Source: Chlamydiota bacterium
GTDB lineage: Bacteria; Auribacterota; JACPWU01
Assembly: GCA_016196885.1 (NCBI GenBank)
Contig: JACPWU010000004.1
Location: 6,235-38,234 of the forward strand
Length of the DNA stretch: 32,000 nt
Reading direction: 5' to 3'
Part shown: positions 1 through 32,000 of the stretch, in pieces
How the letters are laid out: each line of letters begins with the position of its first letter
How positions within the stretch are numbered: position 1 is the first letter of the stretch
Notes under the pieces: model-generated
Database searches by the model: none
What the model saw: only the letters and a program-made list of their open reading frames with translations
Told to the model about the DNA's origin: nothing
Program-made: the position numbers and the translations under genes

Positions 1-466
1 AGGTGTGCGGGGCATAAATTCGGATTTTTTCTAGAAAATGCCTTTTCTTTTCTAAAGAGGGGTCCTTCATAAAATTTTGAATTGTTGTATCGTCGAGCCT
101 TGTCCAGTAAACTTCGAAGAAAACCAAATGGAGTTGGGCGTCAGTTAAAGAAACCTGAATTTTCTGTAAGAAAGCACCTCTCTCAGGATTGTTTTTCTCA
201 GCAAAACACAAATAGGCAAAGGCTGAGAGTTGTGTCATGATCATGAGAATTTCTTCGTAGTCTTTTAAAAGGTCATTCAATTTTAAATTTTGTCCAGAGG
301 GTTTCTCAGCAAGCAATGCCTCAAAGGAGGGCTTGTATTTTTGGGAGAAAGTTTGGGATTTTTCCAAAACAAGTTTCAAGTCTTCCGAAATTTTTGGGCT
401 GTCTATCGAGGCATAAAGATCCGACAAATCCCATTGGACCCCTTTGGCAAAATTGTCATCAGACAT
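1..466 (-). CDS. M3-family oligoendopeptidase F-like protein, N-terminal part (3' end lies outside the window)
   Basis: Absent from the ORF track because it runs off the window edge. A reverse-strand ATG at 466..464 opens MSDDNFAKGVQWDLSDLYASIDSPKISEDL...LSAFAYLCFAEKNNPERGAFLQKIQ. The WDLSDLY opening and helical N-domain are typical of PepF/M3B peptidases. The + ORF 290..514 is its antisense shadow. Confidence 0.6.
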   Translation of the reverse strand, partial: MSDDNFAKGVQWDLSDLYASIDSPKISEDLKLVLEKSQTFSQKYKPSFEALLAEKPSGQNLKLNDLLKDYEEILMIMTQLSAFAYLCFAEKNNPERGAFLQKIQVSLTDAQLHLVFFEVYWTRLDDTTIQNFMKDPSLEKKRHFLEKIRIYAPHT

Positions 467-588
467 AGTATTTCTCCTGAGAAAGGGGGCATTATATCAC
501 GGAAAGAAAAATGAATATTTAATTTTTAGAAGAACGAGGTCATTCTCATTGAGCAGTGCAATATTGAAAAACTCATGCATAGAACAAT

Positions 589-2403
589 ATGAACTCTTAT
601 CGTCCTGAAGAAAAACTTCTGATTGCTTGTACGCGCTTAGCCCGCATTTCTCATCACATTTCTGCTGCAAGCGCCGATTCCGCCTCGTCTCTCCGTGCAG
701 ACTTGGTCGGCCACGCTCAACATACTGTAAAGTATGCCTCGCATGGCCTCGGTCGTCTTCCTCGCATCCAAGGCGGACTCAGGCGTTCCTCGCCGACGAA
801 ATTTGATGAGAAATGCGGGCTAGGCATCTTCCCGGGTCGGACCCAAGAGATCCAGACATTGCTTCATGGTCAAATAAATTGGAATTATTTTCTCCAAATC
901 ATATTTCGACATCGACTTTCGAGCCTTGTTTATAGCGTTCTTAAAAAGTTTTTCGTTCAGGATGTGCCCGCGCCCTTTCTTGCGGAACTCTACGAGTCTT
1001 TTCAAATAGAATCCCGCAATACCCTTTTGAAGGTTCGAGAGCTCATCCCTCTCTTAAATTTATTTGAGGGACGAGGGATCCCGGCCATTCCTTACAAAGG
1101 GCCTATTTTGGCCATGGCACTTTATGGGGATATTTCACTGCGTGAATATCTGGATTTGGATATTTTAATTCGTCGAGAGGATGTCATGAAGGCCAGAGGC
1201 ATTTTGACGTCTCAAGGTTACGAGCCCCGTTTTTCTCTCTCGGTCTGGCAACAGGCGTTCTTGCTTGAATATGATTGTGAGCAGTCTTTTTCAAAAGAAG
1301 GCGTTCGTGTGGATCTTCATTGGGGAACAGATCTTAAGCACCTTTCCTTCTCTCGTTTTAGCGACCAGAACTTGTGGGAGAATCTGGATGAGATAAATTT
1401 TGGAGGAAGAACCCTTCGTACTTTTTCGCCCGAAAATTTGCTTCTCATCCTTTGTTTTCATGGAGCCAAGCATGGATGGAGTTGCTTGAATTGGATTTGC
1501 GACATGGCGTGCCTCATTTGTAAACATTCTCAGATAGATTGGCAAGGGGCGTTCAGGAAGGCCAGAGAGTTGAACGGGGAGAGAATGCTTTTACTCGGGC
1601 TTTGCCTGGCTCGAGATCTCTATACAGTGGAATTACCAGATGAATTGATTCAGAGAATCGATCAAGATCTACAGGTGTTGTCCCTGGCCAGAAGAATCAA
1701 GAAAAGGCTTTTCCAAAAACGCGATGCCTGGACAAGATTTTGGAATGATGTGATTTATCTCCGGGCCATGGAGGGACTGGGCAATCGGTTTCATCATGGT
1801 TTGAGGTATGTGATGCCCACCCCCGCCGAATGGCTCGCCATCCCACTTCCACAAATTCTTTATCCGCTTTATTATTTCTTGAGGCCCATGCGCCTTCTGG
1901 TAAAATATGTTTGTCGTTTGTTTCGAAAATCTCCAAAGTTAGATTTGTCCCTGTTTGTGCCAGCACCTCTTTGGGTGGTGGAGAAGATGTTGGAGCTTGC
2001 CCAGGTGAAGAGCGATGATGTTGTCTATGATTTGGGCTGCGGGGATGGCCGGATGGTTGTTATGGCGGCTCAACGGTGGGGGGCTCGGGGGATAGGTGTA
2101 GATGTTGATCCTCAGCGTATCAGAGAAGCAAAGGATTACGCCCAGCGAGAAGGGGTAGAACATCTTGTCAAATTTTTGAGGCAAGATGCAAAGAAAACGC
2201 AAGTGTCTACTGCCACTCTTTTGATGCTGAACTTGCCCTCCACCGCTTATCCTAAGCTTAAGCCATTGTTGGAACGGCTTAGATCGGGGACCCGGATTGT
2301 GACGCGCATCTTTTATCTGGATCATTTGACTCCTCTCAAACAAGAGGTATTTAAAGATGATGAAAAATTCACCCACGTCCTTTATCTTTATGAAGTACCT
2401 TAG
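589..2403 (+). CDS. Fusion protein: uncharacterised nucleotidyltransferase (PF14907/NTP_transf_5-like) plus C-terminal class I SAM-dependent methyltransferase, with a 61-codon repeat-derived insert near the N-terminus
   Basis: The N-terminal EEKLLIACTR...IQTLLHGQINWNYFLQIIFRHRLSSLVYSVL and PYKGPILAMALYGDISLREYLDLDILIRRED match the NTP_transf_5 pattern seen next to lasso clusters. The C-terminal VVYDLGCGDGRMVV...GIGVDVDP is SAM-binding motif I. No Shine-Dalgarno sequence precedes the ATG at 589, so the start is uncertain. Confidence 0.7.
   Translation: MNSYRPEEKLLIACTRLARISHHISAASADSASSLRADLVGHAQHTVKYASHGLGRLPRIQGGLRRSSPTKFDEKCGLGIFPGRTQEIQTLLHGQINWNYFLQIIFRHRLSSLVYSVLKKFFVQDVPAPFLAELYESFQIESRNTLLKVRELIPLLNLFEGRGIPAIPYKGPILAMALYGDISLREYLDLDILIRREDVMKARGILTSQGYEPRFSLSVWQQAFLLEYDCEQSFSKEGVRVDLHWGTDLKHLSFSRFSDQNLWENLDEINFGGRTLRTFSPENLLLILCFHGAKHGWSCLNWICDMACLICKHSQIDWQGAFRKARELNGERMLLLGLCLARDLYTVELPDELIQRIDQDLQVLSLARRIKKRLFQKRDAWTRFWNDVIYLRAMEGLGNRFHHGLRYVMPTPAEWLAIPLPQILYPLYYFLRPMRLLVKYVCRLFRKSPKLDLSLFVPAPLWVVEKMLELAQVKSDDVVYDLGCGDGRMVVMAAQRWGARGIGVDVDPQRIREAKDYAQREGVEHLVKFLRQDAKKTQVSTATLLMLNLPSTAYPKLKPLLERLRSGTRIVTRIFYLDHLTPLKQEVFKDDEKFTHVLYLYEVP
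638..822. mobile_element. MITE-like palindromic element, copy A (185 bp), inserted in frame in the nucleotidyltransferase CDS
   Basis: There is a perfect 19-bp terminal inverted repeat: tagcccgcatttctcatca (638-656) and tgatgagaaatgcgggcta (804-822). The central hairpin is catact-gtaa-agtatg (721-736). It is about 90% identical to a second copy at 8251-8435. Both copies begin and end with TA. Confidence 0.6.
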
Positions 2404-2460
2404 AAAAGGTGTAACGCAATAAAAACCTATCAAGCCTTCGGATTAAAATTTAGCACTGAT

Positions 2461-3276
2461 TTGGAAATTCCAGAATTTTCCCTGGCCTCATTTCTTCCGG
2501 AATCAGCGGATGCAGAGATCTTCTGTGGCAAGGTCCCTGATTTGAAGCCTCATTCTAAACAACTCGTTCTCGATATTAAGGAGGTCGCTCGTTTTTTAAT
2601 CACGGAGGGCAGAAAAATTATTTATGAGCCTTGTAGAAATTCTGATCAAGACACCCTTCGTTTGTTTTTACTCGGCTCTTGCATGGGGGCTCTCATGCAG
2701 CAGCGAGGTCATGTCGTGCTTCATGGGAATGCGATTTCTAGGGATGGGAAAACGTGTCAAGTGTTTGTGGGAGATCGAGGGGCAGGGAAATCAACCCTGG
2801 CGGCTTGGTACTACCAACAAGGTGCTTATGTCCTGGCCGATGACGTGTGTGCGATTGGTTTTGATCGAAATGGAAAGCCTTATGTGATTCCAAGTTTTCC
2901 ACAGATAAAGTTATGGCAGAAAGGGGCAGAGCTTCTTGAAATCAACACTTCTTATCTTCGTCGCGTACGCCCTGGGGATGATAAATTCGGACTTCCCATT
3001 CACTCTCAATATTGTGACCATCCCTTGCCCTTGACAGAAGTGATAGAAATTAAGAGCCGATCCTTCACGCGTATCCCCCTCACTGGCACAGAAAAAATTA
3101 AAATATTGATCCAGCATAGCTATCGCTACCATTTTCTGCGTGCGATGGTATTGGAATACACTTATTCAAGAAGTTTAGCTCGTTTAGCACAGCAAGTGGA
3201 TTTTGCAAAAATGGGCAGGGTCAACTTGGATTTTCTTAGCATTCCGGCGAAGAGGCCTTACGATGCAAAGTCTTAA
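2461..3276 (+). CDS. HPr kinase/phosphorylase-related kinase (lasso-peptide kinase type)
   Basis: HVVLHGNAISRDGKTCQVFVGDRGAGKSTLAAWYYQQGAYVLADDV contains a Walker A motif in the HprK C-terminal-domain context. It is adjacent to lasso B/C genes. The TTG start has no clear SD, so the start is uncertain. Confidence 0.7.
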   Translation: MEIPEFSLASFLPESADAEIFCGKVPDLKPHSKQLVLDIKEVARFLITEGRKIIYEPCRNSDQDTLRLFLLGSCMGALMQQRGHVVLHGNAISRDGKTCQVFVGDRGAGKSTLAAWYYQQGAYVLADDVCAIGFDRNGKPYVIPSFPQIKLWQKGAELLEINTSYLRRVRPGDDKFGLPIHSQYCDHPLPLTEVIEIKSRSFTRIPLTGTEKIKILIQHSYRYHFLRAMVLEYTYSRSLARLAQQVDFAKMGRVNLDFLSIPAKRPYDAKS

Positions 3277-3874
3277 TTTTTTTAGACACTGCGGTCTCTT
3301 TATTCAGGAGAATTTTTTGGATGTGCAAACCTGTGCTAAAATACAAGATGAAATGAGATCTGCTGTTGGGAAAGACGGACAGATCTACTCTCAAAGAGAA
3401 CAAACTTTTGTCGTGGATCATGAGATCAGAAAAGTGAAATCATTTCAGGTTTCACAAGCGACAGAAGGGTATGTCAAAGATCGCCTTCTTAAAATTCGGC
3501 CAACCCTGGAGAATTATTTTCAGGTTCAACTGACGGGGCATCGCAGACCTGTATTTCTTTTTTACGAGAAGGGGGACTTTTATAGAGCGCATTCTGATGT
3601 GGGTGGTTTGGATTCAAAGGTTCCGCATATGGCCTCTCGCAAAATCTCCATAGTGATATTTCTGAATGCCGAGTCGTCTCTCCCAAGTTCTGAAACCTAT
3701 TGCGGGGGTGCATTGACCTTTTTTGGAATTCTGAATAATTCCAAGTGGAAGCCGTATGGATTTCCACTCAAAGGAGAGAAAGGATTGTTGGTTGCTTTTA
3801 GGTCAGAGGAAATACACGAGGTTTTGCCTGTCACGTCAGGAGTGCGCTCGACCCTTGCGGTGTGGTTTAATTGA
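3263..3874 (+). CDS. 2-oxoglutarate/Fe(II)-dependent oxygenase (prolyl-4-hydroxylase-like)
   Basis: It carries an HxD triad (FYRAHSDVGG), a distal His (EEIHEVLPVTSGVRSTLAVWF) and the 2OG-binding Arg. I prefer the ATG at 3263 (MQSLNFF, SD gaagagg 7 nt upstream, 14-nt overlap with the kinase stop) over the track TTG at 3203. Confidence 0.7.
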   Translation: MQSLNFFRHCGLFIQENFLDVQTCAKIQDEMRSAVGKDGQIYSQREQTFVVDHEIRKVKSFQVSQATEGYVKDRLLKIRPTLENYFQVQLTGHRRPVFLFYEKGDFYRAHSDVGGLDSKVPHMASRKISIVIFLNAESSLPSSETYCGGALTFFGILNNSKWKPYGFPLKGEKGLLVAFRSEEIHEVLPVTSGVRSTLAVWFN

Positions 3875-3890
3875 GAATTGGTTTTTACCA

Positions 3891-4076
3891 TCAAGAATTT
3901 GCATCGTTTGGGTAAACACCCCCGTCCACTGGGAGGCTCATCGTTCCACTCCCTGTGGAGTGGAGTTCAATTTTTTCAAGCGTAGGGGGCACCCATGGCT
4001 TTTTTTGAAGCACAGTCCCGATAGAGGTGTCTTTTCCTCCGTCCAGTTTCTGAGAGGGGAGGTGAGAGCTTTTCAT
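3891..4076 (-). CDS. Lasso peptide precursor (A peptide), 61 aa; predicted core SGTMSLPVDGGVYPNDANS
   Basis: An internal ATG (4076..4074) lies within track ORF 3891..4136. It gives MKSSHLPSQKLDGGKDTSIGTVLQKKPWVPPTLEKIELHSTG/SGTMSLPVDGGVYPNDANS. The leader has KKxWxxPxL and Thr at -2. The core has Asp9 for a 9-residue macrolactam and a C-terminal Ser. The gene lies 19 nt downstream of B2 on the same strand. A GTG at Val22 is a possible alternative start. Confidence 0.7.
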   Translation of the reverse strand: MKSSHLPSQKLDGGKDTSIGTVLQKKPWVPPTLEKIELHSTGSGTMSLPVDGGVYPNDANS

Positions 4077-4095
4077 AGCATAGGTTCCTTTTCTT

Positions 4096-4560
4096 TTAAA
4101 TTTTATTTTGATGGGAATACATTCCCACAATGACATAATTCAAATGCGGCTGAGCACCTACAACGGGAATGTTCTTATAGCATACCCAGGCATGGGCATC
4201 GTATTTTTTATGTGAGGAATCTGATTTTTTTAAACCAAGATACACAGTGCCAGATAACCTTCTTCGAGCCAGCATCCATTGGGCTGCCATGGCTTGATCC
4301 AGACATTTGCTATGCCAAGGCAGGTTACAACGCACGATATCAATACCCTTCTGAATAAGGCGAAATGTATTCGGATCGGAGGTTGTGTCTTCTTTACGCA
4401 AGGGAGGATCTATCCTCTTAGAGCCAAGATATTTTAAAAGGATTCGGGAAGGAACAAATTGTATCAAGAGCTTGGCCAAAAAGAGATGGAAAAACGCTTC
4501 TCGACACAAGGAGCGTAACTCTGGGGACAACCGTCGATAAGTTTTAAATTTAGCTCGCAT
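4096..4560 (-). CDS. Lasso peptide biosynthesis B2 protein (transglutaminase-like Cys protease, leader peptidase)
   Basis: WHSKCLDQAMAAQWMLARRRLSGTVYLGL...YDAHAWVCY shows the catalytic Cys and His in the PF13471/McjB C-domain arrangement. It overlaps B1 by 11 nt. Confidence 0.8.
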   Translation of the reverse strand: MRAKFKTYRRLSPELRSLCREAFFHLFLAKLLIQFVPSRILLKYLGSKRIDPPLRKEDTTSDPNTFRLIQKGIDIVRCNLPWHSKCLDQAMAAQWMLARRRLSGTVYLGLKKSDSSHKKYDAHAWVCYKNIPVVGAQPHLNYVIVGMYSHQNKI

Positions 4561-4849
4561 GACGGGTGACCTTTAACAGATGATGTGCATTTAACATATT
4601 TAAAAAGGTTCCTGTCTCCTGCTTACACTGCTCAGGACCTATTGTATAGCACTGCGTCAATTGGCTGAGGAGATCTTGAAGGGATATGGGCTTTTCCAAA
4701 AGCTCCCAGATCTTCGTTCCTACAGGGTTCAAACCAAAATAACAACCTGAGGCTTCATCCAACATCACGGTCTCATCATCAATTTTGGTCGTGAATAGAT
4801 CGTCCCTGTGAACCAGTCTATCGCTCAGATCAAAGAGAGTGTTTCCCAT
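4550..4849 (-). CDS. Lasso peptide biosynthesis B1 protein (PqqD-like RiPP recognition element)
   Basis: KIDDETVMLDEASGCYFGLNPVGTKIWELLEKPISLQDLLSQLTQCY is the PqqD-family fold signature. I prefer the ATG at 4849 (MGNTLFDL, SD aaagagg about 10 nt upstream) over the GTG at 4873. Confidence 0.75.
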   Translation of the reverse strand: MGNTLFDLSDRLVHRDDLFTTKIDDETVMLDEASGCYFGLNPVGTKIWELLEKPISLQDLLSQLTQCYTIGPEQCKQETGTFLNMLNAHHLLKVTRHAS

Positions 4850-4928
4850 GATGGATTCGCCTCTTTCCTGCACTGTTTGGAATCAATGGATCAATAGGGT
4901 TGGTCACCTTTCACTTGATTCAGACCTC

Positions 4929-4957
4929 ATTATGCCTCAACATGGGACTGTCGTCAA
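4929..4957 (-). promoter_or_regulatory. Candidate sigma70-type promoter for the B1-B2-precursor operon
   Basis: The reverse strand reads TTGACG (4957-4952), a 17-nt spacer, then CATAAT (4934-4929). This is about 80 nt upstream of the B1 ATG. Confidence 0.4.
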
Positions 4958-4984
4958 TATTCATTTAGCATCCGCATGGGGGAC

Positions 4985-5014
4985 TGGACAATGATGATGA
5001 AGGCCCGGTATATT
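4985..5014 (+). promoter_or_regulatory. Candidate sigma70-type promoter for the divergent methyltransferase gene
   Basis: TGGACA (4985-4990), an 18-nt spacer, then TATATT (5009-5014). It is followed by SD aagagagg (5025-5032) and the GTG at 5039. Confidence 0.3.
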
Positions 5015-5038
5015 TTGGTTCAATAAGAGAGGTCCAGG

Positions 5039-6373
5039 GTGAAGGTTCTTGAATTTCATGGCATAGATCATTTAGAAACAGATTCCATCAGCAAGGCGAA
5101 TCTTTTTCCGATCATTTCTCAACTAGATATTCTGAGACAAAAGGGGCATCGTTTAATCCACAAGGCGGGTTTCATCCTGGGTCAAGATTTTGTCTGTGTC
5201 AAGAGGGGATCTAAACTTGAGATAAAAAATATTTCAGGGTTGAAAGTCTGTCGTAAAGCCCATTTGCTAGAAGCCTTTCGCGCCTTCATAAAGGCCGATC
5301 GAGTGGAGCCTGGTTTTCAGGCAACCCCTGACGAGTTTCTTCTATATCTGGCTCAAAAATCCTGGCCTTTAAGGGCCTCTTTATCTCTTGTACAGGATGA
5401 GCTTTGTGGACTGTGGAAGATTGCGCTTTTGGAACGGAGCCGCATTCGAGACGCTTGTGAATATCAATACACTTTACCGGAGTGGTTGAGGGATATGGTG
5501 ATTCTTTTGCCGCCAGAACAGTTTGAAGGGAGATGGGATTCCCATCATCCGAATGTCCTTCGCAGTCGTTCTTCTATCCAGATAGGACGTTTAGGGATTC
5601 AAAAACAAAAGGTGATGGTGATGGAAACATGGATGGATTTAATTCACACCGTTGGAATTTCATCTTCCGTTTTATCTTTTCAAAATCAGGGGGATGCCCC
5701 TCCCCTTTTTCATTATCAAGGCCAGGAGGTCATGCGTCAGGCCATCTCACAATCCTTGGGTTCACCGTTAGCGGTACGTCGTTCAACAGCATCTCTCAAT
5801 GTTGGTTATTGGCAAGCTCGAGAAGAGAAACCTCGTTCTTATTTTGACCCTGAGCTTAGAGAACATTTGCGCAAAGAAGTGGATTCTCTCCTTCCGACTC
5901 AAGGCACTCTTCTTGATATAGCAAGTGGTTCTGCTCCAGTATGCTCAAGGGAAAATCGTGTAGTGAAAGGCGTTGGATTGGTTGAAAAATCTATGCGTGC
6001 CAATAAAATTTTATCTGAGTTCAAAGTTCATGACTTTAATCAAGATCCGAATATTCCTTATCGTGAAAGATTTGATGCGGCAGTGATCTCTTTTGCTGTG
6101 ATGTACTTTACCTATCCTATTGAACTCTTGTGTTCTATTCGTCAGCATCTTAAAGGAGGTGGGAGGTTGGTGATGATTTTCTCAGAACTTTTTTTCGATG
6201 CCTCCGTGTCCGTTAATGCTTGGAATTTCCCTAGGGTTTACGGTTTTAGAAATCGCTGCGAGGTCATCTTAAATTACTTCGAAAGGGCAGGAGGATTTGG
6301 GAAGGTTCATCAAAGGACGGTGAACGATCACTTTTTTATATTTTTTGCAGATGCTCAACCAGAAATGATATAA
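5039..6373 (+). CDS. Two-domain protein: unrecognised ~270-aa N-terminal domain plus C-terminal class I SAM-dependent methyltransferase
   Basis: The C-terminus has LLDIASGSAPV (motif I-like) ...FDAAVISFAVMYFTYPIELLCSIRQHLKGGGRLVMIF (motifs II/III). The GTG start has a good SD. The 3' end overlaps the cyclase 3' end by 19 nt in convergent orientation. Confidence 0.6.
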   Translation: MKVLEFHGIDHLETDSISKANLFPIISQLDILRQKGHRLIHKAGFILGQDFVCVKRGSKLEIKNISGLKVCRKAHLLEAFRAFIKADRVEPGFQATPDEFLLYLAQKSWPLRASLSLVQDELCGLWKIALLERSRIRDACEYQYTLPEWLRDMVILLPPEQFEGRWDSHHPNVLRSRSSIQIGRLGIQKQKVMVMETWMDLIHTVGISSSVLSFQNQGDAPPLFHYQGQEVMRQAISQSLGSPLAVRRSTASLNVGYWQAREEKPRSYFDPELREHLRKEVDSLLPTQGTLLDIASGSAPVCSRENRVVKGVGLVEKSMRANKILSEFKVHDFNQDPNIPYRERFDAAVISFAVMYFTYPIELLCSIRQHLKGGGRLVMIFSELFFDASVSVNAWNFPRVYGFRNRCEVILNYFERAGGFGKVHQRTVNDHFFIFFADAQPEMI

Positions 6374-8181
6374 CTGAGATAACCACACAGCCCTAGACAA
6401 CGCATGTAATTCAAGCGATATTCTACAGCAATATCGTGGTTCTGTTTTTCAATAAAGGGTAAGGCCTTCCACCGACTCAGGATTTTAGAATAATCATAAA
6501 AATCCCAAACCACGGGTAAATCCTTCCATTGTTCAAGTTGCATCAGACGTTTTGAATGATGGGTGTTGTATTGTAAATACCAGTCTGCTGATTGCTCGCC
6601 CCGATAGGGATTGTGGCGGATGGCTTGAGGCACAATATCATCCAATCCTTCACGAACGAGTAATCGGCGCTCTAATTTGCCATAGCCTTTCCAATAAACC
6701 CATTTGGGAATGTTATAACAGAATTTTACAATTTCTAAATCACGCGTTGGGTCTAGCTCATGAATGCCATACCACAATGCCATCGGGGTCATGTAGCTTA
6801 ACCGTGGCGTGCTTCCACGTCCTAAAAGCATCCATACATGTTCATTGAATCCAGCAGCGATTTCTTGACGCATGATCTGACGCGCCATCTTTGATTTTTT
6901 AAAAACAGGATGACATTGTTTTAAATAATCACCATATGCCGTGTAGGGCCTCAGCCAATTCTTCAAGGTCGAAAGGTTAGAACGAATGTTTCGCAAACCC
7001 TCGAAACCTCCCTTCCAAGATAGACTTGCATTTCCACCTCCCGCAGATAATAAGATGCGCCCTTCGTGGGTGAGGGTCTCATCGTATGAAGCCAGAATCC
7101 AATCAAAATGGGTCACGTTACGAACGGGCTGGTCAATGTAAGGATAGAATGTTTTTAAGAGTTCAAAAATATCTGTTTCCGGAGATGCTTGATAAGCCTT
7201 GTGTTGAATATTAGGATAAGCCTTAAGTACTTCCTTAACCAAATGCATTTCGTGATAATACCAGCCGGGATGGAAACTCGGGCCCTCCAGTCCGAGTGGA
7301 ATTTCTGTAAAACCATGAAGGACTTGATTGCGTTGGGCAAGAATTTTAGCGGCCATCGATGCTACTGAACTGGAGTCGAGGCCTCCACTGATATGGGCAT
7401 GAACAGGAAATGAAGTTCTTAAACAGTTGCTCACGGCCTCTTCAAACAATGAGGAAAAATCCCTGTAATAATCTTCTCTTCTCTGATGGCGAATTCTGGA
7501 TCGATTGCGGGTCAATTCCCAGTAGGAGCCTAAATGTATTTGATGGTTCTTTAAGTAGAGGTCACTTGCAGGAGGAAGTTTCTCGACCTCTCGATAGCTG
7601 GTTTGAGTCAGAGGAGCCGAATCCAAAGCGAAATGTGCGAATAGATTTTCATTGATGGAGCAAGAATCACATAAGATTCGAAAGGGACTGAAGTAATTGG
7701 CAAAGATCAAATAATGGTTTTTCTGATAAGCATAGAAACAAGGTTGATTCCCCAGCGGATCGGTCGCGATCCATAAAGATTGATGAGAGGGATCCCATAT
7801 GGAAAATGAAAAATGACCTTGTAAATGATGAACGCAATCTTTATCCCATTTCTCGTAGGCAGCTAGAACGAAGGCGCAGTCAGACATGGTTTTTGATTCC
7901 GCTAAGGAAAGGCCCAGGGCTTCAAGAAGGGTATTGCGATTTGTTAAGTAGATATGGCCAACGATGAGGCAACTTGATTGACGAGACCTGTAAGGCATTA
8001 ACCCTTGTGAGCATTCAGGGGTGACAAAACGTTGCGTACAAACCAGGCCCACATTTTTTTCTATGAAAACGGCTTTGTGATCTGGCTTCCATTTTGGGCT
8101 TCTAAAGGCAGTTTGAATCAGCTTGTCACGATCGATAGGCTTTTCATCTAATCGAATCATTCCACAAAATGCATTTATCAT
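6355..8181 (-). CDS. Lasso peptide isopeptide-bond-forming cyclase (asparagine synthetase B-like, C protein)
   Basis: The 608-aa protein has an AsnB-like N-terminus (AFCGMIRLD) and the PP-loop ATP-pyrophosphatase motif HAHISGGLDSSSVASMA. It is clustered with B1, B2 and the precursor. Confidence 0.8.
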   Translation of the reverse strand: MINAFCGMIRLDEKPIDRDKLIQTAFRSPKWKPDHKAVFIEKNVGLVCTQRFVTPECSQGLMPYRSRQSSCLIVGHIYLTNRNTLLEALGLSLAESKTMSDCAFVLAAYEKWDKDCVHHLQGHFSFSIWDPSHQSLWIATDPLGNQPCFYAYQKNHYLIFANYFSPFRILCDSCSINENLFAHFALDSAPLTQTSYREVEKLPPASDLYLKNHQIHLGSYWELTRNRSRIRHQRREDYYRDFSSLFEEAVSNCLRTSFPVHAHISGGLDSSSVASMAAKILAQRNQVLHGFTEIPLGLEGPSFHPGWYYHEMHLVKEVLKAYPNIQHKAYQASPETDIFELLKTFYPYIDQPVRNVTHFDWILASYDETLTHEGRILLSAGGGNASLSWKGGFEGLRNIRSNLSTLKNWLRPYTAYGDYLKQCHPVFKKSKMARQIMRQEIAAGFNEHVWMLLGRGSTPRLSYMTPMALWYGIHELDPTRDLEIVKFCYNIPKWVYWKGYGKLERRLLVREGLDDIVPQAIRHNPYRGEQSADWYLQYNTHHSKRLMQLEQWKDLPVVWDFYDYSKILSRWKALPFIEKQNHDIAVEYRLNYMRCLGLCGYLSYIISG

Positions 8182-8250
8182 AAGAGATGCCGATGGAGAA
8201 AAAATGAAAGAAATTTACAGGATCGAAGTATAACATCACAGCCGTTCTCC

Positions 8251-8435
8251 TAGAGCGCATTTCTCATCACATTTCTGCTGCTCTTCTCCGATTCCGCCTC
8301 GTCTCTCCGTGCAGACTCGGTCGGCCACGCTCAACATACTGTAAAGTATGCCTCGCATGGCACGGAGCGTCTTCCTCGCATCCAAAGCGGACTCAGGCGT
8401 TCCTCGCGACGAAATCTGATGAGAAATGCGAGCTA
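8251..8435. mobile_element. MITE-like palindromic element, copy B (185 bp), intergenic
   Basis: It aligns end to end, in the same orientation, with 638-822, with about 17 differences including two compensating 1-nt indels. Its termini are tagagcgcatttctcatca and tgatgagaaatgcgagcta. It lies 70 nt upstream of the cyclase start. Confidence 0.6.
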
Positions 8436-8460
8436 GAGGGGGTAGAAGTTCCGGGTCTGT

Positions 8461-8520
8461 ACCTCCCCCAACCCCTCCTCAACGAATAGCCCCTTTGGGG
8501 TACAAAGGAGGGGAGACTGG
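8461..8520. repeat. C-tract/G-tract palindromic repeat (possible bidirectional stem-loop)
   Basis: In acctcccccaacccctcctc...ccccTTTgggg...aggagggg, cccctcct (8472-8479) pairs with aggagggg (8506-8513), with a nested cccc/gggg hairpin. It is related to the elements at 12797-13170 and 20470-20567. Confidence 0.5.
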
Positions 8521-8570
8521 ACTTTCATCACTCACGATGATTCTCAAAAATCATGTTTGATTAATTGAAG

Positions 8571-8972
8571 TTAAAGCTTTGTTCCAGAAAAAGACTTGGT
8601 GACCGTAACCCCATCCAAAGTGGTTTTCTGGGTTCCGGCAAAGGTCTGCCCACTCGCATCAAAGGTGAAACTCATGGAAAGGCTGAATGTTTCTCCCTCT
8701 ACCGTGACGGTTTGAGCCGGGACTGTCACAGTGCTTCCTGAAACGGTTCCCGTCGTTGTAAGGGCAAGAGTTTTATCGGTGATCACCATTTGACTTCCGC
8801 TCTGACTTAAGCTCCAGAGATGGGTTTCTGAAACGCCTGCCTCTGTAAAAGTCACGTTATAATTGCCTGAAAAGTCTGCTGCGGGGCCTTCTGTATCATT
8901 GTCGCAACCCGTGATAAGGAGAGCAAAAAGGGTCATGGCTGCCCCTATTTTTGTGATTCGCATGTTGCTCAA
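8571..8972 (-). CDS. Small secreted lipoprotein of unknown function
   Basis: It has a signal peptide with lipobox LITGC (MSNMRITKIGAAMTLFALLITGCDN). The mature part is Thr/Ser/Gly-rich and looks beta-rich. Confidence 0.6.
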   Translation of the reverse strand: MSNMRITKIGAAMTLFALLITGCDNDTEGPAADFSGNYNVTFTEAGVSETHLWSLSQSGSQMVITDKTLALTTTGTVSGSTVTVPAQTVTVEGETFSLSMSFTFDASGQTFAGTQKTTLDGVTVTKSFSGTKL

Positions 8973-9010
8973 ATCCTTTCCCTCTTTCCCTTTTAATTTG
9001 GGAGAGCTAC

Positions 9011-9038
9011 TCTATAATGAACAAGGAAAGAGGGTCAA
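9011..9038 (-). promoter_or_regulatory. Candidate promoter for the lipoprotein gene
   Basis: The reverse strand reads TTGACC (9038-9033), a 16-nt spacer, then TATAGA (9016-9011). This is about 40 nt upstream of the ATG at 8972. Confidence 0.35.
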
Positions 9039-9209
9039 GTTCATTGTGTTTCTTTGTCCGCGATCAATTTGCGAATGATTTCTGATGCCTTTAAATGTCC
9101 TTTCTGGTTCCAGTGCCCGTCATTTTTGAAATGATACTGCAATTGTAAAGGTCAGAGTAGGCGGCGAGCCCTTTTCTGGCGGGCTAAAAGTTTACGAATA
9201 TGAATCCCT

Positions 9210-11027
9210 TCAAATGCGAGGCGTTCCTTCTAATGCTTCTTTACGCGATTGCAGTTGATAAAGCTTAGCATAAATTCCTTTTTTGGAAAGCAGTGTGGAG
9301 TGTGTTCCCATTTCGACAAGTTCTCCATGATGAAGAACCAGGATGCGACTCACGCTTTTTAAGGTAGCCAGGCGATGAGCGATAATGAACACCGTGCGGT
9401 TTTGAAAAGCCTCTTTCGAAATCCGTTCAATCCATTTTTCTGTCAAGGAATCCATGTGAGCGGTGGCTTCATCCAAAATGAGAATGGAGGGATTTTGAAC
9501 GAGCGTTCGAATGAAGGCAATCATTTGACGCTCACCACTGGACAGATTCGCCCCCTTTTCAAAGATTTCCTTTTTCAAGAAAAGGGGGCCTGACTCAAAG
9601 GGAGCCCTTGCAAAATCGGGCAGGGCCTGAAAGATTTCTCGTCCTTTTTCATCCCAAAGAAAAATATTTTCTTCCACAGTACCTGAGAAAAGAAAAGGTT
9701 CTTGCTGAATGTAACCAATCTTTTGTCGGAGCATGCGTTTATCGGAAGTTTCAGAAATGTTTTTTCCATCGATGAGAATTTCTCCTTGCTCCAGGTCATA
9801 AAATTGCATGAGAAGATGAACAAGGGTCGTTTTCCCTGCACCTGTGTACCCAACGATTCCGATTTTCTCTCCCGCCTCGATGCAAAAATTCAGATTCACC
9901 AAGACCCAAAGAGACTCTTTTTCTTGTGAATAACGAAAAGAGACATTTTGAAATTCAATGGATCCTTGTAGGGAAAGTTTTTCTATTTGAGTTTCTTGCG
10001 GACGAATTTGTTTTTCGAGCGGCCGATCCAGAAATTCAAAGATACGTTCGCAGGAGGTCATGGCCGTGAGAAAGAGATTGTATTTTTCCGTGATGTCTCG
10101 AATCGGTGAATAAAGAGAATGGAGGTAAGCCATGAATGAGACCAGCATTCCGAGTGAAATGGAATTTTTTAAAGAGAGGAAACCTCCGTACCAAATTAAA
10201 AGCAACATGGAAAGACTGCTTAAGAAAGTAATGGTGGGCTGAAAATAGGCGAAGGATTCAAGGGTCTTGATTTGGGTTCGTGTGTAATCTTTAGAAGTGC
10301 GGTCGAAAAGATCATGAAATGTTTTTTGACGGTTGAAAATTTGAATGAGACTCATGCCTGAAATATTTTCGGCGAGCGTTGCATTCAGTTGAGAAAGGGC
10401 CTGTCGGGAATCTCGAGCCGTTTCTCGAATCCTTCGGCCAAAAAATCTTGAGAAAAAGGCCATGATGGGAAAAACACTTACGCAAATGAGGCCCAGGGAG
10501 GGATGAAGAACCATGAGCCAAACGATGATTCCCGCAACCACACAAATATTTCCAAGCGTGACCGCCAGGCCGCTCGTGAAGAGGTCTTGGAGGCTTGAAG
10601 TGTCATTCACCAAGCGGGTGACCAGTCTCCCAATGGGATTTTGGTTAAATTCATGAAGCGGATAGAATTGATATTGTTTCAAGAGATCCTGTCTTAGGTC
10701 ATGAATCACCTCTTGACCCAATTTCGTGAAGCTCAAGTTTTGAAAATAGGTGGCGAGGGCATTGAGGGCATCAAGGGTCAAAAGGATGAATCCAAAAGGT
10801 AAGAGGAGCGCCGCTTTTTTGGGAAGGAGGGCAAGGTCCACAGCTTTTCCCAAAAGCCAGGGAATGGAAAGAGAGGCCCCCGTGGTAAAAAAAACCAATG
10901 AGAGGCTGACGATAAAAAGTTTTCGATATTTTGTGATATAAGGCCAAAGCCTTTTTGTGAAAAGTTCGAAGACTTTAAGACGGAGCCTATTTTCTGGACC
11001 AGAGTCGTCAGGATCTTGCCAGTTCAT
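9210..11027 (-). CDS. ABC exporter, fused permease/ATPase half-transporter (consensus catalytic site)
   Basis: It has a six-helix TMD followed by an NBD. Motifs are Walker A GYTGAGKTT, signature LSSGERQ, Walker B ILILDEAT and H-loop AHRL. It overlaps the upstream partner by 20 nt. Confidence 0.85.
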   Translation of the reverse strand: MNWQDPDDSGPENRLRLKVFELFTKRLWPYITKYRKLFIVSLSLVFFTTGASLSIPWLLGKAVDLALLPKKAALLLPFGFILLTLDALNALATYFQNLSFTKLGQEVIHDLRQDLLKQYQFYPLHEFNQNPIGRLVTRLVNDTSSLQDLFTSGLAVTLGNICVVAGIIVWLMVLHPSLGLICVSVFPIMAFFSRFFGRRIRETARDSRQALSQLNATLAENISGMSLIQIFNRQKTFHDLFDRTSKDYTRTQIKTLESFAYFQPTITFLSSLSMLLLIWYGGFLSLKNSISLGMLVSFMAYLHSLYSPIRDITEKYNLFLTAMTSCERIFEFLDRPLEKQIRPQETQIEKLSLQGSIEFQNVSFRYSQEKESLWVLVNLNFCIEAGEKIGIVGYTGAGKTTLVHLLMQFYDLEQGEILIDGKNISETSDKRMLRQKIGYIQQEPFLFSGTVEENIFLWDEKGREIFQALPDFARAPFESGPLFLKKEIFEKGANLSSGERQMIAFIRTLVQNPSILILDEATAHMDSLTEKWIERISKEAFQNRTVFIIAHRLATLKSVSRILVLHHGELVEMGTHSTLLSKKGIYAKLYQLQSRKEALEGTPRI

Positions 11028-12792
11028 CTTCTATCCTTTGCAGTTCAAGAAGTTCTCGATAAAGTCCGGGCGTCTTCGCCAAATTTAGAGGCATGCCTGT
11101 TTGAATCAGCACCCCTTCTTTAAACACCAAAATTTGGTCGAAGTCCCAGAGTTTTGAAAGGCGATGGGTGATAAGAATTAAGGTTTGGTTTCGAGATAAT
11201 TTTTCATGAGAGAGGTGGTGTAAGATTTCTGATTCTGTATGAGAGTCTACACTGGAGAGCGCGTCATCTAAAATCAAAAGAGGGGCATCTACGGCCAGGG
11301 CCCGGGCCAAGGTCACCCGGGCTCTTTCACCTCCCGAAAGCGTAAGCCCTCGTTCACCCATTTTGAGGTCCAAATTCCATCGTCCCGCTTCTTTGTCCAA
11401 CCCGGAACGTTTCAAAAGTTCAAAAAGCCAAACATCCCCTTTCATTTCAGGAAAGGGCCCCCCCATTAAAATATTCCATCTCAAGGTTTCTCTGAATAGA
11501 AAAACATCTTGGGGGACAAAAGCAATTTTCTTTCTTCGTTCTTCCAGAGGAAGTTTCGAAAAATCGCTGCCTTCCCAGAAAATCATGTGGGGAGGTGTTT
11601 CATGAAGGCCCGCCAAAAGGCGAATCAACGTACTTTTGCCGGACCCGATGGTTCCAACGATGGCGGTGCGACTTCCTTTCTGAATTTGAAAGTTGATGTT
11701 TTGAAGTACAGGGCGGGATGAACCAAGATAGGTGAAAGTCAAATGACGTACTTCTAAAAAGGGAGCATTTATCTGAGAAGGGATTGAGAATGCGTTACCC
11801 TCAGAAGTCTTATTTTCTTCTTTCTCTTGCAACACTTGGCAAATTCTCTCCAAAGAAGTTTTTCCGCGTTGATAATAGGTGACACTGAGTCCAAAGGCAG
11901 TCATGGGCCAGACGAGTTGATCGAGATAACGGGTGAAGGCCGCAAAAGTTCCGAGGCTGATGGAGCCCATGATCACGTCTTTACCGGCAAAAATCAAAAG
12001 AGAGACCAGGCCCAGTGAAACGGCCAATGTGAAAAGAGGGTCGAAAGCGGCCTGGGCGCGGGCGAGCTTTAAATTGAGACGGACGAATTCTTTTCCGATT
12101 TTTGAGAAGCGATTCAATTGTGTCCATTCTCGTGTGAAGGCCTTGATGATGCGAATCCCTTCTAAATTTTCTTGAGAGAAGGCACAGAGTTTCGAAAATT
12201 GATTTTGAACTTTTTCAAAACGTTCGTGAATCAACTTTTCGATCCGGGTGATGATGAAAGGAACCATGAGCATGGGGGCTAGGGAGAGGAAGGCCAATTT
12301 ATAGGATAAGATAAACAGGGTGGGTGGAATGCTCATGAGAAAGAAGGTGGCATCCGCCAAGACCAGCAATCCTGGGCCCAAGGCAAAGCGGACCGCTTCG
12401 GTGTCATTGGTGGCCAAAGACATCAAATCTCCGATCGTGTTCCGATTGTAAAAAGAGGGGGGTAGCTTTTGAAGTTTAGAAAAATAATCGTCCCGGATTT
12501 TTTCCGCTACTTTAAAAGAGCCTCTCATCAGAAACATACGCCAAAAATATCGGCAAATGCTTTGGCCGATAGCGATGGTGATATAGGCCACCCCGAGCCA
12601 AAGGAAGGGAGAGAAATGTTTCTCTCCTTTTAAGGCAAGTGAGGCCCGATCAATAAATTCTTTTAATACAAGAGGAGGGAGGATTTGTAGAAAATCCACA
12701 ATAAAGAGGGTGAGAATGCCAAAGGCAAATTCTCGCTTATAGGGTTTAGCATAGTGATAAAGAGTTTTAAGTGTTTGTGAAAAAGTTATCAT
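11008..12792 (-). CDS. ABC exporter, fused permease/ATPase half-transporter (degenerate Walker B)
   Basis: Motifs are Walker A GTIGSGKST, signature LSGGERA, Walker B LLILDDAL (catalytic Glu replaced by Asp) and H-loop THRL. I moved the start to the ATG at 12792 (MITFSQ, SD gggggag 9 nt upstream), because the 51 upstream codons in the track are translated repeat DNA. Confidence 0.8.
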   Translation of the reverse strand: MITFSQTLKTLYHYAKPYKREFAFGILTLFIVDFLQILPPLVLKEFIDRASLALKGEKHFSPFLWLGVAYITIAIGQSICRYFWRMFLMRGSFKVAEKIRDDYFSKLQKLPPSFYNRNTIGDLMSLATNDTEAVRFALGPGLLVLADATFFLMSIPPTLFILSYKLAFLSLAPMLMVPFIITRIEKLIHERFEKVQNQFSKLCAFSQENLEGIRIIKAFTREWTQLNRFSKIGKEFVRLNLKLARAQAAFDPLFTLAVSLGLVSLLIFAGKDVIMGSISLGTFAAFTRYLDQLVWPMTAFGLSVTYYQRGKTSLERICQVLQEKEENKTSEGNAFSIPSQINAPFLEVRHLTFTYLGSSRPVLQNINFQIQKGSRTAIVGTIGSGKSTLIRLLAGLHETPPHMIFWEGSDFSKLPLEERRKKIAFVPQDVFLFRETLRWNILMGGPFPEMKGDVWLFELLKRSGLDKEAGRWNLDLKMGERGLTLSGGERARVTLARALAVDAPLLILDDALSSVDSHTESEILHHLSHEKLSRNQTLILITHRLSKLWDFDQILVFKEGVLIQTGMPLNLAKTPGLYRELLELQRIEDELARS

Positions 12793-12796
12793 GATT

Positions 12797-13170
12797 TCTA
12801 ACTCCCCCAACCAGACTGTCCGAAAATTTCCCTCCCCCTTGCGACCGAGCCGGGTGCCGCAAAGCGGCCGGCGAGGAAGTGGTCGGAGCCCGTCAGGGCG
12901 CAAACCATGGGGAGGGTTAGGGAGGGGGTGGATTTCTAAAATCAAATATCAAAAATCAAAAATCAAAATGACAATGTAAAATTTAAAATGTTTCTGGATT
13001 CTAAGCATATATAAAATTTTGCATTTTGGTATTTACATTTTGATTTTTGATATATTTTCCACCCTCCCCTAACCCCTCCCATCTAGGGAGGGGAAAAACA
13101 GCATTTTCGGCCCAGCCTGCGGTACCTCCCCTCTTATTTTTTAAGAGGGGACAGAGGGGAGTTAATTCTC
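12797..13170. repeat. Giant imperfect palindrome that occupies most of the 12793-13315 intergenic region (12797-13170)
   Basis: Outer arms: taactccccc (12799) pairs with ggggagttaa (13157). G-rich tggggagggttagggagggggtgg (12908-12931) pairs with ccaccctcccctaacccctccc (13059-13080). AT-rich tandem ATCAAAA arms at 12938-12985 pair with 13024-13056. The centre is near 13000. Local hairpins are cccctccc/gggagggg (13073-13093) and cccctctta/taagagggg (13128-13150). Confidence 0.7.
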
Positions 13171-13239
13171 CTTAAAGTATTCAAACATAGAACCCGAAAG
13201 AGAGACCCAATGTCAAGCAGGGAATCATTACATTTTATA

Positions 13240-13268
13240 TTGAAACTCTGGATGGGATTCGATATGAT
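13240..13268 (+). promoter_or_regulatory. Candidate sigma70-type promoter of the cytochrome oxidase operon
   Basis: TTGAAA (13240-13245), a 17-nt spacer, then TATGAT (13263-13268). SD aggagg (13303-13308) lies 7 nt before the GTG at 13316. Confidence 0.4.
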
Positions 13269-13315
13269 TCGGGCTCTTTTTAGAAATTAAACCCTTTAAA
13301 AGCAGGAGGCGGGCA

Positions 13316-14023
13316 GTGAAAAACGCAAGATCATTTTTGTTGGGTTTGGGGCTTATGATGATGGTAGGGCAGTCCTTGGCCTTGGGAGCAACTTTAACAG
13401 GAAAGGTCCATTTAGAGGGAACCCCTCCTCCCCAGGAAAAAATTAAGATGGATGCAGACCCGGTGTGTCAAATGCAGCATAGCTCGGATGTTTTTGCCGA
13501 GAGATGGGTGGTGAATGGGAATGGGACCCTTCGCAATGTTCTCATCTATATAAAGGAAGGATTGGGCGATAAAACTTTTCCTGCCCCCAGTGAGCCTGTG
13601 GTTCTGGATCAGAAGGGATGCCAGTATCATCCCCATGTCATGGGAATTCAGGTGGGTCAGACTTTGAAAATCGTCAACAGCGATGACACATTGCACAATG
13701 TTCATGGGAAAACCAAAGAAATGTCGCTCTTTAACTTGGCCATGCCCTTTAAAGGGTTGGAACTGGAACAGAAATTTGAAAAGGCAGACATGATTAAATT
13801 TGTGTGTGAAGTTCATCCTTGGATGGCTGCCTATGCAGGGGTATTTAATCATCCTTTTTTTGCGGTCTCGGGGGAGGATGGCAGTTTCGAAATTAAGAAT
13901 TTGCCTGCAGGGACTTATGGGGTTGAGGCCTGGCATGAAAAGTTGGGCACTCAGACTCAGAATGTGACCGTGACAGAGACAGATTCTAAGGCTGTGGATT
14001 TTTCTTTCAAGGTGACTGAATAG
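13316..14023 (+). CDS. Secreted cupredoxin (type-1 copper) domain protein with a C-terminal carboxypeptidase-regulatory-like beta domain
   Basis: It has a signal peptide (MKNARSFLLGLGLMMMVGQSLALG). Cu ligands follow the plastocyanin/azurin pattern: HNVH...C-EV-H-PW-M (FVCEVHPWMAAY). This is followed by GEDGSFEIKNLPAGTYGVEAWH. It sits directly upstream of coxB. Confidence 0.6.
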   Translation: MKNARSFLLGLGLMMMVGQSLALGATLTGKVHLEGTPPPQEKIKMDADPVCQMQHSSDVFAERWVVNGNGTLRNVLIYIKEGLGDKTFPAPSEPVVLDQKGCQYHPHVMGIQVGQTLKIVNSDDTLHNVHGKTKEMSLFNLAMPFKGLELEQKFEKADMIKFVCEVHPWMAAYAGVFNHPFFAVSGEDGSFEIKNLPAGTYGVEAWHEKLGTQTQNVTVTETDSKAVDFSFKVTE

Positions 14024-14029
14024 TTTTTT

Positions 14030-14052
14030 CTGAACGCTAGACGCTGAACGCT
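14030..14052. repeat. Tandem 7-mer block (GAACGCT/AGACGCT x3) abutting the coxB start
   Basis: The sequence ctgaacgctagacgctgaacgct is the reverse complement of the AGCGT(A/T)C unit used at 22881-22912 and 24067-24099. Confidence 0.6.
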
Positions 14053-14721
14053 ATGTTGAATTGGTGGCTTCCAGAAGGTATTTCAACCTACAGTGGCAAG
14101 GTGGATGGTATTTTTTACATCATCTTGGCCATCACGGGTCTCATGTTCTTTTTGGTAGAAGGGGCCATTCTTTTCTTTTGCCTTCGCTATCGTCATACCC
14201 AGCACGCGAAAGCCACTTTTGTAGAGGGGAATACCAAGCTGGAAGTGATTTGGACATTGATTCCAGCTGCAATTCTCATTTTCCTGATGTTTAAAAGTCA
14301 AGGGGTGTGGAGCGAGATGAAATCTCACATGCCCGCGAATCCGGATCTTCACATCGAGGTGACGGCTCAACAATTTGCCTGGAATATTCATTATCCGGAC
14401 TCCGAAGTGACCACCTTGAATCAATTGCATATCCCTGTCGGGAAAAAAGTTTTAGTGCAAGTGACCTCAAAGGATGTCATTCACAGTTTTTTTATTCCTC
14501 AATTTCGCCTGAAGCAAGATGCGGTTCCGGGTTCTAAAATCAATGTCTGGTTCGAAGCCACTCAAGTGGGCCATTACGAGCTTGTGTGCGCGGAGTTTTG
14601 CGGTCTTGCGCATTATCGGATGAGGGGCTATTTGAAAATTGAAACACCTGAGGAATTTCAGGCTTGGCTCGACCAGTCTAAGAAAGAAGCCGAGAAGAAG
14701 GGGGACGAGGATGAGTGGTAA
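14053..14721 (+). CDS. ctaC: Cytochrome c oxidase subunit II (CuA, no fused cytochrome c domain)
   Basis: It has two N-terminal TM helices and the CuA site HSFFIP...CAEFCGLAHYRM. Confidence 0.9.
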   Translation: MLNWWLPEGISTYSGKVDGIFYIILAITGLMFFLVEGAILFFCLRYRHTQHAKATFVEGNTKLEVIWTLIPAAILIFLMFKSQGVWSEMKSHMPANPDLHIEVTAQQFAWNIHYPDSEVTTLNQLHIPVGKKVLVQVTSKDVIHSFFIPQFRLKQDAVPGSKINVWFEATQVGHYELVCAEFCGLAHYRMRGYLKIETPEEFQAWLDQSKKEAEKKGDEDEW

Positions 14722-14726
14722 GGACA

Positions 14727-14791
14727 GTCGTGAGTTGTGAGTCGTGAGGGGTGAGTTTCTTAAAAACAGTTATGAGTCGTCGGTCGTGAGT
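14727..14791. repeat. Two direct blocks of tandem TCGTGAG-like 7-mers between subunit II and subunit I genes
   Basis: The blocks are gtcgtgag-ttgtgag-tcgtgag-gggtgag-ttt (14727-14759) and gttatgag-tcgtcgg-tcgtgag-ttt (14769-14794). They are in direct, not inverted, orientation. Confidence 0.6.
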
Positions 14792-14805
14792 TTTAGAGGA
14801 ATAAA

Positions 14806-16431
14806 ATGAAATCGTTCATGCACAAATATGTCTTTTCCACTGATCATAAAATGATCGGTTTGCAATTTCTTTTTACCGCCTTTCTTTTCATGCTGTTTGG
14901 AGGCCTTTTGGCCATGGCCATCCGATGGCAATTGGCTTGGCCTGGGACAAAATTGCCTGTTCTGGGGGTGATCATGCCTGAAACCTACAATGTTATTTTT
15001 ACCATGCACGGCACCTTTATGATTTTCTTTGTGGTCATTGCCATCATGGTGGGTGCCTTTGCGAATTTCACGGTCCCTCTTTTAATTGGTGCGCATGACA
15101 TGGCTTTCCCAAAAATCAACATGGCCTCTTATTGGCTTTTCTTCATCTCTTGTGTGATTATGTTGGCCAGTTTTTTTGCTCCAGGAGGCGCTGCGGCGAC
15201 AGGTTGGACGGCTTATGCCCCTGTGAGTGTGAAGGCTCCGATGGGACAGTCCTTATGGTTGATCAGCCTGATTGTTCTGGGCGTTTCATCCATTTTAGGT
15301 TCGTTAAATTATTTGACCACGATTGTGAATTTACGTGCACCGGGCATGCATTTTTTTAGAATGCCCATGACGGTTTGGGCCATTTTCATCACGGCGATTC
15401 TGGTTCTTCTCGCAACGCCTGTTTTAACAGCGGCTTTGGCCATGCTTCTTTTGGACAGAGTCTTGGACACTACCTTTTTCTTGGCCGGAACTGGACAACC
15501 CGTTCTTTGGCAACATGTGTTTTGGTTTTATTCTCACCCGGCTGTTTATATTATGATTTTGCCGGCCATGGGAATTGCTTCTGATGTTCTCTCTGTTTTC
15601 TCACGCAAACCTCTTTTTGGATATCATGCCATGGTTTATGCGCTGAGTGCGATTGCAGGATTGGGCTTTATTGTCTGGGCACATCACATGTTCGCAACGG
15701 GGTTGAATCCAACTTTGGGAACTACCTTCATGGTGGCGACCATGTTTATTGCAGTTCCCACGGGCGTGAAGATTTTTAACTGGTTGGGGACGCTTTGGGG
15801 AGGTTCCATCCATTTTTCATCTGCTATGCTGAATGCGATTGCTTTTGTGTCCATGTTTGTCATTGGCGGTTTGAGCGGGGTTTTTTTGGCCGCTGCTTCT
15901 CTCGATATTTATTTGCATGATACTTATTTTGTGGTCGCGCACATCCATTATGTTCTTTTTGGCGGCAGTCTTTTTGGTATTTTTGCGGGGATTTATTATT
16001 GGTATCCCAAAATGTTTGGCCGCATGATGAATGAAAAATTAGGCAAGATCCATTTCTGGCTCACGTTTGTTTTTTACAATCTAACCTTTTTCCCCATGCA
16101 TATCATCGGGATTCATGGGATGCCGCGGCGATTCTACGATTACAAACAATATGAATTTTTAAGAGGCTTGGAACCCTTGCAGCTTCTGATCTCCATCAGT
16201 GCCTTTGCCCTTTTTATTTGTCAGCTTCCGTTTGTGTATAATTTCTTTGTGAATCTTTTTGTTGGGAAAAAAGCGCCCAACAATCCTTGGCAGGCCAATA
16301 CGCTTGAGTGGACGATTCCCTCGCCCGCGCCTCATTTGAATTACGCTAAAGTCCCCATCGTATATCGCTGGCCTTATGAATACAGCTTGCCCCATGCCAA
16401 AGAGGATTGGCTGGCGCAGGATCAACCGTGA
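14806..16431 (+). CDS. ctaD: Cytochrome c oxidase subunit I (heme-copper oxidase, A-type)
   Basis: The 541-aa polytopic protein carries WFYSHPAVYIMILP, WAHHMFATG and VVAHIHYVLFGG, which are the heme a/a3-CuB ligands. Confidence 0.95.
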   Translation: MKSFMHKYVFSTDHKMIGLQFLFTAFLFMLFGGLLAMAIRWQLAWPGTKLPVLGVIMPETYNVIFTMHGTFMIFFVVIAIMVGAFANFTVPLLIGAHDMAFPKINMASYWLFFISCVIMLASFFAPGGAAATGWTAYAPVSVKAPMGQSLWLISLIVLGVSSILGSLNYLTTIVNLRAPGMHFFRMPMTVWAIFITAILVLLATPVLTAALAMLLLDRVLDTTFFLAGTGQPVLWQHVFWFYSHPAVYIMILPAMGIASDVLSVFSRKPLFGYHAMVYALSAIAGLGFIVWAHHMFATGLNPTLGTTFMVATMFIAVPTGVKIFNWLGTLWGGSIHFSSAMLNAIAFVSMFVIGGLSGVFLAAASLDIYLHDTYFVVAHIHYVLFGGSLFGIFAGIYYWYPKMFGRMMNEKLGKIHFWLTFVFYNLTFFPMHIIGIHGMPRRFYDYKQYEFLRGLEPLQLLISISAFALFICQLPFVYNFFVNLFVGKKAPNNPWQANTLEWTIPSPAPHLNYAKVPIVYRWPYEYSLPHAKEDWLAQDQP

Positions 16432-16443
16432 AAATACTATCAA

Positions 16444-16519
16444 CAGTCCACGGTCCATCGTCCATAGAGATAAATGATTCCTTTAAAACTGTGGACCATG
16501 GACTGTGGACCATGGACTG
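16444..16519. repeat. Inverted repeat built from tandem GTCCA(T/C)G units
   Basis: The left arm is cagtccacggtccatcgtccat (16444-16465). The right arm is ctgtggaccatggactgtggaccatggactg (16489-16519). The loop is about 23 nt. It lies between ctaD and the ctaA/ctaB fusion. Confidence 0.7.
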
Positions 16520-16533
16520 GTTGTAGGTTTTGA

Positions 16534-18480
16534 ATGGACGACACAAATCTTAAAATCTTTTCTTTGGTGGGGCTTCATCGCTTCCTCAAATTTACAGCCG
16601 TTGCGACCTTTTTTCTTTTATGTGCAGGGGCCTTGGTGACGAGTACGGGATCGGGCCTGGCAGTGCCGGACTGGCCGCTTTCCTACGGGCAGTTTTTTCC
16701 GCCCATGATCGGCGGGATTCTCTACGAGCATGGCCACCGCATGATTGCAGGGTGTGTGGGGATTCTCGCCTTTGTTCAAGCGGTCTTGCTTTTTTTGAAG
16801 GAGCCCAGGCGATGGGTGAGGGTCGTGGGGATGGTCGCCTTTCTTGTGATTGTTCTTCAAGCGGTATTGGGCGGCATGACGGTTCTTTTCCTTTTGCCTC
16901 ATGCTGTTTCAATCAGCCACGCCGGCTTGGCCGAAATCTTTTTTTCTCTCATGGTGAGTTTGGCTCTTTTCACCTCGCCCCGTTGGAAGAGTTCCGTGGA
17001 ATCTGGCCCGAGTGTAGGAGAGGCTTTTTCGAATGAACTTTCTCTCAAACAAGGGAAGGTTCGTCTCCGGTTTTTAAGTACTGCGGTCACGCTTTTGATT
17101 TACGTTCAAATTCTTTTGGGTGCTTTTTTTCGCCATACGGGTTCTGGGATTTTGGCTCATATTTTGGGTGCAAGTGTTGTCACACTTGGAATCGGTTGGT
17201 TGGTTTCTCATGTCTTAAAAAAGTATTTTTATGAGCGCCACCTTTTGAAGTTGGCGTTGACTCTGATGTTTCTTTTAATTTTGCAATTGCCTTTGGGGGT
17301 GGCTTCTTACTGGATCAAAATGGCGACTCTCGATTTGGATCAACCGCATCCTTTGAAGGTAATTTTGACTGCCGTACATTTAGCCTTGGGCGCTTTGATG
17401 TTGGCGACCTCTCTAGTTTTGACATTGTGGGCTTTTGCGAAGGATTATTCGGTGTCGGGTCCTGTCCCTCCTCACCCCCATCGACGGCATCAGTCTCGTC
17501 ATGGTTTTTTTCAAGGAATGTCCAGGATTTTGTCTCGACTTGCTGGCGTTCGATGGGGGGCCCCCAGTCGGGCCACCCGACATGAGCGTCCTTTCAAAAA
17601 AATCTCCAATTATTTTGAAATGACCAAACCTAGAATTGTCATGATGGTTCTAGTGACAACCGCCATGGGCTTTTGTCTGGGCAGTTGGGGAGCCTTTAAT
17701 TTTGCCCTTCTTTTTCAGACCCTTTTGGGAACAGCTCTGGTGGGTGGGGGGGCTTGTGTACTCAATGAATACATTGAAATAGATGCAGATGGATTAATGA
17801 AAAGAACCTGCTCCAGACCGCTTCCTGCAGGTAAAATTGAACCCCCCAAGGCACTTCTCTTTGGAATCATGCTTTCAATTTTAGGAATTTTGCATTTGGT
17901 TTTTTGGGTGAATCTCTTGACCGGAATGTTGGCTTCTTTGACCTTGGTCAGTTATATTTTTATTTATACTCCTTTGAAGAAAAAAACCACTCTTTGTACG
18001 TTGATGGGGGCCATTCCCGGTGCTATTCCTCCCGCGATGGGTTGGGCAGCTGCCAGAGATCATTTAGGGGGTGGGGCATGGATTCTTTTTGGTATTTTAT
18101 ATATGTGGCAGCTGCCTCATTTTTTGAGTTTGGCAGGAATTTACAGAGAAGATTATCAAAGAGGAGGTTTCCAAATGTTACCCGTTTTGGATAAGGATGG
18201 GAGATTGACGGGACGTCAGATCTTACTTTATACTGTCGCTTTAATGTGCGTGAGTCTGGTTCCCACGTTGCAAGGGTTAACGGGCGCAGTCTATTTTTTT
18301 GGAGCCTTAGCGTTAGGTTTTATTTTTTTGGGAGTTGGGGTGCGTTCTCTTTTCCCAGCTCGCAGGAGTGGGAAAGAAGATTCAGCGGTCCAATTGCTTG
18401 CGGTTTATCGGAAACTTTTCCGTGTGTCTATTTTGTACTTACCACTTTTGTTGGTTTTGATGTGGGTGGATAAAATTTAG
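16534..18480 (+). CDS. ctaA-ctaB: Fused heme A synthase (CtaA/COX15, N-terminal) and protoheme IX farnesyltransferase (CtaB/CyoE, C-terminal)
   Basis: The N-terminal half has LAVPDWPLSYGQ, YEHGHRMIAG and AVSISHAGLAE (COX15 pattern). A basic His/Arg-rich linker (PHPHRRHQSRHG...) follows. The C-terminal half has YFEMTKPRIVMMVL, NEYIEIDADGLMKRTCSRPLPAG and WQLPHF (UbiA-type heme O synthase). Confidence 0.85.
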   Translation: MDDTNLKIFSLVGLHRFLKFTAVATFFLLCAGALVTSTGSGLAVPDWPLSYGQFFPPMIGGILYEHGHRMIAGCVGILAFVQAVLLFLKEPRRWVRVVGMVAFLVIVLQAVLGGMTVLFLLPHAVSISHAGLAEIFFSLMVSLALFTSPRWKSSVESGPSVGEAFSNELSLKQGKVRLRFLSTAVTLLIYVQILLGAFFRHTGSGILAHILGASVVTLGIGWLVSHVLKKYFYERHLLKLALTLMFLLILQLPLGVASYWIKMATLDLDQPHPLKVILTAVHLALGALMLATSLVLTLWAFAKDYSVSGPVPPHPHRRHQSRHGFFQGMSRILSRLAGVRWGAPSRATRHERPFKKISNYFEMTKPRIVMMVLVTTAMGFCLGSWGAFNFALLFQTLLGTALVGGGACVLNEYIEIDADGLMKRTCSRPLPAGKIEPPKALLFGIMLSILGILHLVFWVNLLTGMLASLTLVSYIFIYTPLKKKTTLCTLMGAIPGAIPPAMGWAAARDHLGGGAWILFGILYMWQLPHFLSLAGIYREDYQRGGFQMLPVLDKDGRLTGRQILLYTVALMCVSLVPTLQGLTGAVYFFGALALGFIFLGVGVRSLFPARRSGKEDSAVQLLAVYRKLFRVSILYLPLLLVLMWVDKI

Positions 18481-18488
18481 GAGATACT

Positions 18489-19088
18489 ATGAGTCATGCG
18501 GCAACAGCGAGTGATGTAAAGGGTTTGAGCCATCCCCTGGGGGTCAACAATGCGAAATTGTGCATGTGGCTTTTTTTGTGTTCAGAGGTGATGTTTTTCG
18601 CAGGATTGATCGGATCTTACATCGTGCTTCGGCTGGGAAGTTTGACTTGGCCGACCCCGGGCGAGATTCTCAACATCCCTCTGACAGGGGTCAATACGTT
18701 TATCTTGATTTGCAGCAGTGTCACCATGGTAAAGGCCTTCGCCTGGGCGCACATGGGAAATCAAACCAAGATCAAAAGGCACCTTTTTCTAACCTTTCTT
18801 TTTGGCGTGATCTTTCTTTCGATCCAGGCCATCGAATATTACAAGTTGTATCATCATCATGGGTTACATCCTTCGGGCAATCTTTATGGGACCTGTTTTT
18901 ATATCCTTACAGGCTTTCATGGCTGCCACGTTTTGGGAGGGGTGATTGCAGTCTTTGTTCTTTGGATCCGGTCTTTGTTGGGACATTTTACAAAGGGGCG
19001 TCATGCCCCGGTTGAATTGGTGGGGCTTTATTGGCATTTTGTGGATTTGGTGTGGATTATTTTATTTACGATTGTTTATTTGATATAA
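18489..19088 (+). CDS. ctaE: Cytochrome c oxidase subunit III
   Basis: The 199-aa five-TM protein carries FFAGLIGSY, GFHGCHVLGGV and YWHFVDLVWI. Confidence 0.9.
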   Translation: MSHAATASDVKGLSHPLGVNNAKLCMWLFLCSEVMFFAGLIGSYIVLRLGSLTWPTPGEILNIPLTGVNTFILICSSVTMVKAFAWAHMGNQTKIKRHLFLTFLFGVIFLSIQAIEYYKLYHHHGLHPSGNLYGTCFYILTGFHGCHVLGGVIAVFVLWIRSLLGHFTKGRHAPVELVGLYWHFVDLVWIILFTIVYLI

Positions 19089-19104
19089 TCTCTTCGGGAG
19101 ATTC

Positions 19105-19392
19105 ATGATGGACCAGGAAAAAGTTGAAAATTTCACGCATCCCAATTATGTTGCAGTTTGGATATGGCTTTTGGTTTTAACGGTGTTGGAGGTCTGTGCC
19201 CTTTATTTGCCTTGCGCCAAGGTTGTAAAAATTTCCGCATTGGTATTTTTGGCCATTACGAAGGCTCTTCTTGTGGCCATGTATTTTATGCATCTTAAAT
19301 TTGAGCGCTTGGTTCTGATCGCAGTGATTGTTTATCCTGTGGTTTTATCGTTGGTGTTGACCCTTCTCACGCGTCTAAGTCTTAAGATCTAA
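19105..19392 (+). CDS. ctaF: Cytochrome c oxidase subunit IV (prokaryotic COX4_pro family)
   Basis: The 95-aa three-TM protein has a KALLVAMYFMHLKFE motif. It sits immediately after subunit III. Confidence 0.75.
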   Translation: MMDQEKVENFTHPNYVAVWIWLLVLTVLEVCALYLPCAKVVKISALVFLAITKALLVAMYFMHLKFERLVLIAVIVYPVVLSLVLTLLTRLSLKI

Positions 19393-19411
19393 CGCTATTT
19401 CGGGCAATCCC

Positions 19412-20053
19412 TTGACTTTGGATTCCAAAATCTTTCAGAGACTTTTGTGGGGCCTCCTCGTTTTTGTGATGTCGGGGGTTTTCGGTGCTTTTGTTTGGTC
19501 GAAATGGCAAAGTGTCTCCCCGCCTCTTCCTATTTATGGAACGCTTCCTGATGTTGAATTGACAGAAAGAAATGGAAAAACTTTTCTCCTCTCAGATTTG
19601 AATGGGAAAATCTGGATTGCCAATTTCATTTTTACGCATTGTGGGGGACAATGTCCCCTCATGAGCTCAGAAATGAAGAGGATGCGAGGTGAGTTGTCTC
19701 CCAGCGATGATTTGAGATGGGTGTCTTTTACGGTGGATCCCCAAAGGGATACGCCAGAAGTTTTATCCAGTTACGCTCAAGGTTTAGGGGCCGGGGATGA
19801 CTGGTTATTTCTTACGGGAGATCAGGATAAAATTTTTAATTTGGCAAGAAAGGGATTTTACCTAGGCGTGGAGGAAGGCGGGACAAAAGTGGAACCCATC
19901 ATGCACAGCAACCGCTTTGTCTTGGTGGACCGCCAGGGCCATATTCGGGGGAGTTACAGTGTTTTGGGAGATTTTTCGGGATCGGGTTCTGTGGATTTAT
20001 CAGCTCTGGCCCAATTGAAAAAAGATGTGATGAATTTATTGAGGGAAAAATGA
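19412..20053 (+). CDS. SCO1/SenC family copper chaperone (thioredoxin fold)
   Basis: It has an N-terminal TM anchor, a CxxxC motif (FTHCGGQCPLM) and a distal His (PIMHSNRFVLVD). It uses a TTG start. Confidence 0.8.
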   Translation: MTLDSKIFQRLLWGLLVFVMSGVFGAFVWSKWQSVSPPLPIYGTLPDVELTERNGKTFLLSDLNGKIWIANFIFTHCGGQCPLMSSEMKRMRGELSPSDDLRWVSFTVDPQRDTPEVLSSYAQGLGAGDDWLFLTGDQDKIFNLARKGFYLGVEEGGTKVEPIMHSNRFVLVDRQGHIRGSYSVLGDFSGSGSVDLSALAQLKKDVMNLLREK

Positions 20054-20466
20054 GTTTCATCCCTCTTTCCATTTTCCCAAAGTTAAATGCTTCTTTAAAT
20101 GCGACTTCGGCGTGTTTTCTCCTGGCGGGATATATTCTGATCCGCAAAAAGAAAATTTCGGCCCATCGTTTTTGCATGCTGGGCGCTTTAATCGTTTCTT
20201 TCGTCTTCCTCATTTGTTATCTTTATTACCATGCGCATCATGGCGTGACCCGGTTTCAAGGTCAGGGATGGCTTCGACCTTGTTATTTTTCGATTCTCAT
20301 TTCGCATACGGTTTTGGCGGTGCTTGTTTTCCCTATGGCGCTTGTGACGGTCTATCGGGCCTTTAGGGAGGATTGGAGTCGCCATAAGCGGTTGGCCCGC
20401 TGGACGTTCCCGATATGGCTTTATGTGTCTATCACAGGTGTGATCGTTTATGCGATGCTTTATTAA
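20050..20466 (+). CDS. DUF420 family membrane protein (CtaM-like, oxidase-associated)
   Basis: The 138-aa four-TM protein carries LNASLNATSACFLLAGYILIRKKKISAHR. It overlaps the SCO gene by 4 nt (ATGA), at the usual position at the end of cta operons. Confidence 0.7.
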   Translation: MSFIPLSIFPKLNASLNATSACFLLAGYILIRKKKISAHRFCMLGALIVSFVFLICYLYYHAHHGVTRFQGQGWLRPCYFSILISHTVLAVLVFPMALVTVYRAFREDWSRHKRLARWTFPIWLYVSITGVIVYAMLY

Positions 20467-20469
20467 CCC

Positions 20470-20567
20470 CTCCATCTCCCCTTAAATTAAGGGGAGGGTA
20501 AAAACATTCCCTTGAGTAAGGGAAACTCCCCTCTTATTTAAGAGGGGTAGGGGGAGTTAGCTTTTTT
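20470..20567. repeat. Cluster of three C-tract/G-tract hairpins (same family as 13125-13166)
   Basis: The three hairpins are ctcccctta-aat-taaggggag (20476-20496), ttccctt-gag-taagggaa (20508-20524) and cccctctta-ttt-aagagggg (20528-20547), followed by tagggggagttagc. The segment ctcccctcttat..taagagggg..ggggagtta is shared with 13125-13166 and, inverted, with 12797-12808. Confidence 0.7.
20524..20567 (+). terminator. Probable intrinsic terminator of the oxidase operon
   Basis: A GC-rich stem (aactcccctctta / taagagggg..ggggagtt) is followed by a TTTTTT run (20562-20567) directly after the last operon gene. Confidence 0.45.
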
Positions 20568-20574
20568 AACAACA

Positions 20575-20603
20575 TTGACCTTCGACAGGTATTTTTCTAA
20601 TAT
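20575..20603 (+). promoter_or_regulatory. Candidate promoter giving a leaderless or near-leaderless transcript
   Basis: TTGACC (20575-20580), a 17-nt spacer, then TAATAT (20598-20603). The ATG at 20610 lies only 6 nt downstream and has no SD. Confidence 0.4.
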
Positions 20604-20609
20604 GAACTC

Positions 20610-20855
20610 ATGAAGTATTTACGCAATATTATTTTCATCGTGACTTTTTCCCTGCTTGAAAAAAGCTTTGCCTGGTCTTGTCCTAACTGTAAAGATTTTT
20701 TAGCAACCGAGAGTGCCAGCGCTTTGGCTCGGGGATATTATTGGAGTATTTTGATGATGGTGTCTCTTCCTTTTGTGCTCGTGGGAATGATTTCCTTTTT
20801 GATTTTTTTGAATGTTCGTTCAAAGAGAAAACTTAGCACGGAAGATCCTCTCTAA
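20610..20855 (+). CDS. Small membrane protein with signal/anchor, CPxC motif and one C-terminal TM helix (unknown function)
   Basis: The sequence is MKYLRNIIFIVTFSLLEKSFAWSCPNCKDF...YYWSILMMVSLPFVLVGMISFLIFLNV. The coding call rests on the ORF, the promoter geometry and its membrane-like composition only. Confidence 0.4.
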   Translation: MKYLRNIIFIVTFSLLEKSFAWSCPNCKDFLATESASALARGYYWSILMMVSLPFVLVGMISFLIFLNVRSKRKLSTEDPL

Positions 20856-22134
20856 ACATTTGAAAAAGAAAATATTCAATTCCTTCTCTTCTTCTAGAAA
20901 TCCCTGGTTCTTCGTTCCTTCTCTTTATTTTGCTGAGGGGCTTCCCTATGTCTTGGTCAATACGGTCTCGGTGATTCTCTACAAACGTTTGGGGATTGCG
21001 AATGCGAAAATCGCCTTTTGGACAGAGCTCGTTGCCTTTGTGTGGGTTTTTAAGATGTGTTGGGGTCCTCTCGTAGATACACATTCGACCCAAAGAAATT
21101 GGATTGTCGGCACCCAGGGCGTTTTATTCATTTTTATTTTGTTCATTGCTTTTTCACTGAGTCTGACATCTTTCTTTTTATTTTCACTTTTGGCCTTGAG
21201 CGGTGTTGCGTTTTTTTCAGCCACGCATGATATTGCGGTGGATGGCTTTTACTTGCTATCTCTTTCGAAAGAAGAACAGTCCTTTTATGTGGGGATTCGA
21301 TCACTCTTTTATCGAATTGCCATGATCTTTGGTTCTGGAGCGCTGGTGTATACAGCCGGCTCTCTAGAAGCCTCTCTTGGAAATGTGACATTAAGCTGGA
21401 CGGTGGTGTTGATTCTTGCCTCTCTTTTCATGGGTCTTCTTTCCCTCTATCATCGCTGGGTTCTCCCTTTCCCCGATCAAGATGCAATGACGCCTGTCAG
21501 GAGTACTTTTCAAGGGCATCCATTTTTAGAAATTATTTTCTCCTATTTTCGCCAAAAAAAGATAGGGGGGGTGCTCTTGTTTATCCTTCTGTATCGTTTT
21601 GGGGAGGCCATGCTGGTCAAAATGGTTGCGCCCTTTCTGTTGGACAAAAGAGAAATGGGAGGGATGGCTTTAACAACAGCTCAAGTGGGATTGATTTATG
21701 GAACCTTGGGCGTTTTGGGGTTGATTGCAGGTGGGATTCTGGGAGGGATTCTGATTTCAAAGCTGGGTCTTAAAATTTGTATTTGGCCGATGGCCCTGGC
21801 CTTGAATCTGCCAGACCTTCTCTATGTTTATTTGGCATATGTGCATCCCCCTCTTTACTGCGTGGGTTCTTTTATTGTGTTAGAGCAGTTTGGATATGGA
21901 ATCGGTTTCACTGCATTTACTGTTTTTTTAATGCAGGTTTCCAAAGGAAGGTATCCCACATCTCATTTTGCCATTTCAACAGGGATCATGGCTTTAGGAA
22001 TGAGAATCCCTGGGATGGTGAGCGGATATCTGCAACAGGTCTTAGGCTATCCTTTATTTTTCATTGCCGTGTGTTTTGTCACTTTGCCTGGGATGCTGTT
22101 GATTCCTTTTCTTCCACTCGAGGATGGGAAATGA
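20812..22134 (+). CDS. ampG: MFS transporter, AmpG-like (muropeptide permease family)
   Basis: GLPYVLVNTVSVILYKRLGIANAKIAFWTELVAFVWVFKMCWGPLVDT matches the AmpG N-terminal signature (KxxWxPxxD), and there are about 12 TM segments. The ATG at 20812 overlaps the small ORF by 44 nt. An in-frame TTG at 20860 is an alternative start. Confidence 0.7.
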   Translation: MFVQRENLARKILSKHLKKKIFNSFSSSRNPWFFVPSLYFAEGLPYVLVNTVSVILYKRLGIANAKIAFWTELVAFVWVFKMCWGPLVDTHSTQRNWIVGTQGVLFIFILFIAFSLSLTSFFLFSLLALSGVAFFSATHDIAVDGFYLLSLSKEEQSFYVGIRSLFYRIAMIFGSGALVYTAGSLEASLGNVTLSWTVVLILASLFMGLLSLYHRWVLPFPDQDAMTPVRSTFQGHPFLEIIFSYFRQKKIGGVLLFILLYRFGEAMLVKMVAPFLLDKREMGGMALTTAQVGLIYGTLGVLGLIAGGILGGILISKLGLKICIWPMALALNLPDLLYVYLAYVHPPLYCVGSFIVLEQFGYGIGFTAFTVFLMQVSKGRYPTSHFAISTGIMALGMRIPGMVSGYLQQVLGYPLFFIAVCFVTLPGMLLIPFLPLEDGK

Positions 22135-22142
22135 GCAAAGGT

Positions 22143-22877
22143 TTATCTAGAAGAAAACGAACTGATTTTCACTTCTCCCATCAAGAAAGCCCCATCTTCT
22201 AAAATCAAATGCCTCGTTTCAAGGGATCCGAGAAAAACGGCCTTGCTTTTTAATTCTACCGTTTGAGAGGTCTGGATTTTTCCATGGAATTGTCCCGCCA
22301 GGGTGATTCTCTCGACTTTAAATCCTTTTTTAAGATGACATTGGACATGGGATTCTAGAATCAAATGAGGGGCTTGGAGGCCTCCTTCGAAAATGGCCCC
22401 TGCCTTGAGGGTGATCCTCTCTTGCGCGGTGAGTTTCCCAATAAATTTTCCTGCAATGTTAGCCTCTTTGACCTTGGCGGTTGAATTGAGAACTGTGGTA
22501 TTCGTCGGAACGTCGAGCGATCCATGGGTTTCAAGGTCTCGACTGAGCATATCTTTGACATGATAATCTTGAAGGTCATTTCTGTAACCGCATTTCTTGC
22601 ACATGACAGACTGGGCACCCGGAGAAGTTGCAAGCTCCACCTGACATCTAAAGCACGGGACATTTTTATAGGCGATTTCTTTGGTTTGGGTGAGGGCCCG
22701 AGGGTGTAGCGCTTTTTGAATGTCAATCAAGAGATGACATTTGGAACAGAAAATAGAAAGACCGTCTGGGCGAACCTCCTGCAGGCTTTTACAGTGAGGG
22801 CAAGAAAGGGCAACAGTTCGCCCTGTTGCCTTGCGAGGCTGAGCGAGAGGGGCTGGGTTCTTAGGCATGGTATTCAC
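22143..22877 (-). CDS. Bactofilin-domain protein with N-terminal double zinc ribbon
   Basis: The N-terminus has CPHCKS...CSKCH and CFRCQ...CKKCG. The C-terminus has repetitive beta-helix bactofilin/DUF583-like repeats (AKVKEANIAGKFIGKLTAQERITLKAGAIFEGGLQAPHLILE...). The start is either the GTG at 22877 or the ATG at 22868. Confidence 0.65.
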   Translation of the reverse strand: MNTMPKNPAPLAQPRKATGRTVALSCPHCKSLQEVRPDGLSIFCSKCHLLIDIQKALHPRALTQTKEIAYKNVPCFRCQVELATSPGAQSVMCKKCGYRNDLQDYHVKDMLSRDLETHGSLDVPTNTTVLNSTAKVKEANIAGKFIGKLTAQERITLKAGAIFEGGLQAPHLILESHVQCHLKKGFKVERITLAGQFHGKIQTSQTVELKSKAVFLGSLETRHLILEDGAFLMGEVKISSFSSR

Positions 22878-22880
22878 AGG

Positions 22881-22950
22881 ATAGCGTACAGCGTATAGCG
22901 TTCAGCGTACAGAAAAAAATCCCCTCGTTATAAACGGACCGCTGTACGCT
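22881..22950. repeat. Inverted repeat built from AGCGTAC-type 7-mers between the two bactofilin genes
   Basis: The left arm is atagcgtacagcgtatagcgttcagcgtacag (22881-22912). The right arm is ccgctgtacgct (22939-22950) and overlaps the upstream gene's stop codon. Confidence 0.7.
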
Positions 22951-23344
22951 ACTTTCTTGCCTCAACCAATTCATTGAAAGGGGCCTTGGAAAATTTAGAG
23001 ACCACCTCCGATATTTTTTTACCATCGGGATTAACTTCCGATTTCCCGCAGAAAACGACGCCCTCTTCAATGACAAGCCGAGAGGCTTTGATGTCGCCTA
23101 GAAGCTGGGCTTGTGCCTTTAATTCCACTTTGTCTCGAGCGGTGATATTGCCTTGCACTTTTCCTTCAAGGGTAGCGCTTTGAACGTTAATGTCCCCTTT
23201 CACTTCGCCCGTAGGGCCCAGGACAAAGTGGCCTTCAGAAATCACTTGCCCTTCGATTTTTCCGTCCAGTCTCAAGGTGTTGGTAAATTTTAAAGTTCCT
23301 TTTAATTCTACTTCTGCGTTAAGAATATTTTCTTGATTTGTCAT
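22949..23344 (-). CDS. Bactofilin (polymer-forming cytoskeletal protein)
   Basis: LKGTLKFTNTLRLDGKIEGQVISEGHFVLGPTGEVKGDINVQSATLEGKVQGNITARDKVELKAQAQLLGDIKASRLVIEEGVVFCG is the canonical bactofilin repeat pattern. I chose the ATG at 23344 because of a perfect SD (AAGGAG) 6 nt upstream. Confidence 0.85.
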   Translation of the reverse strand: MTNQENILNAEVELKGTLKFTNTLRLDGKIEGQVISEGHFVLGPTGEVKGDINVQSATLEGKVQGNITARDKVELKAQAQLLGDIKASRLVIEEGVVFCGKSEVNPDGKKISEVVSKFSKAPFNELVEARK

Positions 23345-23445
23345 AAATCGCTCCTTGATTTTGATATTTGATTTAAGCACACCGCTTTGGATTTGTCACG
23401 GGAAAAGGGCCTTTTCGCTTGAATCTGCCGATTCTGATGTGATAG

Positions 23446-23525
23446 TGTGCCTACGTACCGATGTGTCAATGTGCCAATGAAAAAAAGATATCATGGCGTT
23501 GGCACATAGGTACATTGGCACAATG
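23446..23525. repeat. Inverted repeat built from TGTGCCAA-type units in the tpx upstream region
   Basis: The left arm is gtgtgcctacgtaccgatgtgtcaatgtgccaatg (23446-23479). The right arm is catggcgttggcacataggtacattggcacaatg (23492-23525). It ends 8 nt before the tpx SD. Confidence 0.65.
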
Positions 23526-23544
23526 TTATAATAAGGAGGTATTT

Positions 23545-24063
23545 ATGTCTCAAGAGAGAAAAGGGGCTGTGACATTTAAGGGAAATCCTCTCACACTCGT
23601 GGGTCCAGAGCTCAAGGTTGGAGCCCAGGCGCCTGAGTTCCAGCTTTTGGCGAATGATTTATCCGTGGTAAATTTGGCCAGTTCAAAAGGCAAGACGCGT
23701 CTTTTTAATGTGGTCCCTTCTTTGGACACGCCTGTCTGTGATTTACAGACGAAGCGTTTCAATGAAGAAGCGGGGAGATTCCCCTCTCAGATTCAGGTTT
23801 ATACGGTCAGTTGTGATCTTCCCTTTGCGCAAGCAAGGTGGTGTGGTCAGGCCAAAGCAGATCGAATTAAATTCCTTTCAGATCATCGTGATCTCTCCTT
23901 CGGTCAAGCCTATGGTCTTTGGATCAAAGAGCTTCGGCTTTTGACCCGAGCGGTGGTCATCGTGGATGCCAATGATAAAGTTTCCTATATTCAGGTGGTT
24001 AAGGAAGTGACGAATCAACCTGATTACGAGGATGTGTTGAATTCTTTAAAGCAGAAGGTTTAA
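23545..24063 (+). CDS. tpx: Thiol peroxidase (atypical 2-Cys peroxiredoxin Tpx)
   Basis: VTFKGNPLTLVGPELKVGAQAPEF...FNVVPSLDTPVCDLQTKRFNEEA...SCDLPFAQARWC is the Tpx signature. I chose the ATG at 23545 because SD AAGGAGG lies at 23533-23539. The upstream 28 codons in the track are hairpin DNA. Confidence 0.9.
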   Translation: MSQERKGAVTFKGNPLTLVGPELKVGAQAPEFQLLANDLSVVNLASSKGKTRLFNVVPSLDTPVCDLQTKRFNEEAGRFPSQIQVYTVSCDLPFAQARWCGQAKADRIKFLSDHRDLSFGQAYGLWIKELRLLTRAVVIVDANDKVSYIQVVKEVTNQPDYEDVLNSLKQKV

Positions 24064-24066
24064 TAG

Positions 24067-24160
24067 AATAGCGTACAGCGGTAAGCGTACAGCGTACAGT
24101 TAAAAAAGTAAGATTTGTTTTTACTGACCGCTGAGCGCTATACGCTGTACGCTTTCTTTT
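24067..24160 (+). terminator. AGCGTAC-unit inverted repeat, probable (leaky) terminator after tpx
   Basis: The left arm is aatagcgtacagcggtaagcgtacagcgtacag (24067-24099). The right arm is ccgctgagcgctatacgctgtacgct (24128-24153). It is followed by ttcttttgg. Only about 10 nt remain before the ATG at 24171. Confidence 0.45.
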
Positions 24161-24170
24161 GGAATGAATC

Positions 24171-25841
24171 ATGAATAAATCTAAGCTCTTACGAGATCTT
24201 CTCCATCGTCCCGGCCCCGTTTTAGTGACCGGGGCCCATGATGCGATGAGTGCCAAGCTGATTGAAGAAGCGGGTTTTGACGGCATTTGGGCGAGCGGCT
24301 TTGGCATCTCAGCCGCCCAGCGCTGCCTTCCGGACGCCAATTACATGACGATGACGGAAAATCTTGAAATTGCCAAAAACATGAATGAGGTCGTCCACAT
24401 TCCTGTGATTGCGGATTGTGACAATGGCTACGGCAACGCCTTGAATGTGATGAGAACCGTGGCTCAATATGAGAAGGCAGGTATTGCAGGTATTTCTATT
24501 GAAGACAATATTTTTCCCAAAAAGTGCAGTTTCTATCCAGGTTTTAAAAGGGAACTGGTGTCGCTCGAAGAGATGGAAGGAAGGATTCGGGCTGGAAAAT
24601 CTGCTCAGGGGGGGTCAGATTTTGTCCTGATTGCCCGTACAGAGGCCTTGATTGCGGGTTGGGGGATGGAAGAGGCCTTGAAACGGGGTCGGGCTTTTGC
24701 CCGAGCGGGGGCCGATGCTGTTTTGATTCATTCCAAATCTCGAGCCCCCGATGAAGTGATTCAATTTGCAAAATCGTGGGATCAAAATATTCCTTTGGTT
24801 GTGGTGCCGACCATTTTTGATTCCATCAGTGCGGATGAGTTGCACGAGGCCGGTTTTAAAGTGATTATTTTTGCCAATCAGCTGATTCGTTCGTGCATTC
24901 GCTCGATGCGGGAAATGCTGGGGGAATTGCGGCAGAAAAAGTATGCCGGTGCGGTGAATGATCATTTGGTTACTTTGGAAGAGGTTTATAAACTTGTGGG
25001 TGTGGATGAAATGAAGCAGGCGGAAGACACGTTTCTTCCTGTCTCCGGAAATGATGTCAAGGCGATTATTGTCAATGCCGGATTTGAAAAGCATTTGATG
25101 CCTCTCATTGAAGATCGGCCCAAAGGGATGTTGGACATTAAGGGGAAAACCATTCTCGAACGCCAGATAGAGGTGCTCAACGCCTGCGACATCAAGGATA
25201 TTTCAGTGGTCCGGGGTTATCGCTCGGAAGCCATCCGTGTTCCTAATCTTCGCTATTATGAAAATCCAGATTATGAAGAGAGCTATATTTTGTCTTCTTT
25301 CTTTTGTGCGAGCCCCCAGATTCAGGATCGGGTGCTTTTTCTCTATGGAGACATTCTCTTCGACCGTGTGGTTTTGGAGAAACTTTTACAGTCGTCGGCG
25401 GATATTTCTCTCGTGGTTGACCTGGCTTGGTATGATGCCCATCGCCAGGGTGCTATCCCTGAAGGGCTCGAGCGGGAATTGGTGATGATGGAAGAACCTC
25501 CTCAGGCGACGTATCGTTACCTCCCTTCAGAAGAGAACCACCGCATTTTAAAAATCGGGCAGAATTTGGATCGTAGATCAGCGCATGGAGAATTTATTGG
25601 AATGGCGATGTTTTCTCCCACCGCTTCACAAGTGTTCATTCAAGAATATGAAAGATTGAAAAAGGAAGATCCAGGCGGACCCTTTCATGAAGCGCCTTCC
25701 TTGAAAAAGGCATCGCTCACGGACATGATTCAGGAATTGGTGGATCGTGGATTTCCGGTCAAGGGGGTGGATATCTACAAAGGCTGGATGGAAGTGGATA
25801 CCTTTGAGGATTATCAAAGGGCGTGGGCACAATCGAAATAA
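24171..25841 (+). CDS. pepM: Phosphoenolpyruvate mutase-like domain fused to a C-terminal nucleotidyltransferase-fold domain
   Basis: The N-terminus (GAHDAMSAKLIEEAGFDGIWASGFGISA...PVIADCDNGYGN...GISIEDNIFPKKCS) is of the ICL/PEPM superfamily and closest in pattern to PepM. The C-terminal ~260 aa have a LicC/PntC-like fold (RPKGMLDIKGKTILERQIEVL...YGDILFD). The context is ppd plus an aminotransferase. Confidence 0.7.
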   Translation: MNKSKLLRDLLHRPGPVLVTGAHDAMSAKLIEEAGFDGIWASGFGISAAQRCLPDANYMTMTENLEIAKNMNEVVHIPVIADCDNGYGNALNVMRTVAQYEKAGIAGISIEDNIFPKKCSFYPGFKRELVSLEEMEGRIRAGKSAQGGSDFVLIARTEALIAGWGMEEALKRGRAFARAGADAVLIHSKSRAPDEVIQFAKSWDQNIPLVVVPTIFDSISADELHEAGFKVIIFANQLIRSCIRSMREMLGELRQKKYAGAVNDHLVTLEEVYKLVGVDEMKQAEDTFLPVSGNDVKAIIVNAGFEKHLMPLIEDRPKGMLDIKGKTILERQIEVLNACDIKDISVVRGYRSEAIRVPNLRYYENPDYEESYILSSFFCASPQIQDRVLFLYGDILFDRVVLEKLLQSSADISLVVDLAWYDAHRQGAIPEGLERELVMMEEPPQATYRYLPSEENHRILKIGQNLDRRSAHGEFIGMAMFSPTASQVFIQEYERLKKEDPGGPFHEAPSLKKASLTDMIQELVDRGFPVKGVDIYKGWMEVDTFEDYQRAWAQSK

Positions 25842-25842
25842 C

Positions 25843-25935
25843 GTTCAAAAGTTTAAAAGTTCAAAGGTTCAAAGGAATTTTGAGCTTTGAGGTTTTTACT
25901 TTTGAGCTTTTAAACCTTTGAACCTTTGAACTTTC
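25843..25935. repeat. Inverted repeat built from (G/T)TCAAAG 7-8-mers
   Basis: The left arm is gttcaaaagtttaaaagttcaaaggttcaaagg (25843-25875). The right side is tttgagctttgagg...ttttgagc...aacctttgaacctttgaactttcg (25879-25935). It lies between pepM and ppd alpha. Confidence 0.7.
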
Positions 25936-25940
25936 GTTTT

Positions 25941-26438
25941 ATGACATGTACAACATTGTCGCACGATTTCTGGAAGCAATTGAAGCAAAAAGGTTTTAAT
26001 TTTTTTACCGGCGTTCCTTGTAGTTTTCTAGAAGATTTGATCGCTTGTGTGAGTGAACACGAAAAATATTTGCCCGCCGTCCGGGAAGATGCGGCGATGG
26101 GAGTGGCTGTGGGAGCTTGGCTGGGCGGCAGGAAACCCGTGCTCCTGATGCAAAATTCAGGGCTTGGGGTTTCTTACAATGCACTCACCTCGCTTAACTT
26201 GATTTATAAGATTCCGGTTCTCATGGTGATTTCTCTAAGGGGCTATCAAATTCCGGATGCACCGGAGCATCTCATCATGGGTGCCATCACTCCTCAACTG
26301 TTAGATATCGTTCAAATTCCTTATCGCATTCCCTCTCGAGAAAGTTTGGAAGAAGATTTAGAATTCTGTATCACTCAAATGGAAAAGCAACAAATTCCAA
26401 CAGCCCTTCTCATGAGGAAAGGAATTTTTGGGGGTTGA
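25941..26438 (+). CDS. Phosphonopyruvate (or sulfopyruvate) decarboxylase alpha subunit (ThDP pyrimidine-binding domain)
   Basis: GFNFFTGVPCSFLEDLI...REDAAMGVAVGAWLGGRKPVLLMQNSGLG has the catalytic Glu region of ThDP enzymes of the Ppd/ComD type. I prefer the ATG at 25941 over the TTG at 25926. Confidence 0.75.
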   Translation: MTCTTLSHDFWKQLKQKGFNFFTGVPCSFLEDLIACVSEHEKYLPAVREDAAMGVAVGAWLGGRKPVLLMQNSGLGVSYNALTSLNLIYKIPVLMVISLRGYQIPDAPEHLIMGAITPQLLDIVQIPYRIPSRESLEEDLEFCITQMEKQQIPTALLMRKGIFGG

Positions 26439-26447
26439 ATTAGGGAA

Positions 26448-26557
26448 AATGACCAATATCCAATTTCAAATGTCAAATGAATGACCCATTACTAATCTTC
26501 AATTGGACATTGGTTCATTGGAAATTAATTTGTCATTTGTTATTGGACATTGGTTAT
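26448..26557. repeat. Inverted repeat built from CCAAT/CAAATG-type units between the two decarboxylase subunit genes
   Basis: The left arm is aatgaccaatatccaatttcaaatgtcaaatgaatgaccc (26448-26487). The right arm is caattggacattggttcattgg...tttgtcatttgttattggacattggttatt (26500-26557). Confidence 0.7.
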
Positions 26558-26570
26558 TATCAAGGAGTGT

Positions 26571-27125
26571 ATGAAGAGAATCGAAGCCATTCAAAAAGTC
26601 TCAAATTTACTCAAAGATGAACTCGTCATTCATGCGAATGGCCATATTTGCCGGGAGTCTTATTTTGCAAAAGACCGTCCGGAAAATTTTTACATGATTG
26701 GCTCAATGGGCCTTCCGCCGGCGATTGCCTTGGGTGTGGCTTTGTCTCATCCTGAACGGAAGGTAGTGGTGTATGATGGGGATGGCAGCGTCTTGATGGG
26801 TCTTGGGACTTTGACGATGGTTGGGAGTCTCAAACCCAAAAATCTCATTCACATCGTTTTCGACAATGAGACTTATGGATCTACAGGAGAACAGCCCACG
26901 CTCTCAAAATACGTTCCTCTGGAAAAAATTGCTTTAGATTCTGGCTATCGCATTTGCGAAAAAGTAGATCGGAATGAAAATTTAGATGAAAAACTTAAAA
27001 TAGTTTTCACGGAAGAAGGACCTTCTTTCTTGTTGATTAAAGTAGAGTCGAGTGATGGCGAGGCATGTCCTCGCGTGAAATTATCCCCTGTTGAAATAAG
27101 AGATAGATTCCAGTCCAGTATATGA
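26571..27125 (+). CDS. Phosphonopyruvate (or sulfopyruvate) decarboxylase beta subunit (ThDP pyrophosphate-binding domain)
   Basis: It carries GSMGLPPAIALGVAL and the ThDP motif YDGDGSVLMGLGTL...VFDNETYGSTG. I chose the ATG at 26571 because SD AAGGAG lies at 26562-26567. Confidence 0.8.
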   Translation: MKRIEAIQKVSNLLKDELVIHANGHICRESYFAKDRPENFYMIGSMGLPPAIALGVALSHPERKVVVYDGDGSVLMGLGTLTMVGSLKPKNLIHIVFDNETYGSTGEQPTLSKYVPLEKIALDSGYRICEKVDRNENLDEKLKIVFTEEGPSFLLIKVESSDGEACPRVKLSPVEIRDRFQSSI

Positions 27126-28234
27126 AACGAGTCTCCCCCTTCACATGTTTTCTTTTAAATCCGGGTCCGGTGAATACTTCTCTTCAAGTAAGAAAAGCTT
27201 TATTGAGGGGAGATCTTTGCCATCGGGAAAAAGAGTTTTCGGATCTTCTCTTGAAAGTCAGAAAGAATTTACTGAAGTCATTTGGACTCGAGAAGGATTA
27301 TCTAGCTGTTTTTATAACGGGTTCTGGAACAGCAGCCCTTGAGGCGGCCATGATCTCCTCTTTGAATCCTCAAGGGAAGGTGCTGGTTCTCTCCAATGGG
27401 GTTTATGGTGATCGCATGGCAAGAATCGCAGAAATTTATCAGTTTCCCAATCGAGTGTTGCGCGTTCCCCTAGGAGAACCTTTTTCTTTGGAAGAAATAG
27501 AAAAGGTGCTTGCAGAGGATCATAAAATCGATGCCGTAGCCATGGTTCATCATGAAACTTCAACGGGCATGTTGAACCCGATCGAAAAAATCAGTCGTCT
27601 GAAGAGCATGAAAGGAAAGCGCTTGATTTTAGATGCCATCAGTAGCCTAGGAGGAGAAGCTCTCCATTTCAAAAAATCTTCCATTCATGTTTGCGTCGGA
27701 ACAGCGAACAAATGTTTACAGGGCTTGCCAGGAGTTTCTTTTGTCCTGGTACGCAAGGATGCCTTTGAGGAAATAAAAAATTTTCCCCCACGCACTTTAT
27801 ATTTAGATCTTCGCACTTATTGGAAAGAACAGGAAAAGGGCGGTGTTCCTTTTACCCCATCGGTGCAGACCTTCTATGCCCTGGATGTTGCATTGGAGGA
27901 ATTGCTTCGAGAACATGTTCGAGGACGTGTTCAACGCTACGGGCTTTATGCTCAAAGGTTACGCCAGGGTTTTAAAAAAATGGGACTTGAATATTTTATT
28001 GATTCTTCCTTCCATTCAAATACTTTAACAGCCTTGAAACTTCCCCAAGGACTGACTTACGATTTTTTGCACGACGCGTTAAAAGAGGAAGGCTTTGTCA
28101 TTTATGCGGGTCAAGGCTCGCTTCAAAAGAAAATCTTTCGCGTCGCCAACATGGGGAATTTGAAAATGAAGGATTTGGAGAGATTTTTGAAATGTTTAAC
28201 GAATGTCTTGAAGAAACGAGAGACGAAAAAATGA
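27122..28234 (+). CDS. Class V aminotransferase, 2-aminoethylphosphonate:pyruvate transaminase type
   Basis: LLNPGPVNTSLQV..., GSGTAALEA..., HHETSTGMLNP and the TANKCLQG Lys region follow the PhnW/AGXT family layout. It overlaps the ppd beta stop by 4 nt. Confidence 0.75.
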   Translation: MKRVSPFTCFLLNPGPVNTSLQVRKALLRGDLCHREKEFSDLLLKVRKNLLKSFGLEKDYLAVFITGSGTAALEAAMISSLNPQGKVLVLSNGVYGDRMARIAEIYQFPNRVLRVPLGEPFSLEEIEKVLAEDHKIDAVAMVHHETSTGMLNPIEKISRLKSMKGKRLILDAISSLGGEALHFKKSSIHVCVGTANKCLQGLPGVSFVLVRKDAFEEIKNFPPRTLYLDLRTYWKEQEKGGVPFTPSVQTFYALDVALEELLREHVRGRVQRYGLYAQRLRQGFKKMGLEYFIDSSFHSNTLTALKLPQGLTYDFLHDALKEEGFVIYAGQGSLQKKIFRVANMGNLKMKDLERFLKCLTNVLKKRETKK

Positions 28235-29601
28235 AAGCCCTTATTCTTGCAGCTGGTGTGGGTAAAAGACTTTCTCCTTATACCGATCATTCCCCTAAAT
28301 GTGTGATTGAGTTTGGAGGAACGACGCTTATCGAACGCATGTTGAAATGTCTGAAGAGTGCAGGTGTAAAAGAAGTTTATATCGTGATCGGGCATCTCAA
28401 AGAAAAAATTCAGAAAAAAGTGGGAGAAAGTTTTGGGGATTTATCCATTCAATACATCGTCAATCCTCGTTATCAAGAAGGAAGTATTCTTTCTCTTTAT
28501 GGTGCCAAAGACATTTTGAAGGGCGATGATTTCCTCATCATGGATGCCGATGTGCTTTTCCCTCTTCAGGCGCTGGAGAGGTTGGTACATTCAAGGCATG
28601 CAAATTGTCTCCTGTTGGATCAGAGTTTTAAAGACACTGCCGAAGAGATGAAATTGGGAGCTCGAGACGCTCGGGTGTATGAGATCGCGAGGAAAATGTC
28701 TCAAACCTATGAAAAAGTGGGGGAGGGCGTTGGTTTTTTAAAAGTTTCTCAAGGTTCTCTTCCCTCTCTTGTGGCCAAACTGGATGAGTTTTATCAAAAA
28801 GGGCGGGCCGCTTGCGAATACGAGGATGCCATGAATGAATGGTTCAAAATAGAAAAGGTGGGTTATGAGCCTGTTCAAGATTTACCTTGGACAGAGGTAG
28901 ATTTTTACGAGGATTTAAGAAAGGCCTGGCTTCAAGTTTTGCCCAAGGTGGAACATTTAGAAAATTCCAAAAATTTAGTGAAACCTCTCAACCGCCGTCT
29001 GTCTTATTTTTTGACACGCCTTTTTCTTAAAACCCCCATCATACCCAATCAGATTACAGTTTTAAGTTTTCTCTCAGGTCTTGTCTCCCTTTTCTTTTTT
29101 AGCCGGGGCGGCTATAGAAATGGTTTAATCGGTGCCCTTTTCTTTCAGCTCTTTTATGTCTTAGACAATTGCGATGGAGAGGTGGCTCGTGCGAAGGCCC
29201 TTTTTAGCAAGTGGGGGGGCTGGATGGATATTGGTTGTGACGGTATGATTCATGCTCTTTTATTTCCTTCTATTGCGTGGGGCTTGTGTCGTCAAGGAAA
29301 TCTTGAGACAATGAGGACCTTGGGTTGGATTGCGTCAGCAGGGTCTGTCATCACGTTCTTCATTTTTATGGCCAAGCGGTTTTGCAAGGCGAGGGAAGGG
29401 AAACTCCGTCTTGTTCCTCCTCGTGAGGAGGCAAAATTTAAAATCCTGGGATATCTCAAGGCCGGGGATTTTTCCATTGTTTTGGCTTGTTTTGCAATAC
29501 TCGGGGCATGGCAAATTTTTCTCTGGGCCTCGGCCATCGGCCTTCATCTTTTTTGGATATCGGCACTTCTCTTTCATTTGGAAGAGGCGTCGGTGGGATG
29601 A
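28231..29601 (+). CDS. Bifunctional nucleotidyltransferase / CDP-alcohol phosphatidyltransferase
   Basis: The N-terminal MKALILAAGVGKRLSPYTDHSPKCVIEFGG is the canonical GxGxR NTP-transferase loop. The C-terminal membrane domain has a complete CDP-alcohol signature DNCDGEVAR-x8-G-x3-D-x3-D (nt 29164-29241). The ATG at 28231 overlaps the upstream stop (ATGA). Confidence 0.8.
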   Translation: MKALILAAGVGKRLSPYTDHSPKCVIEFGGTTLIERMLKCLKSAGVKEVYIVIGHLKEKIQKKVGESFGDLSIQYIVNPRYQEGSILSLYGAKDILKGDDFLIMDADVLFPLQALERLVHSRHANCLLLDQSFKDTAEEMKLGARDARVYEIARKMSQTYEKVGEGVGFLKVSQGSLPSLVAKLDEFYQKGRAACEYEDAMNEWFKIEKVGYEPVQDLPWTEVDFYEDLRKAWLQVLPKVEHLENSKNLVKPLNRRLSYFLTRLFLKTPIIPNQITVLSFLSGLVSLFFFSRGGYRNGLIGALFFQLFYVLDNCDGEVARAKALFSKWGGWMDIGCDGMIHALLFPSIAWGLCRQGNLETMRTLGWIASAGSVITFFIFMAKRFCKAREGKLRLVPPREEAKFKILGYLKAGDFSIVLACFAILGAWQIFLWASAIGLHLFWISALLFHLEEASVG

Positions 29602-29610
29602 TCAGGAATC

Positions 29611-30597
29611 ATGAATCGAAAAAAACTGCTTCTCTTATTGGGCGTTGGCCTGTTTATCTATCTCACGACAAGTGTGGGATGGCGGCCGATTGTGGATGAG
29701 ATTCATAAGTTAAAATGGAATTTTATTCCTTTATTTTTGATTTATGCCTTCATCTGTACCCTCGACAGTCTCGGATGGCGCTTTGGTTTTAAGGCGGGGG
29801 CGTGTCGGGTCGGTTTGTTTCAGCTTTTTTGGATTCGGGTGGCTGGAGAAGCTGTTAATAATACGACGCCGACAGGCTATGTGGGAGGGGAACCCGTCAA
29901 GGCAATGCTCTTGAAGAGGCATGGGATTCCCATGACGGAAGGCTTGGCCTCTTTGGTCGTTGCCAAGACCACTCTGACTTTGTCTCAGATTCTTTTCGTC
30001 TTCATCGGTTTAGGTCTTGCCTTTGCTCGACTTGAAATTTCTGCCACGGTTCGGTTTGTTTTATTAACCGCCATGATTGTTTTGACCCTTTTGGTTTCTC
30101 TCTTTCTCTTTTTTCAAGGCAGGGGCCTTTTCTCCTGGATTGCCAAAACACTCATCCGTTTCAAGATTGCCCATCATTTCTTGATTCGGATCATGGAGAA
30201 AATTTTGGAGCTGGAATCCCACATTGAAACTTTTTACAAGGCTTCAAAGAAGAGATTTCTCCTCTCTTTTTTCTTTCATTTTTTGGGATGGCTCGCTGGT
30301 ATTTTGGAAATTTATTTTATCTTAAGATGTTTACATCTTCCCTTGGGGGTTTGGGATGCCTTTGTGATCGAGGCCTTGCATCAGCTCATTCGAGGCCTCG
30401 CCTTTATGGTCCCGGGCAATTTGGGAACGCAGGAGGGAGGAAACCTCTTTATCTTTCGCCTTTTTAACTTAGGCAGTGTGTGGGGTCTCACCGTCAGCCT
30501 CATCCGCCGCATTCGCGAAATTTTTTGGTCGGGCCTGGGATGGATGCTTTTGGCCTTTTGGGGGAGGAAAGAAAAATTTGGCGTAGGAAAGTTCTAA
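29611..30597 (+). CDS. Flippase-like / lysylphosphatidylglycerol-synthase-TM (UPF0104) family membrane protein
   Basis: This is a 328-aa polytopic protein. Its N-terminal KKLLLLLGVGLFIYL..., FWIRVAGEAVNNTTPTGYVGGEPVKA and the C-terminal PGNLGTQEG motif are typical of PF03706 proteins. Confidence 0.6.
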   Translation: MNRKKLLLLLGVGLFIYLTTSVGWRPIVDEIHKLKWNFIPLFLIYAFICTLDSLGWRFGFKAGACRVGLFQLFWIRVAGEAVNNTTPTGYVGGEPVKAMLLKRHGIPMTEGLASLVVAKTTLTLSQILFVFIGLGLAFARLEISATVRFVLLTAMIVLTLLVSLFLFFQGRGLFSWIAKTLIRFKIAHHFLIRIMEKILELESHIETFYKASKKRFLLSFFFHFLGWLAGILEIYFILRCLHLPLGVWDAFVIEALHQLIRGLAFMVPGNLGTQEGGNLFIFRLFNLGSVWGLTVSLIRRIREIFWSGLGWMLLAFWGRKEKFGVGKF

Positions 30598-31592
30598 TGG
30601 CGATTCACTTCGTAACCGGTGGAACAGGATTCGTTGGGAGTCACGTGGTTGAAAGACTTCTCTTGAGAGGTGAGAAGGTTCGAATCCTTACGCGGCCCCA
30701 GAGTGATTTACAAAATTTAAAGAATTTTGCTGTTGATTTAATTCAAGGAGATCTTCGAGATCCTGCCACATTTTCAAATGCGCTTCAAGGTTGTGACACC
30801 CTCTTTCATGTCGCTGCAGAATACACCTTGTGGGTGAGAGATCCCAAAATTCTTTATGATGCCAATGTGGATGGCACCGTTTGCATCATTCAAGAGGCCT
30901 TGAGACGCGGCGTTAAAAAAGTGGTTTACACCAGCACCGTGGGTGCCCTGGGTATTCCCAAAAATGGAATGCCAGGGGATGAAAAAACGCCTGCCCGCTT
31001 AGAGGAAATGATTTCCCATTACAAACGTTCGAAATTTCTGGCGGAGGAAAAGGTAAGACATTTGGCCGAAAGCGGAGCGCCTATTGTCATTGTCAATCCC
31101 AGCACCCCTGTTGGAACCCGTGATATGAAGCCGACTCCCACCGGTCAAATGATTGTGGATTTTCTCAAAGGGAAGATGAAGGGCTATGTCGAGACGGGTC
31201 TTAATTTAATCGATGTAGAAGATGTGGCTGAGGGCCATCTCTTGGCGGCAGAGAAGGGAAAAGTAGGGGAGAGATACATCTTGGGAAACCAGAATTTAAC
31301 ATTAAAAGAGATATTTTATTTACTATCTAAAATAAGTGGAATTCCGGCACCAGTTTTTAAAATGCCTTATTTCCTTGCCATTGGCCTGGCCTATGCAAAT
31401 ACGGCCTATGCGAATTGGATCAGCTGCAAGCCTCCTTCTATTCCTTTAGATGGCGTTCGTATGTCGCGCAAGAAAATGTTTTTTGATGCCTCAAAGGCGG
31501 TTCGAGAATTAGGCCTTCCTCAGAATTCAGCGGAGGAGGCTTTGCGAAAGGCTGTGACCTGGTTTCGGGAGAGGGGGTATGTGAGATCATAG
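30597..31592 (+). CDS. hpnA: NAD-dependent epimerase/dehydratase, hopanoid-associated sugar epimerase (HpnA)-like
   Basis: It carries VTGGTGFVGSHVV (Rossmann), FHVAAEYTLWVRDP, HYKRSKFLAE (YxxxK), IVNPSTPVGTRDMKPTPTGQMIVDFL, GERYILGNQNLTL and DGVRMSRKKMFFDASKA. These match the HpnA subfamily pattern along the full length. The ATG at 30597 overlaps the upstream stop (TAATG). Confidence 0.65.
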   Translation: MAIHFVTGGTGFVGSHVVERLLLRGEKVRILTRPQSDLQNLKNFAVDLIQGDLRDPATFSNALQGCDTLFHVAAEYTLWVRDPKILYDANVDGTVCIIQEALRRGVKKVVYTSTVGALGIPKNGMPGDEKTPARLEEMISHYKRSKFLAEEKVRHLAESGAPIVIVNPSTPVGTRDMKPTPTGQMIVDFLKGKMKGYVETGLNLIDVEDVAEGHLLAAEKGKVGERYILGNQNLTLKEIFYLLSKISGIPAPVFKMPYFLAIGLAYANTAYANWISCKPPSIPLDGVRMSRKKMFFDASKAVRELGLPQNSAEEALRKAVTWFRERGYVRS

Positions 31593-32000
31593 GTTTCAAA
31601 CTCAAGACATGAAGTTCCGCTCTTCTATTCACATTCAGAAATGGCTCTTTATTTTGGGTGCTAATCACTTTTTTCTCTGGGATGGATTCTAAAAAATCAA
31701 TCATCGAGAGGTGATCTTTATTCATTTTCTCTAAAAGGGTGTAGGAAAGAGAGGGTTCATAGAGACCTGGAAAGGGTTGAAGAAAACCCTCAGGATGACG
31801 AAAGACAGTTATTTTATTTTTCACTTGATGAGAGCTCATCAGTGTGAGGAGGCTTTCAAGTGTGACCTCAGGCATGTCACAAGTGAGGACGAGAAGGGAC
31901 GTGTTTTCAAACATTCGACACGCCGTATAGAGACCTCCTAGCGGGCCTTTCCCAGGAATGAGATCTTGCTCGGTTCTGCATTTCAAGAAGGAATAATTTT
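31438..32000 (-). CDS. mobA: Molybdenum cofactor guanylyltransferase MobA-like (5' end outside the window)
   Basis: DLIPGKGPLGGLYTACRM...LVLTCDMPEVTLESL...FLNVNRRAEL is the MobA pattern. The frame stays open to nt 32000, so the true start is beyond the window. There is no stop until 31438, which gives a 155-nt convergent overlap with hpnA. Confidence 0.6.
   Translation of the reverse strand, partial: NYSFLKCRTEQDLIPGKGPLGGLYTACRMFENTSLLVLTCDMPEVTLESLLTLMSSHQVKNKITVFRHPEGFLQPFPGLYEPSLSYTLLEKMNKDHLSMIDFLESIPEKKVISTQNKEPFLNVNRRAELHVLSLKPMISHTPSPETRSQPFAKPPPLNSEEGLILEPPLRHQKTFSCATYERHLKE

Follow-up and report, generated by a model that had tools for sequence, protein, structure and literature searches.

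A candidate lasso peptide gene cluster with kinase, nucleotidyltransferase–methyltransferase, and 2-oxoglutarate oxygenase genes on a Chlamydiae-labelled contig

The window, a 32-kb stretch of DNA, comes from a contig that carries the NCBI label "MAG: Chlamydiae bacterium" (uncultured; the label is the submitter's). Between positions 589 and 8181 there are eight ORFs, all present as listed in Table 1, with boundaries identical to those of a gene call published for an independent assembly (L001). The genes in this region code for a precursor peptide, a split B1/B2 leader peptidase, an asparagine synthetase-like lasso cyclase (C), an HprK-like kinase, a PF14907 nucleotidyltransferase–methyltransferase fusion (NTase-MT), a 2-oxoglutarate (2OG) oxygenase, and a second methyltransferase.

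Table 1. Features of the lasso peptide locus and its flanks, with positions in the window
Feature	Position	Strand	Evidence or remark
PF14907 nucleotidyltransferase (residues ~96–345) + aKMT-like class I SAM methyltransferase (residues ~456–603)	589–2403	+	HMMs, structure matches
Palindromic MITE-like element, copy 1, ~190 nt	635–825	.	In frame within the NTase-MT gene; coincides with the 61-aa insertion
HprK-like peptide kinase, lasso "K" protein	2461–3276	+	Family alignment; intact His-Lys-Asp-Asp motif
PHD/P4H-like Fe(II)/2-oxoglutarate oxygenase, predicted peptidyl hydroxylase	3263–3874	+	PF13640, 46.6 bits
Precursor peptide, 61 aa	3891–4076	-	ORF and gene call; homologous precursors
B2 leader peptidase, transglutaminase-like cysteine protease	4096–4560	-	PF13471, 56 bits; NF033537, 69 bits
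B1 RiPP recognition element, PqqD-like	4550–4849	-	PF05402, 60.7 bits; NF033536, 65.9 bits
Divergent intergenic region, B1/ORF 5039–6373	4874–5038	.	Two best promoter-like matches of the cluster
Orphan 444-aa protein: unknown N-domain (~1–250) + class I SAM methyltransferase domain (~255–435)	5039–6373	+	HMMER; pathway membership putative
Lasso cyclase C, Asn-synthetase-like ATP-dependent macrolactam synthetase	6355–8181	-	PF00733 and GATase_7
MITE-like element, copy 2	8249–8436	.	Intergenic, just past the cyclase gene
Two adjacent ABC half-transporter genes (9210–11027, 11008–12945)	9210–12945	-	ABC_membrane and ABC_tran; SmdA/SmdB and MsbA-like

An earlier note on this DNA had read the locus as holding all core lasso functions, and profile searches bear this out: B1, B2, and C were matched by PF05402, PF13471, and PF00733, respectively. 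The B2 score exceeds the 33-bit cutoff of NF033537 (lasso_biosyn_B2). For C, the best NCBIfam match is the lasso cyclase model NF033535 (234 bits, E value 3e-69), at a score below the equivalog cutoff of 525, and its translation contains an SGGLDS motif. C also matches the C gene of L002, a locus in a second Chlamydiae-labelled MAG (E value 9e-246), and B1 is 54% identical to the B1 protein of locus L007. Homologues of the precursor were identified in L002 (phmmer, E value 7e-9) and in locus L010. The precursor leader has W-15, P-12, L-10, and T-2, which gives a WxxPxL motif (YxxPxL-type), seven residues, T-G, and then the core, with a Leu-to-Thr spacing of 8 rather than 10. The predicted core, SGTMSLPVDGGVYPNDANS, begins SGTMSLPVD, with Thr at position 3 and Asp at position 9, and ends in Ser19; less one water, its mass is about 1861.8 Da. 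A P-x-D-G-G motif and a C-terminal Ser are common to the precursors of the window, L002, and L010, and L002 has Thr3 as well as the C-terminal Ser. Core residue 1 is Ser in the window and Asn or Thr in the homologues. Ser at this position is less usual than Gly in lasso peptides, and an 8-residue Gly2–Asp9 ring may form instead of a Ser1–Asp9 ring.

The window kinase on its own has no matches in Pfam and a weak match to TIGR04352 (E value 5e-5). The HprK-like assignment in the earlier note therefore stands on the family alignment and profile rather than on the single sequence. In the family alignment (A2), H88, G107, G109, K110, S111, D127, and D128 are invariant, the family profile matches HprK/P structures (1jb1, E value 3.7e-8), and PF07475 was matched by 8 of 11 family members. 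The H-G-G-K-S-D-D motif has been functionally validated in PadeK/ThcoK and BsfK (PMC9266682, PMC10368454). Phosphorylation had been placed at a C-terminal Ser, and such a residue is present. The core offers two acceptor candidates, Ser19 (C-terminus, Pade type) and Thr3 (position 3, Bsf type), and with Thr at position -2 as well, either is possible as the phospho-site. Against a firm choice of Ser19, precursors of kinase-bearing relatives often have no C-terminal Ser and BsfK, from a kinase and NTase cluster, phosphorylates core residue 3 (Ser3) (PMC10368454).

The P4H-like 2OG/Fe(II) oxygenase proposed earlier was recovered by PF13640, by its motifs, and by its structural model. H110, D112, H185, and R195 are invariant in the family and correspond to the HxD...H iron triad and the 2OG-binding Arg. 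The AF2 model (pLDDT 93.3) has its best fold matches in the Pseudomonas putida prolyl-4-hydroxylase 4iw3 (E value 2e-11, TM 0.72) and PHD2 (TM 0.72–0.74 for the two), which supports a predicted double-stranded beta-helix fold of the prolyl-hydroxylase type. Pro occurs in 18 of 20 cores adjoining 2OG oxygenase homologues, with no conserved target motif definable and Pro being common in lasso cores generally.

The fusion of an NTase to a SAM methyltransferase was confirmed by PF14907 (201 bits; NF041081, 104 bits) and by a class I methyltransferase domain that matches PDB 5bxy (E value 5e-27) and the protein-lysine methyltransferase 5fa8 (E value 2e-25). In alignment A1, the protein keeps G171 and D189/D191 (G...DxD) and the D481–G487 motif. 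The fusion is not special to this locus: there are dozens of 550–580-aa NTase-MT fusions across phyla. A 61-residue in-frame insertion near the N-terminus (nt ~637–819) lies between the first two conserved N-terminal segments and is absent from 10 of 10 aligned homologues. Copy 1 of the MITE-like element has inverted arms at 635–671 and 789–825, an RNA fold of -93 kcal/mol (z = -7.5), and direct repeats shared with copy 2. The two copies are 94% identical, with two 1-nt indels that compensate each other; the insertion has no stop codon and keeps the reading frame. Public contig L001 terminates at both copies. With a mobile element sitting in frame within its gene, NTase-MT is of uncertain activity, and the insertion may impair the enzyme.

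The second methyltransferase, ORF 5039–6373, scores below Pfam methyltransferase cutoffs. An exhaustive HMMER search yielded 619 matches to residues ~255–435, and in that region the scanned matches have Pfam domains of the methyltransferase kind only, in support of the domain that the earlier note had assigned; a word-indexed search returned the ORF itself as the only match. In the exhaustive search, its N-domain was shared only with P0126 and P0150. The contexts of its relatives were without lasso genes. With no lasso-linked relatives, the tailoring role also given to this protein is unsupported, and position alone suggests it. The promoter-like sites between B1 and this ORF (- strand, 4957–4929; + strand, 4985–5014; each 10 of 12 positions) are weak evidence, since the site total is not above the shuffled expectation.

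We compared the locus with related loci in public databases. NTase-MT fusions occur with B1 and C in five of six GTDB species-representative loci, and a kinase is present in four of the six. Stand-alone NTases occur with a kinase and C in six further GTDB loci, with B1 detected in five. An NTase co-occurs with a kinase and C in 10 GTDB loci, and an eleventh (L014) has C and B1 and no kinase match. Among metagenome loci of at least 9 kb (n = 17), 2OG oxygenase homologues adjoin B1/B2/C in 15 and a kinase is present in 14; three further loci agree. In soil metagenomes, oxygenases of the 2OG family recur in association with lasso genes. The sequences show the gene families, catalytic motifs that are intact, and a kinase, an NTase(-MT), and a 2OG gene that are each conserved together with lasso genes. 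The assignment to the kinase plus nucleotidyltransferase lasso type made in the earlier note holds, with both families found and each co-conserved with B/C genes elsewhere, and neither of the two outcomes that the note had named as refuting it was seen. The description of the tailoring set as unusually dense is true against characterized lasso peptides but not against metagenomic diversity, because the 2OG family, like the fusion, recurs with lasso genes elsewhere. Only the exact combination of fusion, 2OG oxygenase, and ORF 5039–6373 was not seen again.

As a whole, the locus is best explained as a class II-type lasso cluster of the kinase/nucleotidyltransferase kind (paeninodin, pseudomycoidin, and Bsf type) with an inferred tailoring pathway, a reading that we consider likely. 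There is a little under an even chance that the kinase, NTase-MT, and 2OG oxygenase alone tailor the peptide, with the ABC pair serving a housekeeping function and ORF 5039–6373 an unrelated methyltransferase that lies by chance between B1 and C. The non-lasso contexts of the nearest ORF 5039–6373 relatives fit this view, as do the lack of a homologue in ~170 related loci and the mobile element and lipoprotein gene that stand between C and the ABC genes. However, the ORF is embedded in the cluster, diverges from B1 across a common 165-bp promoter region, and has 19 nt in common with the 3' end of C, and the same slot in L002 holds a second NTase-MT gene, which suggests a position for tailoring genes. 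The ABC pair is a possible peptide exporter; ABC genes also lie within the clusters of L007, L013, and L015, with generic similarity to the window pair.

Decay of the cluster was also considered. In L002, the closest sister locus, the kinase, B1, and B2 have been lost and the 2OG gene is reduced to a remnant of 50 aa; the precursor, C, and two NTase-MT genes are retained, together with a kinase paralogue that lacks the His, Lys, and Asp-Asp residues. The cluster lineage is therefore subject to decay. Given the palindromic elements within the NTase-MT gene and at the opposite cluster edge, the window could hold a remnant of a formerly tailored lasso cluster that mobile elements are eroding and that now yields either no peptide or one that is modified only in part or not at all. 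We regard this as unlikely: all eight ORFs are intact and full length, catalytic motifs are conserved in the kinase, the 2OG oxygenase, and both NTase-MT domains, SGGLDS is kept in C, B2 scores above its curated cutoff, and the insertion is stop-free and frame-preserving, with compensating indels relative to copy 2. It is similarly improbable that the contig was mis-binned and that the cluster comes from another phylum, such as Acidobacteriota or Verrucomicrobiota, rather than Chlamydiota. Homologous clusters are mostly from Acidobacteriota and other soil phyla, two further gene groups of the window (an operon for an aa3 cytochrome oxidase and a phosphonolipid cluster) are not typical of classical chlamydiae, and the taxon label was chosen by the submitter. 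Yet the closest homologues are in the second Chlamydiae-labelled MAG (NTase-MT, 65% and 46% identity; C, as above), and G+C is uniform (0.41–0.48) from the cluster to the housekeeping genes elsewhere in the 32 kb.

Under the preferred reading of a tailored lasso cluster, the product is probably phosphorylated, hydroxylated, and further decorated, by analogy with known systems. The step order, modification sites, NTase-MT chemistry, and any role of ORF 5039–6373 are inferred. PqqD-like B1 would bind the precursor via the WxxPxL leader motif, and the HprK-like kinase would phosphorylate a hydroxyl on the still-linear peptide, with Ser19 favored because of the analogy with PadeK, ThcoK, and PsmK and Thr3 as the alternative by analogy with BsfK. 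The PHD-like 2OG oxygenase would hydroxylate a side chain, with a proline as the likeliest target: Pro7 or Pro14, the latter in the conserved Pro-Asn-Asp motif of the tail. The PF14907 domain may extend the phosphate by a further group, in the way that PsmN adds a hexose, and the fused aKMT-like domain may methylate some acceptor. PsmN-type NTases act on phospho-Ser, and the substrates of CanE-type 2OG enzymes are linear precursors, with B1 assisting (PMC9266682, PMC8498205). B2 would then cleave after Thr(-2)-Gly(-1), and C would form the Ser1–Asp9 isopeptide ring around the tail, with the neighboring ABC pair as a possible exporter of the product.

No described lasso peptide with the whole tailoring set was found in the searchable literature, in line with the earlier view of the combination as undescribed, and a literature search found no hydroxyproline in a natural lasso peptide. 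It is conceivable, though doubtful, that the product carries a PHD-type hydroxyproline and a methylated group via the phosphate (NTase-MT), modifications undescribed for the class, and would be the first ribosomal natural product characterized from Chlamydiota. Chlamydiota is a phylum of host-associated bacteria, and if this is true, the peptide could act in competition or host interaction.

Compared with the paeninodin cluster (Paenibacillus dendritiformis; PadeK) and ThcoK/SyanK, only the window adds an NTase-MT fusion, a PHD-like 2OG oxygenase, and an orphan methyltransferase. It also differs in its genome label (Chlamydiae, not Firmicutes or Proteobacteria), in its Leu-to-Thr(-2) spacing, and in the gene order B1-B2-A. 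The pseudomycoidin cluster (Bacillus pseudomycoides; PsmK and PsmN) likewise has a kinase and a nucleotidyltransferase-family protein, PsmN being likened by family only, and its NTase adds a hexose to phospho-Ser (PMC9266682, PMC8498205); the window NTase, in contrast, shares its polypeptide with an aKMT-like methyltransferase, and a mobile element is inserted in its gene. The Bsf cluster (Bradymonas sediminis; BsfK, BsfN) is a Gram-negative kinase and NTase lasso system in which B1 speeds up phosphorylation, and the window kinase has the same H-G-G-G-K-S-D-D motif (PMC10368454). Bsf has an Ile(-2) leader and a phosphorylated core Ser3 without an oxygenase or methyltransferase, whereas in the window precursor the residues at -2 and at core position 3 are Thr and the last residue is Ser. 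CanE (canucin A) is also an Fe(II)/2OG oxygenase from a lasso cluster; it acts on the linear precursor and beta-hydroxylates the C-terminal Asp (PMC9266682), whereas the window oxygenase is a PF13640 protein with a model nearest to protein prolyl-4-hydroxylases (PPHD, PHD2). None of the uncharacterized metagenomic clusters examined has a relative of ORF 5039–6373. Among those examined (L009–L012, L090, and others), the 2OG type has stand-alone NTases and the fusion type has no 2OG gene. Acidobacteriota lasso clusters share the NTase-MT fusion, and metagenomic clusters L090, L112, L118, L132, and L147 have the same kinase, the same 2OG family (37–47% identity), and PF14907 NTases adjoining B1/B2/C. 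The cluster is an uncharacterized variant of the kinase/nucleotidyltransferase lasso type and belongs to a large family whose other members, similar to it, are found in public metagenomes.

The window holds a lasso-peptide cluster in which a kinase gene and a nucleotidyltransferase (NTase) gene accompany the core genes. All of the ORFs named in the earlier note were recovered in a six-frame ORF list of the window, and gene calls on a public contig assembled independently from this organism (Logan L001, 7,522 bp) have matching boundaries. Profile searches bore out the proposed families. B2 matches PF13471 and, over its curated cutoff, the lasso-specific NCBIfam model NF033537; B1 matches PF05402; and C consists of PF00733 and GATase_7, its best NCBIfam match being NF033535, the lasso cyclase model. 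PF14907 was assigned to the fusion gene (201 bits) and PF13640 to the oxygenase gene.

Features of the window and of related loci. Lengths of the cluster genes are those called in contig L001
Feature	Locus	Position	Strand	Length (aa)
NTase-methyltransferase fusion	Window	589-2403		
Palindromic element, copy 1	Window	635-825		
HprK-like kinase	Window	2461-3276		271
2OG oxygenase	Window	3263-3874		203
Precursor	Window	3891-4076		61
B2	Window	4096-4560		154
B1	Window	4550-4849		99
Orphan methyltransferase (ORF7)	Window	5039-6373		444
Cyclase C	Window	6355-8181		608
Palindromic element, copy 2	Window	8249-8436		
Lipoprotein-like ORF with signal peptide and lipobox (LITGC), between element copy 2 and the ABC genes	Window	8571-8972	-	133
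aa3-type cytochrome c oxidase operon	Window	14053-20466		
Phosphonate cluster	Window	24171-30597		
Stretch of interest	L002	11644-11991		
Kinase paralogue without catalytic residues	L002	16864-17787		
Kinase paralogue without catalytic residues	L007	3078-4013		
Fusion, PqqD-like gene and cyclase homologue	L014	5628-9983		
PqqD-like gene and adjoining 2OG homologue	L090	8699-9612		
Precursor with canonical leader	L007	5392-5547		
Precursor with canonical leader	L090	6666-6827		
Precursor with canonical leader	L112	8542-8763		
Precursor with canonical leader	L118	6886-7074		
Precursor with canonical leader	L149	1802-1999		
Precursor with canonical leader	L170	1010-1198		

The fusion protein combines PF14907 with a methyltransferase domain. 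An alignment with ten homologues (A1) shows that the nucleotidyltransferase G...DxD and SAM-binding motifs are kept. The nearest family of the fused methyltransferase domain is aKMT (PDB 5bxy, E 5e-27; NF041081, 104 bits), and it also matches the protein-lysine methyltransferase 5fa8 (E 2e-25). The fusion is a widespread architecture, because dozens of proteins of 550-580 aa with the same two domains were found in a word-indexed protein search, those with a named source coming from Chlamydiae and Acidiferrales MAGs; it is not special to this cluster. Co-conservation was surveyed in 80 loci from species-representative genomes, fetched with the fusion alignment, whose ORFs were searched with the window proteins. 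Full-length fusions occur in six loci, with B1 and C nearby in five (L009-L012 from Acidobacteriota/Terriglobia and L014 from a Methanobacterium MAG) and a kinase in four. Loci with a stand-alone PF14907 gene (L013, L015, L020, L025, L026, and L029) have C and kinase in 6/6, and B1 was detected in 5/6. Locus L007 holds B2, B1, two sulfotransferases, an ABC gene, an HprK-like kinase, a gene of the Asp/Asn-hydroxylase family, C, an NTase, and an NTase-methyltransferase. A lasso-type cluster with this fusion is thereby placed in a methanogen bin, the archaeal MAG Methanobacterium sp. PtaB.Bin024 (L014), where the fusion gene has a PqqD-like gene and an Asn-synthetase-like homologue of the cyclase next to it.

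The claim of an HprK-like kinase stood on family evidence but not on a Pfam match of its own. Searched by itself, the window kinase had no Pfam match, and its sole NCBIfam signal was a weak one to TIGR04352 (HprK-related kinase A). As a lone PDB query it gave just a P-loop match to dephospho-CoA kinase, and a family profile was required instead; the top matches of that profile are HprK/P crystal structures (1jb1, E 3.7e-8). Eight of the 11 family members match PF07475. Aligned with ten homologues drawn from lasso loci (A2), the window kinase shares the invariant columns H88, G107, G109, K110, S111, D127, and D128, a His/P-loop/Asp-Asp motif that is essential by mutagenesis in PadeK/ThcoK and BsfK (PMC9266682, PMC10368454). 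The window copy is intact, unlike paralogues in the related MAGs that carry L007 and L002.

Homologues of the 2OG oxygenase at 37%-47% identity are numerous. Three on long contigs all lie in lasso clusters with B1 (PqqD), C, and a PF14907 gene, together with assorted methyl-, glycosyl-, or carbamoyl-transferases; a more distant homologue (L092) is outside any lasso cluster. A metagenome scan returned 80 loci, and counts were taken on the 17 of at least 9 kb. Homologues of B1/B2/C are present in 15/17, which upholds co-conservation of the oxygenase with these genes, the kinase in 14/17, and a PF14907 gene in 8/17, always stand-alone and never fused to a methyltransferase (0/8). Residues H110, D112, H185, and R195 are invariant in the family (A3). 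The structures that best match its confident AlphaFold model (pLDDT 93.3) are those of protein prolyl-4-hydroxylases, led by P. putida PPHD (4iw3, E 2e-11, TM 0.72), with further matches to Dictyostelium PHD and human PHD2. No clean conserved target motif was found among 20 candidate cores. Lasso-peptide hydroxylation in the review literature concerns Asp and Trp only (PMC9266682), and a literature search for hydroxyproline in lasso peptides gave no relevant paper. A PqqD-like gene very often adjoins the oxygenase homologue, as in L090 and the short metagenome contigs L093-L097, L100, L101, L105, and L106, among others. The copy directly upstream of the oxygenase in L090 is a second one, apart from the B1 of that cluster, and this points to a dedicated recognition partner. 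Only one PqqD gene is present in the window.

The precursor reads, leader then core, MKSSHLPSQKLDGGKDTSIGTVLQKKPWVPPTLEKIELHSTG and SGTMSLPVDGGVYPNDANS. In its leader, the YxxPxL motif takes the form WxxPxL and position -2 is Thr; the Leu-to-Thr spacing is 8 vs the canonical 10. The core less one water has a computed monoisotopic mass of 1861.815 Da. Homologues read, end of leader then core, KKPWTPPLLEVIKLTSTE and NMTTGMPPDGGTKPNDES (L002) and YEAPQLRVYGDIRVLTH and TNMMGGPVDGGGVKGAQKS (L010). Because Thr(-2), Asp at core position 9, a P-x-D-G-G motif, and a C-terminal Ser are kept in all three, the most coherent reading of the sequences is a predicted Ser1-Asp9 ring with a 10-residue tail; the ring may alternatively be Gly2-Asp9. 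The phosphorylation site is likewise a choice between two residues. Ser19 is the conserved C-terminal residue, whereas precursors of other kinase-bearing loci do not end in Ser and BsfK targets core Ser3 (PMC10368454), so that Thr3 would, by analogy, be a real alternative to Ser19.

Precursors in L090, L112, L118, L149, L170, and L007 have a canonical Y-17/P-14/L-12/T-2 leader, the first Asp/Glu at predicted core position 10 or 11, and, in many, Gly at core position 3 ([GHN][VM]G). The described lasso rings that we know of have 7-9 residues. Either these cores are cleaved two residues beyond the T(-2) rule or their rings exceed any known.

The divergent gene between B1 and C, ORF7, had been described as a second methyltransferase with an unknown N-terminal domain. 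A word-indexed search returned only itself. An exhaustive HMMER search gave 619 matches to residues ~255-435, and the scanned matches carry only methyltransferase Pfam domains there; the methyltransferase domain is therefore real, but no homologue was found in related lasso loci (the 80-locus fusion survey and the 2OG metagenome loci). It is not homologous to the fused methyltransferase (BLASTP E 0.25). The N-terminal region is partly shared by two proteins only, P0126 and P0150, both larger and multidomain. P0126 neighbors HEAT-repeat and PALP-domain genes, and no lasso genes were found on the short contigs of the nearest relatives (P0126, P0122, and P0124). An RRE/wHTH picked by eye in the N-terminus (GLWKIALLER...YQYTLPEWL) was rejected, with 0.2% hhalign probability against the B1/PqqD alignment and nothing in a PDB profile search; a single-sequence AlphaFold model was unusable (pLDDT 36.7). 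A pathway role can be argued from position only: the gene is divergent from B1 and overlaps the C 3' end by 19 nt. In a promoter and terminator scan, the top two promoter-like sites fell in the gap between B1 and ORF7, in a site count not above shuffled expectation.

Two direct, 94% identical copies of a ~190-nt palindromic MITE-like element with terminal inverted repeats flank nearly the entire cluster. Copy 1 lies in frame in the fusion gene, adding 61 residues (17-77) and zero stop codons; this segment is exclusive to the window protein in A1. The copies differ by two compensating 1-nt indels, the element folds into a long hairpin (-93 kcal/mol, z = -7.5), and the short-read contig L001 breaks at both. 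The terminal repeat had no exact match in a scan of JGI metagenomes. The element resembles the Rickettsia palindromic elements, which insert in frame into genes in another intracellular lineage. The gene cluster itself has good support, its chemistry is a prediction, and erosion by the mobile element is a caveat.

The closest homologues occur in L002/L004 of a second MAG labelled Chlamydiae (GCA_016196915.1; fusion 65% identity, C E 9e-246). In L002, C and two tandem fusion genes are kept, and between the two fusion genes lie a homologous precursor and what is left of the 2OG gene, 50 aa from its C-terminal end. No B1, B2, or active kinase was found in the 21.7-kb locus fetched (B1/B2: none within 10 kb), its kinase paralogue lacks the catalytic residues, and its flanking genes are unlike those of the window. 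L002 is the window cluster in decayed or rewired form, set in a different genomic neighborhood.

NCBI names proteins on the 38,234-bp contig 'MAG: ... [Chlamydiae bacterium]', and G+C content is even throughout the window. An oligoendopeptidase-F-like gene starts upstream, on the minus strand; downstream are the lipoprotein-like ORF, with no Pfam match, two ABC half-transporters, and, further along, bactofilins. The complete aa3-type oxidase operon (COX2, COX1, CtaA-CtaB fusion, COX3, SCO1, and DUF420), unusual for classical chlamydiae, bears on the correctness of the taxon label or the assumption about lifestyle. The phosphonate cluster encodes a PEP mutase-NTP_transf_3 fusion, a split phosphonopyruvate decarboxylase (TPP N and C halves), an aminotransferase, an NTP-transferase/CDP-alcohol phosphatidyltransferase fusion, and an LPG_synthase_TM protein, consistent with synthesis of a 2-aminoethylphosphonate-containing lipid. 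A literature search found no report of lasso clusters in chlamydiae and found them in other amoeba symbionts; the label is of added ecological interest.

To our knowledge, few kinds of lasso tailoring have been characterized: phosphorylation, phospho-glycosylation, C-terminal methylation, Asp and Trp hydroxylation, acetylation, epimerization, citrullination, and aspartimide formation. The window locus and its metagenomic relatives point to what may be a large family in which an HprK-like kinase is joined by a prolyl-hydroxylase-like oxygenase and by a PF14907 NTase that often carries a fused aKMT-like methyltransferase. One solved member would give function to PF14907 and a PF13640 subfamily over hundreds of clusters. 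The tailoring set had been called unusually dense. Compared with every described member of the kinase/NTase type, the window does add three features, a PHD-like oxygenase, an NTase-fused aKMT-like methyltransferase, and an orphan methyltransferase, but among unstudied lasso clusters from metagenomes the oxygenase and the fusion are common; their combination was not seen elsewhere among the loci examined. The system is not a new kind, and its core logic is the standard lasso pathway. With a lasso cluster, an HprK-type kinase, and an NTase at the sequence level, it would work, by analogy, like the paeninodin, pseudomycoidin, and Bsf systems.

Follow-up and report, generated by a model that had tools for sequence, protein, structure and literature searches.

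The 32-kb stretch of DNA analysed here, referred to as the window, contains a small minus-strand gene, A, at positions 3891-4076, which comprises 61 codons followed by a TGA stop and encodes MKSSHLPSQKLDGGKDTSIGTVLQKKPWVPPTLEKIELHSTG/SGTMSLPVDGGVYPNDANS (slashes mark cleavage sites throughout). The same product is obtained from two gene-calling pipelines. Specifically, the ATG lies at 4076-4074, the GTG of Val22 at 4013-4011 and the stop codon at 3893-3891, and the minus strand translated from 4136 to 3891 reads MSLWECIPIKIKFKRKGTYA-MKSSHLPSQKLDGGKDTSIGTVLQKKPWVPPTLEKIELHSTGSGTMSLPVDGGVYPNDANS up to that stop. The predicted 42-aa leader (3951-4076) contains KKPWVPPTL, in which WVPPTL (3995-3978) provides the WxxPxL motif at leader positions -15 to -10, followed by Thr(-2) (3956-3954) and Gly(-1) (3953-3951). 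The predicted 19-aa core, SGTMSLPVDGGVYPNDANS (3894-3950), whose cleavage site is placed by the Thr(-2) rule and a profile alignment, begins with Ser1 (3948-3950) and carries Asp9 (3924-3926), Tyr13 (3912-3914) and the terminal Ser19 (3894-3896); within positions 7-9, Asp9 alone is acidic, and cysteine is absent from the core. A first-pass annotation had proposed this precursor on the minus strand from 4076 to 3891, and its translation and every coordinate are correct; its leader motif, KKx(Y/W)xxPxL with Thr at -2, is likewise borne out by the translation. Two details need amendment: the core contains two Asn residues (N15 and N18) instead of one, and the precursor should not be called unannotated, because the gene is already called in GenBank as a hypothetical protein (MBI1883850.1; the identical 61-aa product is also recorded as MBI3265578.1), from a Chlamydiae/Chlamydiota bacterium MAG and with no function assigned.

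Gene A is embedded in a complete A/B1/B2/C/K/N/ABC gene set in which all maturation genes are intact, and C, B1 and B2 all lie within 4.3 kb. Its start codon is located 19 nt past the stop of B2 on the same strand, and an SD-like AAGGA (4086-4090, minus strand) precedes the ATG by 9 nt. B2 (4096-4560, minus strand), a transglutaminase-like leader peptidase, scores 69 bits on NF033537 (cut-off 33) and matches PF13471. B1 (4550-4873, minus strand), a PqqD-like RRE protein, matches PF05402 (E 1.7e-16) and NF033536 (E 2.7e-18, 65.9 bits, under the 80-bit cut-off); the public gene call starts it at ATG 4849 and gives 99 aa. Upstream of B1, TTGACG-17-CATAAT (4929-4957, minus strand) is a candidate promoter of a B1-B2-A transcript, albeit a weak one, because such sites are no more numerous in the region than expected from shuffling. 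Further along the minus strand, the asparagine-synthase-like lasso cyclase C (6355-8181) matches NF033535 at E 3e-69 (234 bits, under the 525-bit cut-off) as well as PF00733 and GATase_7, and two ABC transporter genes (9210-12945) constitute a candidate exporter. One of these (9210-11027) carries PF00664 and PF00005, and the other (11008-12945) gives 25-39% tblastn matches to the corresponding ABC transporter genes of related loci.

The plus strand encodes the putative tailoring enzymes. A PsmN-like NTP_transf_5 nucleotidyltransferase (NTase) fused to a SAM methyltransferase domain occupies 589-2403; its translation probably starts downstream of 589, and the match to full-length fusion homologues begins at query residue ~80. 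This C-terminal methyltransferase domain is missing from all 21 of the 21 NTase genes examined in kinase-lasso loci. It is followed by an HPr-kinase-like precursor kinase of 271 aa (2461-3276), with His88, G104-x2-G107-x-G109-K110-S111 and D127-D128, and by a 2OG-Fe(II) oxygenase of 203 aa (3263-3874; PF13640, 46.6 bits, cut-off 27), which is convergent with A. A stable plus-strand hairpin at 3944-3965, followed by TCAATTTTTT on that strand, falls within the coding sequence of A, at the codons of the leader-core junction. With a folding energy of -13.7 kcal/mol on the plus strand and -15.0 kcal/mol on the minus strand (z -3.3 and -4.1, respectively), it resembles a terminator for the NTase-kinase-oxygenase operon. 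Finally, a gene divergent from B1 (5039-6373, plus strand) encodes an orphan protein of 444 aa whose C-terminus bears a weak methyltransferase signature (PF13489, E 7.9e-5, under the cut-off); the homologue search with this protein returned only itself, and its single-sequence AF2 model (pLDDT 37) is unusable.

The best reading of these data is that the minus-strand ORF from 4076 to 3891 encodes the precursor from which a split-B, kinase-containing cluster makes a class II lasso peptide, and we assign this reading a probability of roughly 85%. A motif pattern comprising [YWF]xxPx[LIVM]-x7-8-T-x, a core of 14-26 aa with D/E at position 7-9 and Ser right before the stop matches once in the 32-kb window, namely at gene A, against a chance expectation of 0.015 per 32 kb in 1000 first-order Markov simulations. 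A profile of the family, trained on 28 precursors from independent lasso loci with a kinase and excluding the window sequence, was also run against 967 window segments and returned gene A as the sole match (E 2.4e-5, 20.3 bits; runner-up E 2.3), aligning the model KkeWqaPqLevLdvsmTm/agpg...D over QKKPWVPPTLEKIELHSTG/SGTMSLPVD. These 28 precursors were hand-picked from regex matches inside lasso gene blocks, and a leader-only profile, which covers the leader and the first nine core residues and is blind to the C-terminus, provides a less biased count: it matched 35 ORFs among 18,068 segments, and 34 of them have a C-terminal Ser. Neither the motif scans nor the profile scan turned up an alternative precursor in the window, so that the search for a better-matching small ORF near the B and C genes, suggested earlier as a check, left gene A as the candidate.

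The comparison with relatives had to proceed via the kinase, because a word search of 5.8 billion proteins with the 61-aa peptide returned only the peptide itself. Kinase homologues with 27-58% identity from 68 other loci served as the source of comparison loci; a metagenome scan with the C protein confirmed no relative, but one with the kinase alignment succeeded. The first-pass annotation had named conservation of the small ORF in homologous clusters as a further check, and a small ORF with the same leader architecture indeed recurs in those kinase loci where B1, B2 or C is present as well. Specifically, the relatives have KKxWxxPxL in common, their cores are acidic at position 8 or 9 and end in Ser, and the spacing from W to Thr(-2) is 13 in 26 of the 28 curated precursors as well as in the window precursor. 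In a five-sequence precursor alignment (A1), all sequences share W, P, L, Thr(-2) and the C-terminal Ser, and no residue N-terminal of KK is conserved. These features also favor the earlier proposals for the ring and the plug. Asp9, as the only acidic residue at positions 7-9, is the predicted ring acceptor, and Tyr13 is a candidate plug, since an aromatic residue 4-5 positions past the acceptor recurs in short-core relatives (D9 to Y13 in L030 and L069, D8 to Y13 in L006).

The likeness has its limits. The curated paeninodin model NF033524 gives no match to the window peptide at E<=10 (cut-off 27 bits), typical members scoring 45-70 bits and the relatives at L006 21.6 and 20.0 bits. The patterns used found no recognisable precursor at some of the closest kinase loci (L017, L016, L004 and L008); at L021, an adjacent ORF ends in Ser and contains WSKPTL but lacks Thr(-2). 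Apart from the window, the locus is represented only by L001 and L002, which are 100% identical and therefore offer no substitution pattern for purifying selection. The family assignment draws on motif-level similarity and genomic context. Overall, the product of gene A is a genuine lasso precursor and a new, divergent example of the kinase-associated (paeninodin-type) family, for which ring, plug and modifications are predictions.

The kinase would link the cluster to phosphorylated lasso peptides. Residues H88, G104, G107, G109, K110, S111, D127 and D128 are invariant in its alignment (A2) and make up the lasso kinase motif H...GxxGxGKS...DD (PMC10368454). The protein matches TIGR04352 at E 4.8e-5, far under the cut-off, and a Pfam scan gave no match. 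Sequence and profile searches of the PDB yielded P-loop-level matches only (HPr kinase E 0.007, ABC proteins E 0.003) and established no link to a solved lasso kinase. A connection is provided by four paeninodin-like precursors (L047, L050, L058 and L060), which adjoin kinases 30-37% identical to the window kinase and score 45-70 bits on NF033524, thereby tying the window kinase family to the curated paeninodin family. PadeK, ThcoK and PsmK phosphorylate the C-terminal Ser on the linear precursor (PMC9266682, PMC6993621), a position described as an 'extremely conserved site' (PMC9266682). Given these published activities and the terminal Ser in 34 of the 35 leader-profile matches, the last Ser of the 19-residue core is probably phosphorylated, in line with its earlier designation as the expected phospho-acceptor.

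Could the peptide be made differently, or not at all? Translation might start at GTG 4013 (Val22), which would shorten the precursor to 40 aa and its leader to 21 aa (MLQKKPWVPPTLEKIELHSTG), close to the 19-20-aa paeninodin-type leaders; most Firmicute-like relatives have 19-aa leaders that begin 2-4 residues ahead of W, and the lack of conservation N-terminal of KK in A1 would fit this start. We nevertheless regard it as rather unlikely, as a purine-rich SD is absent within 17 nt of the GTG (GGAGGA lies ~21 nt upstream), whereas ATG 4076 has AAGGA at 9 nt and was picked by both public gene callers, and leaders of 39-45 aa occur in the closest kinase relatives L010, L015, L029 and L069. The 42-aa leader, noted before as long, is not anomalous because family leaders span 15-45 aa, and translation from ATG 4076 into the 61-aa peptide is favored. 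A cleavage and ring register other than TG/SGT is very improbable. A T-M dipeptide does lie three residues into the proposed core, and a cut there (GSGTM/SLPVD) would mimic the paeninodin-type T-M/A junction, just as a cut after Thr would expose Gly, the commonest first residue of lasso peptides. Cleavage after G-T-M was rejected, since it leaves Asp only at positions 5 and 12, with no acceptor at 7-9, and sets the W-to-T spacing to 16 instead of 13, while a cut after Thr breaks the Thr(-2) rule and makes a 10-residue ring; moreover, the family profile pairs HSTG/SGT with xxTM/AGP. That the ORF is a product of chance or a decayed remnant from which no peptide is made is the least probable of these scenarios and hardly credible. 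Its short length and the terminator-like hairpin of the opposite strand within it would suit such an origin, but the expectation of 0.015 per window does not yet require its position, which is 19 nt past the stop of B2, on the same strand and with an SD, and it is the sole profile match in a window whose maturation genes are all intact.

The site of phosphorylation requires a similar weighing. BsfK phosphorylates Ser3 of its substrate and accepts Thr there (PMC10368454), and as the window core starts with S-G-T, the kinase might modify another residue, such as Thr3, with the terminal Ser not serving as acceptor. We consider this improbable: Ile(-2) and a terminal Asp mark BsfA-type precursors, in contrast to Thr(-2) and a terminal Ser here, and BsfK is <21% identical to the C-terminal-Ser kinases (PMC10368454). 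In addition, the 34 of 35 leader-profile matches that end in Ser stem from loci retrieved with the window kinase, and their cores show no conservation of Ser/Thr at position 3.

The oxygenase adds a further layer of tailoring. Its iron triad HxD...H (H110, D112 and H185) and the 2OG-binding R195 are invariant. A search retrieved 153 homologues of the enzyme, and of the 6 genomic contexts examined for its homologues, 5 are lasso clusters. Because a sequence search of the PDB gave only one marginal match, a structure model was required; the AF2 model (pLDDT 95), compared by Foldseek, has 4iw3, PHD2 and a Dictyostelium PHD as its top matches, and by this model the enzyme has a PHD-type prolyl-hydroxylase fold. 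P. putida PPHD acts on EF-Tu and human PHD2 acts on HIF. The window oxygenase shares with these PHD-type prolyl 4-hydroxylases the fold (Foldseek E 4e-11, TM 0.72-0.74) and the HxD...H plus Arg residues, but is only ~20% identical to them, is of a kind encoded in RiPP clusters and likely has a small precursor peptide as its substrate. The fold would favor Pro as the target, although any target is a guess at this point, and the Pro-free core of L014, a homologous cluster with the oxygenase, counts against it.

The cluster can be compared with several closely related characterized systems. Like the paeninodin cluster (PadeA/PadeK, Paenibacillus dendritiformis; NF033524), it has a split B1/B2, C, an ABC exporter and an HPr-kinase-like enzyme, as well as a KKxWxxPxL leader with Thr(-2) and a C-terminal Ser, which in paeninodin is the phospho-acceptor on the linear precursor (PMC9266682). 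Both also share a nine-residue ring closed on Asp9, predicted for the window and, for paeninodin, read from the alignment legend of the pseudomycoidin paper (PMC6993621) and from NF033524-scoring precursors. The differences are equally clear: the junction is TG/SGT versus paeninodin-type TM/AGPG, with Ser instead of Ala as first residue; the core has 19 aa versus 22-28, without the acidic DPDxD tail or an aromatic residue next to the terminal Ser; and the window peptide, unlike paeninodin, has no NF033524 score, a 42-aa leader, a gene downstream of B2, extra oxygenase and methyltransferase-like genes in its cluster and a host labelled Chlamydiota. This comparison was made with NF033524-positive metagenomic precursors; the paeninodin precursor reportedly reads MKKQYSKPSLEVLDVHQTM/AGPG..., a sequence kept out of the evidence.

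Other systems share individual components. Pseudomycoidin (PsmA/PsmK/PsmN, Bacillus pseudomycoides) likewise combines a kinase with an NTP_transf_5-type 'nucleotidyltransferase', although the window NTase differs in carrying a C-terminal SAM methyltransferase domain; the terminal Ser of pseudomycoidin is (poly)phosphorylated and then receives a PsmN-dependent hexose, and the bulky C-terminal group has been proposed to act as a thread lock (PMC6993621). BsfA/BsfK from the Gram-negative Bradymonas sediminis, in which the kinase is stimulated by B1, also pairs K and N genes in a lasso cluster and has the same kinase motif (PMC10368454). BsfA, however, has Ile(-2), YxxPxL at -17 to -12, a C-terminal Asp and phospho-Ser3, in contrast to Thr(-2), WxxPxL at -15 to -10 and a C-terminal Ser in the window. 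Canucin A from Streptomyces canus provides the precedent for a lasso cluster with a 2OG-Fe(II) enzyme of its own, namely CanE, which works on the linear precursor and is assisted by B1 in the hydroxylation (PMC9266682). The residue that CanE beta-hydroxylates is the C-terminal Asp; the window enzyme, in turn, is a PF13640 protein with a PHD-type prolyl-4-hydroxylase fold.

These parallels suggest a pathway. Gene A is probably co-transcribed with B1 and B2, as the 19-nt spacing and the shared strand indicate, and B1 would bind the leader via KKxWxxPxL, as is established for the family. The family pattern and published enzymology suggest that the HPr-kinase-like enzyme would then phosphorylate the linear peptide on the side chain of its C-terminal Ser. 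More speculatively, the PsmN-like NTase domain could extend the Ser phosphate, by analogy to the need for PsmN in adding a hexose to phospho-Ser, the fused methyltransferase domain could add a methylation, and the PHD-type oxygenase would probably hydroxylate a precursor residue, with Pro7 or Pro14 as the first guess from its fold. Subsequently, B2 would cut after Thr(-2)-Gly(-1), and the asparagine-synthetase-like C enzyme would link the Ser1 amine to the Asp9 side chain, thereby closing a nine-residue ring around the tail GGVYPNDANS. Tyr13, possibly together with a bulky C-terminal modification, would hold this tail in place, and the two ABC proteins would export the product. With only one bulky residue in the tail, threading may not be stable; unmodified pseudomycoidin unthreads (PMC6993621). 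It is conceivable, as a tentative proposal that we would not yet call likely, that the product combines a hydroxyproline or other hydroxylated residue, installed by a PHD-type 2OG oxygenase of a lasso/RiPP-dedicated subfamily, with a C-terminal phospho-Ser that is extended by the NTase domain and methylated by the fused methyltransferase and/or the 444-aa protein. The modified C-terminus, and not a second bulky side chain, would then lock the thread, a combination not yet described together, in a producer labelled Chlamydiota.

The basic picture of these clusters is unchanged, since gene A is the expected kind of gene in the expected place, but its identification completes the biosynthetic cluster and turns a GenBank 'hypothetical protein' into a lasso precursor with a leader/core boundary and predictions for ring and phospho-acceptor. 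Automated models miss the cluster because the peptide falls outside NF033524. In turn, three uncharacterised tailoring candidates, namely the PHD-type oxygenase, the NTase-methyltransferase fusion and the orphan methyltransferase-like protein, now have a defined 19-residue candidate substrate. The literature searched contains no reported Chlamydiota lasso peptide. The MAGs that harbor the closest relatives of the kinase are labelled Legionellales, Legionella, Pseudobdellovibrionaceae, UBP8 and Gammaproteobacteria. Unrelated amoeba symbionts have also been observed to carry lasso clusters (PMC8831229), a hint that such peptides may play a part in host-associated or predatory lifestyles. Taken together, if the MAG label is right, these findings would extend kinase-type lasso peptides to Chlamydiota.

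Gene A runs on the minus strand from an ATG at 4076 to a TGA stop at 3893-3891, within a frame that is open for 81 codons (4136-3891), and encodes MKSSHLPSQKLDGGKDTSIGTVLQKKPWVPPTLEKIELHSTGSGTMSLPVDGGVYPNDANS. We regard it, with a probability of roughly 0.85-0.9, as a lasso precursor of the kinase-associated kind. The first-pass annotation, made from the sequence alone, had proposed such a precursor with a nine-residue ring and a terminal Ser for the kinase; its observation and its interpretation are both supported. Its positions all hold, including the core codons (3894-3950) and the GTG of Val22 at 4013, and the single Asn that it counted in the core is corrected to two (N15, N18). It had also called the gene unannotated. 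The identical 61-aa product is in GenBank as 'hypothetical protein' (MBI1883850.1, MBI3265578.1, from MAGs labelled Chlamydiae or Chlamydiota bacterium), so the gene has been called and only its function is unassigned. The same product is encoded on two Logan contigs with identical sequences, and no curated model recognises the peptide in family-model scans.

The neighbours of A form a complete split-B lasso cluster. Specifically, the minus strand carries B2 (4096-4560; NF033537, 69 bits against a cut-off of 33), the PqqD protein B1 (4550-4873), the lasso cyclase C (6355-8181; NF033535, E 3e-69, 234 bits, under the 525-bit cut-off) and two ABC transporter genes (9210-12945). The plus strand carries a fusion of an NTP_transf_5 nucleotidyltransferase and a methyltransferase domain (589-2403), an HprK-related kinase (2461-3276), a 2OG-Fe(II) oxygenase convergent with A (3263-3874) and, divergent from B1, a 444-aa protein with a weak methyltransferase signature (5039-6373). 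Base composition is uniform over the window. Between C and the ABC genes lies a 133-aa ORF (8571-8972, minus strand) with a lipoprotein-like N-terminus (…LLITGC), a Thr/Ser/Gly-rich body and no family match. A stable plus-strand hairpin at 3944-3965, followed by TCAATTTTTT to 3976 as a U-run (dG -13.7 kcal/mol, z -3.3), lies 70 nt past the oxygenase stop and inside A, where the leader codons meet those of the core. It resembles a terminator for the nucleotidyltransferase-kinase-oxygenase operon, in which case plus-strand transcripts would run antisense to the stretch of A that encodes the core. The A mRNA forms the same hairpin (dG -15.0, z -4.1).

Our search detected no sequence homologue of the peptide, and the kinase was therefore used to reach relatives: scanning one genome per species yielded eight loci (kinase identity 40-55%), and scanning metagenomes with the kinase alignment added 60. 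The first-pass annotation had tied its claim to conservation in homologous clusters, and where B1, B2 or C accompanies the kinase, a small ORF of the same architecture is usually present. With cleavage marked by a slash, examples are ...KQKKELWQTPTLIQIDLSVQTE/GGCAVVPEAACGVFS at locus L003, two copies at L006 (MTKATWTPPQLEVLDILETE/GKTNNWPDGSNDYSS and .../LKTSSSSDGSAESAS) and ...KLQPWTPPTLTIFRLEDTQ/WVDSHVRESDGNGYLGS at L010; many others are paeninodin-like (MKKEWKQPVLEVLNINMTM/AGPGHKYPDAVQPDPDDPVKYS). Aligning five sequences leaves W, P, L, Thr(-2) and the C-terminal Ser as the invariant columns. The 28 curated precursors have leaders of 15-45 aa, an acceptor at position 8 or 9 and, without exception (28/28), a terminal Ser; 26 of them, like A, have a W-to-Thr spacing of 13. 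A profile of these 28, built with the window left out and searched unfiltered against every one of the window's 967 stop-to-stop segments, matches A only (E 2.4e-5; next best 2.3), aligning HSTG/SGTMSLPVD with xxTM/AGPGxxxxD. A second profile spans only the leader and nine core residues and so ignores the C-terminus; of the 35 ORFs that it picks out from 18,068 segments of other loci, 34 end in Ser. On the paeninodin model NF033524 (cut-off 27), paeninodin-like members reach 45-70 bits, the L006 peptides 20-22 bits, and A does not score. Together, the relatives' conservation, the profile matches and these scores place A in the kinase-associated group, as a divergent member that falls outside the curated paeninodin model.

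Chance is an improbable source of this pattern. An aromatic-xx-P-x-aliphatic motif, Thr 13-14 residues on from the aromatic, a 14-26-aa core, D/E at position 7-9 and Ser directly before the stop occur together once in the window's six frames, at A; 1000 first-order Markov simulations give an expectation of 0.015 per 32 kb, even without requiring a position directly behind B2.

Several relatives are unusual in themselves. At L003 (10001-19037), two precursors accompany three paralogous kinases that are 55%, 30% and 28% identical to the one in the window; the second precursor (18867-19037, minus strand) is the sole leader-profile match ending in His (...YEDAMYVSH). L034 (7894-8340, minus strand) has two tandem precursor-like ORFs with WKAPV leaders, both Ser-terminated, whose cores are extremely Gly/Arg/Lys-rich (e.g. 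NGATAGGGGRGGRGRRRGGRTKNGQPGEGRRRRGS) and which match the profile weakly (E 0.007 and 0.03). Asn-initial predicted cores (NGVGLGAD..., NAGGDGAD..., NGGSAGSD..., NNTAGTNGD..., NMGNKTQHD...) occur at L018 3539-3868, L028 3039-3215, L030 5898-6071 and L077 696-839; Asn1 in a lasso peptide was first reported in 2025, for metanodin (PMC12670498).

The frame offers two starts, ATG 4076 and GTG 4013. The ATG lies 19 nt past the stop of the same-strand upstream gene, is preceded by an SD-like AAGGA with a 9-nt spacer and is chosen by two independent gene callers; leaders of 39-45 aa also occur among closer kinase relatives (L010, L015, L029, L069). The GTG, which would begin translation at Val22, gains some room because nothing upstream of KK is conserved, and its nearest SD-like element, GGAGGA, lies about 21 nt upstream with none closer. 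It is an unlikely start, and ATG 4076 is the likely one. As for cleavage, Thr(-2)-Gly(-1)/Ser1 is the only register that combines an acidic residue at 7-9 (Asp9) with the family spacing, and a Ser1-Asp9 ring is predicted with good confidence. Cutting past the internal G-T-M leaves Asp at positions 5 and 12 only and was rejected. Tyr13 is the sole bulky residue of the tail, and it is a reasonable predicted steric lock because an aromatic four to five positions past the acceptor recurs in short-core relatives (D9 to Y13 in L030 and L069, D8 to Y13 in L006). Pseudomycoidin unthreads when unmodified, and its bulky phospho-glycosyl C-terminus was proposed as the lock (PMC6993621); by analogy, C-terminal modification may serve the A product in the same way.

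The kinases PadeK, ThcoK, SyanK and PsmK act on the precursor while it is linear, (poly)phosphorylating its C-terminal Ser, and hexose addition to that phosphate requires the nucleotidyltransferase PsmN (PMC9266682, PMC6993621). BsfK, the known exception, targets Ser3; its precursor has Ile(-2) and ends in Asp (PMC10368454). In the window kinase, His88, G104/G107/G109-K110-S111 and D127-D128 are invariant across the family alignment, the motif required in BsfK and common to other lasso kinases (PMC10368454). The window kinase resembles curated or solved kinases only marginally. Phosphorylation of Ser19 is the probable outcome. Full-length homologues of the nucleotidyltransferase-methyltransferase fusion (about 550 aa) are numerous and the fusion is common elsewhere, but none of the 21 nucleotidyltransferase genes at kinase-lasso loci carries a methyltransferase domain. 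The NTP_transf_5 domain of the fusion is PsmN-like, and the top NCBIfam match is an archaeal protein-lysine N-methyltransferase (104 bits, under cut-off). Because homologues match only from residue ~80, the true start of the 604-aa ORF is probably later than 589.

The oxygenase has 153 homologues at E<=1e-5 (identity up to 44%), and five of six contexts inspected are lasso clusters (L011/L012, L013, L014, L075, L077), the sixth being a radical-SAM RiPP-like cluster (L076). Foldseek places its AF2 model (pLDDT 95) nearest to the P. putida P4H in complex with EF-Tu and to HIF-PHD2 (E 4e-11, TM 0.72-0.74), and the HxD...H triad and Arg are invariant. The modelled fold and these residues favour hydroxylation of Pro7 or Pro14, although the L014 core (ASTNRTGMVTDGGCHTGRTH) has no Pro, and the six cores examined share no functionalised residue other than Asn. 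Hydroxylation known from lasso peptides comprises the Asp beta-hydroxylation catalysed by CanE and the 7-hydroxy-Trp of RES-701 peptides (PMC9266682); the literature covered yielded neither a PHD-type enzyme nor a native hydroxyproline for lasso peptides. Two oxygenase-bearing clusters (L011 5666-5827, L014 7756-7917) encode 53-aa precursors with the canonical KKSYxxPxLxVYGNLxExT leader, a first acidic core residue at 11 (GVGARPGTHVD..., ASTNRTGMVTD...) and an RTH end; either the ring is unusually large or cleavage departs from the Thr(-2) rule, and a cut four residues later gives R-x-G-x-x-x-D7 in both. The 444-aa protein finds only itself among 5.8 billion proteins. Its one signature is a weak C-terminal SAM-methyltransferase match (PF13489, E 7.9e-5), and its single-sequence AF2 model is unusable (pLDDT 37).

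Elsewhere in the window, an aa3-type cytochrome c oxidase operon (14053-19088, plus strand) comprises COX2, COX1, a CtaA-CtaB fusion and COX3. A phosphonate-type set (24171-30597, plus strand) comprises a PEP phosphomutase/NTP-transferase domain fusion (24171-25841), a class-V aminotransferase (27122-28234), an NTP-transferase/CDP-alcohol phosphatidyltransferase fusion (28192-29601) and an LPG_synthase_TM protein (29611-30597), a gene content that suggests a phosphonolipid or phosphonoglycan pathway.

The closest kinase relatives (L003-L010) come from MAGs labelled Legionella, Legionellales, Pseudobdellovibrionaceae, UBP8 and Gammaproteobacteria, and lasso clusters have been noted in the amoeba symbionts Amoebophilus, Paracaedibacter and Odyssella (PMC8831229); these may reflect an ecological pattern in bacteria that live with hosts or prey on others. 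The precursor is of a kind already known, and the uncharacterised parts of this system are its accessory enzymes and the claimed host phylum.

Follow-up and report, generated by a model that had tools for sequence, protein, structure and literature searches.

The cyanobacterial STRRs (short tandemly repeated repetitive sequences; Mazel et al. 1990, cited by both PMC2670836 and PMC4692102) are 7-bp repeats that form hairpins between hupS and hupL, and transcript stability or translational coupling was proposed as their function (PMC2670836). In Xanthomonas and Nostoc, heptameric simple-sequence repeats (SSRs) with the units GGGAATC and GGGGAYT, respectively, are enriched in intergenic DNA, and inverted pairs were noted (Rehm et al. 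2015, PMC4692102). Among long SSRs, heptamers make up the most abundant class, for which polymerase slippage was proposed (Mrazek 2007, summarised in PMC4679880). The repeat TAACTGA of marine Beggiatoaceae forms arrays of 2-6 copies that adjoin start codons and often replace the SD (MacGregor 2015, PMC4679880).

The window analysed here is a stretch of 32,000 nucleotides, whose part from 12.9 to 26.6 kb has ten intergenic loci with tandem arrays of period 7 or 8 (Table 1). The initial annotation had counted at least nine, and all those it listed were found, at the same coordinates or a few bases off. The architecture it described as shared, mostly inverted pairs of short tandem arrays, is borne out by seven inverted-pair hairpins next to three direct-only arrays. 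No arrays occur in the first 12.9 kb or the last 5.4 kb of the window, and the non-coding DNA—about 10% of the window—holds all of them. For period 6-9 and at least 3 copies, 11 arrays were counted, whereas 200 dinucleotide shuffles gave 0.31 on average and 3 at most; an inverted partner accompanies 8 arrays (0.135 in shuffles), and 10 have period 7 or 8 (0.14). The shuffled-sequence control proposed at the outset hence placed the density well above the expected ~0.1-0.3 arrays. In 71 unrelated loci (765 kb), 1.4 period-7/8 arrays per 32 kb were found. Pfam matches (COX2, COX1, CtaA-CtaB, bactofilins, Tpx, PEP mutase, and two phosphonopyruvate decarboxylase halves) confirm the identities of the neighbours and the placement between co-directional genes, and elements do reach the SD at tpx and ppdB. 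The units TTCAAAG and TGTGCCAA need correction, as both are of period 8.

Table 1. Repeat elements of the window, with tandem arrays (TRF), inverted pairs (repeat finder unless marked), and RNA folds.
Element	Position	Strand	Setting	TRF period-7/8 arrays	Inverted pair	Period and copies	Fold (kcal/mol; z)
ATCAAAA/AAAATGN palindrome	12932..13056	.	Divergent spacer, ABC transporter (-) / CarboxypepD_reg-like gene (+)	12938-12991	12932-13053	7, 4.4 copies, 91% matches (TRF)	-26.5; -3.7
Direct-only (CTGAACG)x3.3, reverse complement of AGCGTNC family	14024..14052	+	Entire 29-nt spacer, adjoins cox2 ATG; no SD sequence in the spacer	14030-14052			
Direct-only AGTCGTG arrays, two blocks	14726..14791	+	cox2–cox1 spacer	14726-14756		7, 4.4 copies (TRF)	
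GTCCAYG/CRTGGAC palindrome	16440..16521	+	cox1–ctaAB spacer	16488-16519	16440-16509		-39.3; -5.1
AGCGTAC palindrome	22880..22950	-	Between both bactofilin genes	22881-22912	22878-22948 (folding)	7, 4.3 copies (TRF)	-22.9 (sense strand); -2.8
Direct AAATCAA array, partial ATCAAAA-family copy	23353..23377	-	5' leader, adjoins SD of small bactofilin gene	23355-23374			
TGTGCCAA palindrome	23437..23535	+	tpx leader, ends at AAGGAGG SD	23446-23479	23455-23521	8	-44; -5.9
AGCGTAC palindrome	24065..24157	+	tpx–pepM spacer, then TTTCTTTT	24070-24099	24070-24153		-43.7; -6.5
GTTCAAAG palindrome	25843..25935	+	Fills pepM–ppdA spacer; perfect 20-bp stem (25856/25915), then TTTCGTTTT, then ppdA ATG at 25941; no SD ahead of this ATG	25843-25873, 25901-25931	25840-25934	8	-40.2; -7.1
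CCAAT/CAAATG palindrome	26447..26558	+	ppdA–ppdB spacer, ends just 5' of AAGGAG SD	26447-26479	26448-26558 (folding)	7, 4.7 copies (TRF)	-38.7; -4.6

RNA folding was calculated for eight spacers, as had been suggested, and seven are far more stable than shuffled sequences (z -2.8 to -7.1); the seven inverted pairs fold at -23 to -44 kcal/mol. The eighth spacer, 14722-14805, folds no more stably than its shuffles (z -0.6) and forms no hairpin, in line with the direct orientation claimed for 14727-14791. Palindromy does not account for the whole set, since three loci are direct arrays, unable to form hairpins. The stems comprise ~20-45 paired bases, and the arms at 12932..13056 contain a 16-nt stretch of 100% complementarity; this element sits within a G/C-rich palindrome (12910-12932 / 13058-13080). 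The loops are AT-rich, as claimed, and measure about 20-40 nt as judged by sequence and predicted structures, roughly the 20-30 nt given before; the gaps separating the best-matching arms span 12-46 nt. Many pairing registers had been proposed throughout, which holds for about half of the hairpins: at 25843, four registers lie 8 nt apart and within 3 kcal/mol, at 16444 there are two, and at 12938 and 26448 several each, whereas the hairpins at 23446 and 24067 pair in one register only. The sense strand is the better folder in 13 of 19 elements (G-U pairs 63 versus 36), an asymmetry that may be a weak hint of action at the RNA level.

The earlier view that the unit sequence is mostly not shared between loci was overstated: three loci carry AGCGTAC, and two carry ATCAAAA. 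The AGCGTAC copies at 22880, 24066, and 14052(-) are homologous, including the A-run after the array. The ATCAAAA and GTCCAYR families are also present in the syntenic relative L075, where the family of 12932..13056 recurs at 6300-6443, 7948-8083, and 12202-12293. The units form dispersed families and are not truly locus-specific. The first two of these L075 copies are ~90% identical over ~130 nt, loop included; the left arm of one of them provides the end of an MFS gene, its final codons together with the stop.

The host is an uncultivated bacterium; its nearest relatives are MAGs that carry the label Candidatus Auribacterota or "Chlamydiae bacterium," and among these the density of arrays spreads more than tenfold. 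Period-7/8 arrays per 10 kb number 3.1 in the window, 5.1 in L075, 1.85 in L002, 1.65 in L077 plus L078, 0.57 in L001 plus L079, and 0.40 in L076 plus L080, compared with ~0.05 in shuffles; L081, L082, L083, and L068 have none, and the orthologous spacers of array-free relatives are just 1-25 nt long. In the tpx leader, the stretch from the inferred -10 box to the SD is ~60 nt longer in the window than in L075, L076, L077, and L002, the excess being the palindrome. The arrays are patchy among relatives and seem to turn over rapidly. The element between cox1 and ctaA is 78% identical (68/87) to its ortholog at 2172-2262 of L075, with homologous loops (score reached by 14 of 5000 shuffles), whereas fourfold-degenerate sites of cox1 are saturated at 38% identity, which suggests constraint on this element; independent insertion of the same subfamily could also explain the conservation. 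Compensatory change between these two orthologs is limited to one pair. The orthologous cox2–cox1 spacers of L078 and L075 hold direct arrays with the matching heptad phase RGTYnnn, and across three genomes and two spacers RGTY is retained, with variation at the remaining positions. The same architecture is found in the Acidobacteria MAG L021. IMG/VR loci hold 1146 arrays on many contigs, 31% of them with an inverted partner, with maxima of 20 arrays and ~10 distinct units per ~10 kb; as every heptamer unit tested was found at 48 loci or more, two permuted control units included, no single motif stands out. One permuted control unit matched a known Nostoc repeat.

The elements belong to the intergenic heptamer/octamer repeat arrays of the STRR or "heptameric long simple-sequence repeat" kind, a membership absent from the initial annotation; hairpin and inverted arrangements were already reported for this class (PMC2670836, PMC4692102, PMC4679880). 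With STRRs they share tandem heptamers in several unit families per genome, units recurring at many loci, and an intergenic, often operon-internal, hairpin-capable placement, and the Nostoc units TTGTCAG, CTGACTA (PMC2408588), and TTCAAAA (bioRxiv 10.1101/2022.06.06.494920) resemble those of the window. They differ in the non-cyanobacterial host, the predominance of long-stem inverted pairs, and the period of 8 in some. The Xanthomonas and Nostoc SSRs are likewise intergenic, mostly between co-directional ORFs and near the upstream one, form convergent plus/minus pairs with potential stem-loops, and vary in array length among related genomes (PMC4692102). However, they have one dominant G-rich, G-quadruplex-forming unit per genome, whereas the window has no fewer than seven units, most of them AT-rich or mixed, and its arrays are palindromic as a rule. 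The abutment of TAACTGA on start codons is mirrored at 14024-14052 and 25935-25941, as are its patchy phylogeny and the shorter, repeat-free spacers of relatives; yet TAACTGA is a single unit, nearly always direct (1/170 inverted) and without predicted hairpins (PMC4679880).

A poor fit to CRISPR, REP/BIME, and the standard terminator pattern was noted early and holds. REP/BIME elements and co-transcribed MITEs (Correia, ERIC) are also dispersed intergenic palindromes of 70-130 nt found inside operons, which are gained and lost between relatives and whose transcribed hairpins can stabilise upstream mRNA or be cut by RNase III; their arms, however, are not tandem arrays. REPs have one family consensus and an association with RAYT, and MITEs have terminal inverted repeats and target-site duplications—features not found for the elements of the window. 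That the arrays are nevertheless non-autonomous MITE- or REP-like elements, inserted into spacers by a transposase that acts in trans and binds the arm subrepeats, is rather unlikely. It would account for the near-identity of the two L075 copies with their unique loop, for families shared at differing loci of differing genomes, for patchiness among close relatives, and for a given spacer holding different families from genome to genome; in addition, the array-bearing L078 has a Y1_Tnp (IS200/RAYT-like) gene, and arrays lie on both sides of a ~200-nt insert at 9999-10312 of L077. But a target-site duplication is not visible at the two L075 copies, the L078 Y1 gene is flanked by another, different repeat, and no transposase is encoded within the window; such diverse units would demand many recognition specificities, and direct-only arrays and perfect local duplications suggest slippage in situ. 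The slippage origin already considered in the initial annotation fits perfect tandem duplicates such as the right arm at 16488-16519, a 14-mer repeated 2.3 times at 100% identity (TRF), and the perfect 20-nt stem at 25856/25915 likewise points to recent slippage. Such recent duplications would also suit neutral debris, i.e., slippage-prone simple sequence where selection is absent and expression is unaffected, as would the restriction to non-coding DNA, the lack of arrays in several close relatives whose operons are the same, and the frequency of heptamers as the commonest long SSRs of many genomes (PMC4679880, citing Mrazek 2007). Pure neutrality is improbable all the same, given the conservation between cox1 and ctaA despite saturated synonymous sites, the retained RGTY phase, and hairpins of -40 kcal/mol a few nucleotides from SD-less start codons, which are hardly neutral for expression.

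Unusually long intrinsic terminators or attenuators are a doubtful reading for the set as a whole. Like terminators and intercistronic stabilisers, several hairpins follow a stop codon, two of the seven with U-rich tails—behind the 20-bp stem between pepM and ppdA and at tpx–pepM, where L002, L075, L077, and L082 carry canonical terminator hairpins (the spacers of L068 and L083 have only ~20 nt). Of the roles proposed, comparative support is gained solely by the terminator-like one at tpx–pepM. Against it, the terminator scan calls none of the hairpins because their loops are too long, the stems are repeat-built, five of the seven lack a U-tract, three loci have no hairpin, and several elements lie in 5' leaders or between subunit genes needing co-expression (ppdA–ppdB). 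Still less probable is a role as docking sites for a protein that binds single-stranded nucleic acid with a ~7-nt footprint, e.g., a cold-shock-domain protein, with inverted pairs as hairpins meltable by this chaperone and termination or intercistronic coupling tracking its level. The predominance of period 7, the conserved RGTY phase amid variable positions, and the direct-only arrays 14024-14052 and 23353-23377 immediately 5' of a start or SD, as with TAACTGA, would agree with this; one Csp per heptamer has been discussed (PMC4679880), and Nostoc heptamer repeats alter reporters, for which the involvement of an unidentified partner was proposed (bioRxiv 10.1101/2022.06.06.494920). The units are, however, very diverse and partly of period 8, no motif stands out in IMG/VR, and no candidate repeat-binding protein is encoded within the window. 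Iteron-like binding arrays or cruciforms acting as DNA on replication or transcription initiation are very improbable: the palindromes could extrude, and 12932-13056 and 23437-23535 lie in divergent promoter regions, but repeats every 7-8 nt do not match the turn of the DNA helix, the majority lie inside operons just past stop codons, and G-U pairs are commoner on the sense strand.

The preferred reading, with a probability of about 60%, is that of slippage-driven dispersing elements, tolerated in spacers and co-transcribed as long hairpins, of which some copies are selectively maintained. Arrays would lengthen and shorten by unit steps through replication slippage, template switching within the palindrome may uphold the similarity of the arms, and whole elements would be copied into new spacers, as seen in L075. 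They would persist only in DNA that encodes nothing, hence each fills its spacer from just past the stop to the RBS or start. Their location inside transcription units implies that they are transcribed, and the inverted ones would then fold as RNA into long, often multi-register hairpins. The most likely effects would be to form or protect the 3' end of the upstream cistron and to mask or position the start codon downstream; RNase III targeting is a possible one. The proposed roles of stabiliser, processing site, attenuator, or protein-binding array are all plausible. Some copies, such as that between cox1 and ctaA, may be selectively maintained, while the majority would be dispensable and turn over fast. 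The elements add one more example to the little-understood heptamer repeats and are not a new kind of element; their probable function is that of terminators or stabilisers, with an effect on downstream starts.

The tandem arrays of the window lie at 10 intergenic loci between 12.9 and 26.6 kb, as found by TRF and in the sequence itself; seven loci have a period of 7 nt and three a period of 8 nt (TRF), and the window contains 7-nt units repeated head to tail in at least three copies. At a G+C content of 44.6%, 11 arrays of period 6-9 are observed versus 0.31 in dinucleotide shuffles of the window, and eight arrays have an inverted partner versus 0.135 in these shuffles. The array architecture proposed in the initial annotation is real: 10 arrays of period 7/8 stand against 0.14 in shuffles, a density not expected from composition, and the feature is genuine and statistically strong. 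All 10 arrays fall into noncoding DNA, which makes up approximately 10% of the window. In 71 unrelated loci (765 kb), the period-7/8 density amounts to 1.4 per 32 kb, compared with 10 in the window. The detector used for this comparison registers period 7/8 alone and was substituted for a first version (period 6-9 plus inverted partner) that is unspecific: it yields 5.6 matches per 32 kb in high-GC control loci, mostly of period 6 or 9 and in coding or GC-rich low-complexity sequence. An assembly artefact is rejected as an explanation: NCBI, JGI, and Logan assemblies, which are independent of one another, share a like architecture, which is also present at an orthologous position.

Coordinates of arrays, palindromes, and genes in the window, in the syntenic contig L075, and in the Acidobacteria MAG L021
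Sequence	Feature	Position	Strand	Remark
Window	Inverted pair of arrays	12932-13056		
Window	Inverted pair of arrays	16440-16521		
Window	Inverted pair of arrays	22880-22950		
Window	Inverted pair of arrays	23437-23535		
Window	Inverted pair of arrays	24065-24157		
Window	Inverted pair of arrays	25843-25935		
Window	Inverted pair of arrays	26447-26558		
Window	Direct array only	14024-14052		
Window	Direct array only	14726-14791		
Window	Direct array only	23353-23377		
Window	G/C-rich palindromes	12907-12932 / 13058-13082; 13123-13164; 20464-20559; about 8455-8515		GGGGAGGG/CCCTCCCC
Window	26-nt inverted repeat	8250-8275 / 8411-8436		88% complementary, arms 135 nt apart (CTAGAGCGCATTTCTCATCACATTTC ...)
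Window	NTP_transf_5-methyltransferase fusion	589-2403		RiPP-like set
Window	2OG-Fe(II) oxygenase	3203-3874		RiPP-like set
Window	Transglutaminase-like protease	4096-4560	-	RiPP-like set
Window	PqqD-like protein	4550-4873	-	RiPP-like set
Window	Asparagine-synthase-like cyclase	6355-8181	-	RiPP-like set
Window	Two ABC exporters	9210-12945	-	RiPP-like set
L075	tRNA-Met genes	17247-17318 and 17415-17491	minus	
L021	Inverted arrays	10900-11025 and 11480-11595		Units CAAACGY, GAAACCT

The gene assignments made earlier are supported by Pfam: the window encodes a CarboxypepD_reg-like protein, COX2, COX1, a CtaA-CtaB fusion, COX3, COX4, SCO1, and DUF420; two bactofilins on the minus strand; and Tpx, a PEP mutase-nucleotidyltransferase fusion (pepM), and two phosphonopyruvate decarboxylase halves (ppdA and ppdB). 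Each element, that is, an array or an inverted pair of arrays, spans its spacer, beginning 1-15 nt past the stop codon of the preceding gene and ending a few nucleotides short of the following SD or start codon. The genes tpx, ppdB, cox1, and the small bactofilin have a strong SD; cox2, ppdA, and pepM are without a recognizable SD after the element. A role of the arrays as frame-independent stop-codon traps was rejected: six of seven spacers are closed in all three frames, hardly above shuffles. CtaA (heme A synthase) and CtaB (heme O synthase) form a single 648-aa ORF in the window (16534-18480) and are encoded by separate genes in the relatives L075 (2300-4208) and L078 (11763-13543). The divergent bactofilin-tpx spacer carries the motif TTTGTCACGGGAAAA (23393-23407), which is kept in every relative (L075, L076, L077, L002, L068, and L082), is followed by a promoter-like TTGAT(C/T)-N17-TATGAT, and is likely to be the site of a regulator or part of a promoter. 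Between the promoter adjoining this motif and the tpx SD, the window has a TGTGCCAA palindrome.

As RNA, the inverted elements are unusually stable, with folding energies of -23 to -44 kcal/mol (z -2.8 to -7.1); the cox2-cox1 spacer, which carries a direct array only, has an ordinary fold (z -0.6). The initial annotation expected many pairing registers; this applies to about half of the hairpins, which have several nearly isoenergetic registers each. The pepM-ppdA element features four registers, 8 nt apart and within 3 kcal/mol, and a perfect stem of 20 bp, after which come TTTCGTTTT and the ATG. The sense strand gives the better fold in 13 of 19 elements with known transcription direction and carries more G-U pairs (63 versus 36 over the 19 elements)—an asymmetry that points weakly to the importance of the RNA form. 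Covariation between the window and its L075 orthologs is uninformative, with one compensatory pair only.

The elements differ from REP/BIME, CRISPR, and ordinary terminators, as had been proposed. Intrinsic terminators have a G+C-rich stem, a loop of 3-8 nt, and a U-tract; the terminator scan of the window calls no element because the loops are too long, and U-rich tails are visible by eye only at 24065-24157 and 25843-25935. CRISPR arrays consist of 24-48 nt repeats with unique spacers of similar length, usually accompanied by cas genes; the units of the window are 7-8 nt long and contiguous, with neither spacers nor cas domains. REP/BIME copies all share one conserved 20-40 nt imperfect palindrome consensus; no such common consensus is present in the window, where at least seven unrelated units occur and the arms are tandem arrays. 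A search of the window against Rfam 15 gave no match at or above gathering score.

The unit sequence had been described as mostly changing from locus to locus, which is overstated. AGCGTAC occurs at three loci of the window (22880, 24066, and, on the minus strand, 14052) that align including the A-run after the array, and ATCAAAA occurs at two. ATCAAAA and GTCCAYR recur in L075, a syntenic MAG contig (JACPWT01; 83% identity for COX1 and 74% for PepM), where the ATCAAAA/'AAAATGACAA' family has three copies and the GTCCAYR family another three, one of them at the orthologous cox1-ctaA spacer. Two of the ATCAAAA-family copies are ~90% identical over ~130 nt, loop included, and in one copy the left arm encodes the end of an MFS gene, with its final codons and stop. 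Since the same families occupy several loci and are found in L075 as well, the units are, as judged by sequence, dispersed families that more than one genome shares. At L075 17125-17410, two tRNA-Met genes are bordered and kept apart by heptamer palindromes (units GTAGTAA, TTCGGAT), which shows that the elements also occur outside protein operons. In the relative L077 (9999-10312), inverted AACCGGnn octamer arrays enclose an insert of ~200 nt with a further palindromic repeat (…TCATTGCGAGG…CGCAATGAC…). This insert inside arrays resembles the small dispersed repeats that Elhai et al. are said to have described in 2008 as embedded in Nostoc heptamer arrays.

Exact-sequence look-ups of PepM and COX1 gave no match; the nearest relatives of the window are MAGs that bear the label Candidatus Auribacterota or 'Chlamydiae bacterium', with best identities of 76% for PepM and 83% for COX1. 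Among syntenic relatives, the period-7/8 array density varies more than tenfold: it amounts to 5.1 per 10 kb in L075, 3.1 in the window, 1.85 in L002, 1.65 in L077+L078, 0.57 in L001+L079, 0.40 in L076+L080, and 0 in L081, L082, L083, and L068. In the array-free relatives, the corresponding spacers measure 1-25 nt, or the genes overlap. One and the same spacer can hold different families: the bactofilin-bactofilin spacer carries AGCGTAC in the window versus an AACCGGnn octamer in L077 and L002, and the ppdA-ppdB spacer carries four families in four genomes. A canonical terminator hairpin follows tpx in four relatives; in the window, its place is taken by the AGCGTAC palindrome and, after it, TTTCTTTT. 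Recent growth of the arrays in unit steps is shown by perfect tandem duplicates, for example the 14-mer present 2.3 times at 16488-16519.

STRR families of Calothrix have about 100 genome-wide copies each. Heptamer repeats between genes, known since 1990, are in many bacteria the most frequent kind of long simple-sequence repeat (PMC4692102, PMC4679880). The cyanobacterial STRR between hupS and hupL are 7-bp repeats that 'form a hairpin loop', with transcript stability or translational coupling put forward as roles (PMC2670836). In Xanthomonas and Nostoc, heptameric SSRs are over-represented between genes, and convergent plus/minus pairs capable of stem-loops have been remarked (PMC4692102); in Beggiatoaceae, TAACTGA arrays adjoin start codons, and slippage and the 7-nt footprint of cold-shock proteins have been discussed for heptamer arrays (PMC4679880). 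Reporter effects were seen for Nostoc heptamer repeats (bioRxiv 10.1101/2022.06.06.494920). The window arrays share with STRR and heptameric long SSRs the 7-nt head-to-tail organization, the strongly intergenic location, and the recurrence of a unit at dispersed loci; they differ from STRR in the strict sense, whose host is a heterocystous cyanobacterium, by a host whose nearest relatives are the Auribacterota and 'Chlamydiae bacterium' MAGs. The elements are a further lineage's member of a known heptamer-repeat class and not a new kind of element.

The Acidobacteria MAG L021 (JACQTF01, 61% G+C) features the inverted heptamer architecture at ppdA-ppdB and after ppdB; it belongs to another phylum, but architecture and operon match those of the window. 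Pattern scans of IMG/VR with four heptamer units returned 48 to at least 120 loci per unit; two of these units were permuted controls, and one of the controls proved to match a known Nostoc repeat. The 351 loci fetched (3.0 Mb) contain 1146 period-7/8 arrays, 31% with an inverted partner, and a stretch of ~10 kb holds up to 20 arrays and up to ~10 distinct units. This suggests that IMG/VR contigs very commonly carry such arrays, with many different units in one genome and about a third of the arrays paired in inverted orientation; no description of this was found in the searchable literature. The palindromes of L148 and L132 have the unit GTCCACA and lie in a contig of 70% G+C, one of the palindromes flanking a canonical terminator; L096 carries a palindrome of the AAAATCA family. 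Heptamer arrays occupy nearly every spacer in L289 (9.1 kb), L417 (12.9 kb), and other loci, and such saturated contigs sometimes have two units back to back (AGTAATC then ACTGACC). A special status of the GTCCAYR unit or of an RGTY core was rejected, the permuted controls giving 64 and at least 120 loci versus 48. The number of AGCGTAC 16-mer matches in IMG/VR is close to the estimated chance value, and those in L096 are coding. The trinucleotides TCA/TGA and CAG/CTG are enriched ~2-fold, a value confounded by the way the loci were fetched.

The best-supported reading is that of a repeat driven by slippage that would disperse and be tolerated in spacers only, and that would be co-transcribed into long hairpins with putative terminator, stabilizer, or start-site effects; a minority of copies may be under selection. 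One main rival is a MITE-like element mobilized by a transposase. Inverted arms, a MITE trait, are present; no target-site duplication is visible flanking the two near-identical L075 copies, and the window encodes no transposase gene and no RAYT/Y1 gene. The array-bearing relative L078 has a gene with Y1_Tnp (IS200/RAYT-like) and DnaA C-terminal domains (719-1666), which is bordered by a different repeat—an 11-mer in tandem (GACCCCATTGT x2)—and not by heptamer arrays. Neutral debris is another main rival. In contrast to the general turnover of the arrays, the cox1-ctaA element is identical at 68/87 positions (78%) between the window and L075, versus 38% at fourfold-degenerate sites of cox1, and its loop similarity is matched by only 14 of 5000 shuffles, which argues for an orthologous and constrained element.

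A heptad code bound by a protein is the remaining main rival; the RGTYnnn phase of the heptads is kept in both cox spacers of three genomes, and the remaining positions differ. A broader version of such a code is improbable: heptamer arrays would act generally as a code in cis, whose reader would be either the translation/termination machinery or a cold-shock-domain-like protein with a single-strand footprint of 7 nt, the inverted multi-register form of the window and of many phage contigs would be a tunable 'sliding' hairpin coupling or uncoupling neighbor cistrons, and the more than tenfold density difference among close MAGs would mirror gain or loss of a trans-acting factor or of a dedicated array-generating activity. 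The slippage-driven, co-transcribed hairpin repeat is preferred over these readings.

The window carries further repeats. A second, G/C-rich palindrome family is built on GGGGAGGG/CCCTCCCC; its pair GGGAGGGTTAGGGAGGGGGTGGA / TCCACCCTCCCCTAACCCCTCCC encloses the AT-rich heptamer palindrome 12932-13056 and, hence, forms nested palindromes, and CTCCCCTCTTATTT(TTT)AAGAGGGG occurs at 13127-13151 and 20528-20547. The G-rich arm of this family has four G-tracts and could form a G-quadruplex. The 26-nt inverted repeat in the spacer after the asparagine-synthase-like gene (8250-8436) looks like a different, MITE-like element. The genes at 589-8181 resemble a lasso-peptide-type RiPP cluster.

The window adds a lineage outside the cyanobacteria whose arrays are mostly palindromic and occupy the whole of operon spacers. 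Its syntenic relatives span array-rich to array-free genomes, which makes it feasible to look for the responsible factor by gene-versus-trait association, and the one element conserved well above neutral expectation is a concrete target for functional tests.

Follow-up and report, generated by a model that had tools for sequence, protein, structure and literature searches.

The locus at 24171-31592 of the window (the whole 32,000-nucleotide stretch of DNA that was analysed, part of an environmental 'Chlamydiae bacterium' MAG) places phosphonate genes directly before a CDP-alcohol phosphotransferase, a flippase-like membrane protein and HpnA, and raises the question of what the cluster makes and which molecule carries the product. 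We read it, with a probability of about 0.6, as an operon-like gene set that would build a phosphonate head group for a lipid, with a hopanoid polyol as the favoured acceptor. What we observed are the genes and their domains, intact catalytic motifs, a predicted fold and conserved neighbourhoods; from these we infer all of the enzymatic activities, the acceptor and the flipping. An earlier note on this DNA had proposed a phosphonolipid pathway; its domains, fusion architecture and gene linkage stood, but the idea had been published before and the PEP mutase assignment is weaker than the note had assumed.

Genes and junctions of the cluster

The ORF list and the sequence place seven ORFs on the + strand exactly where the earlier note had drawn its genes, and ORF coordinates, Pfam and NCBIfam profiles and junction letters agree with the genes, domains and junctions that it described.

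24171..25841, +: fusion of a PepM-like domain (aa 1-290) and an NTase-like domain (aa 291-556), presumed variant-clade PEP mutase
25941..26438, +: PpdA, predicted N-terminal (alpha, TPP_enzyme_N) subunit of phosphonopyruvate decarboxylase
26571..27125, +: PpdB, predicted C-terminal (beta, TPP_enzyme_C) subunit of phosphonopyruvate decarboxylase
27122..28234, +: predicted 2-aminoethylphosphonate aminotransferase (AEPT), class V
28231..29601, +: putative bifunctional fusion of a PntC-like cytidylyltransferase (aa 1-245) and a CDP-alcohol phosphotransferase (aa ~250-456)
29611..30597, +: HpnL-like membrane protein, UPF0104 / MprF flippase-type domain
30597..31592, +: HpnA, hopanoid-associated SDR ('sugar epimerase')
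23455-23521: intergenic hairpin (inverted repeat and RNA fold)
24070..24153, no strand: intergenic hairpin upstream of the PepM-like gene (inverted repeat and RNA fold)
25856-25934: intergenic hairpin (inverted repeat and RNA fold)
about 26445-26560: intergenic hairpin (inverted repeat and RNA fold)

PpdB and AEPT share an ATGA overlap at 27122, as do AEPT and the fusion at 28231; a 9-nt gap, TCAGGAATC, separates the fusion from the HpnL-like gene, which in turn overlaps hpnA by 1 nt (TAATG). The gene order is beyond chance: dozens of loci across several phyla repeat the block ppdA-ppdB-AEPT-NTase(-CDP-OH)-HpnL-like. No coupling links the first three genes, whose spacers of ~100-130 nt contain very stable hairpins. 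The four strong hairpins marked by inverted repeats between 23450 and 26570 fold as RNA with energies between -28 and -44 kcal/mol and z-scores of -3.8 to -7.6; the remaining 23 kb contain a single weaker inverted repeat.

The predicted route to CMP-AEP

The first protein, which would convert PEP to phosphonopyruvate, matches PEP_mutase (PF13714, 204 bits) and NTP_transf_3 (PF12804) in Pfam. The best PDB matches of its PepM-like domain are the PEP mutase 5UNC (283 bits), PPH 2DUA (238) and Mytilus PepM 1M1B (223), and its residues D58, D85, D87, E114, K120, R159 and H190 are conserved, with all Mg2+ and phosphoryl ligands retained. K116 is replaced by N and N122 by C, and the gating-loop motif reads EDNIFPKKCS, without the diagnostic EDKX5NS; residue 122 of PEP mutase is held to distinguish the mutase from phosphonopyruvate hydrolase. 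Of the related loci, 22/22 share this motif, as do 120/120 of the nearest homologues. Lacking EDKX5NS, the clade is missed by published inventories. We infer PEP mutase activity for the domain, and the earlier assignment is weakened by the motif and by a TIGR02320 score of 272.9, under the cut-off of 319.55.

The same deviations could mean that no phosphonate is made de novo and that the EDN..CS clade is, for example, of the hydrolase or lyase type, acting on another 3-substituted pyruvate (such as in a route from sulfopyruvate through sulfoacetaldehyde to taurine) or in salvage. Two of the five PEP mutase-defining motif residues are replaced, the Cys falls at the position of the catalytic Cys of the superfamily lyases (K[KR]C), TIGR02320 is not reached, NCBI names the proteins of this clade 'isocitrate lyase/PEP mutase family protein', and the decarboxylase halves score alike on ComD/ComE and Ppd models. 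We nevertheless consider this very unlikely: lyases score only about 125 bits against the domain in the PDB search, the ligands named above are kept, and the gene always occurs with Ppd, AEPT and PntC-like genes. Intermediate EDN..NS motifs bridge the EDN..CS and EDK..NS clades, and the Roseomonas and Burkholderia cassettes carry a canonical EDK..NS PepM, which speaks for an equivalent role of the variant clade. A sulfonate, moreover, would not suit NTase/CDP-OH chemistry, for which we know of no way of activating and transferring it.

The next two genes are a split Ppd/ComDE-like decarboxylase, as judged from profile matches, and would convert phosphonopyruvate to phosphonoacetaldehyde, drawing the reaction forward. 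The PpdA ORF (25926-26438, TPP_enzyme_N PF02776) opens with TTG at 25926, with a likelier ATG start at 25941, and that of PpdB (26550-27125, TPP_enzyme_C PF02775, 64.7 bits) with TTG at 26550, the likelier start being ATG 26571 with an AAGGAG RBS 6 nt upstream. PpdA matches TIGR03297 Ppyr-DeCO2ase (129.9 bits, model positions 1-155) and sulfopyruvate decarboxylase alpha TIGR03845 (126.7 bits), both below cut-off, and PpdB scores 182.4 on TIGR03846 vs 178 on TIGR03297 (model positions 170-358), so that both halves score equally as ComD/ComE subunits. The class V aminotransferase, which would convert phosphonoacetaldehyde to 2-aminoethylphosphonate (AEP), exceeds the cut-off of the AEP-specific equivalog TIGR03301 PhnW-AepZ (369.3 vs 360.8). 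Taken with the cytidylyltransferase described below, these genes make it likely, in our view, that AEP is made and CMP-activated.

The predicted cytidylyltransferase/phosphotransferase fusion

The NTase domain fused to PepM has a degenerate P-loop (NAGFEKH...RPK), and the active PntC is therefore probably the one joined to the CDP-OH transferase. This 456-aa protein (28231-29601) matches PF12804 NTP_transf_3, PF00483 NTP_transferase and PF01066 CDP-OH_P_transf. By sequence and model, PntC, the AEP-specific cytidylyltransferase, is the closest relative of its NTase domain: the domain matches PntC 6PD1 with 60 bits in the PDB sequence search, and equivalents of PntC R15/K25/K153/E196 are present (catalytic residues from PMC6697681). 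It would make CMP-AEP from CTP and AEP. The CDP-OH domain has six predicted TM helices and an intact motif, D312xxD315G316xxA319R320x8G329xxxD333xxxD337, which is invariant in 24 homologues; it would place the aminoethylphosphonyl group on a membrane-lipid hydroxyl, with release of CMP. The IPCT/DIPPS-like architecture seen by the earlier note is borne out, as the top PDB sequence match is A. fulgidus IPCT/DIPPS 4MND, aligned over aa 1-409 and both domains, and a Foldseek search with the AF2 model (pLDDT 88.4) found 4MND first and then PntC-AEPT 6PD2 at an rmsd of 2.5 A. IPCT/DIPPS channels CDP-inositol between two domains, and the fusion may work likewise; DIPPS, the nearest solved relative, takes a soluble acceptor, which speaks against the lipid that we propose for the fusion.

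Neighbourhoods were counted in 85 non-redundant related loci. ppd/AEPT adjoin the NTase in 79, PpdA lies beside PpdB/AEPT in 75, a CDP-OH domain is present in 72, and an HpnL-like gene follows the CDP-OH gene in 63; none of the 85 is a compatible-solute locus. The fusion is therefore tightly linked with ppd, AEPT and pepM-like genes, as had been claimed, and the earlier note's case for its own refutation, a fusion mainly away from pepM/ppd genes such as in compatible-solute loci, is not borne out. The counts also bear on a non-lipid acceptor, to which we give the lowest probability of all readings: an IPCT/DIPPS-like enzyme would modify a soluble or glycan-bound alcohol, yielding a phosphonate diester solute or a decorated polysaccharide or polyol, as in a phosphonoglycan-type surface modification. 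The soluble acceptor of 4MND fits this, as does the belief that about half of pepM clusters make phosphonoglycans (PMC8942020). NF041135 is the best NCBIfam match of the fusion, but its 136 bits are far under the cut-off of 580, and the cluster has no inositol-phosphate synthase, glycosyltransferase or LicD-type gene. Compatible-solute loci are missing from the related set, a flippase-like membrane protein is conserved directly downstream, and the recurrent neighbours are lipid (hopanoid/isoprenoid) genes. We consider it probable that the AEP head group is transferred to a lipid.

Hopanoid neighbours and the probable lipid acceptor

The membrane protein at 29611-30597 matches LPG_synthase_TM (PF03706, 117.9 bits), TIGR03476 HpnL (192.5 vs a cut-off of 195.65) and the TIGR00374 flippase-like domain (88), and would flip the modified lipid to the outer leaflet. 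The last protein (30597-31592) passes HpnA TIGR03466 (461, cut-off 367.65), has 3WJ7 as its best PDB match and shares 74% identity with the HpnA of L087, a Chlamydiota-clade contig in which shc is the next gene. L087 shares upstream synteny with the window and continues hpnA-shc-hpnG/hpnE-hpnD-hpnC, with a DVDD motif in its SHC; NCBI 'Chlamydiae bacterium' MAGs have the order hpnA-shc-hpnG-hpnEDC. In the window, the next ORF after hpnA is MobA-like and convergent with it, and no shc is visible in the 408 nt left 3' of hpnA.

HpnA lies next to the cassette in 12 related loci, and shc, hpnH or hpnG is there in 12/12. Omnitrophota and Planctomycetia have phosphonate genes interleaved on one strand between hpnH and hpnA/hpnG (shc-hpnH-ppdA-ppdB-AEPT-hpnL-hpnA-hpnG-...-fusion-lytB), and shc, hpnH, hpnG and hpnA adjoin the cassette in Methylomirabilota/Rokubacteria. 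By RefSeq annotation, the cassette of Roseomonas marmotae p1318-3 has hpnN-like/polyprenyl synthase genes on one side and ispH-hpnH-hpnG-shc-hpnEDC-hpnA on the other. A cassette inside the hopanoid clusters of several phyla suggests an undescribed phosphonate-bearing hopanoid, and what was a side remark in the earlier note is now the best-supported lead. The literature searched contained no phosphorus-containing hopanoid, and we know of no CDP-alcohol phosphotransferase with a triterpenoid acceptor. We tentatively favour an extended hopanoid polyol (bacteriohopanetetrol-type), which would give an AEP-hopanoid.

The main alternative, which we consider rather unlikely, is that the acceptor is diacylglycerol or another glycerolipid: AEP on sn-1,2-diacylglycerol would give a classical phosphonoglycerolipid, a C-P analogue of phosphatidylethanolamine, with the hopanoid genes merely co-located. 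The Kennedy pathway sets the precedent, with diacylglycerol as acceptor from CDP-ethanolamine-type donors, and this proposal mirrors the route of eukaryotic ethanolamine/choline phosphotransferases, yet the PDB search detected no sequence similarity between the CDP-OH domain and eukaryotic CPT/EPT. Hopanoid genes are absent within 10 kb in 70/85 related loci, mostly Nitrospira, and near the Burkholderia locus L089, and two Chlamydiota-clade relatives (L001 and L088) lack hpnA. Against this stand the phosphonate genes interleaved with or embedded in the hpn clusters of Omnitrophota, Planctomycetia, Roseomonas and L087, the hopanoid-associated HpnL subfamily of the adjoining membrane protein, and the hopanoid capability of all lineages seen with the cassette. 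Nitrospirales, the commonest carriers, encode shc and hpnH (PMC10579370).

A phosphonoglycerolipid is also the published prediction for homologous clusters. The phosphonolipid idea itself has been published: clusters that combine pepM-ppd-AEPT with a pair of cytidylyltransferases, a CDP-alcohol phosphatidyltransferase and hpnL were already predicted as 'Group 1 phosphonolipid' clusters, and 'terpene-phosphonate' clusters have been flagged before. The phosphonolipids of these groups are still uncharacterised (Li & Horsman 2022, PMC8942020), and the searchable literature holds no characterised dedicated bacterial AEP:lipid transferase, in line with the earlier note. The cassette type carries the published label 'Group 1 / Burkholderiales_CDP-OH phosphonolipid', and the prediction spans Burkholderiales_CDP-OH / Nostoc clusters.

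The proposed phosphonate cassette and its enzymes

The gene order that the earlier note had read from the sequence was recovered as seven co-directional open reading frames (ORFs):

24171-25841, + strand: PEP_mutase domain (Pfam, 204 bits) fused to a MobA-like nucleotidyltransferase (NTase) domain
25926-26438, + strand: N-terminal half of a decarboxylase, TPP_enzyme_N (Pfam/NCBIfam); ATG 25941 is the better start
26550-27125, + strand: C-terminal half of the decarboxylase, TPP_enzyme_C (Pfam/NCBIfam); ATG 26571, with AAGGAG, is the better start
27122-28234, + strand: class V aminotransferase (TIGR03301, 369.3 against a cut-off of 360.8)
28231-29601, + strand: fusion of an NTase and a CDP-alcohol phosphotransferase (CDP-OH_P_transf; Pfam, NCBIfam)
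29611-30597, + strand: membrane protein of 328 aa (PF03706, 118 bits; HpnL model TIGR03476, 192.5 against 195.65)
30597-31592, + strand: SDR protein, HpnA (TIGR03466, 461 against a cut-off of 367.65)

All four junctions cited for translational coupling were confirmed (two ATGA overlaps, a gap of 9 nt and a TAATG overlap). The proposed pathway and its candidate transferase stand with partial support, which comes from homology and conserved context. 2-Aminoethylphosphonate (AEP) would be formed in the cytoplasm, CMP-AEP would be made by the PntC-like domain of the NTase/CDP-alcohol phosphotransferase fusion (hereafter, the fusion), and the membrane domain of this protein would pass the aminoethylphosphonyl group on to a hydroxyl of a lipid. 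Export of the product to the outer leaflet would then fall to the HpnL-like protein, with its domain of the MprF-flippase type.

The putative phosphonopyruvate decarboxylase (Ppd) is split over two ORFs, whose scores against TIGR03297 (129.9 and 178) sum to ~308, with a cut-off of 312.5. The same halves score 126.7 and 182.4 against the alpha and beta subunits of sulfopyruvate decarboxylase, both under the cut-off. These values equal the Ppd scores and would fit a sulfonate substrate, as in ComDE, but the aminotransferase is AEP-specific, scoring above the cut-off of the biosynthetic PhnW/AepZ equivalog, and the NTase/CDP-alcohol phosphotransferase chemistry also speaks against it. The sulfonate reading is therefore disfavoured.

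The identification of the first gene product as a PEP mutase (PepM) is supported by its ligand residues and its overall similarity. A HMMER alignment to Mytilus PepM (1M1B, whose residue numbers are used here) retains all Mg2+ and phosphoryl ligands (D58, D85, D87, E114, K120, R159, H190), and the domain is closest to solved PEP mutases (5UNC, 283 bits; PPH, 238; lyases, ~125). It does not hold at the level of the diagnostic motif and model: EDKX5NS is replaced by EDNIFPKKCS (K116 to N, N122 to C), and the score against the PEP mutase equivalog TIGR02320 is 272.9, below the cut-off of 319.55. NCBI naming of these proteins stops at the family level. A lyase, as the K-K-C of the loop might suggest, is unlikely, since the domain is more than twice as similar to PEP mutases as to lyases and retains every phosphoryl ligand.

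The variant loop is widely shared. The pattern ED[NS]xxPK[KR]CS[FL]Y is present in all 22 PepM-like proteins of the related loci, and EDNxxPK[KRQ]CSFY in 120 of the 120 nearest database homologues (at least 58% identity). When 50%-identity representatives were searched across the whole library, nearly all of ranks 1-11 were Cys variants, and the canonical EDK..NS form takes over at rank 12; the Cys variant occurs in 26 of the best 150 representatives, and EDN..NS intermediates also exist. Position 122 lies in the gating loop, is Thr in phosphonopyruvate hydrolase and is commonly taken to divide mutase from hydrolase. EDKX5NS has served as the acceptance criterion for Ppm in inventories (Rice 2019, PMC6697681; Li & Horsman 2022, PMC8942020; and Yu 2013, as cited in later papers). 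As this filter would discard the clade, EDN..CS carriers are missing from published inventories. The same cassette carries a canonical EDK..NS PepM in Roseomonas and Burkholderia, which argues that the EDN..CS clade is functionally equivalent. We conclude that EDN..CS proteins form a large, coherent sister clade of the canonical PEP mutases, whose activity we infer from context, with the neighbouring Ppd and AEP aminotransferase genes as indirect support.

The cassette encodes two NTase domains. The one fused to PepM (25041-25841) deviates from the PntC signature, reading NAGFEKH..RPK and thus lacking the second Gly and the Arg, and this degenerate P-loop (AAGFE[KP]x...PK) is kept across the nearest homologues examined. 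Alanine substitution of the same Arg cripples Treponema denticola PntC (PMC6697681). In a comparison of this domain with the PDB, PntC structure 6PD1 was not matched at E<1e-3. Judging from its sequence, the PepM-fused domain may be catalytically altered or non-catalytic. Given the degenerate P-loop and the missing 6PD1 match, the domain joined to the CDP-alcohol phosphotransferase is the likelier candidate for the active CMP-AEP synthase; if so, substrate channelling would be allowed, by analogy to IPCT/DIPPS.

The fusion has 100% identity to an NCBI protein of a 'Chlamydiae bacterium' metagenome-assembled genome. Its NTase domain contains the PntC signature (GVGKR-x8-PK). The domain residues R13, K23, R154 and E198 align to PntC R15, K25, K153 and E196, the importance of which is known from mutagenesis or structure (PMC6697681), and the position of PntC E104 is Asp, as in LicC. 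Among PDB sequences, the fusion ranks closest to 4MND (82 bits, aa 1-409), followed by AF2299, PntC 6PD1 and LicC. Foldseek with the AlphaFold model (pLDDT 88.4) likewise placed 4MND first and the PntC-AEPT structure 6PD2 second, with an rmsd of 2.5 A over ~255 columns between the NTase domain and 6PD2. The likeness to the architecture of archaeal IPCT/DIPPS enzymes, proposed in the earlier note, is thus borne out by both sequence and predicted fold; together with the PntC residue equivalents, these matches indicate that the NTase half is best called PntC-like within an IPCT/DIPPS-like architecture. The C-terminal half scores 37.9 against PF01066 (gathering threshold 22) and has six predicted transmembrane (TM) helices, with the signature site at TM2-TM3. 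The signature D312xxD315G316xxA319R320x8G329xxxD333xxxD337 does not vary among 24 aligned full-length homologues, which come from Chlamydiota, Nitrospira and Omnitrophota.

IPCT/DIPPS of A. fulgidus (4MND) shares with the fusion an N-terminal cytidylyltransferase, a C-terminal CDP-alcohol phosphotransferase with six TM helices and an identical CDP-alcohol phosphotransferase catalytic motif, but identity is only ~24%. Unlike the archaeal enzyme, the fusion sits among phosphonate and hopanoid genes rather than with inositol-phosphate synthase; its expected donor is CMP-AEP instead of CDP-inositol, and its expected acceptor a lipid instead of inositol-1-phosphate. The score against the IPCT/DIPPS equivalog NF041135 is 136 bits, with a cut-off of 580. 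PntC of T. denticola (Tde1415, 6PD1/6PD2; PMC6697681) has the closest solved fold to the NTase domain after 4MND, and its gene adjoins or is fused to that of the AEP aminotransferase (AEPT), just as the fusion gene adjoins AEPT. The two differ in their partner, which is an aminotransferase in PntC and a membrane transferase in the fusion, and share ~22% identity.

The arrangement of the domains varies between lineages. In most Nitrospira (L047, 10001-12226, is typical of many loci), the NTase is a separate gene of 239 aa, and the CDP-alcohol phosphotransferase domain lies at the C-terminal end of a protein of 474 aa, in which the first ~280 aa match nothing in Pfam. In Scalindua (L026, 11065-12003), the corresponding protein has 312 aa, with ~140 N-terminal aa that have no assignment.

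Conserved neighbourhoods and the hopanoid link

The neighbourhood of the fusion was surveyed by a profile search of one genome per GTDB species, which yielded 80 loci, complemented by loci from exact-protein look-ups. Window proteins and hopanoid enzymes were mapped on these by tblastn, giving 85 non-redundant loci. They come from Nitrospira (the majority), Omnitrophota, Planctomycetia, Scalindua/Brocadiia, Methylomirabilota/Rokubacteria, Binatia, Verrucomicrobiia and the Chlamydiota clade. The earlier note had named occurrence of the fusion mainly away from pepM and ppd genes as grounds for abandoning the proposal; it does not occur mainly elsewhere, and ppd and/or AEPT directly adjoin the NTase in 79 of the 85 loci. 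The CDP-alcohol phosphotransferase domain is fused or encoded by the next gene in 72, an HpnL-like gene lies downstream in 63, and a PepM-like/NTase fusion is found inside the fetched flank in 24. A compatible-solute context was seen in 0 of the 85 loci, and on this ground, together with the NF041135 score far under its cut-off, we reject a compatible-solute (DIPPS) function. Transfer to a soluble alcohol or a glycan is less likely than transfer to a lipid, and so is a substrate other than a phosphonate.

Which lipid might be modified is suggested by the genes around the cassette. Five Omnitrophota and three Planctomycetia loci carry phosphonate genes beside hopanoid genes, and in six of these eight the phosphonate genes lie between them on one strand. 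The most complete arrangement reads shc, hpnH, ppdA, ppdB, AEPT, hpnL-like, hpnA, hpnG, (SHC_C-like fragment, Rieske), fusion, lytB. In six Methylomirabilota/Rokubacteria-type loci, shc and/or hpnH are directly upstream of the cassette, with hpnG and hpnA present in three. On the Roseomonas marmotae plasmid p1318-3 (RefSeq), the cassette is flanked on one side by an MMPL transporter and a polyprenyl synthase and on the other by ispH-hpnH-hpnG-shc-hpnE-hpnD-hpnC-glycosyltransferase-hpnA. Once HpnH and HpnG have acted, an extended hopanoid has a primary hydroxyl at C-35 to offer. An acceptor made by these two enzymes would agree with the way ppd, AEPT and hpnL are interleaved between their genes.

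In the Omnitrophota and Planctomycetia (L005, 8659-10008; also L008-L011), a protein of 334 aa, with no more than a weak match to SQHop_cyclase_C, and a Rieske protein of 114 aa are encoded directly upstream of, and overlapping, the fusion gene. Both are conserved, the first at 74-84% and the second at 51-62% identity.

A parallel within the Chlamydiota clade is a 25-kb contig (L087) that shares the SCO1-DUF420-MFS-bactofilin-Tpx genes upstream, with proteins 57-79% identical to those of the window. After its cassette (PepM-NT, PpdA, PpdB, AEPT, fusion, HpnL-like, HpnA), shc follows directly, coding for 662 aa with the DVDD motif, and then hpnG; hpnE-hpnD-hpnC are on the other strand. Among named sequences, this SHC is most closely related to those of NCBI 'Chlamydiae bacterium' metagenome-assembled genomes, on contigs with hpnA-shc-hpnG/hpnE-hpnD-hpnC-nadA. 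HpnA is recognized in the window by its score, and its adjacency to shc is visible in the syntenic L087 (74% identity) and in two such 'Chlamydiae bacterium' contigs (L091 and L093); no shc was seen in the window, which ends 408 nt after hpnA. Two clade relatives (L001, L088) lack hpnA.

On these Chlamydiota-clade contigs, hpnA, shc (DVDD), hpnG, hpnE, hpnD and hpnC, a full squalene-to-hopene set, lie beside nadA (L087, 13464-19303; L091, 6785-14202; L093, 8001-14085). A recent survey of hopanoid distribution does not mention Chlamydiota (10.1101/2025.07.29.667474).

The HpnL-like protein falls just under the TIGR03476 cut-off, and its homologues reside within hpn clusters at nine loci (L005, L008, L009, L013, L043, L049, L086, L087, L090). 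The same survey lists HpnL as hopanoid-associated with unknown function (10.1101/2025.07.29.667474). A sequence search of the protein against solved structures gave no match. Like the flippase domain of MprF, it is encoded with an enzyme that would modify a lipid head group, but it lacks the C-terminal aminoacyl-PG synthase domain. The nearest solved structure of HpnA is 3WJ7 ('putative oxidoreductase', 317 bits), and further matches are a mixture of sugar epimerases and reductases of the cinnamoyl-CoA, dihydroflavonol and sterol-4-carboxylate types, so the label 'sugar epimerase' may mislead. As a speculation, HpnA could be a carbonyl reductase acting on a hopanoid side chain.

A hopanoid acceptor, mentioned only in passing in the earlier note, thereby becomes our leading hypothesis. 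In its specific form, the cassette product would be AEP esterified to the side-chain polyol of a bacteriohopanepolyol, with a triterpenoid as the acceptor of the transferase and HpnL as the flippase, a reading to which we assign a probability of roughly one in three. Transfer to diacylglycerol is a serious alternative. Core hopanoid genes lie within 10 kb in 15 of the 85 loci, and at all 12 loci in which hpnA adjoins the cassette. Local hopanoid linkage was not seen in the Nitrospirales loci; Nitrospirales encode shc and hpnH (PMC10579370).

Relation to predicted phosphonolipid clusters

The logic of a cytidylyl-AEP used by a CDP-alcohol phosphotransferase to modify a lipid is an existing prediction and is not new, and the literature searched holds no characterised enzyme for it, in line with what the earlier note had supposed of the lipid transferase. 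Li & Horsman (2022; PMC8942020) equate their 'Burkholderiales_CDP-OH' group with the 'Group 1 phosphonolipids' of Yu et al. Its core comprises a Ppm-PntC fusion, Ppd, AEPT, a 2OG oxygenase, a second PntC and two phospholipid genes, and its phosphonolipid product is described as uncharacterised (PMC8942020). A Nostoc version contains a CDP-alcohol phosphatidyltransferase and hpnL (PMC5987646), and we verified the B. cenocepacia version by mapping. The window cluster shares with this group the fusion of Ppm with a PF12804 nucleotidyltransferase, Ppd, AEPT, the second cytidylyltransferase, the CDP-alcohol phosphatidyltransferase and the hpnL-type protein. It differs in that its second NTase is fused to the CDP-alcohol phosphotransferase, its Ppd is split, its PepM motif is EDN..CS instead of EDK..NS, and its hpnA is translationally coupled to the cassette. 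It also lacks the 2-oxoglutarate/Fe(II) oxygenase, so that plain AEP rather than 1-hydroxy-AEP is expected.

A second set of relatives comprises clusters labelled 'terpene-phosphonate' by antiSMASH in Nitrosococcus (PMC7285500) and acidophilic Acetobacteraceae (PMC8776678), in which pepM, ppd and AEPT are physically linked to squalene and hopanoid genes. R. marmotae resembles them, with NTase, PepM-NT, Ppd, HpnL-like, AEPT and CDP-alcohol phosphotransferase genes within hpnH-hpnG-shc-hpnEDC-hpnA. These reports concern Proteobacteria with canonical PepM and give no product, mechanism or transferase candidate, whereas the window holds a Chlamydiota version in which hpnA alone is still attached. 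Our literature searches on phosphono-hopanoids, AEP with hopanoids and a characterised bacterial phosphonolipid synthase returned only such antiSMASH-level remarks, and no report of a phosphorus-containing hopanoid.

Decoration of the cell surface is the supposed role of about half of the phosphonate gene clusters in bacteria. The locus and its relatives point to one candidate enzyme, the PntC-like/CDP-alcohol phosphotransferase, fused or as adjacent genes, and to one testable acceptor class, the hopanoid polyols. If the hopanoid reading is true, the product would be the first phosphorus-containing hopanoid and the enzyme the first NTase/CDP-alcohol phosphotransferase with a triterpenoid acceptor. 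The 'Group 1 phosphonolipids', long predicted for Burkholderia, Nostoc, Nitrospira, anammox bacteria and others and never isolated, would be hopanoid conjugates, and a function would be assigned to HpnL and possibly HpnA. The large EDN..CS clade of PEP mutases would be the source of the C-P bond in many environmental lineages, hopanoid-producing Chlamydiota among them, and motif-filtered surveys would undercount phosphonate producers among Nitrospira, anammox bacteria, Methylomirabilota, Omnitrophota and environmental Chlamydiota, with consequences for how the environmental phosphorus redox cycle is estimated. Biomarker geochemistry would gain a new class of polar hopanoids that standard BHP work-ups would miss or destroy. 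With diacylglycerol as the acceptor, the result would be a modest extension of the existing prediction.

Surroundings of the cassette in the window

Upstream of the cassette, the window encodes a cytochrome c oxidase cluster (aa3-type, 13316-20466), an MFS transporter, two bactofilins and a thiol peroxidase, and this synteny is common to other Chlamydiota-clade contigs. Further upstream is a lasso-peptide-like gene set (589-12945):

589-2403: PF14907 nucleotidyltransferase fused to a methyltransferase
3203-3874: 2OG-Fe(II) oxygenase
4096-4560, - strand: Transglut_core3 protease
6355-8181, - strand: Asn_synthase-type protein
9210-12945, - strand: two ABC exporters

Downstream, hpnA is followed by a convergent MobA-like ORF (31438-31986, - strand), at the place that shc takes in L087. 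The ORF matches only positions 68-194 of the MobA model and lacks the N-terminus, and its tail of ~50 aa overlaps the 3' end of hpnA in antisense by 155 nt. It may be a gene that was truncated or frameshifted and that marks a rearrangement.

A scan of 23300-32000 for promoter and terminator consensus sequences gave counts at or below shuffle expectation. Between the first three cassette genes lie spacers of ~100-130 nt, which form very stable hairpins when folded. In total, four long intergenic hairpins occur in 23450-26570 (23455-23521, 24070-24153, 25856-25934 and ~26445-26560), flanking tpx, the PepM-like gene and PpdA, with folds of -28 to -44 kcal/mol and z-scores of -3.8 to -7.6; the remaining 23 kb of the window contain one inverted repeat only, which is weaker. 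The listed start of the thiol peroxidase (Redoxin) ORF (23461-24063) falls within the first hairpin, and as the conserved domain opens near residue 52, the true start is probably an internal Met (MSQERKG...). All four hairpin sequences are different and made of short tandem motifs, such as GCGTACAG and AAAGTTCAAAGG repeats. They may be attenuators, mRNA stabilisers or small palindromic elements. Since the spacers are short or absent at the same junctions in two clade relatives (L001 and L087), the hairpins look like insertions particular to the genome of the window.
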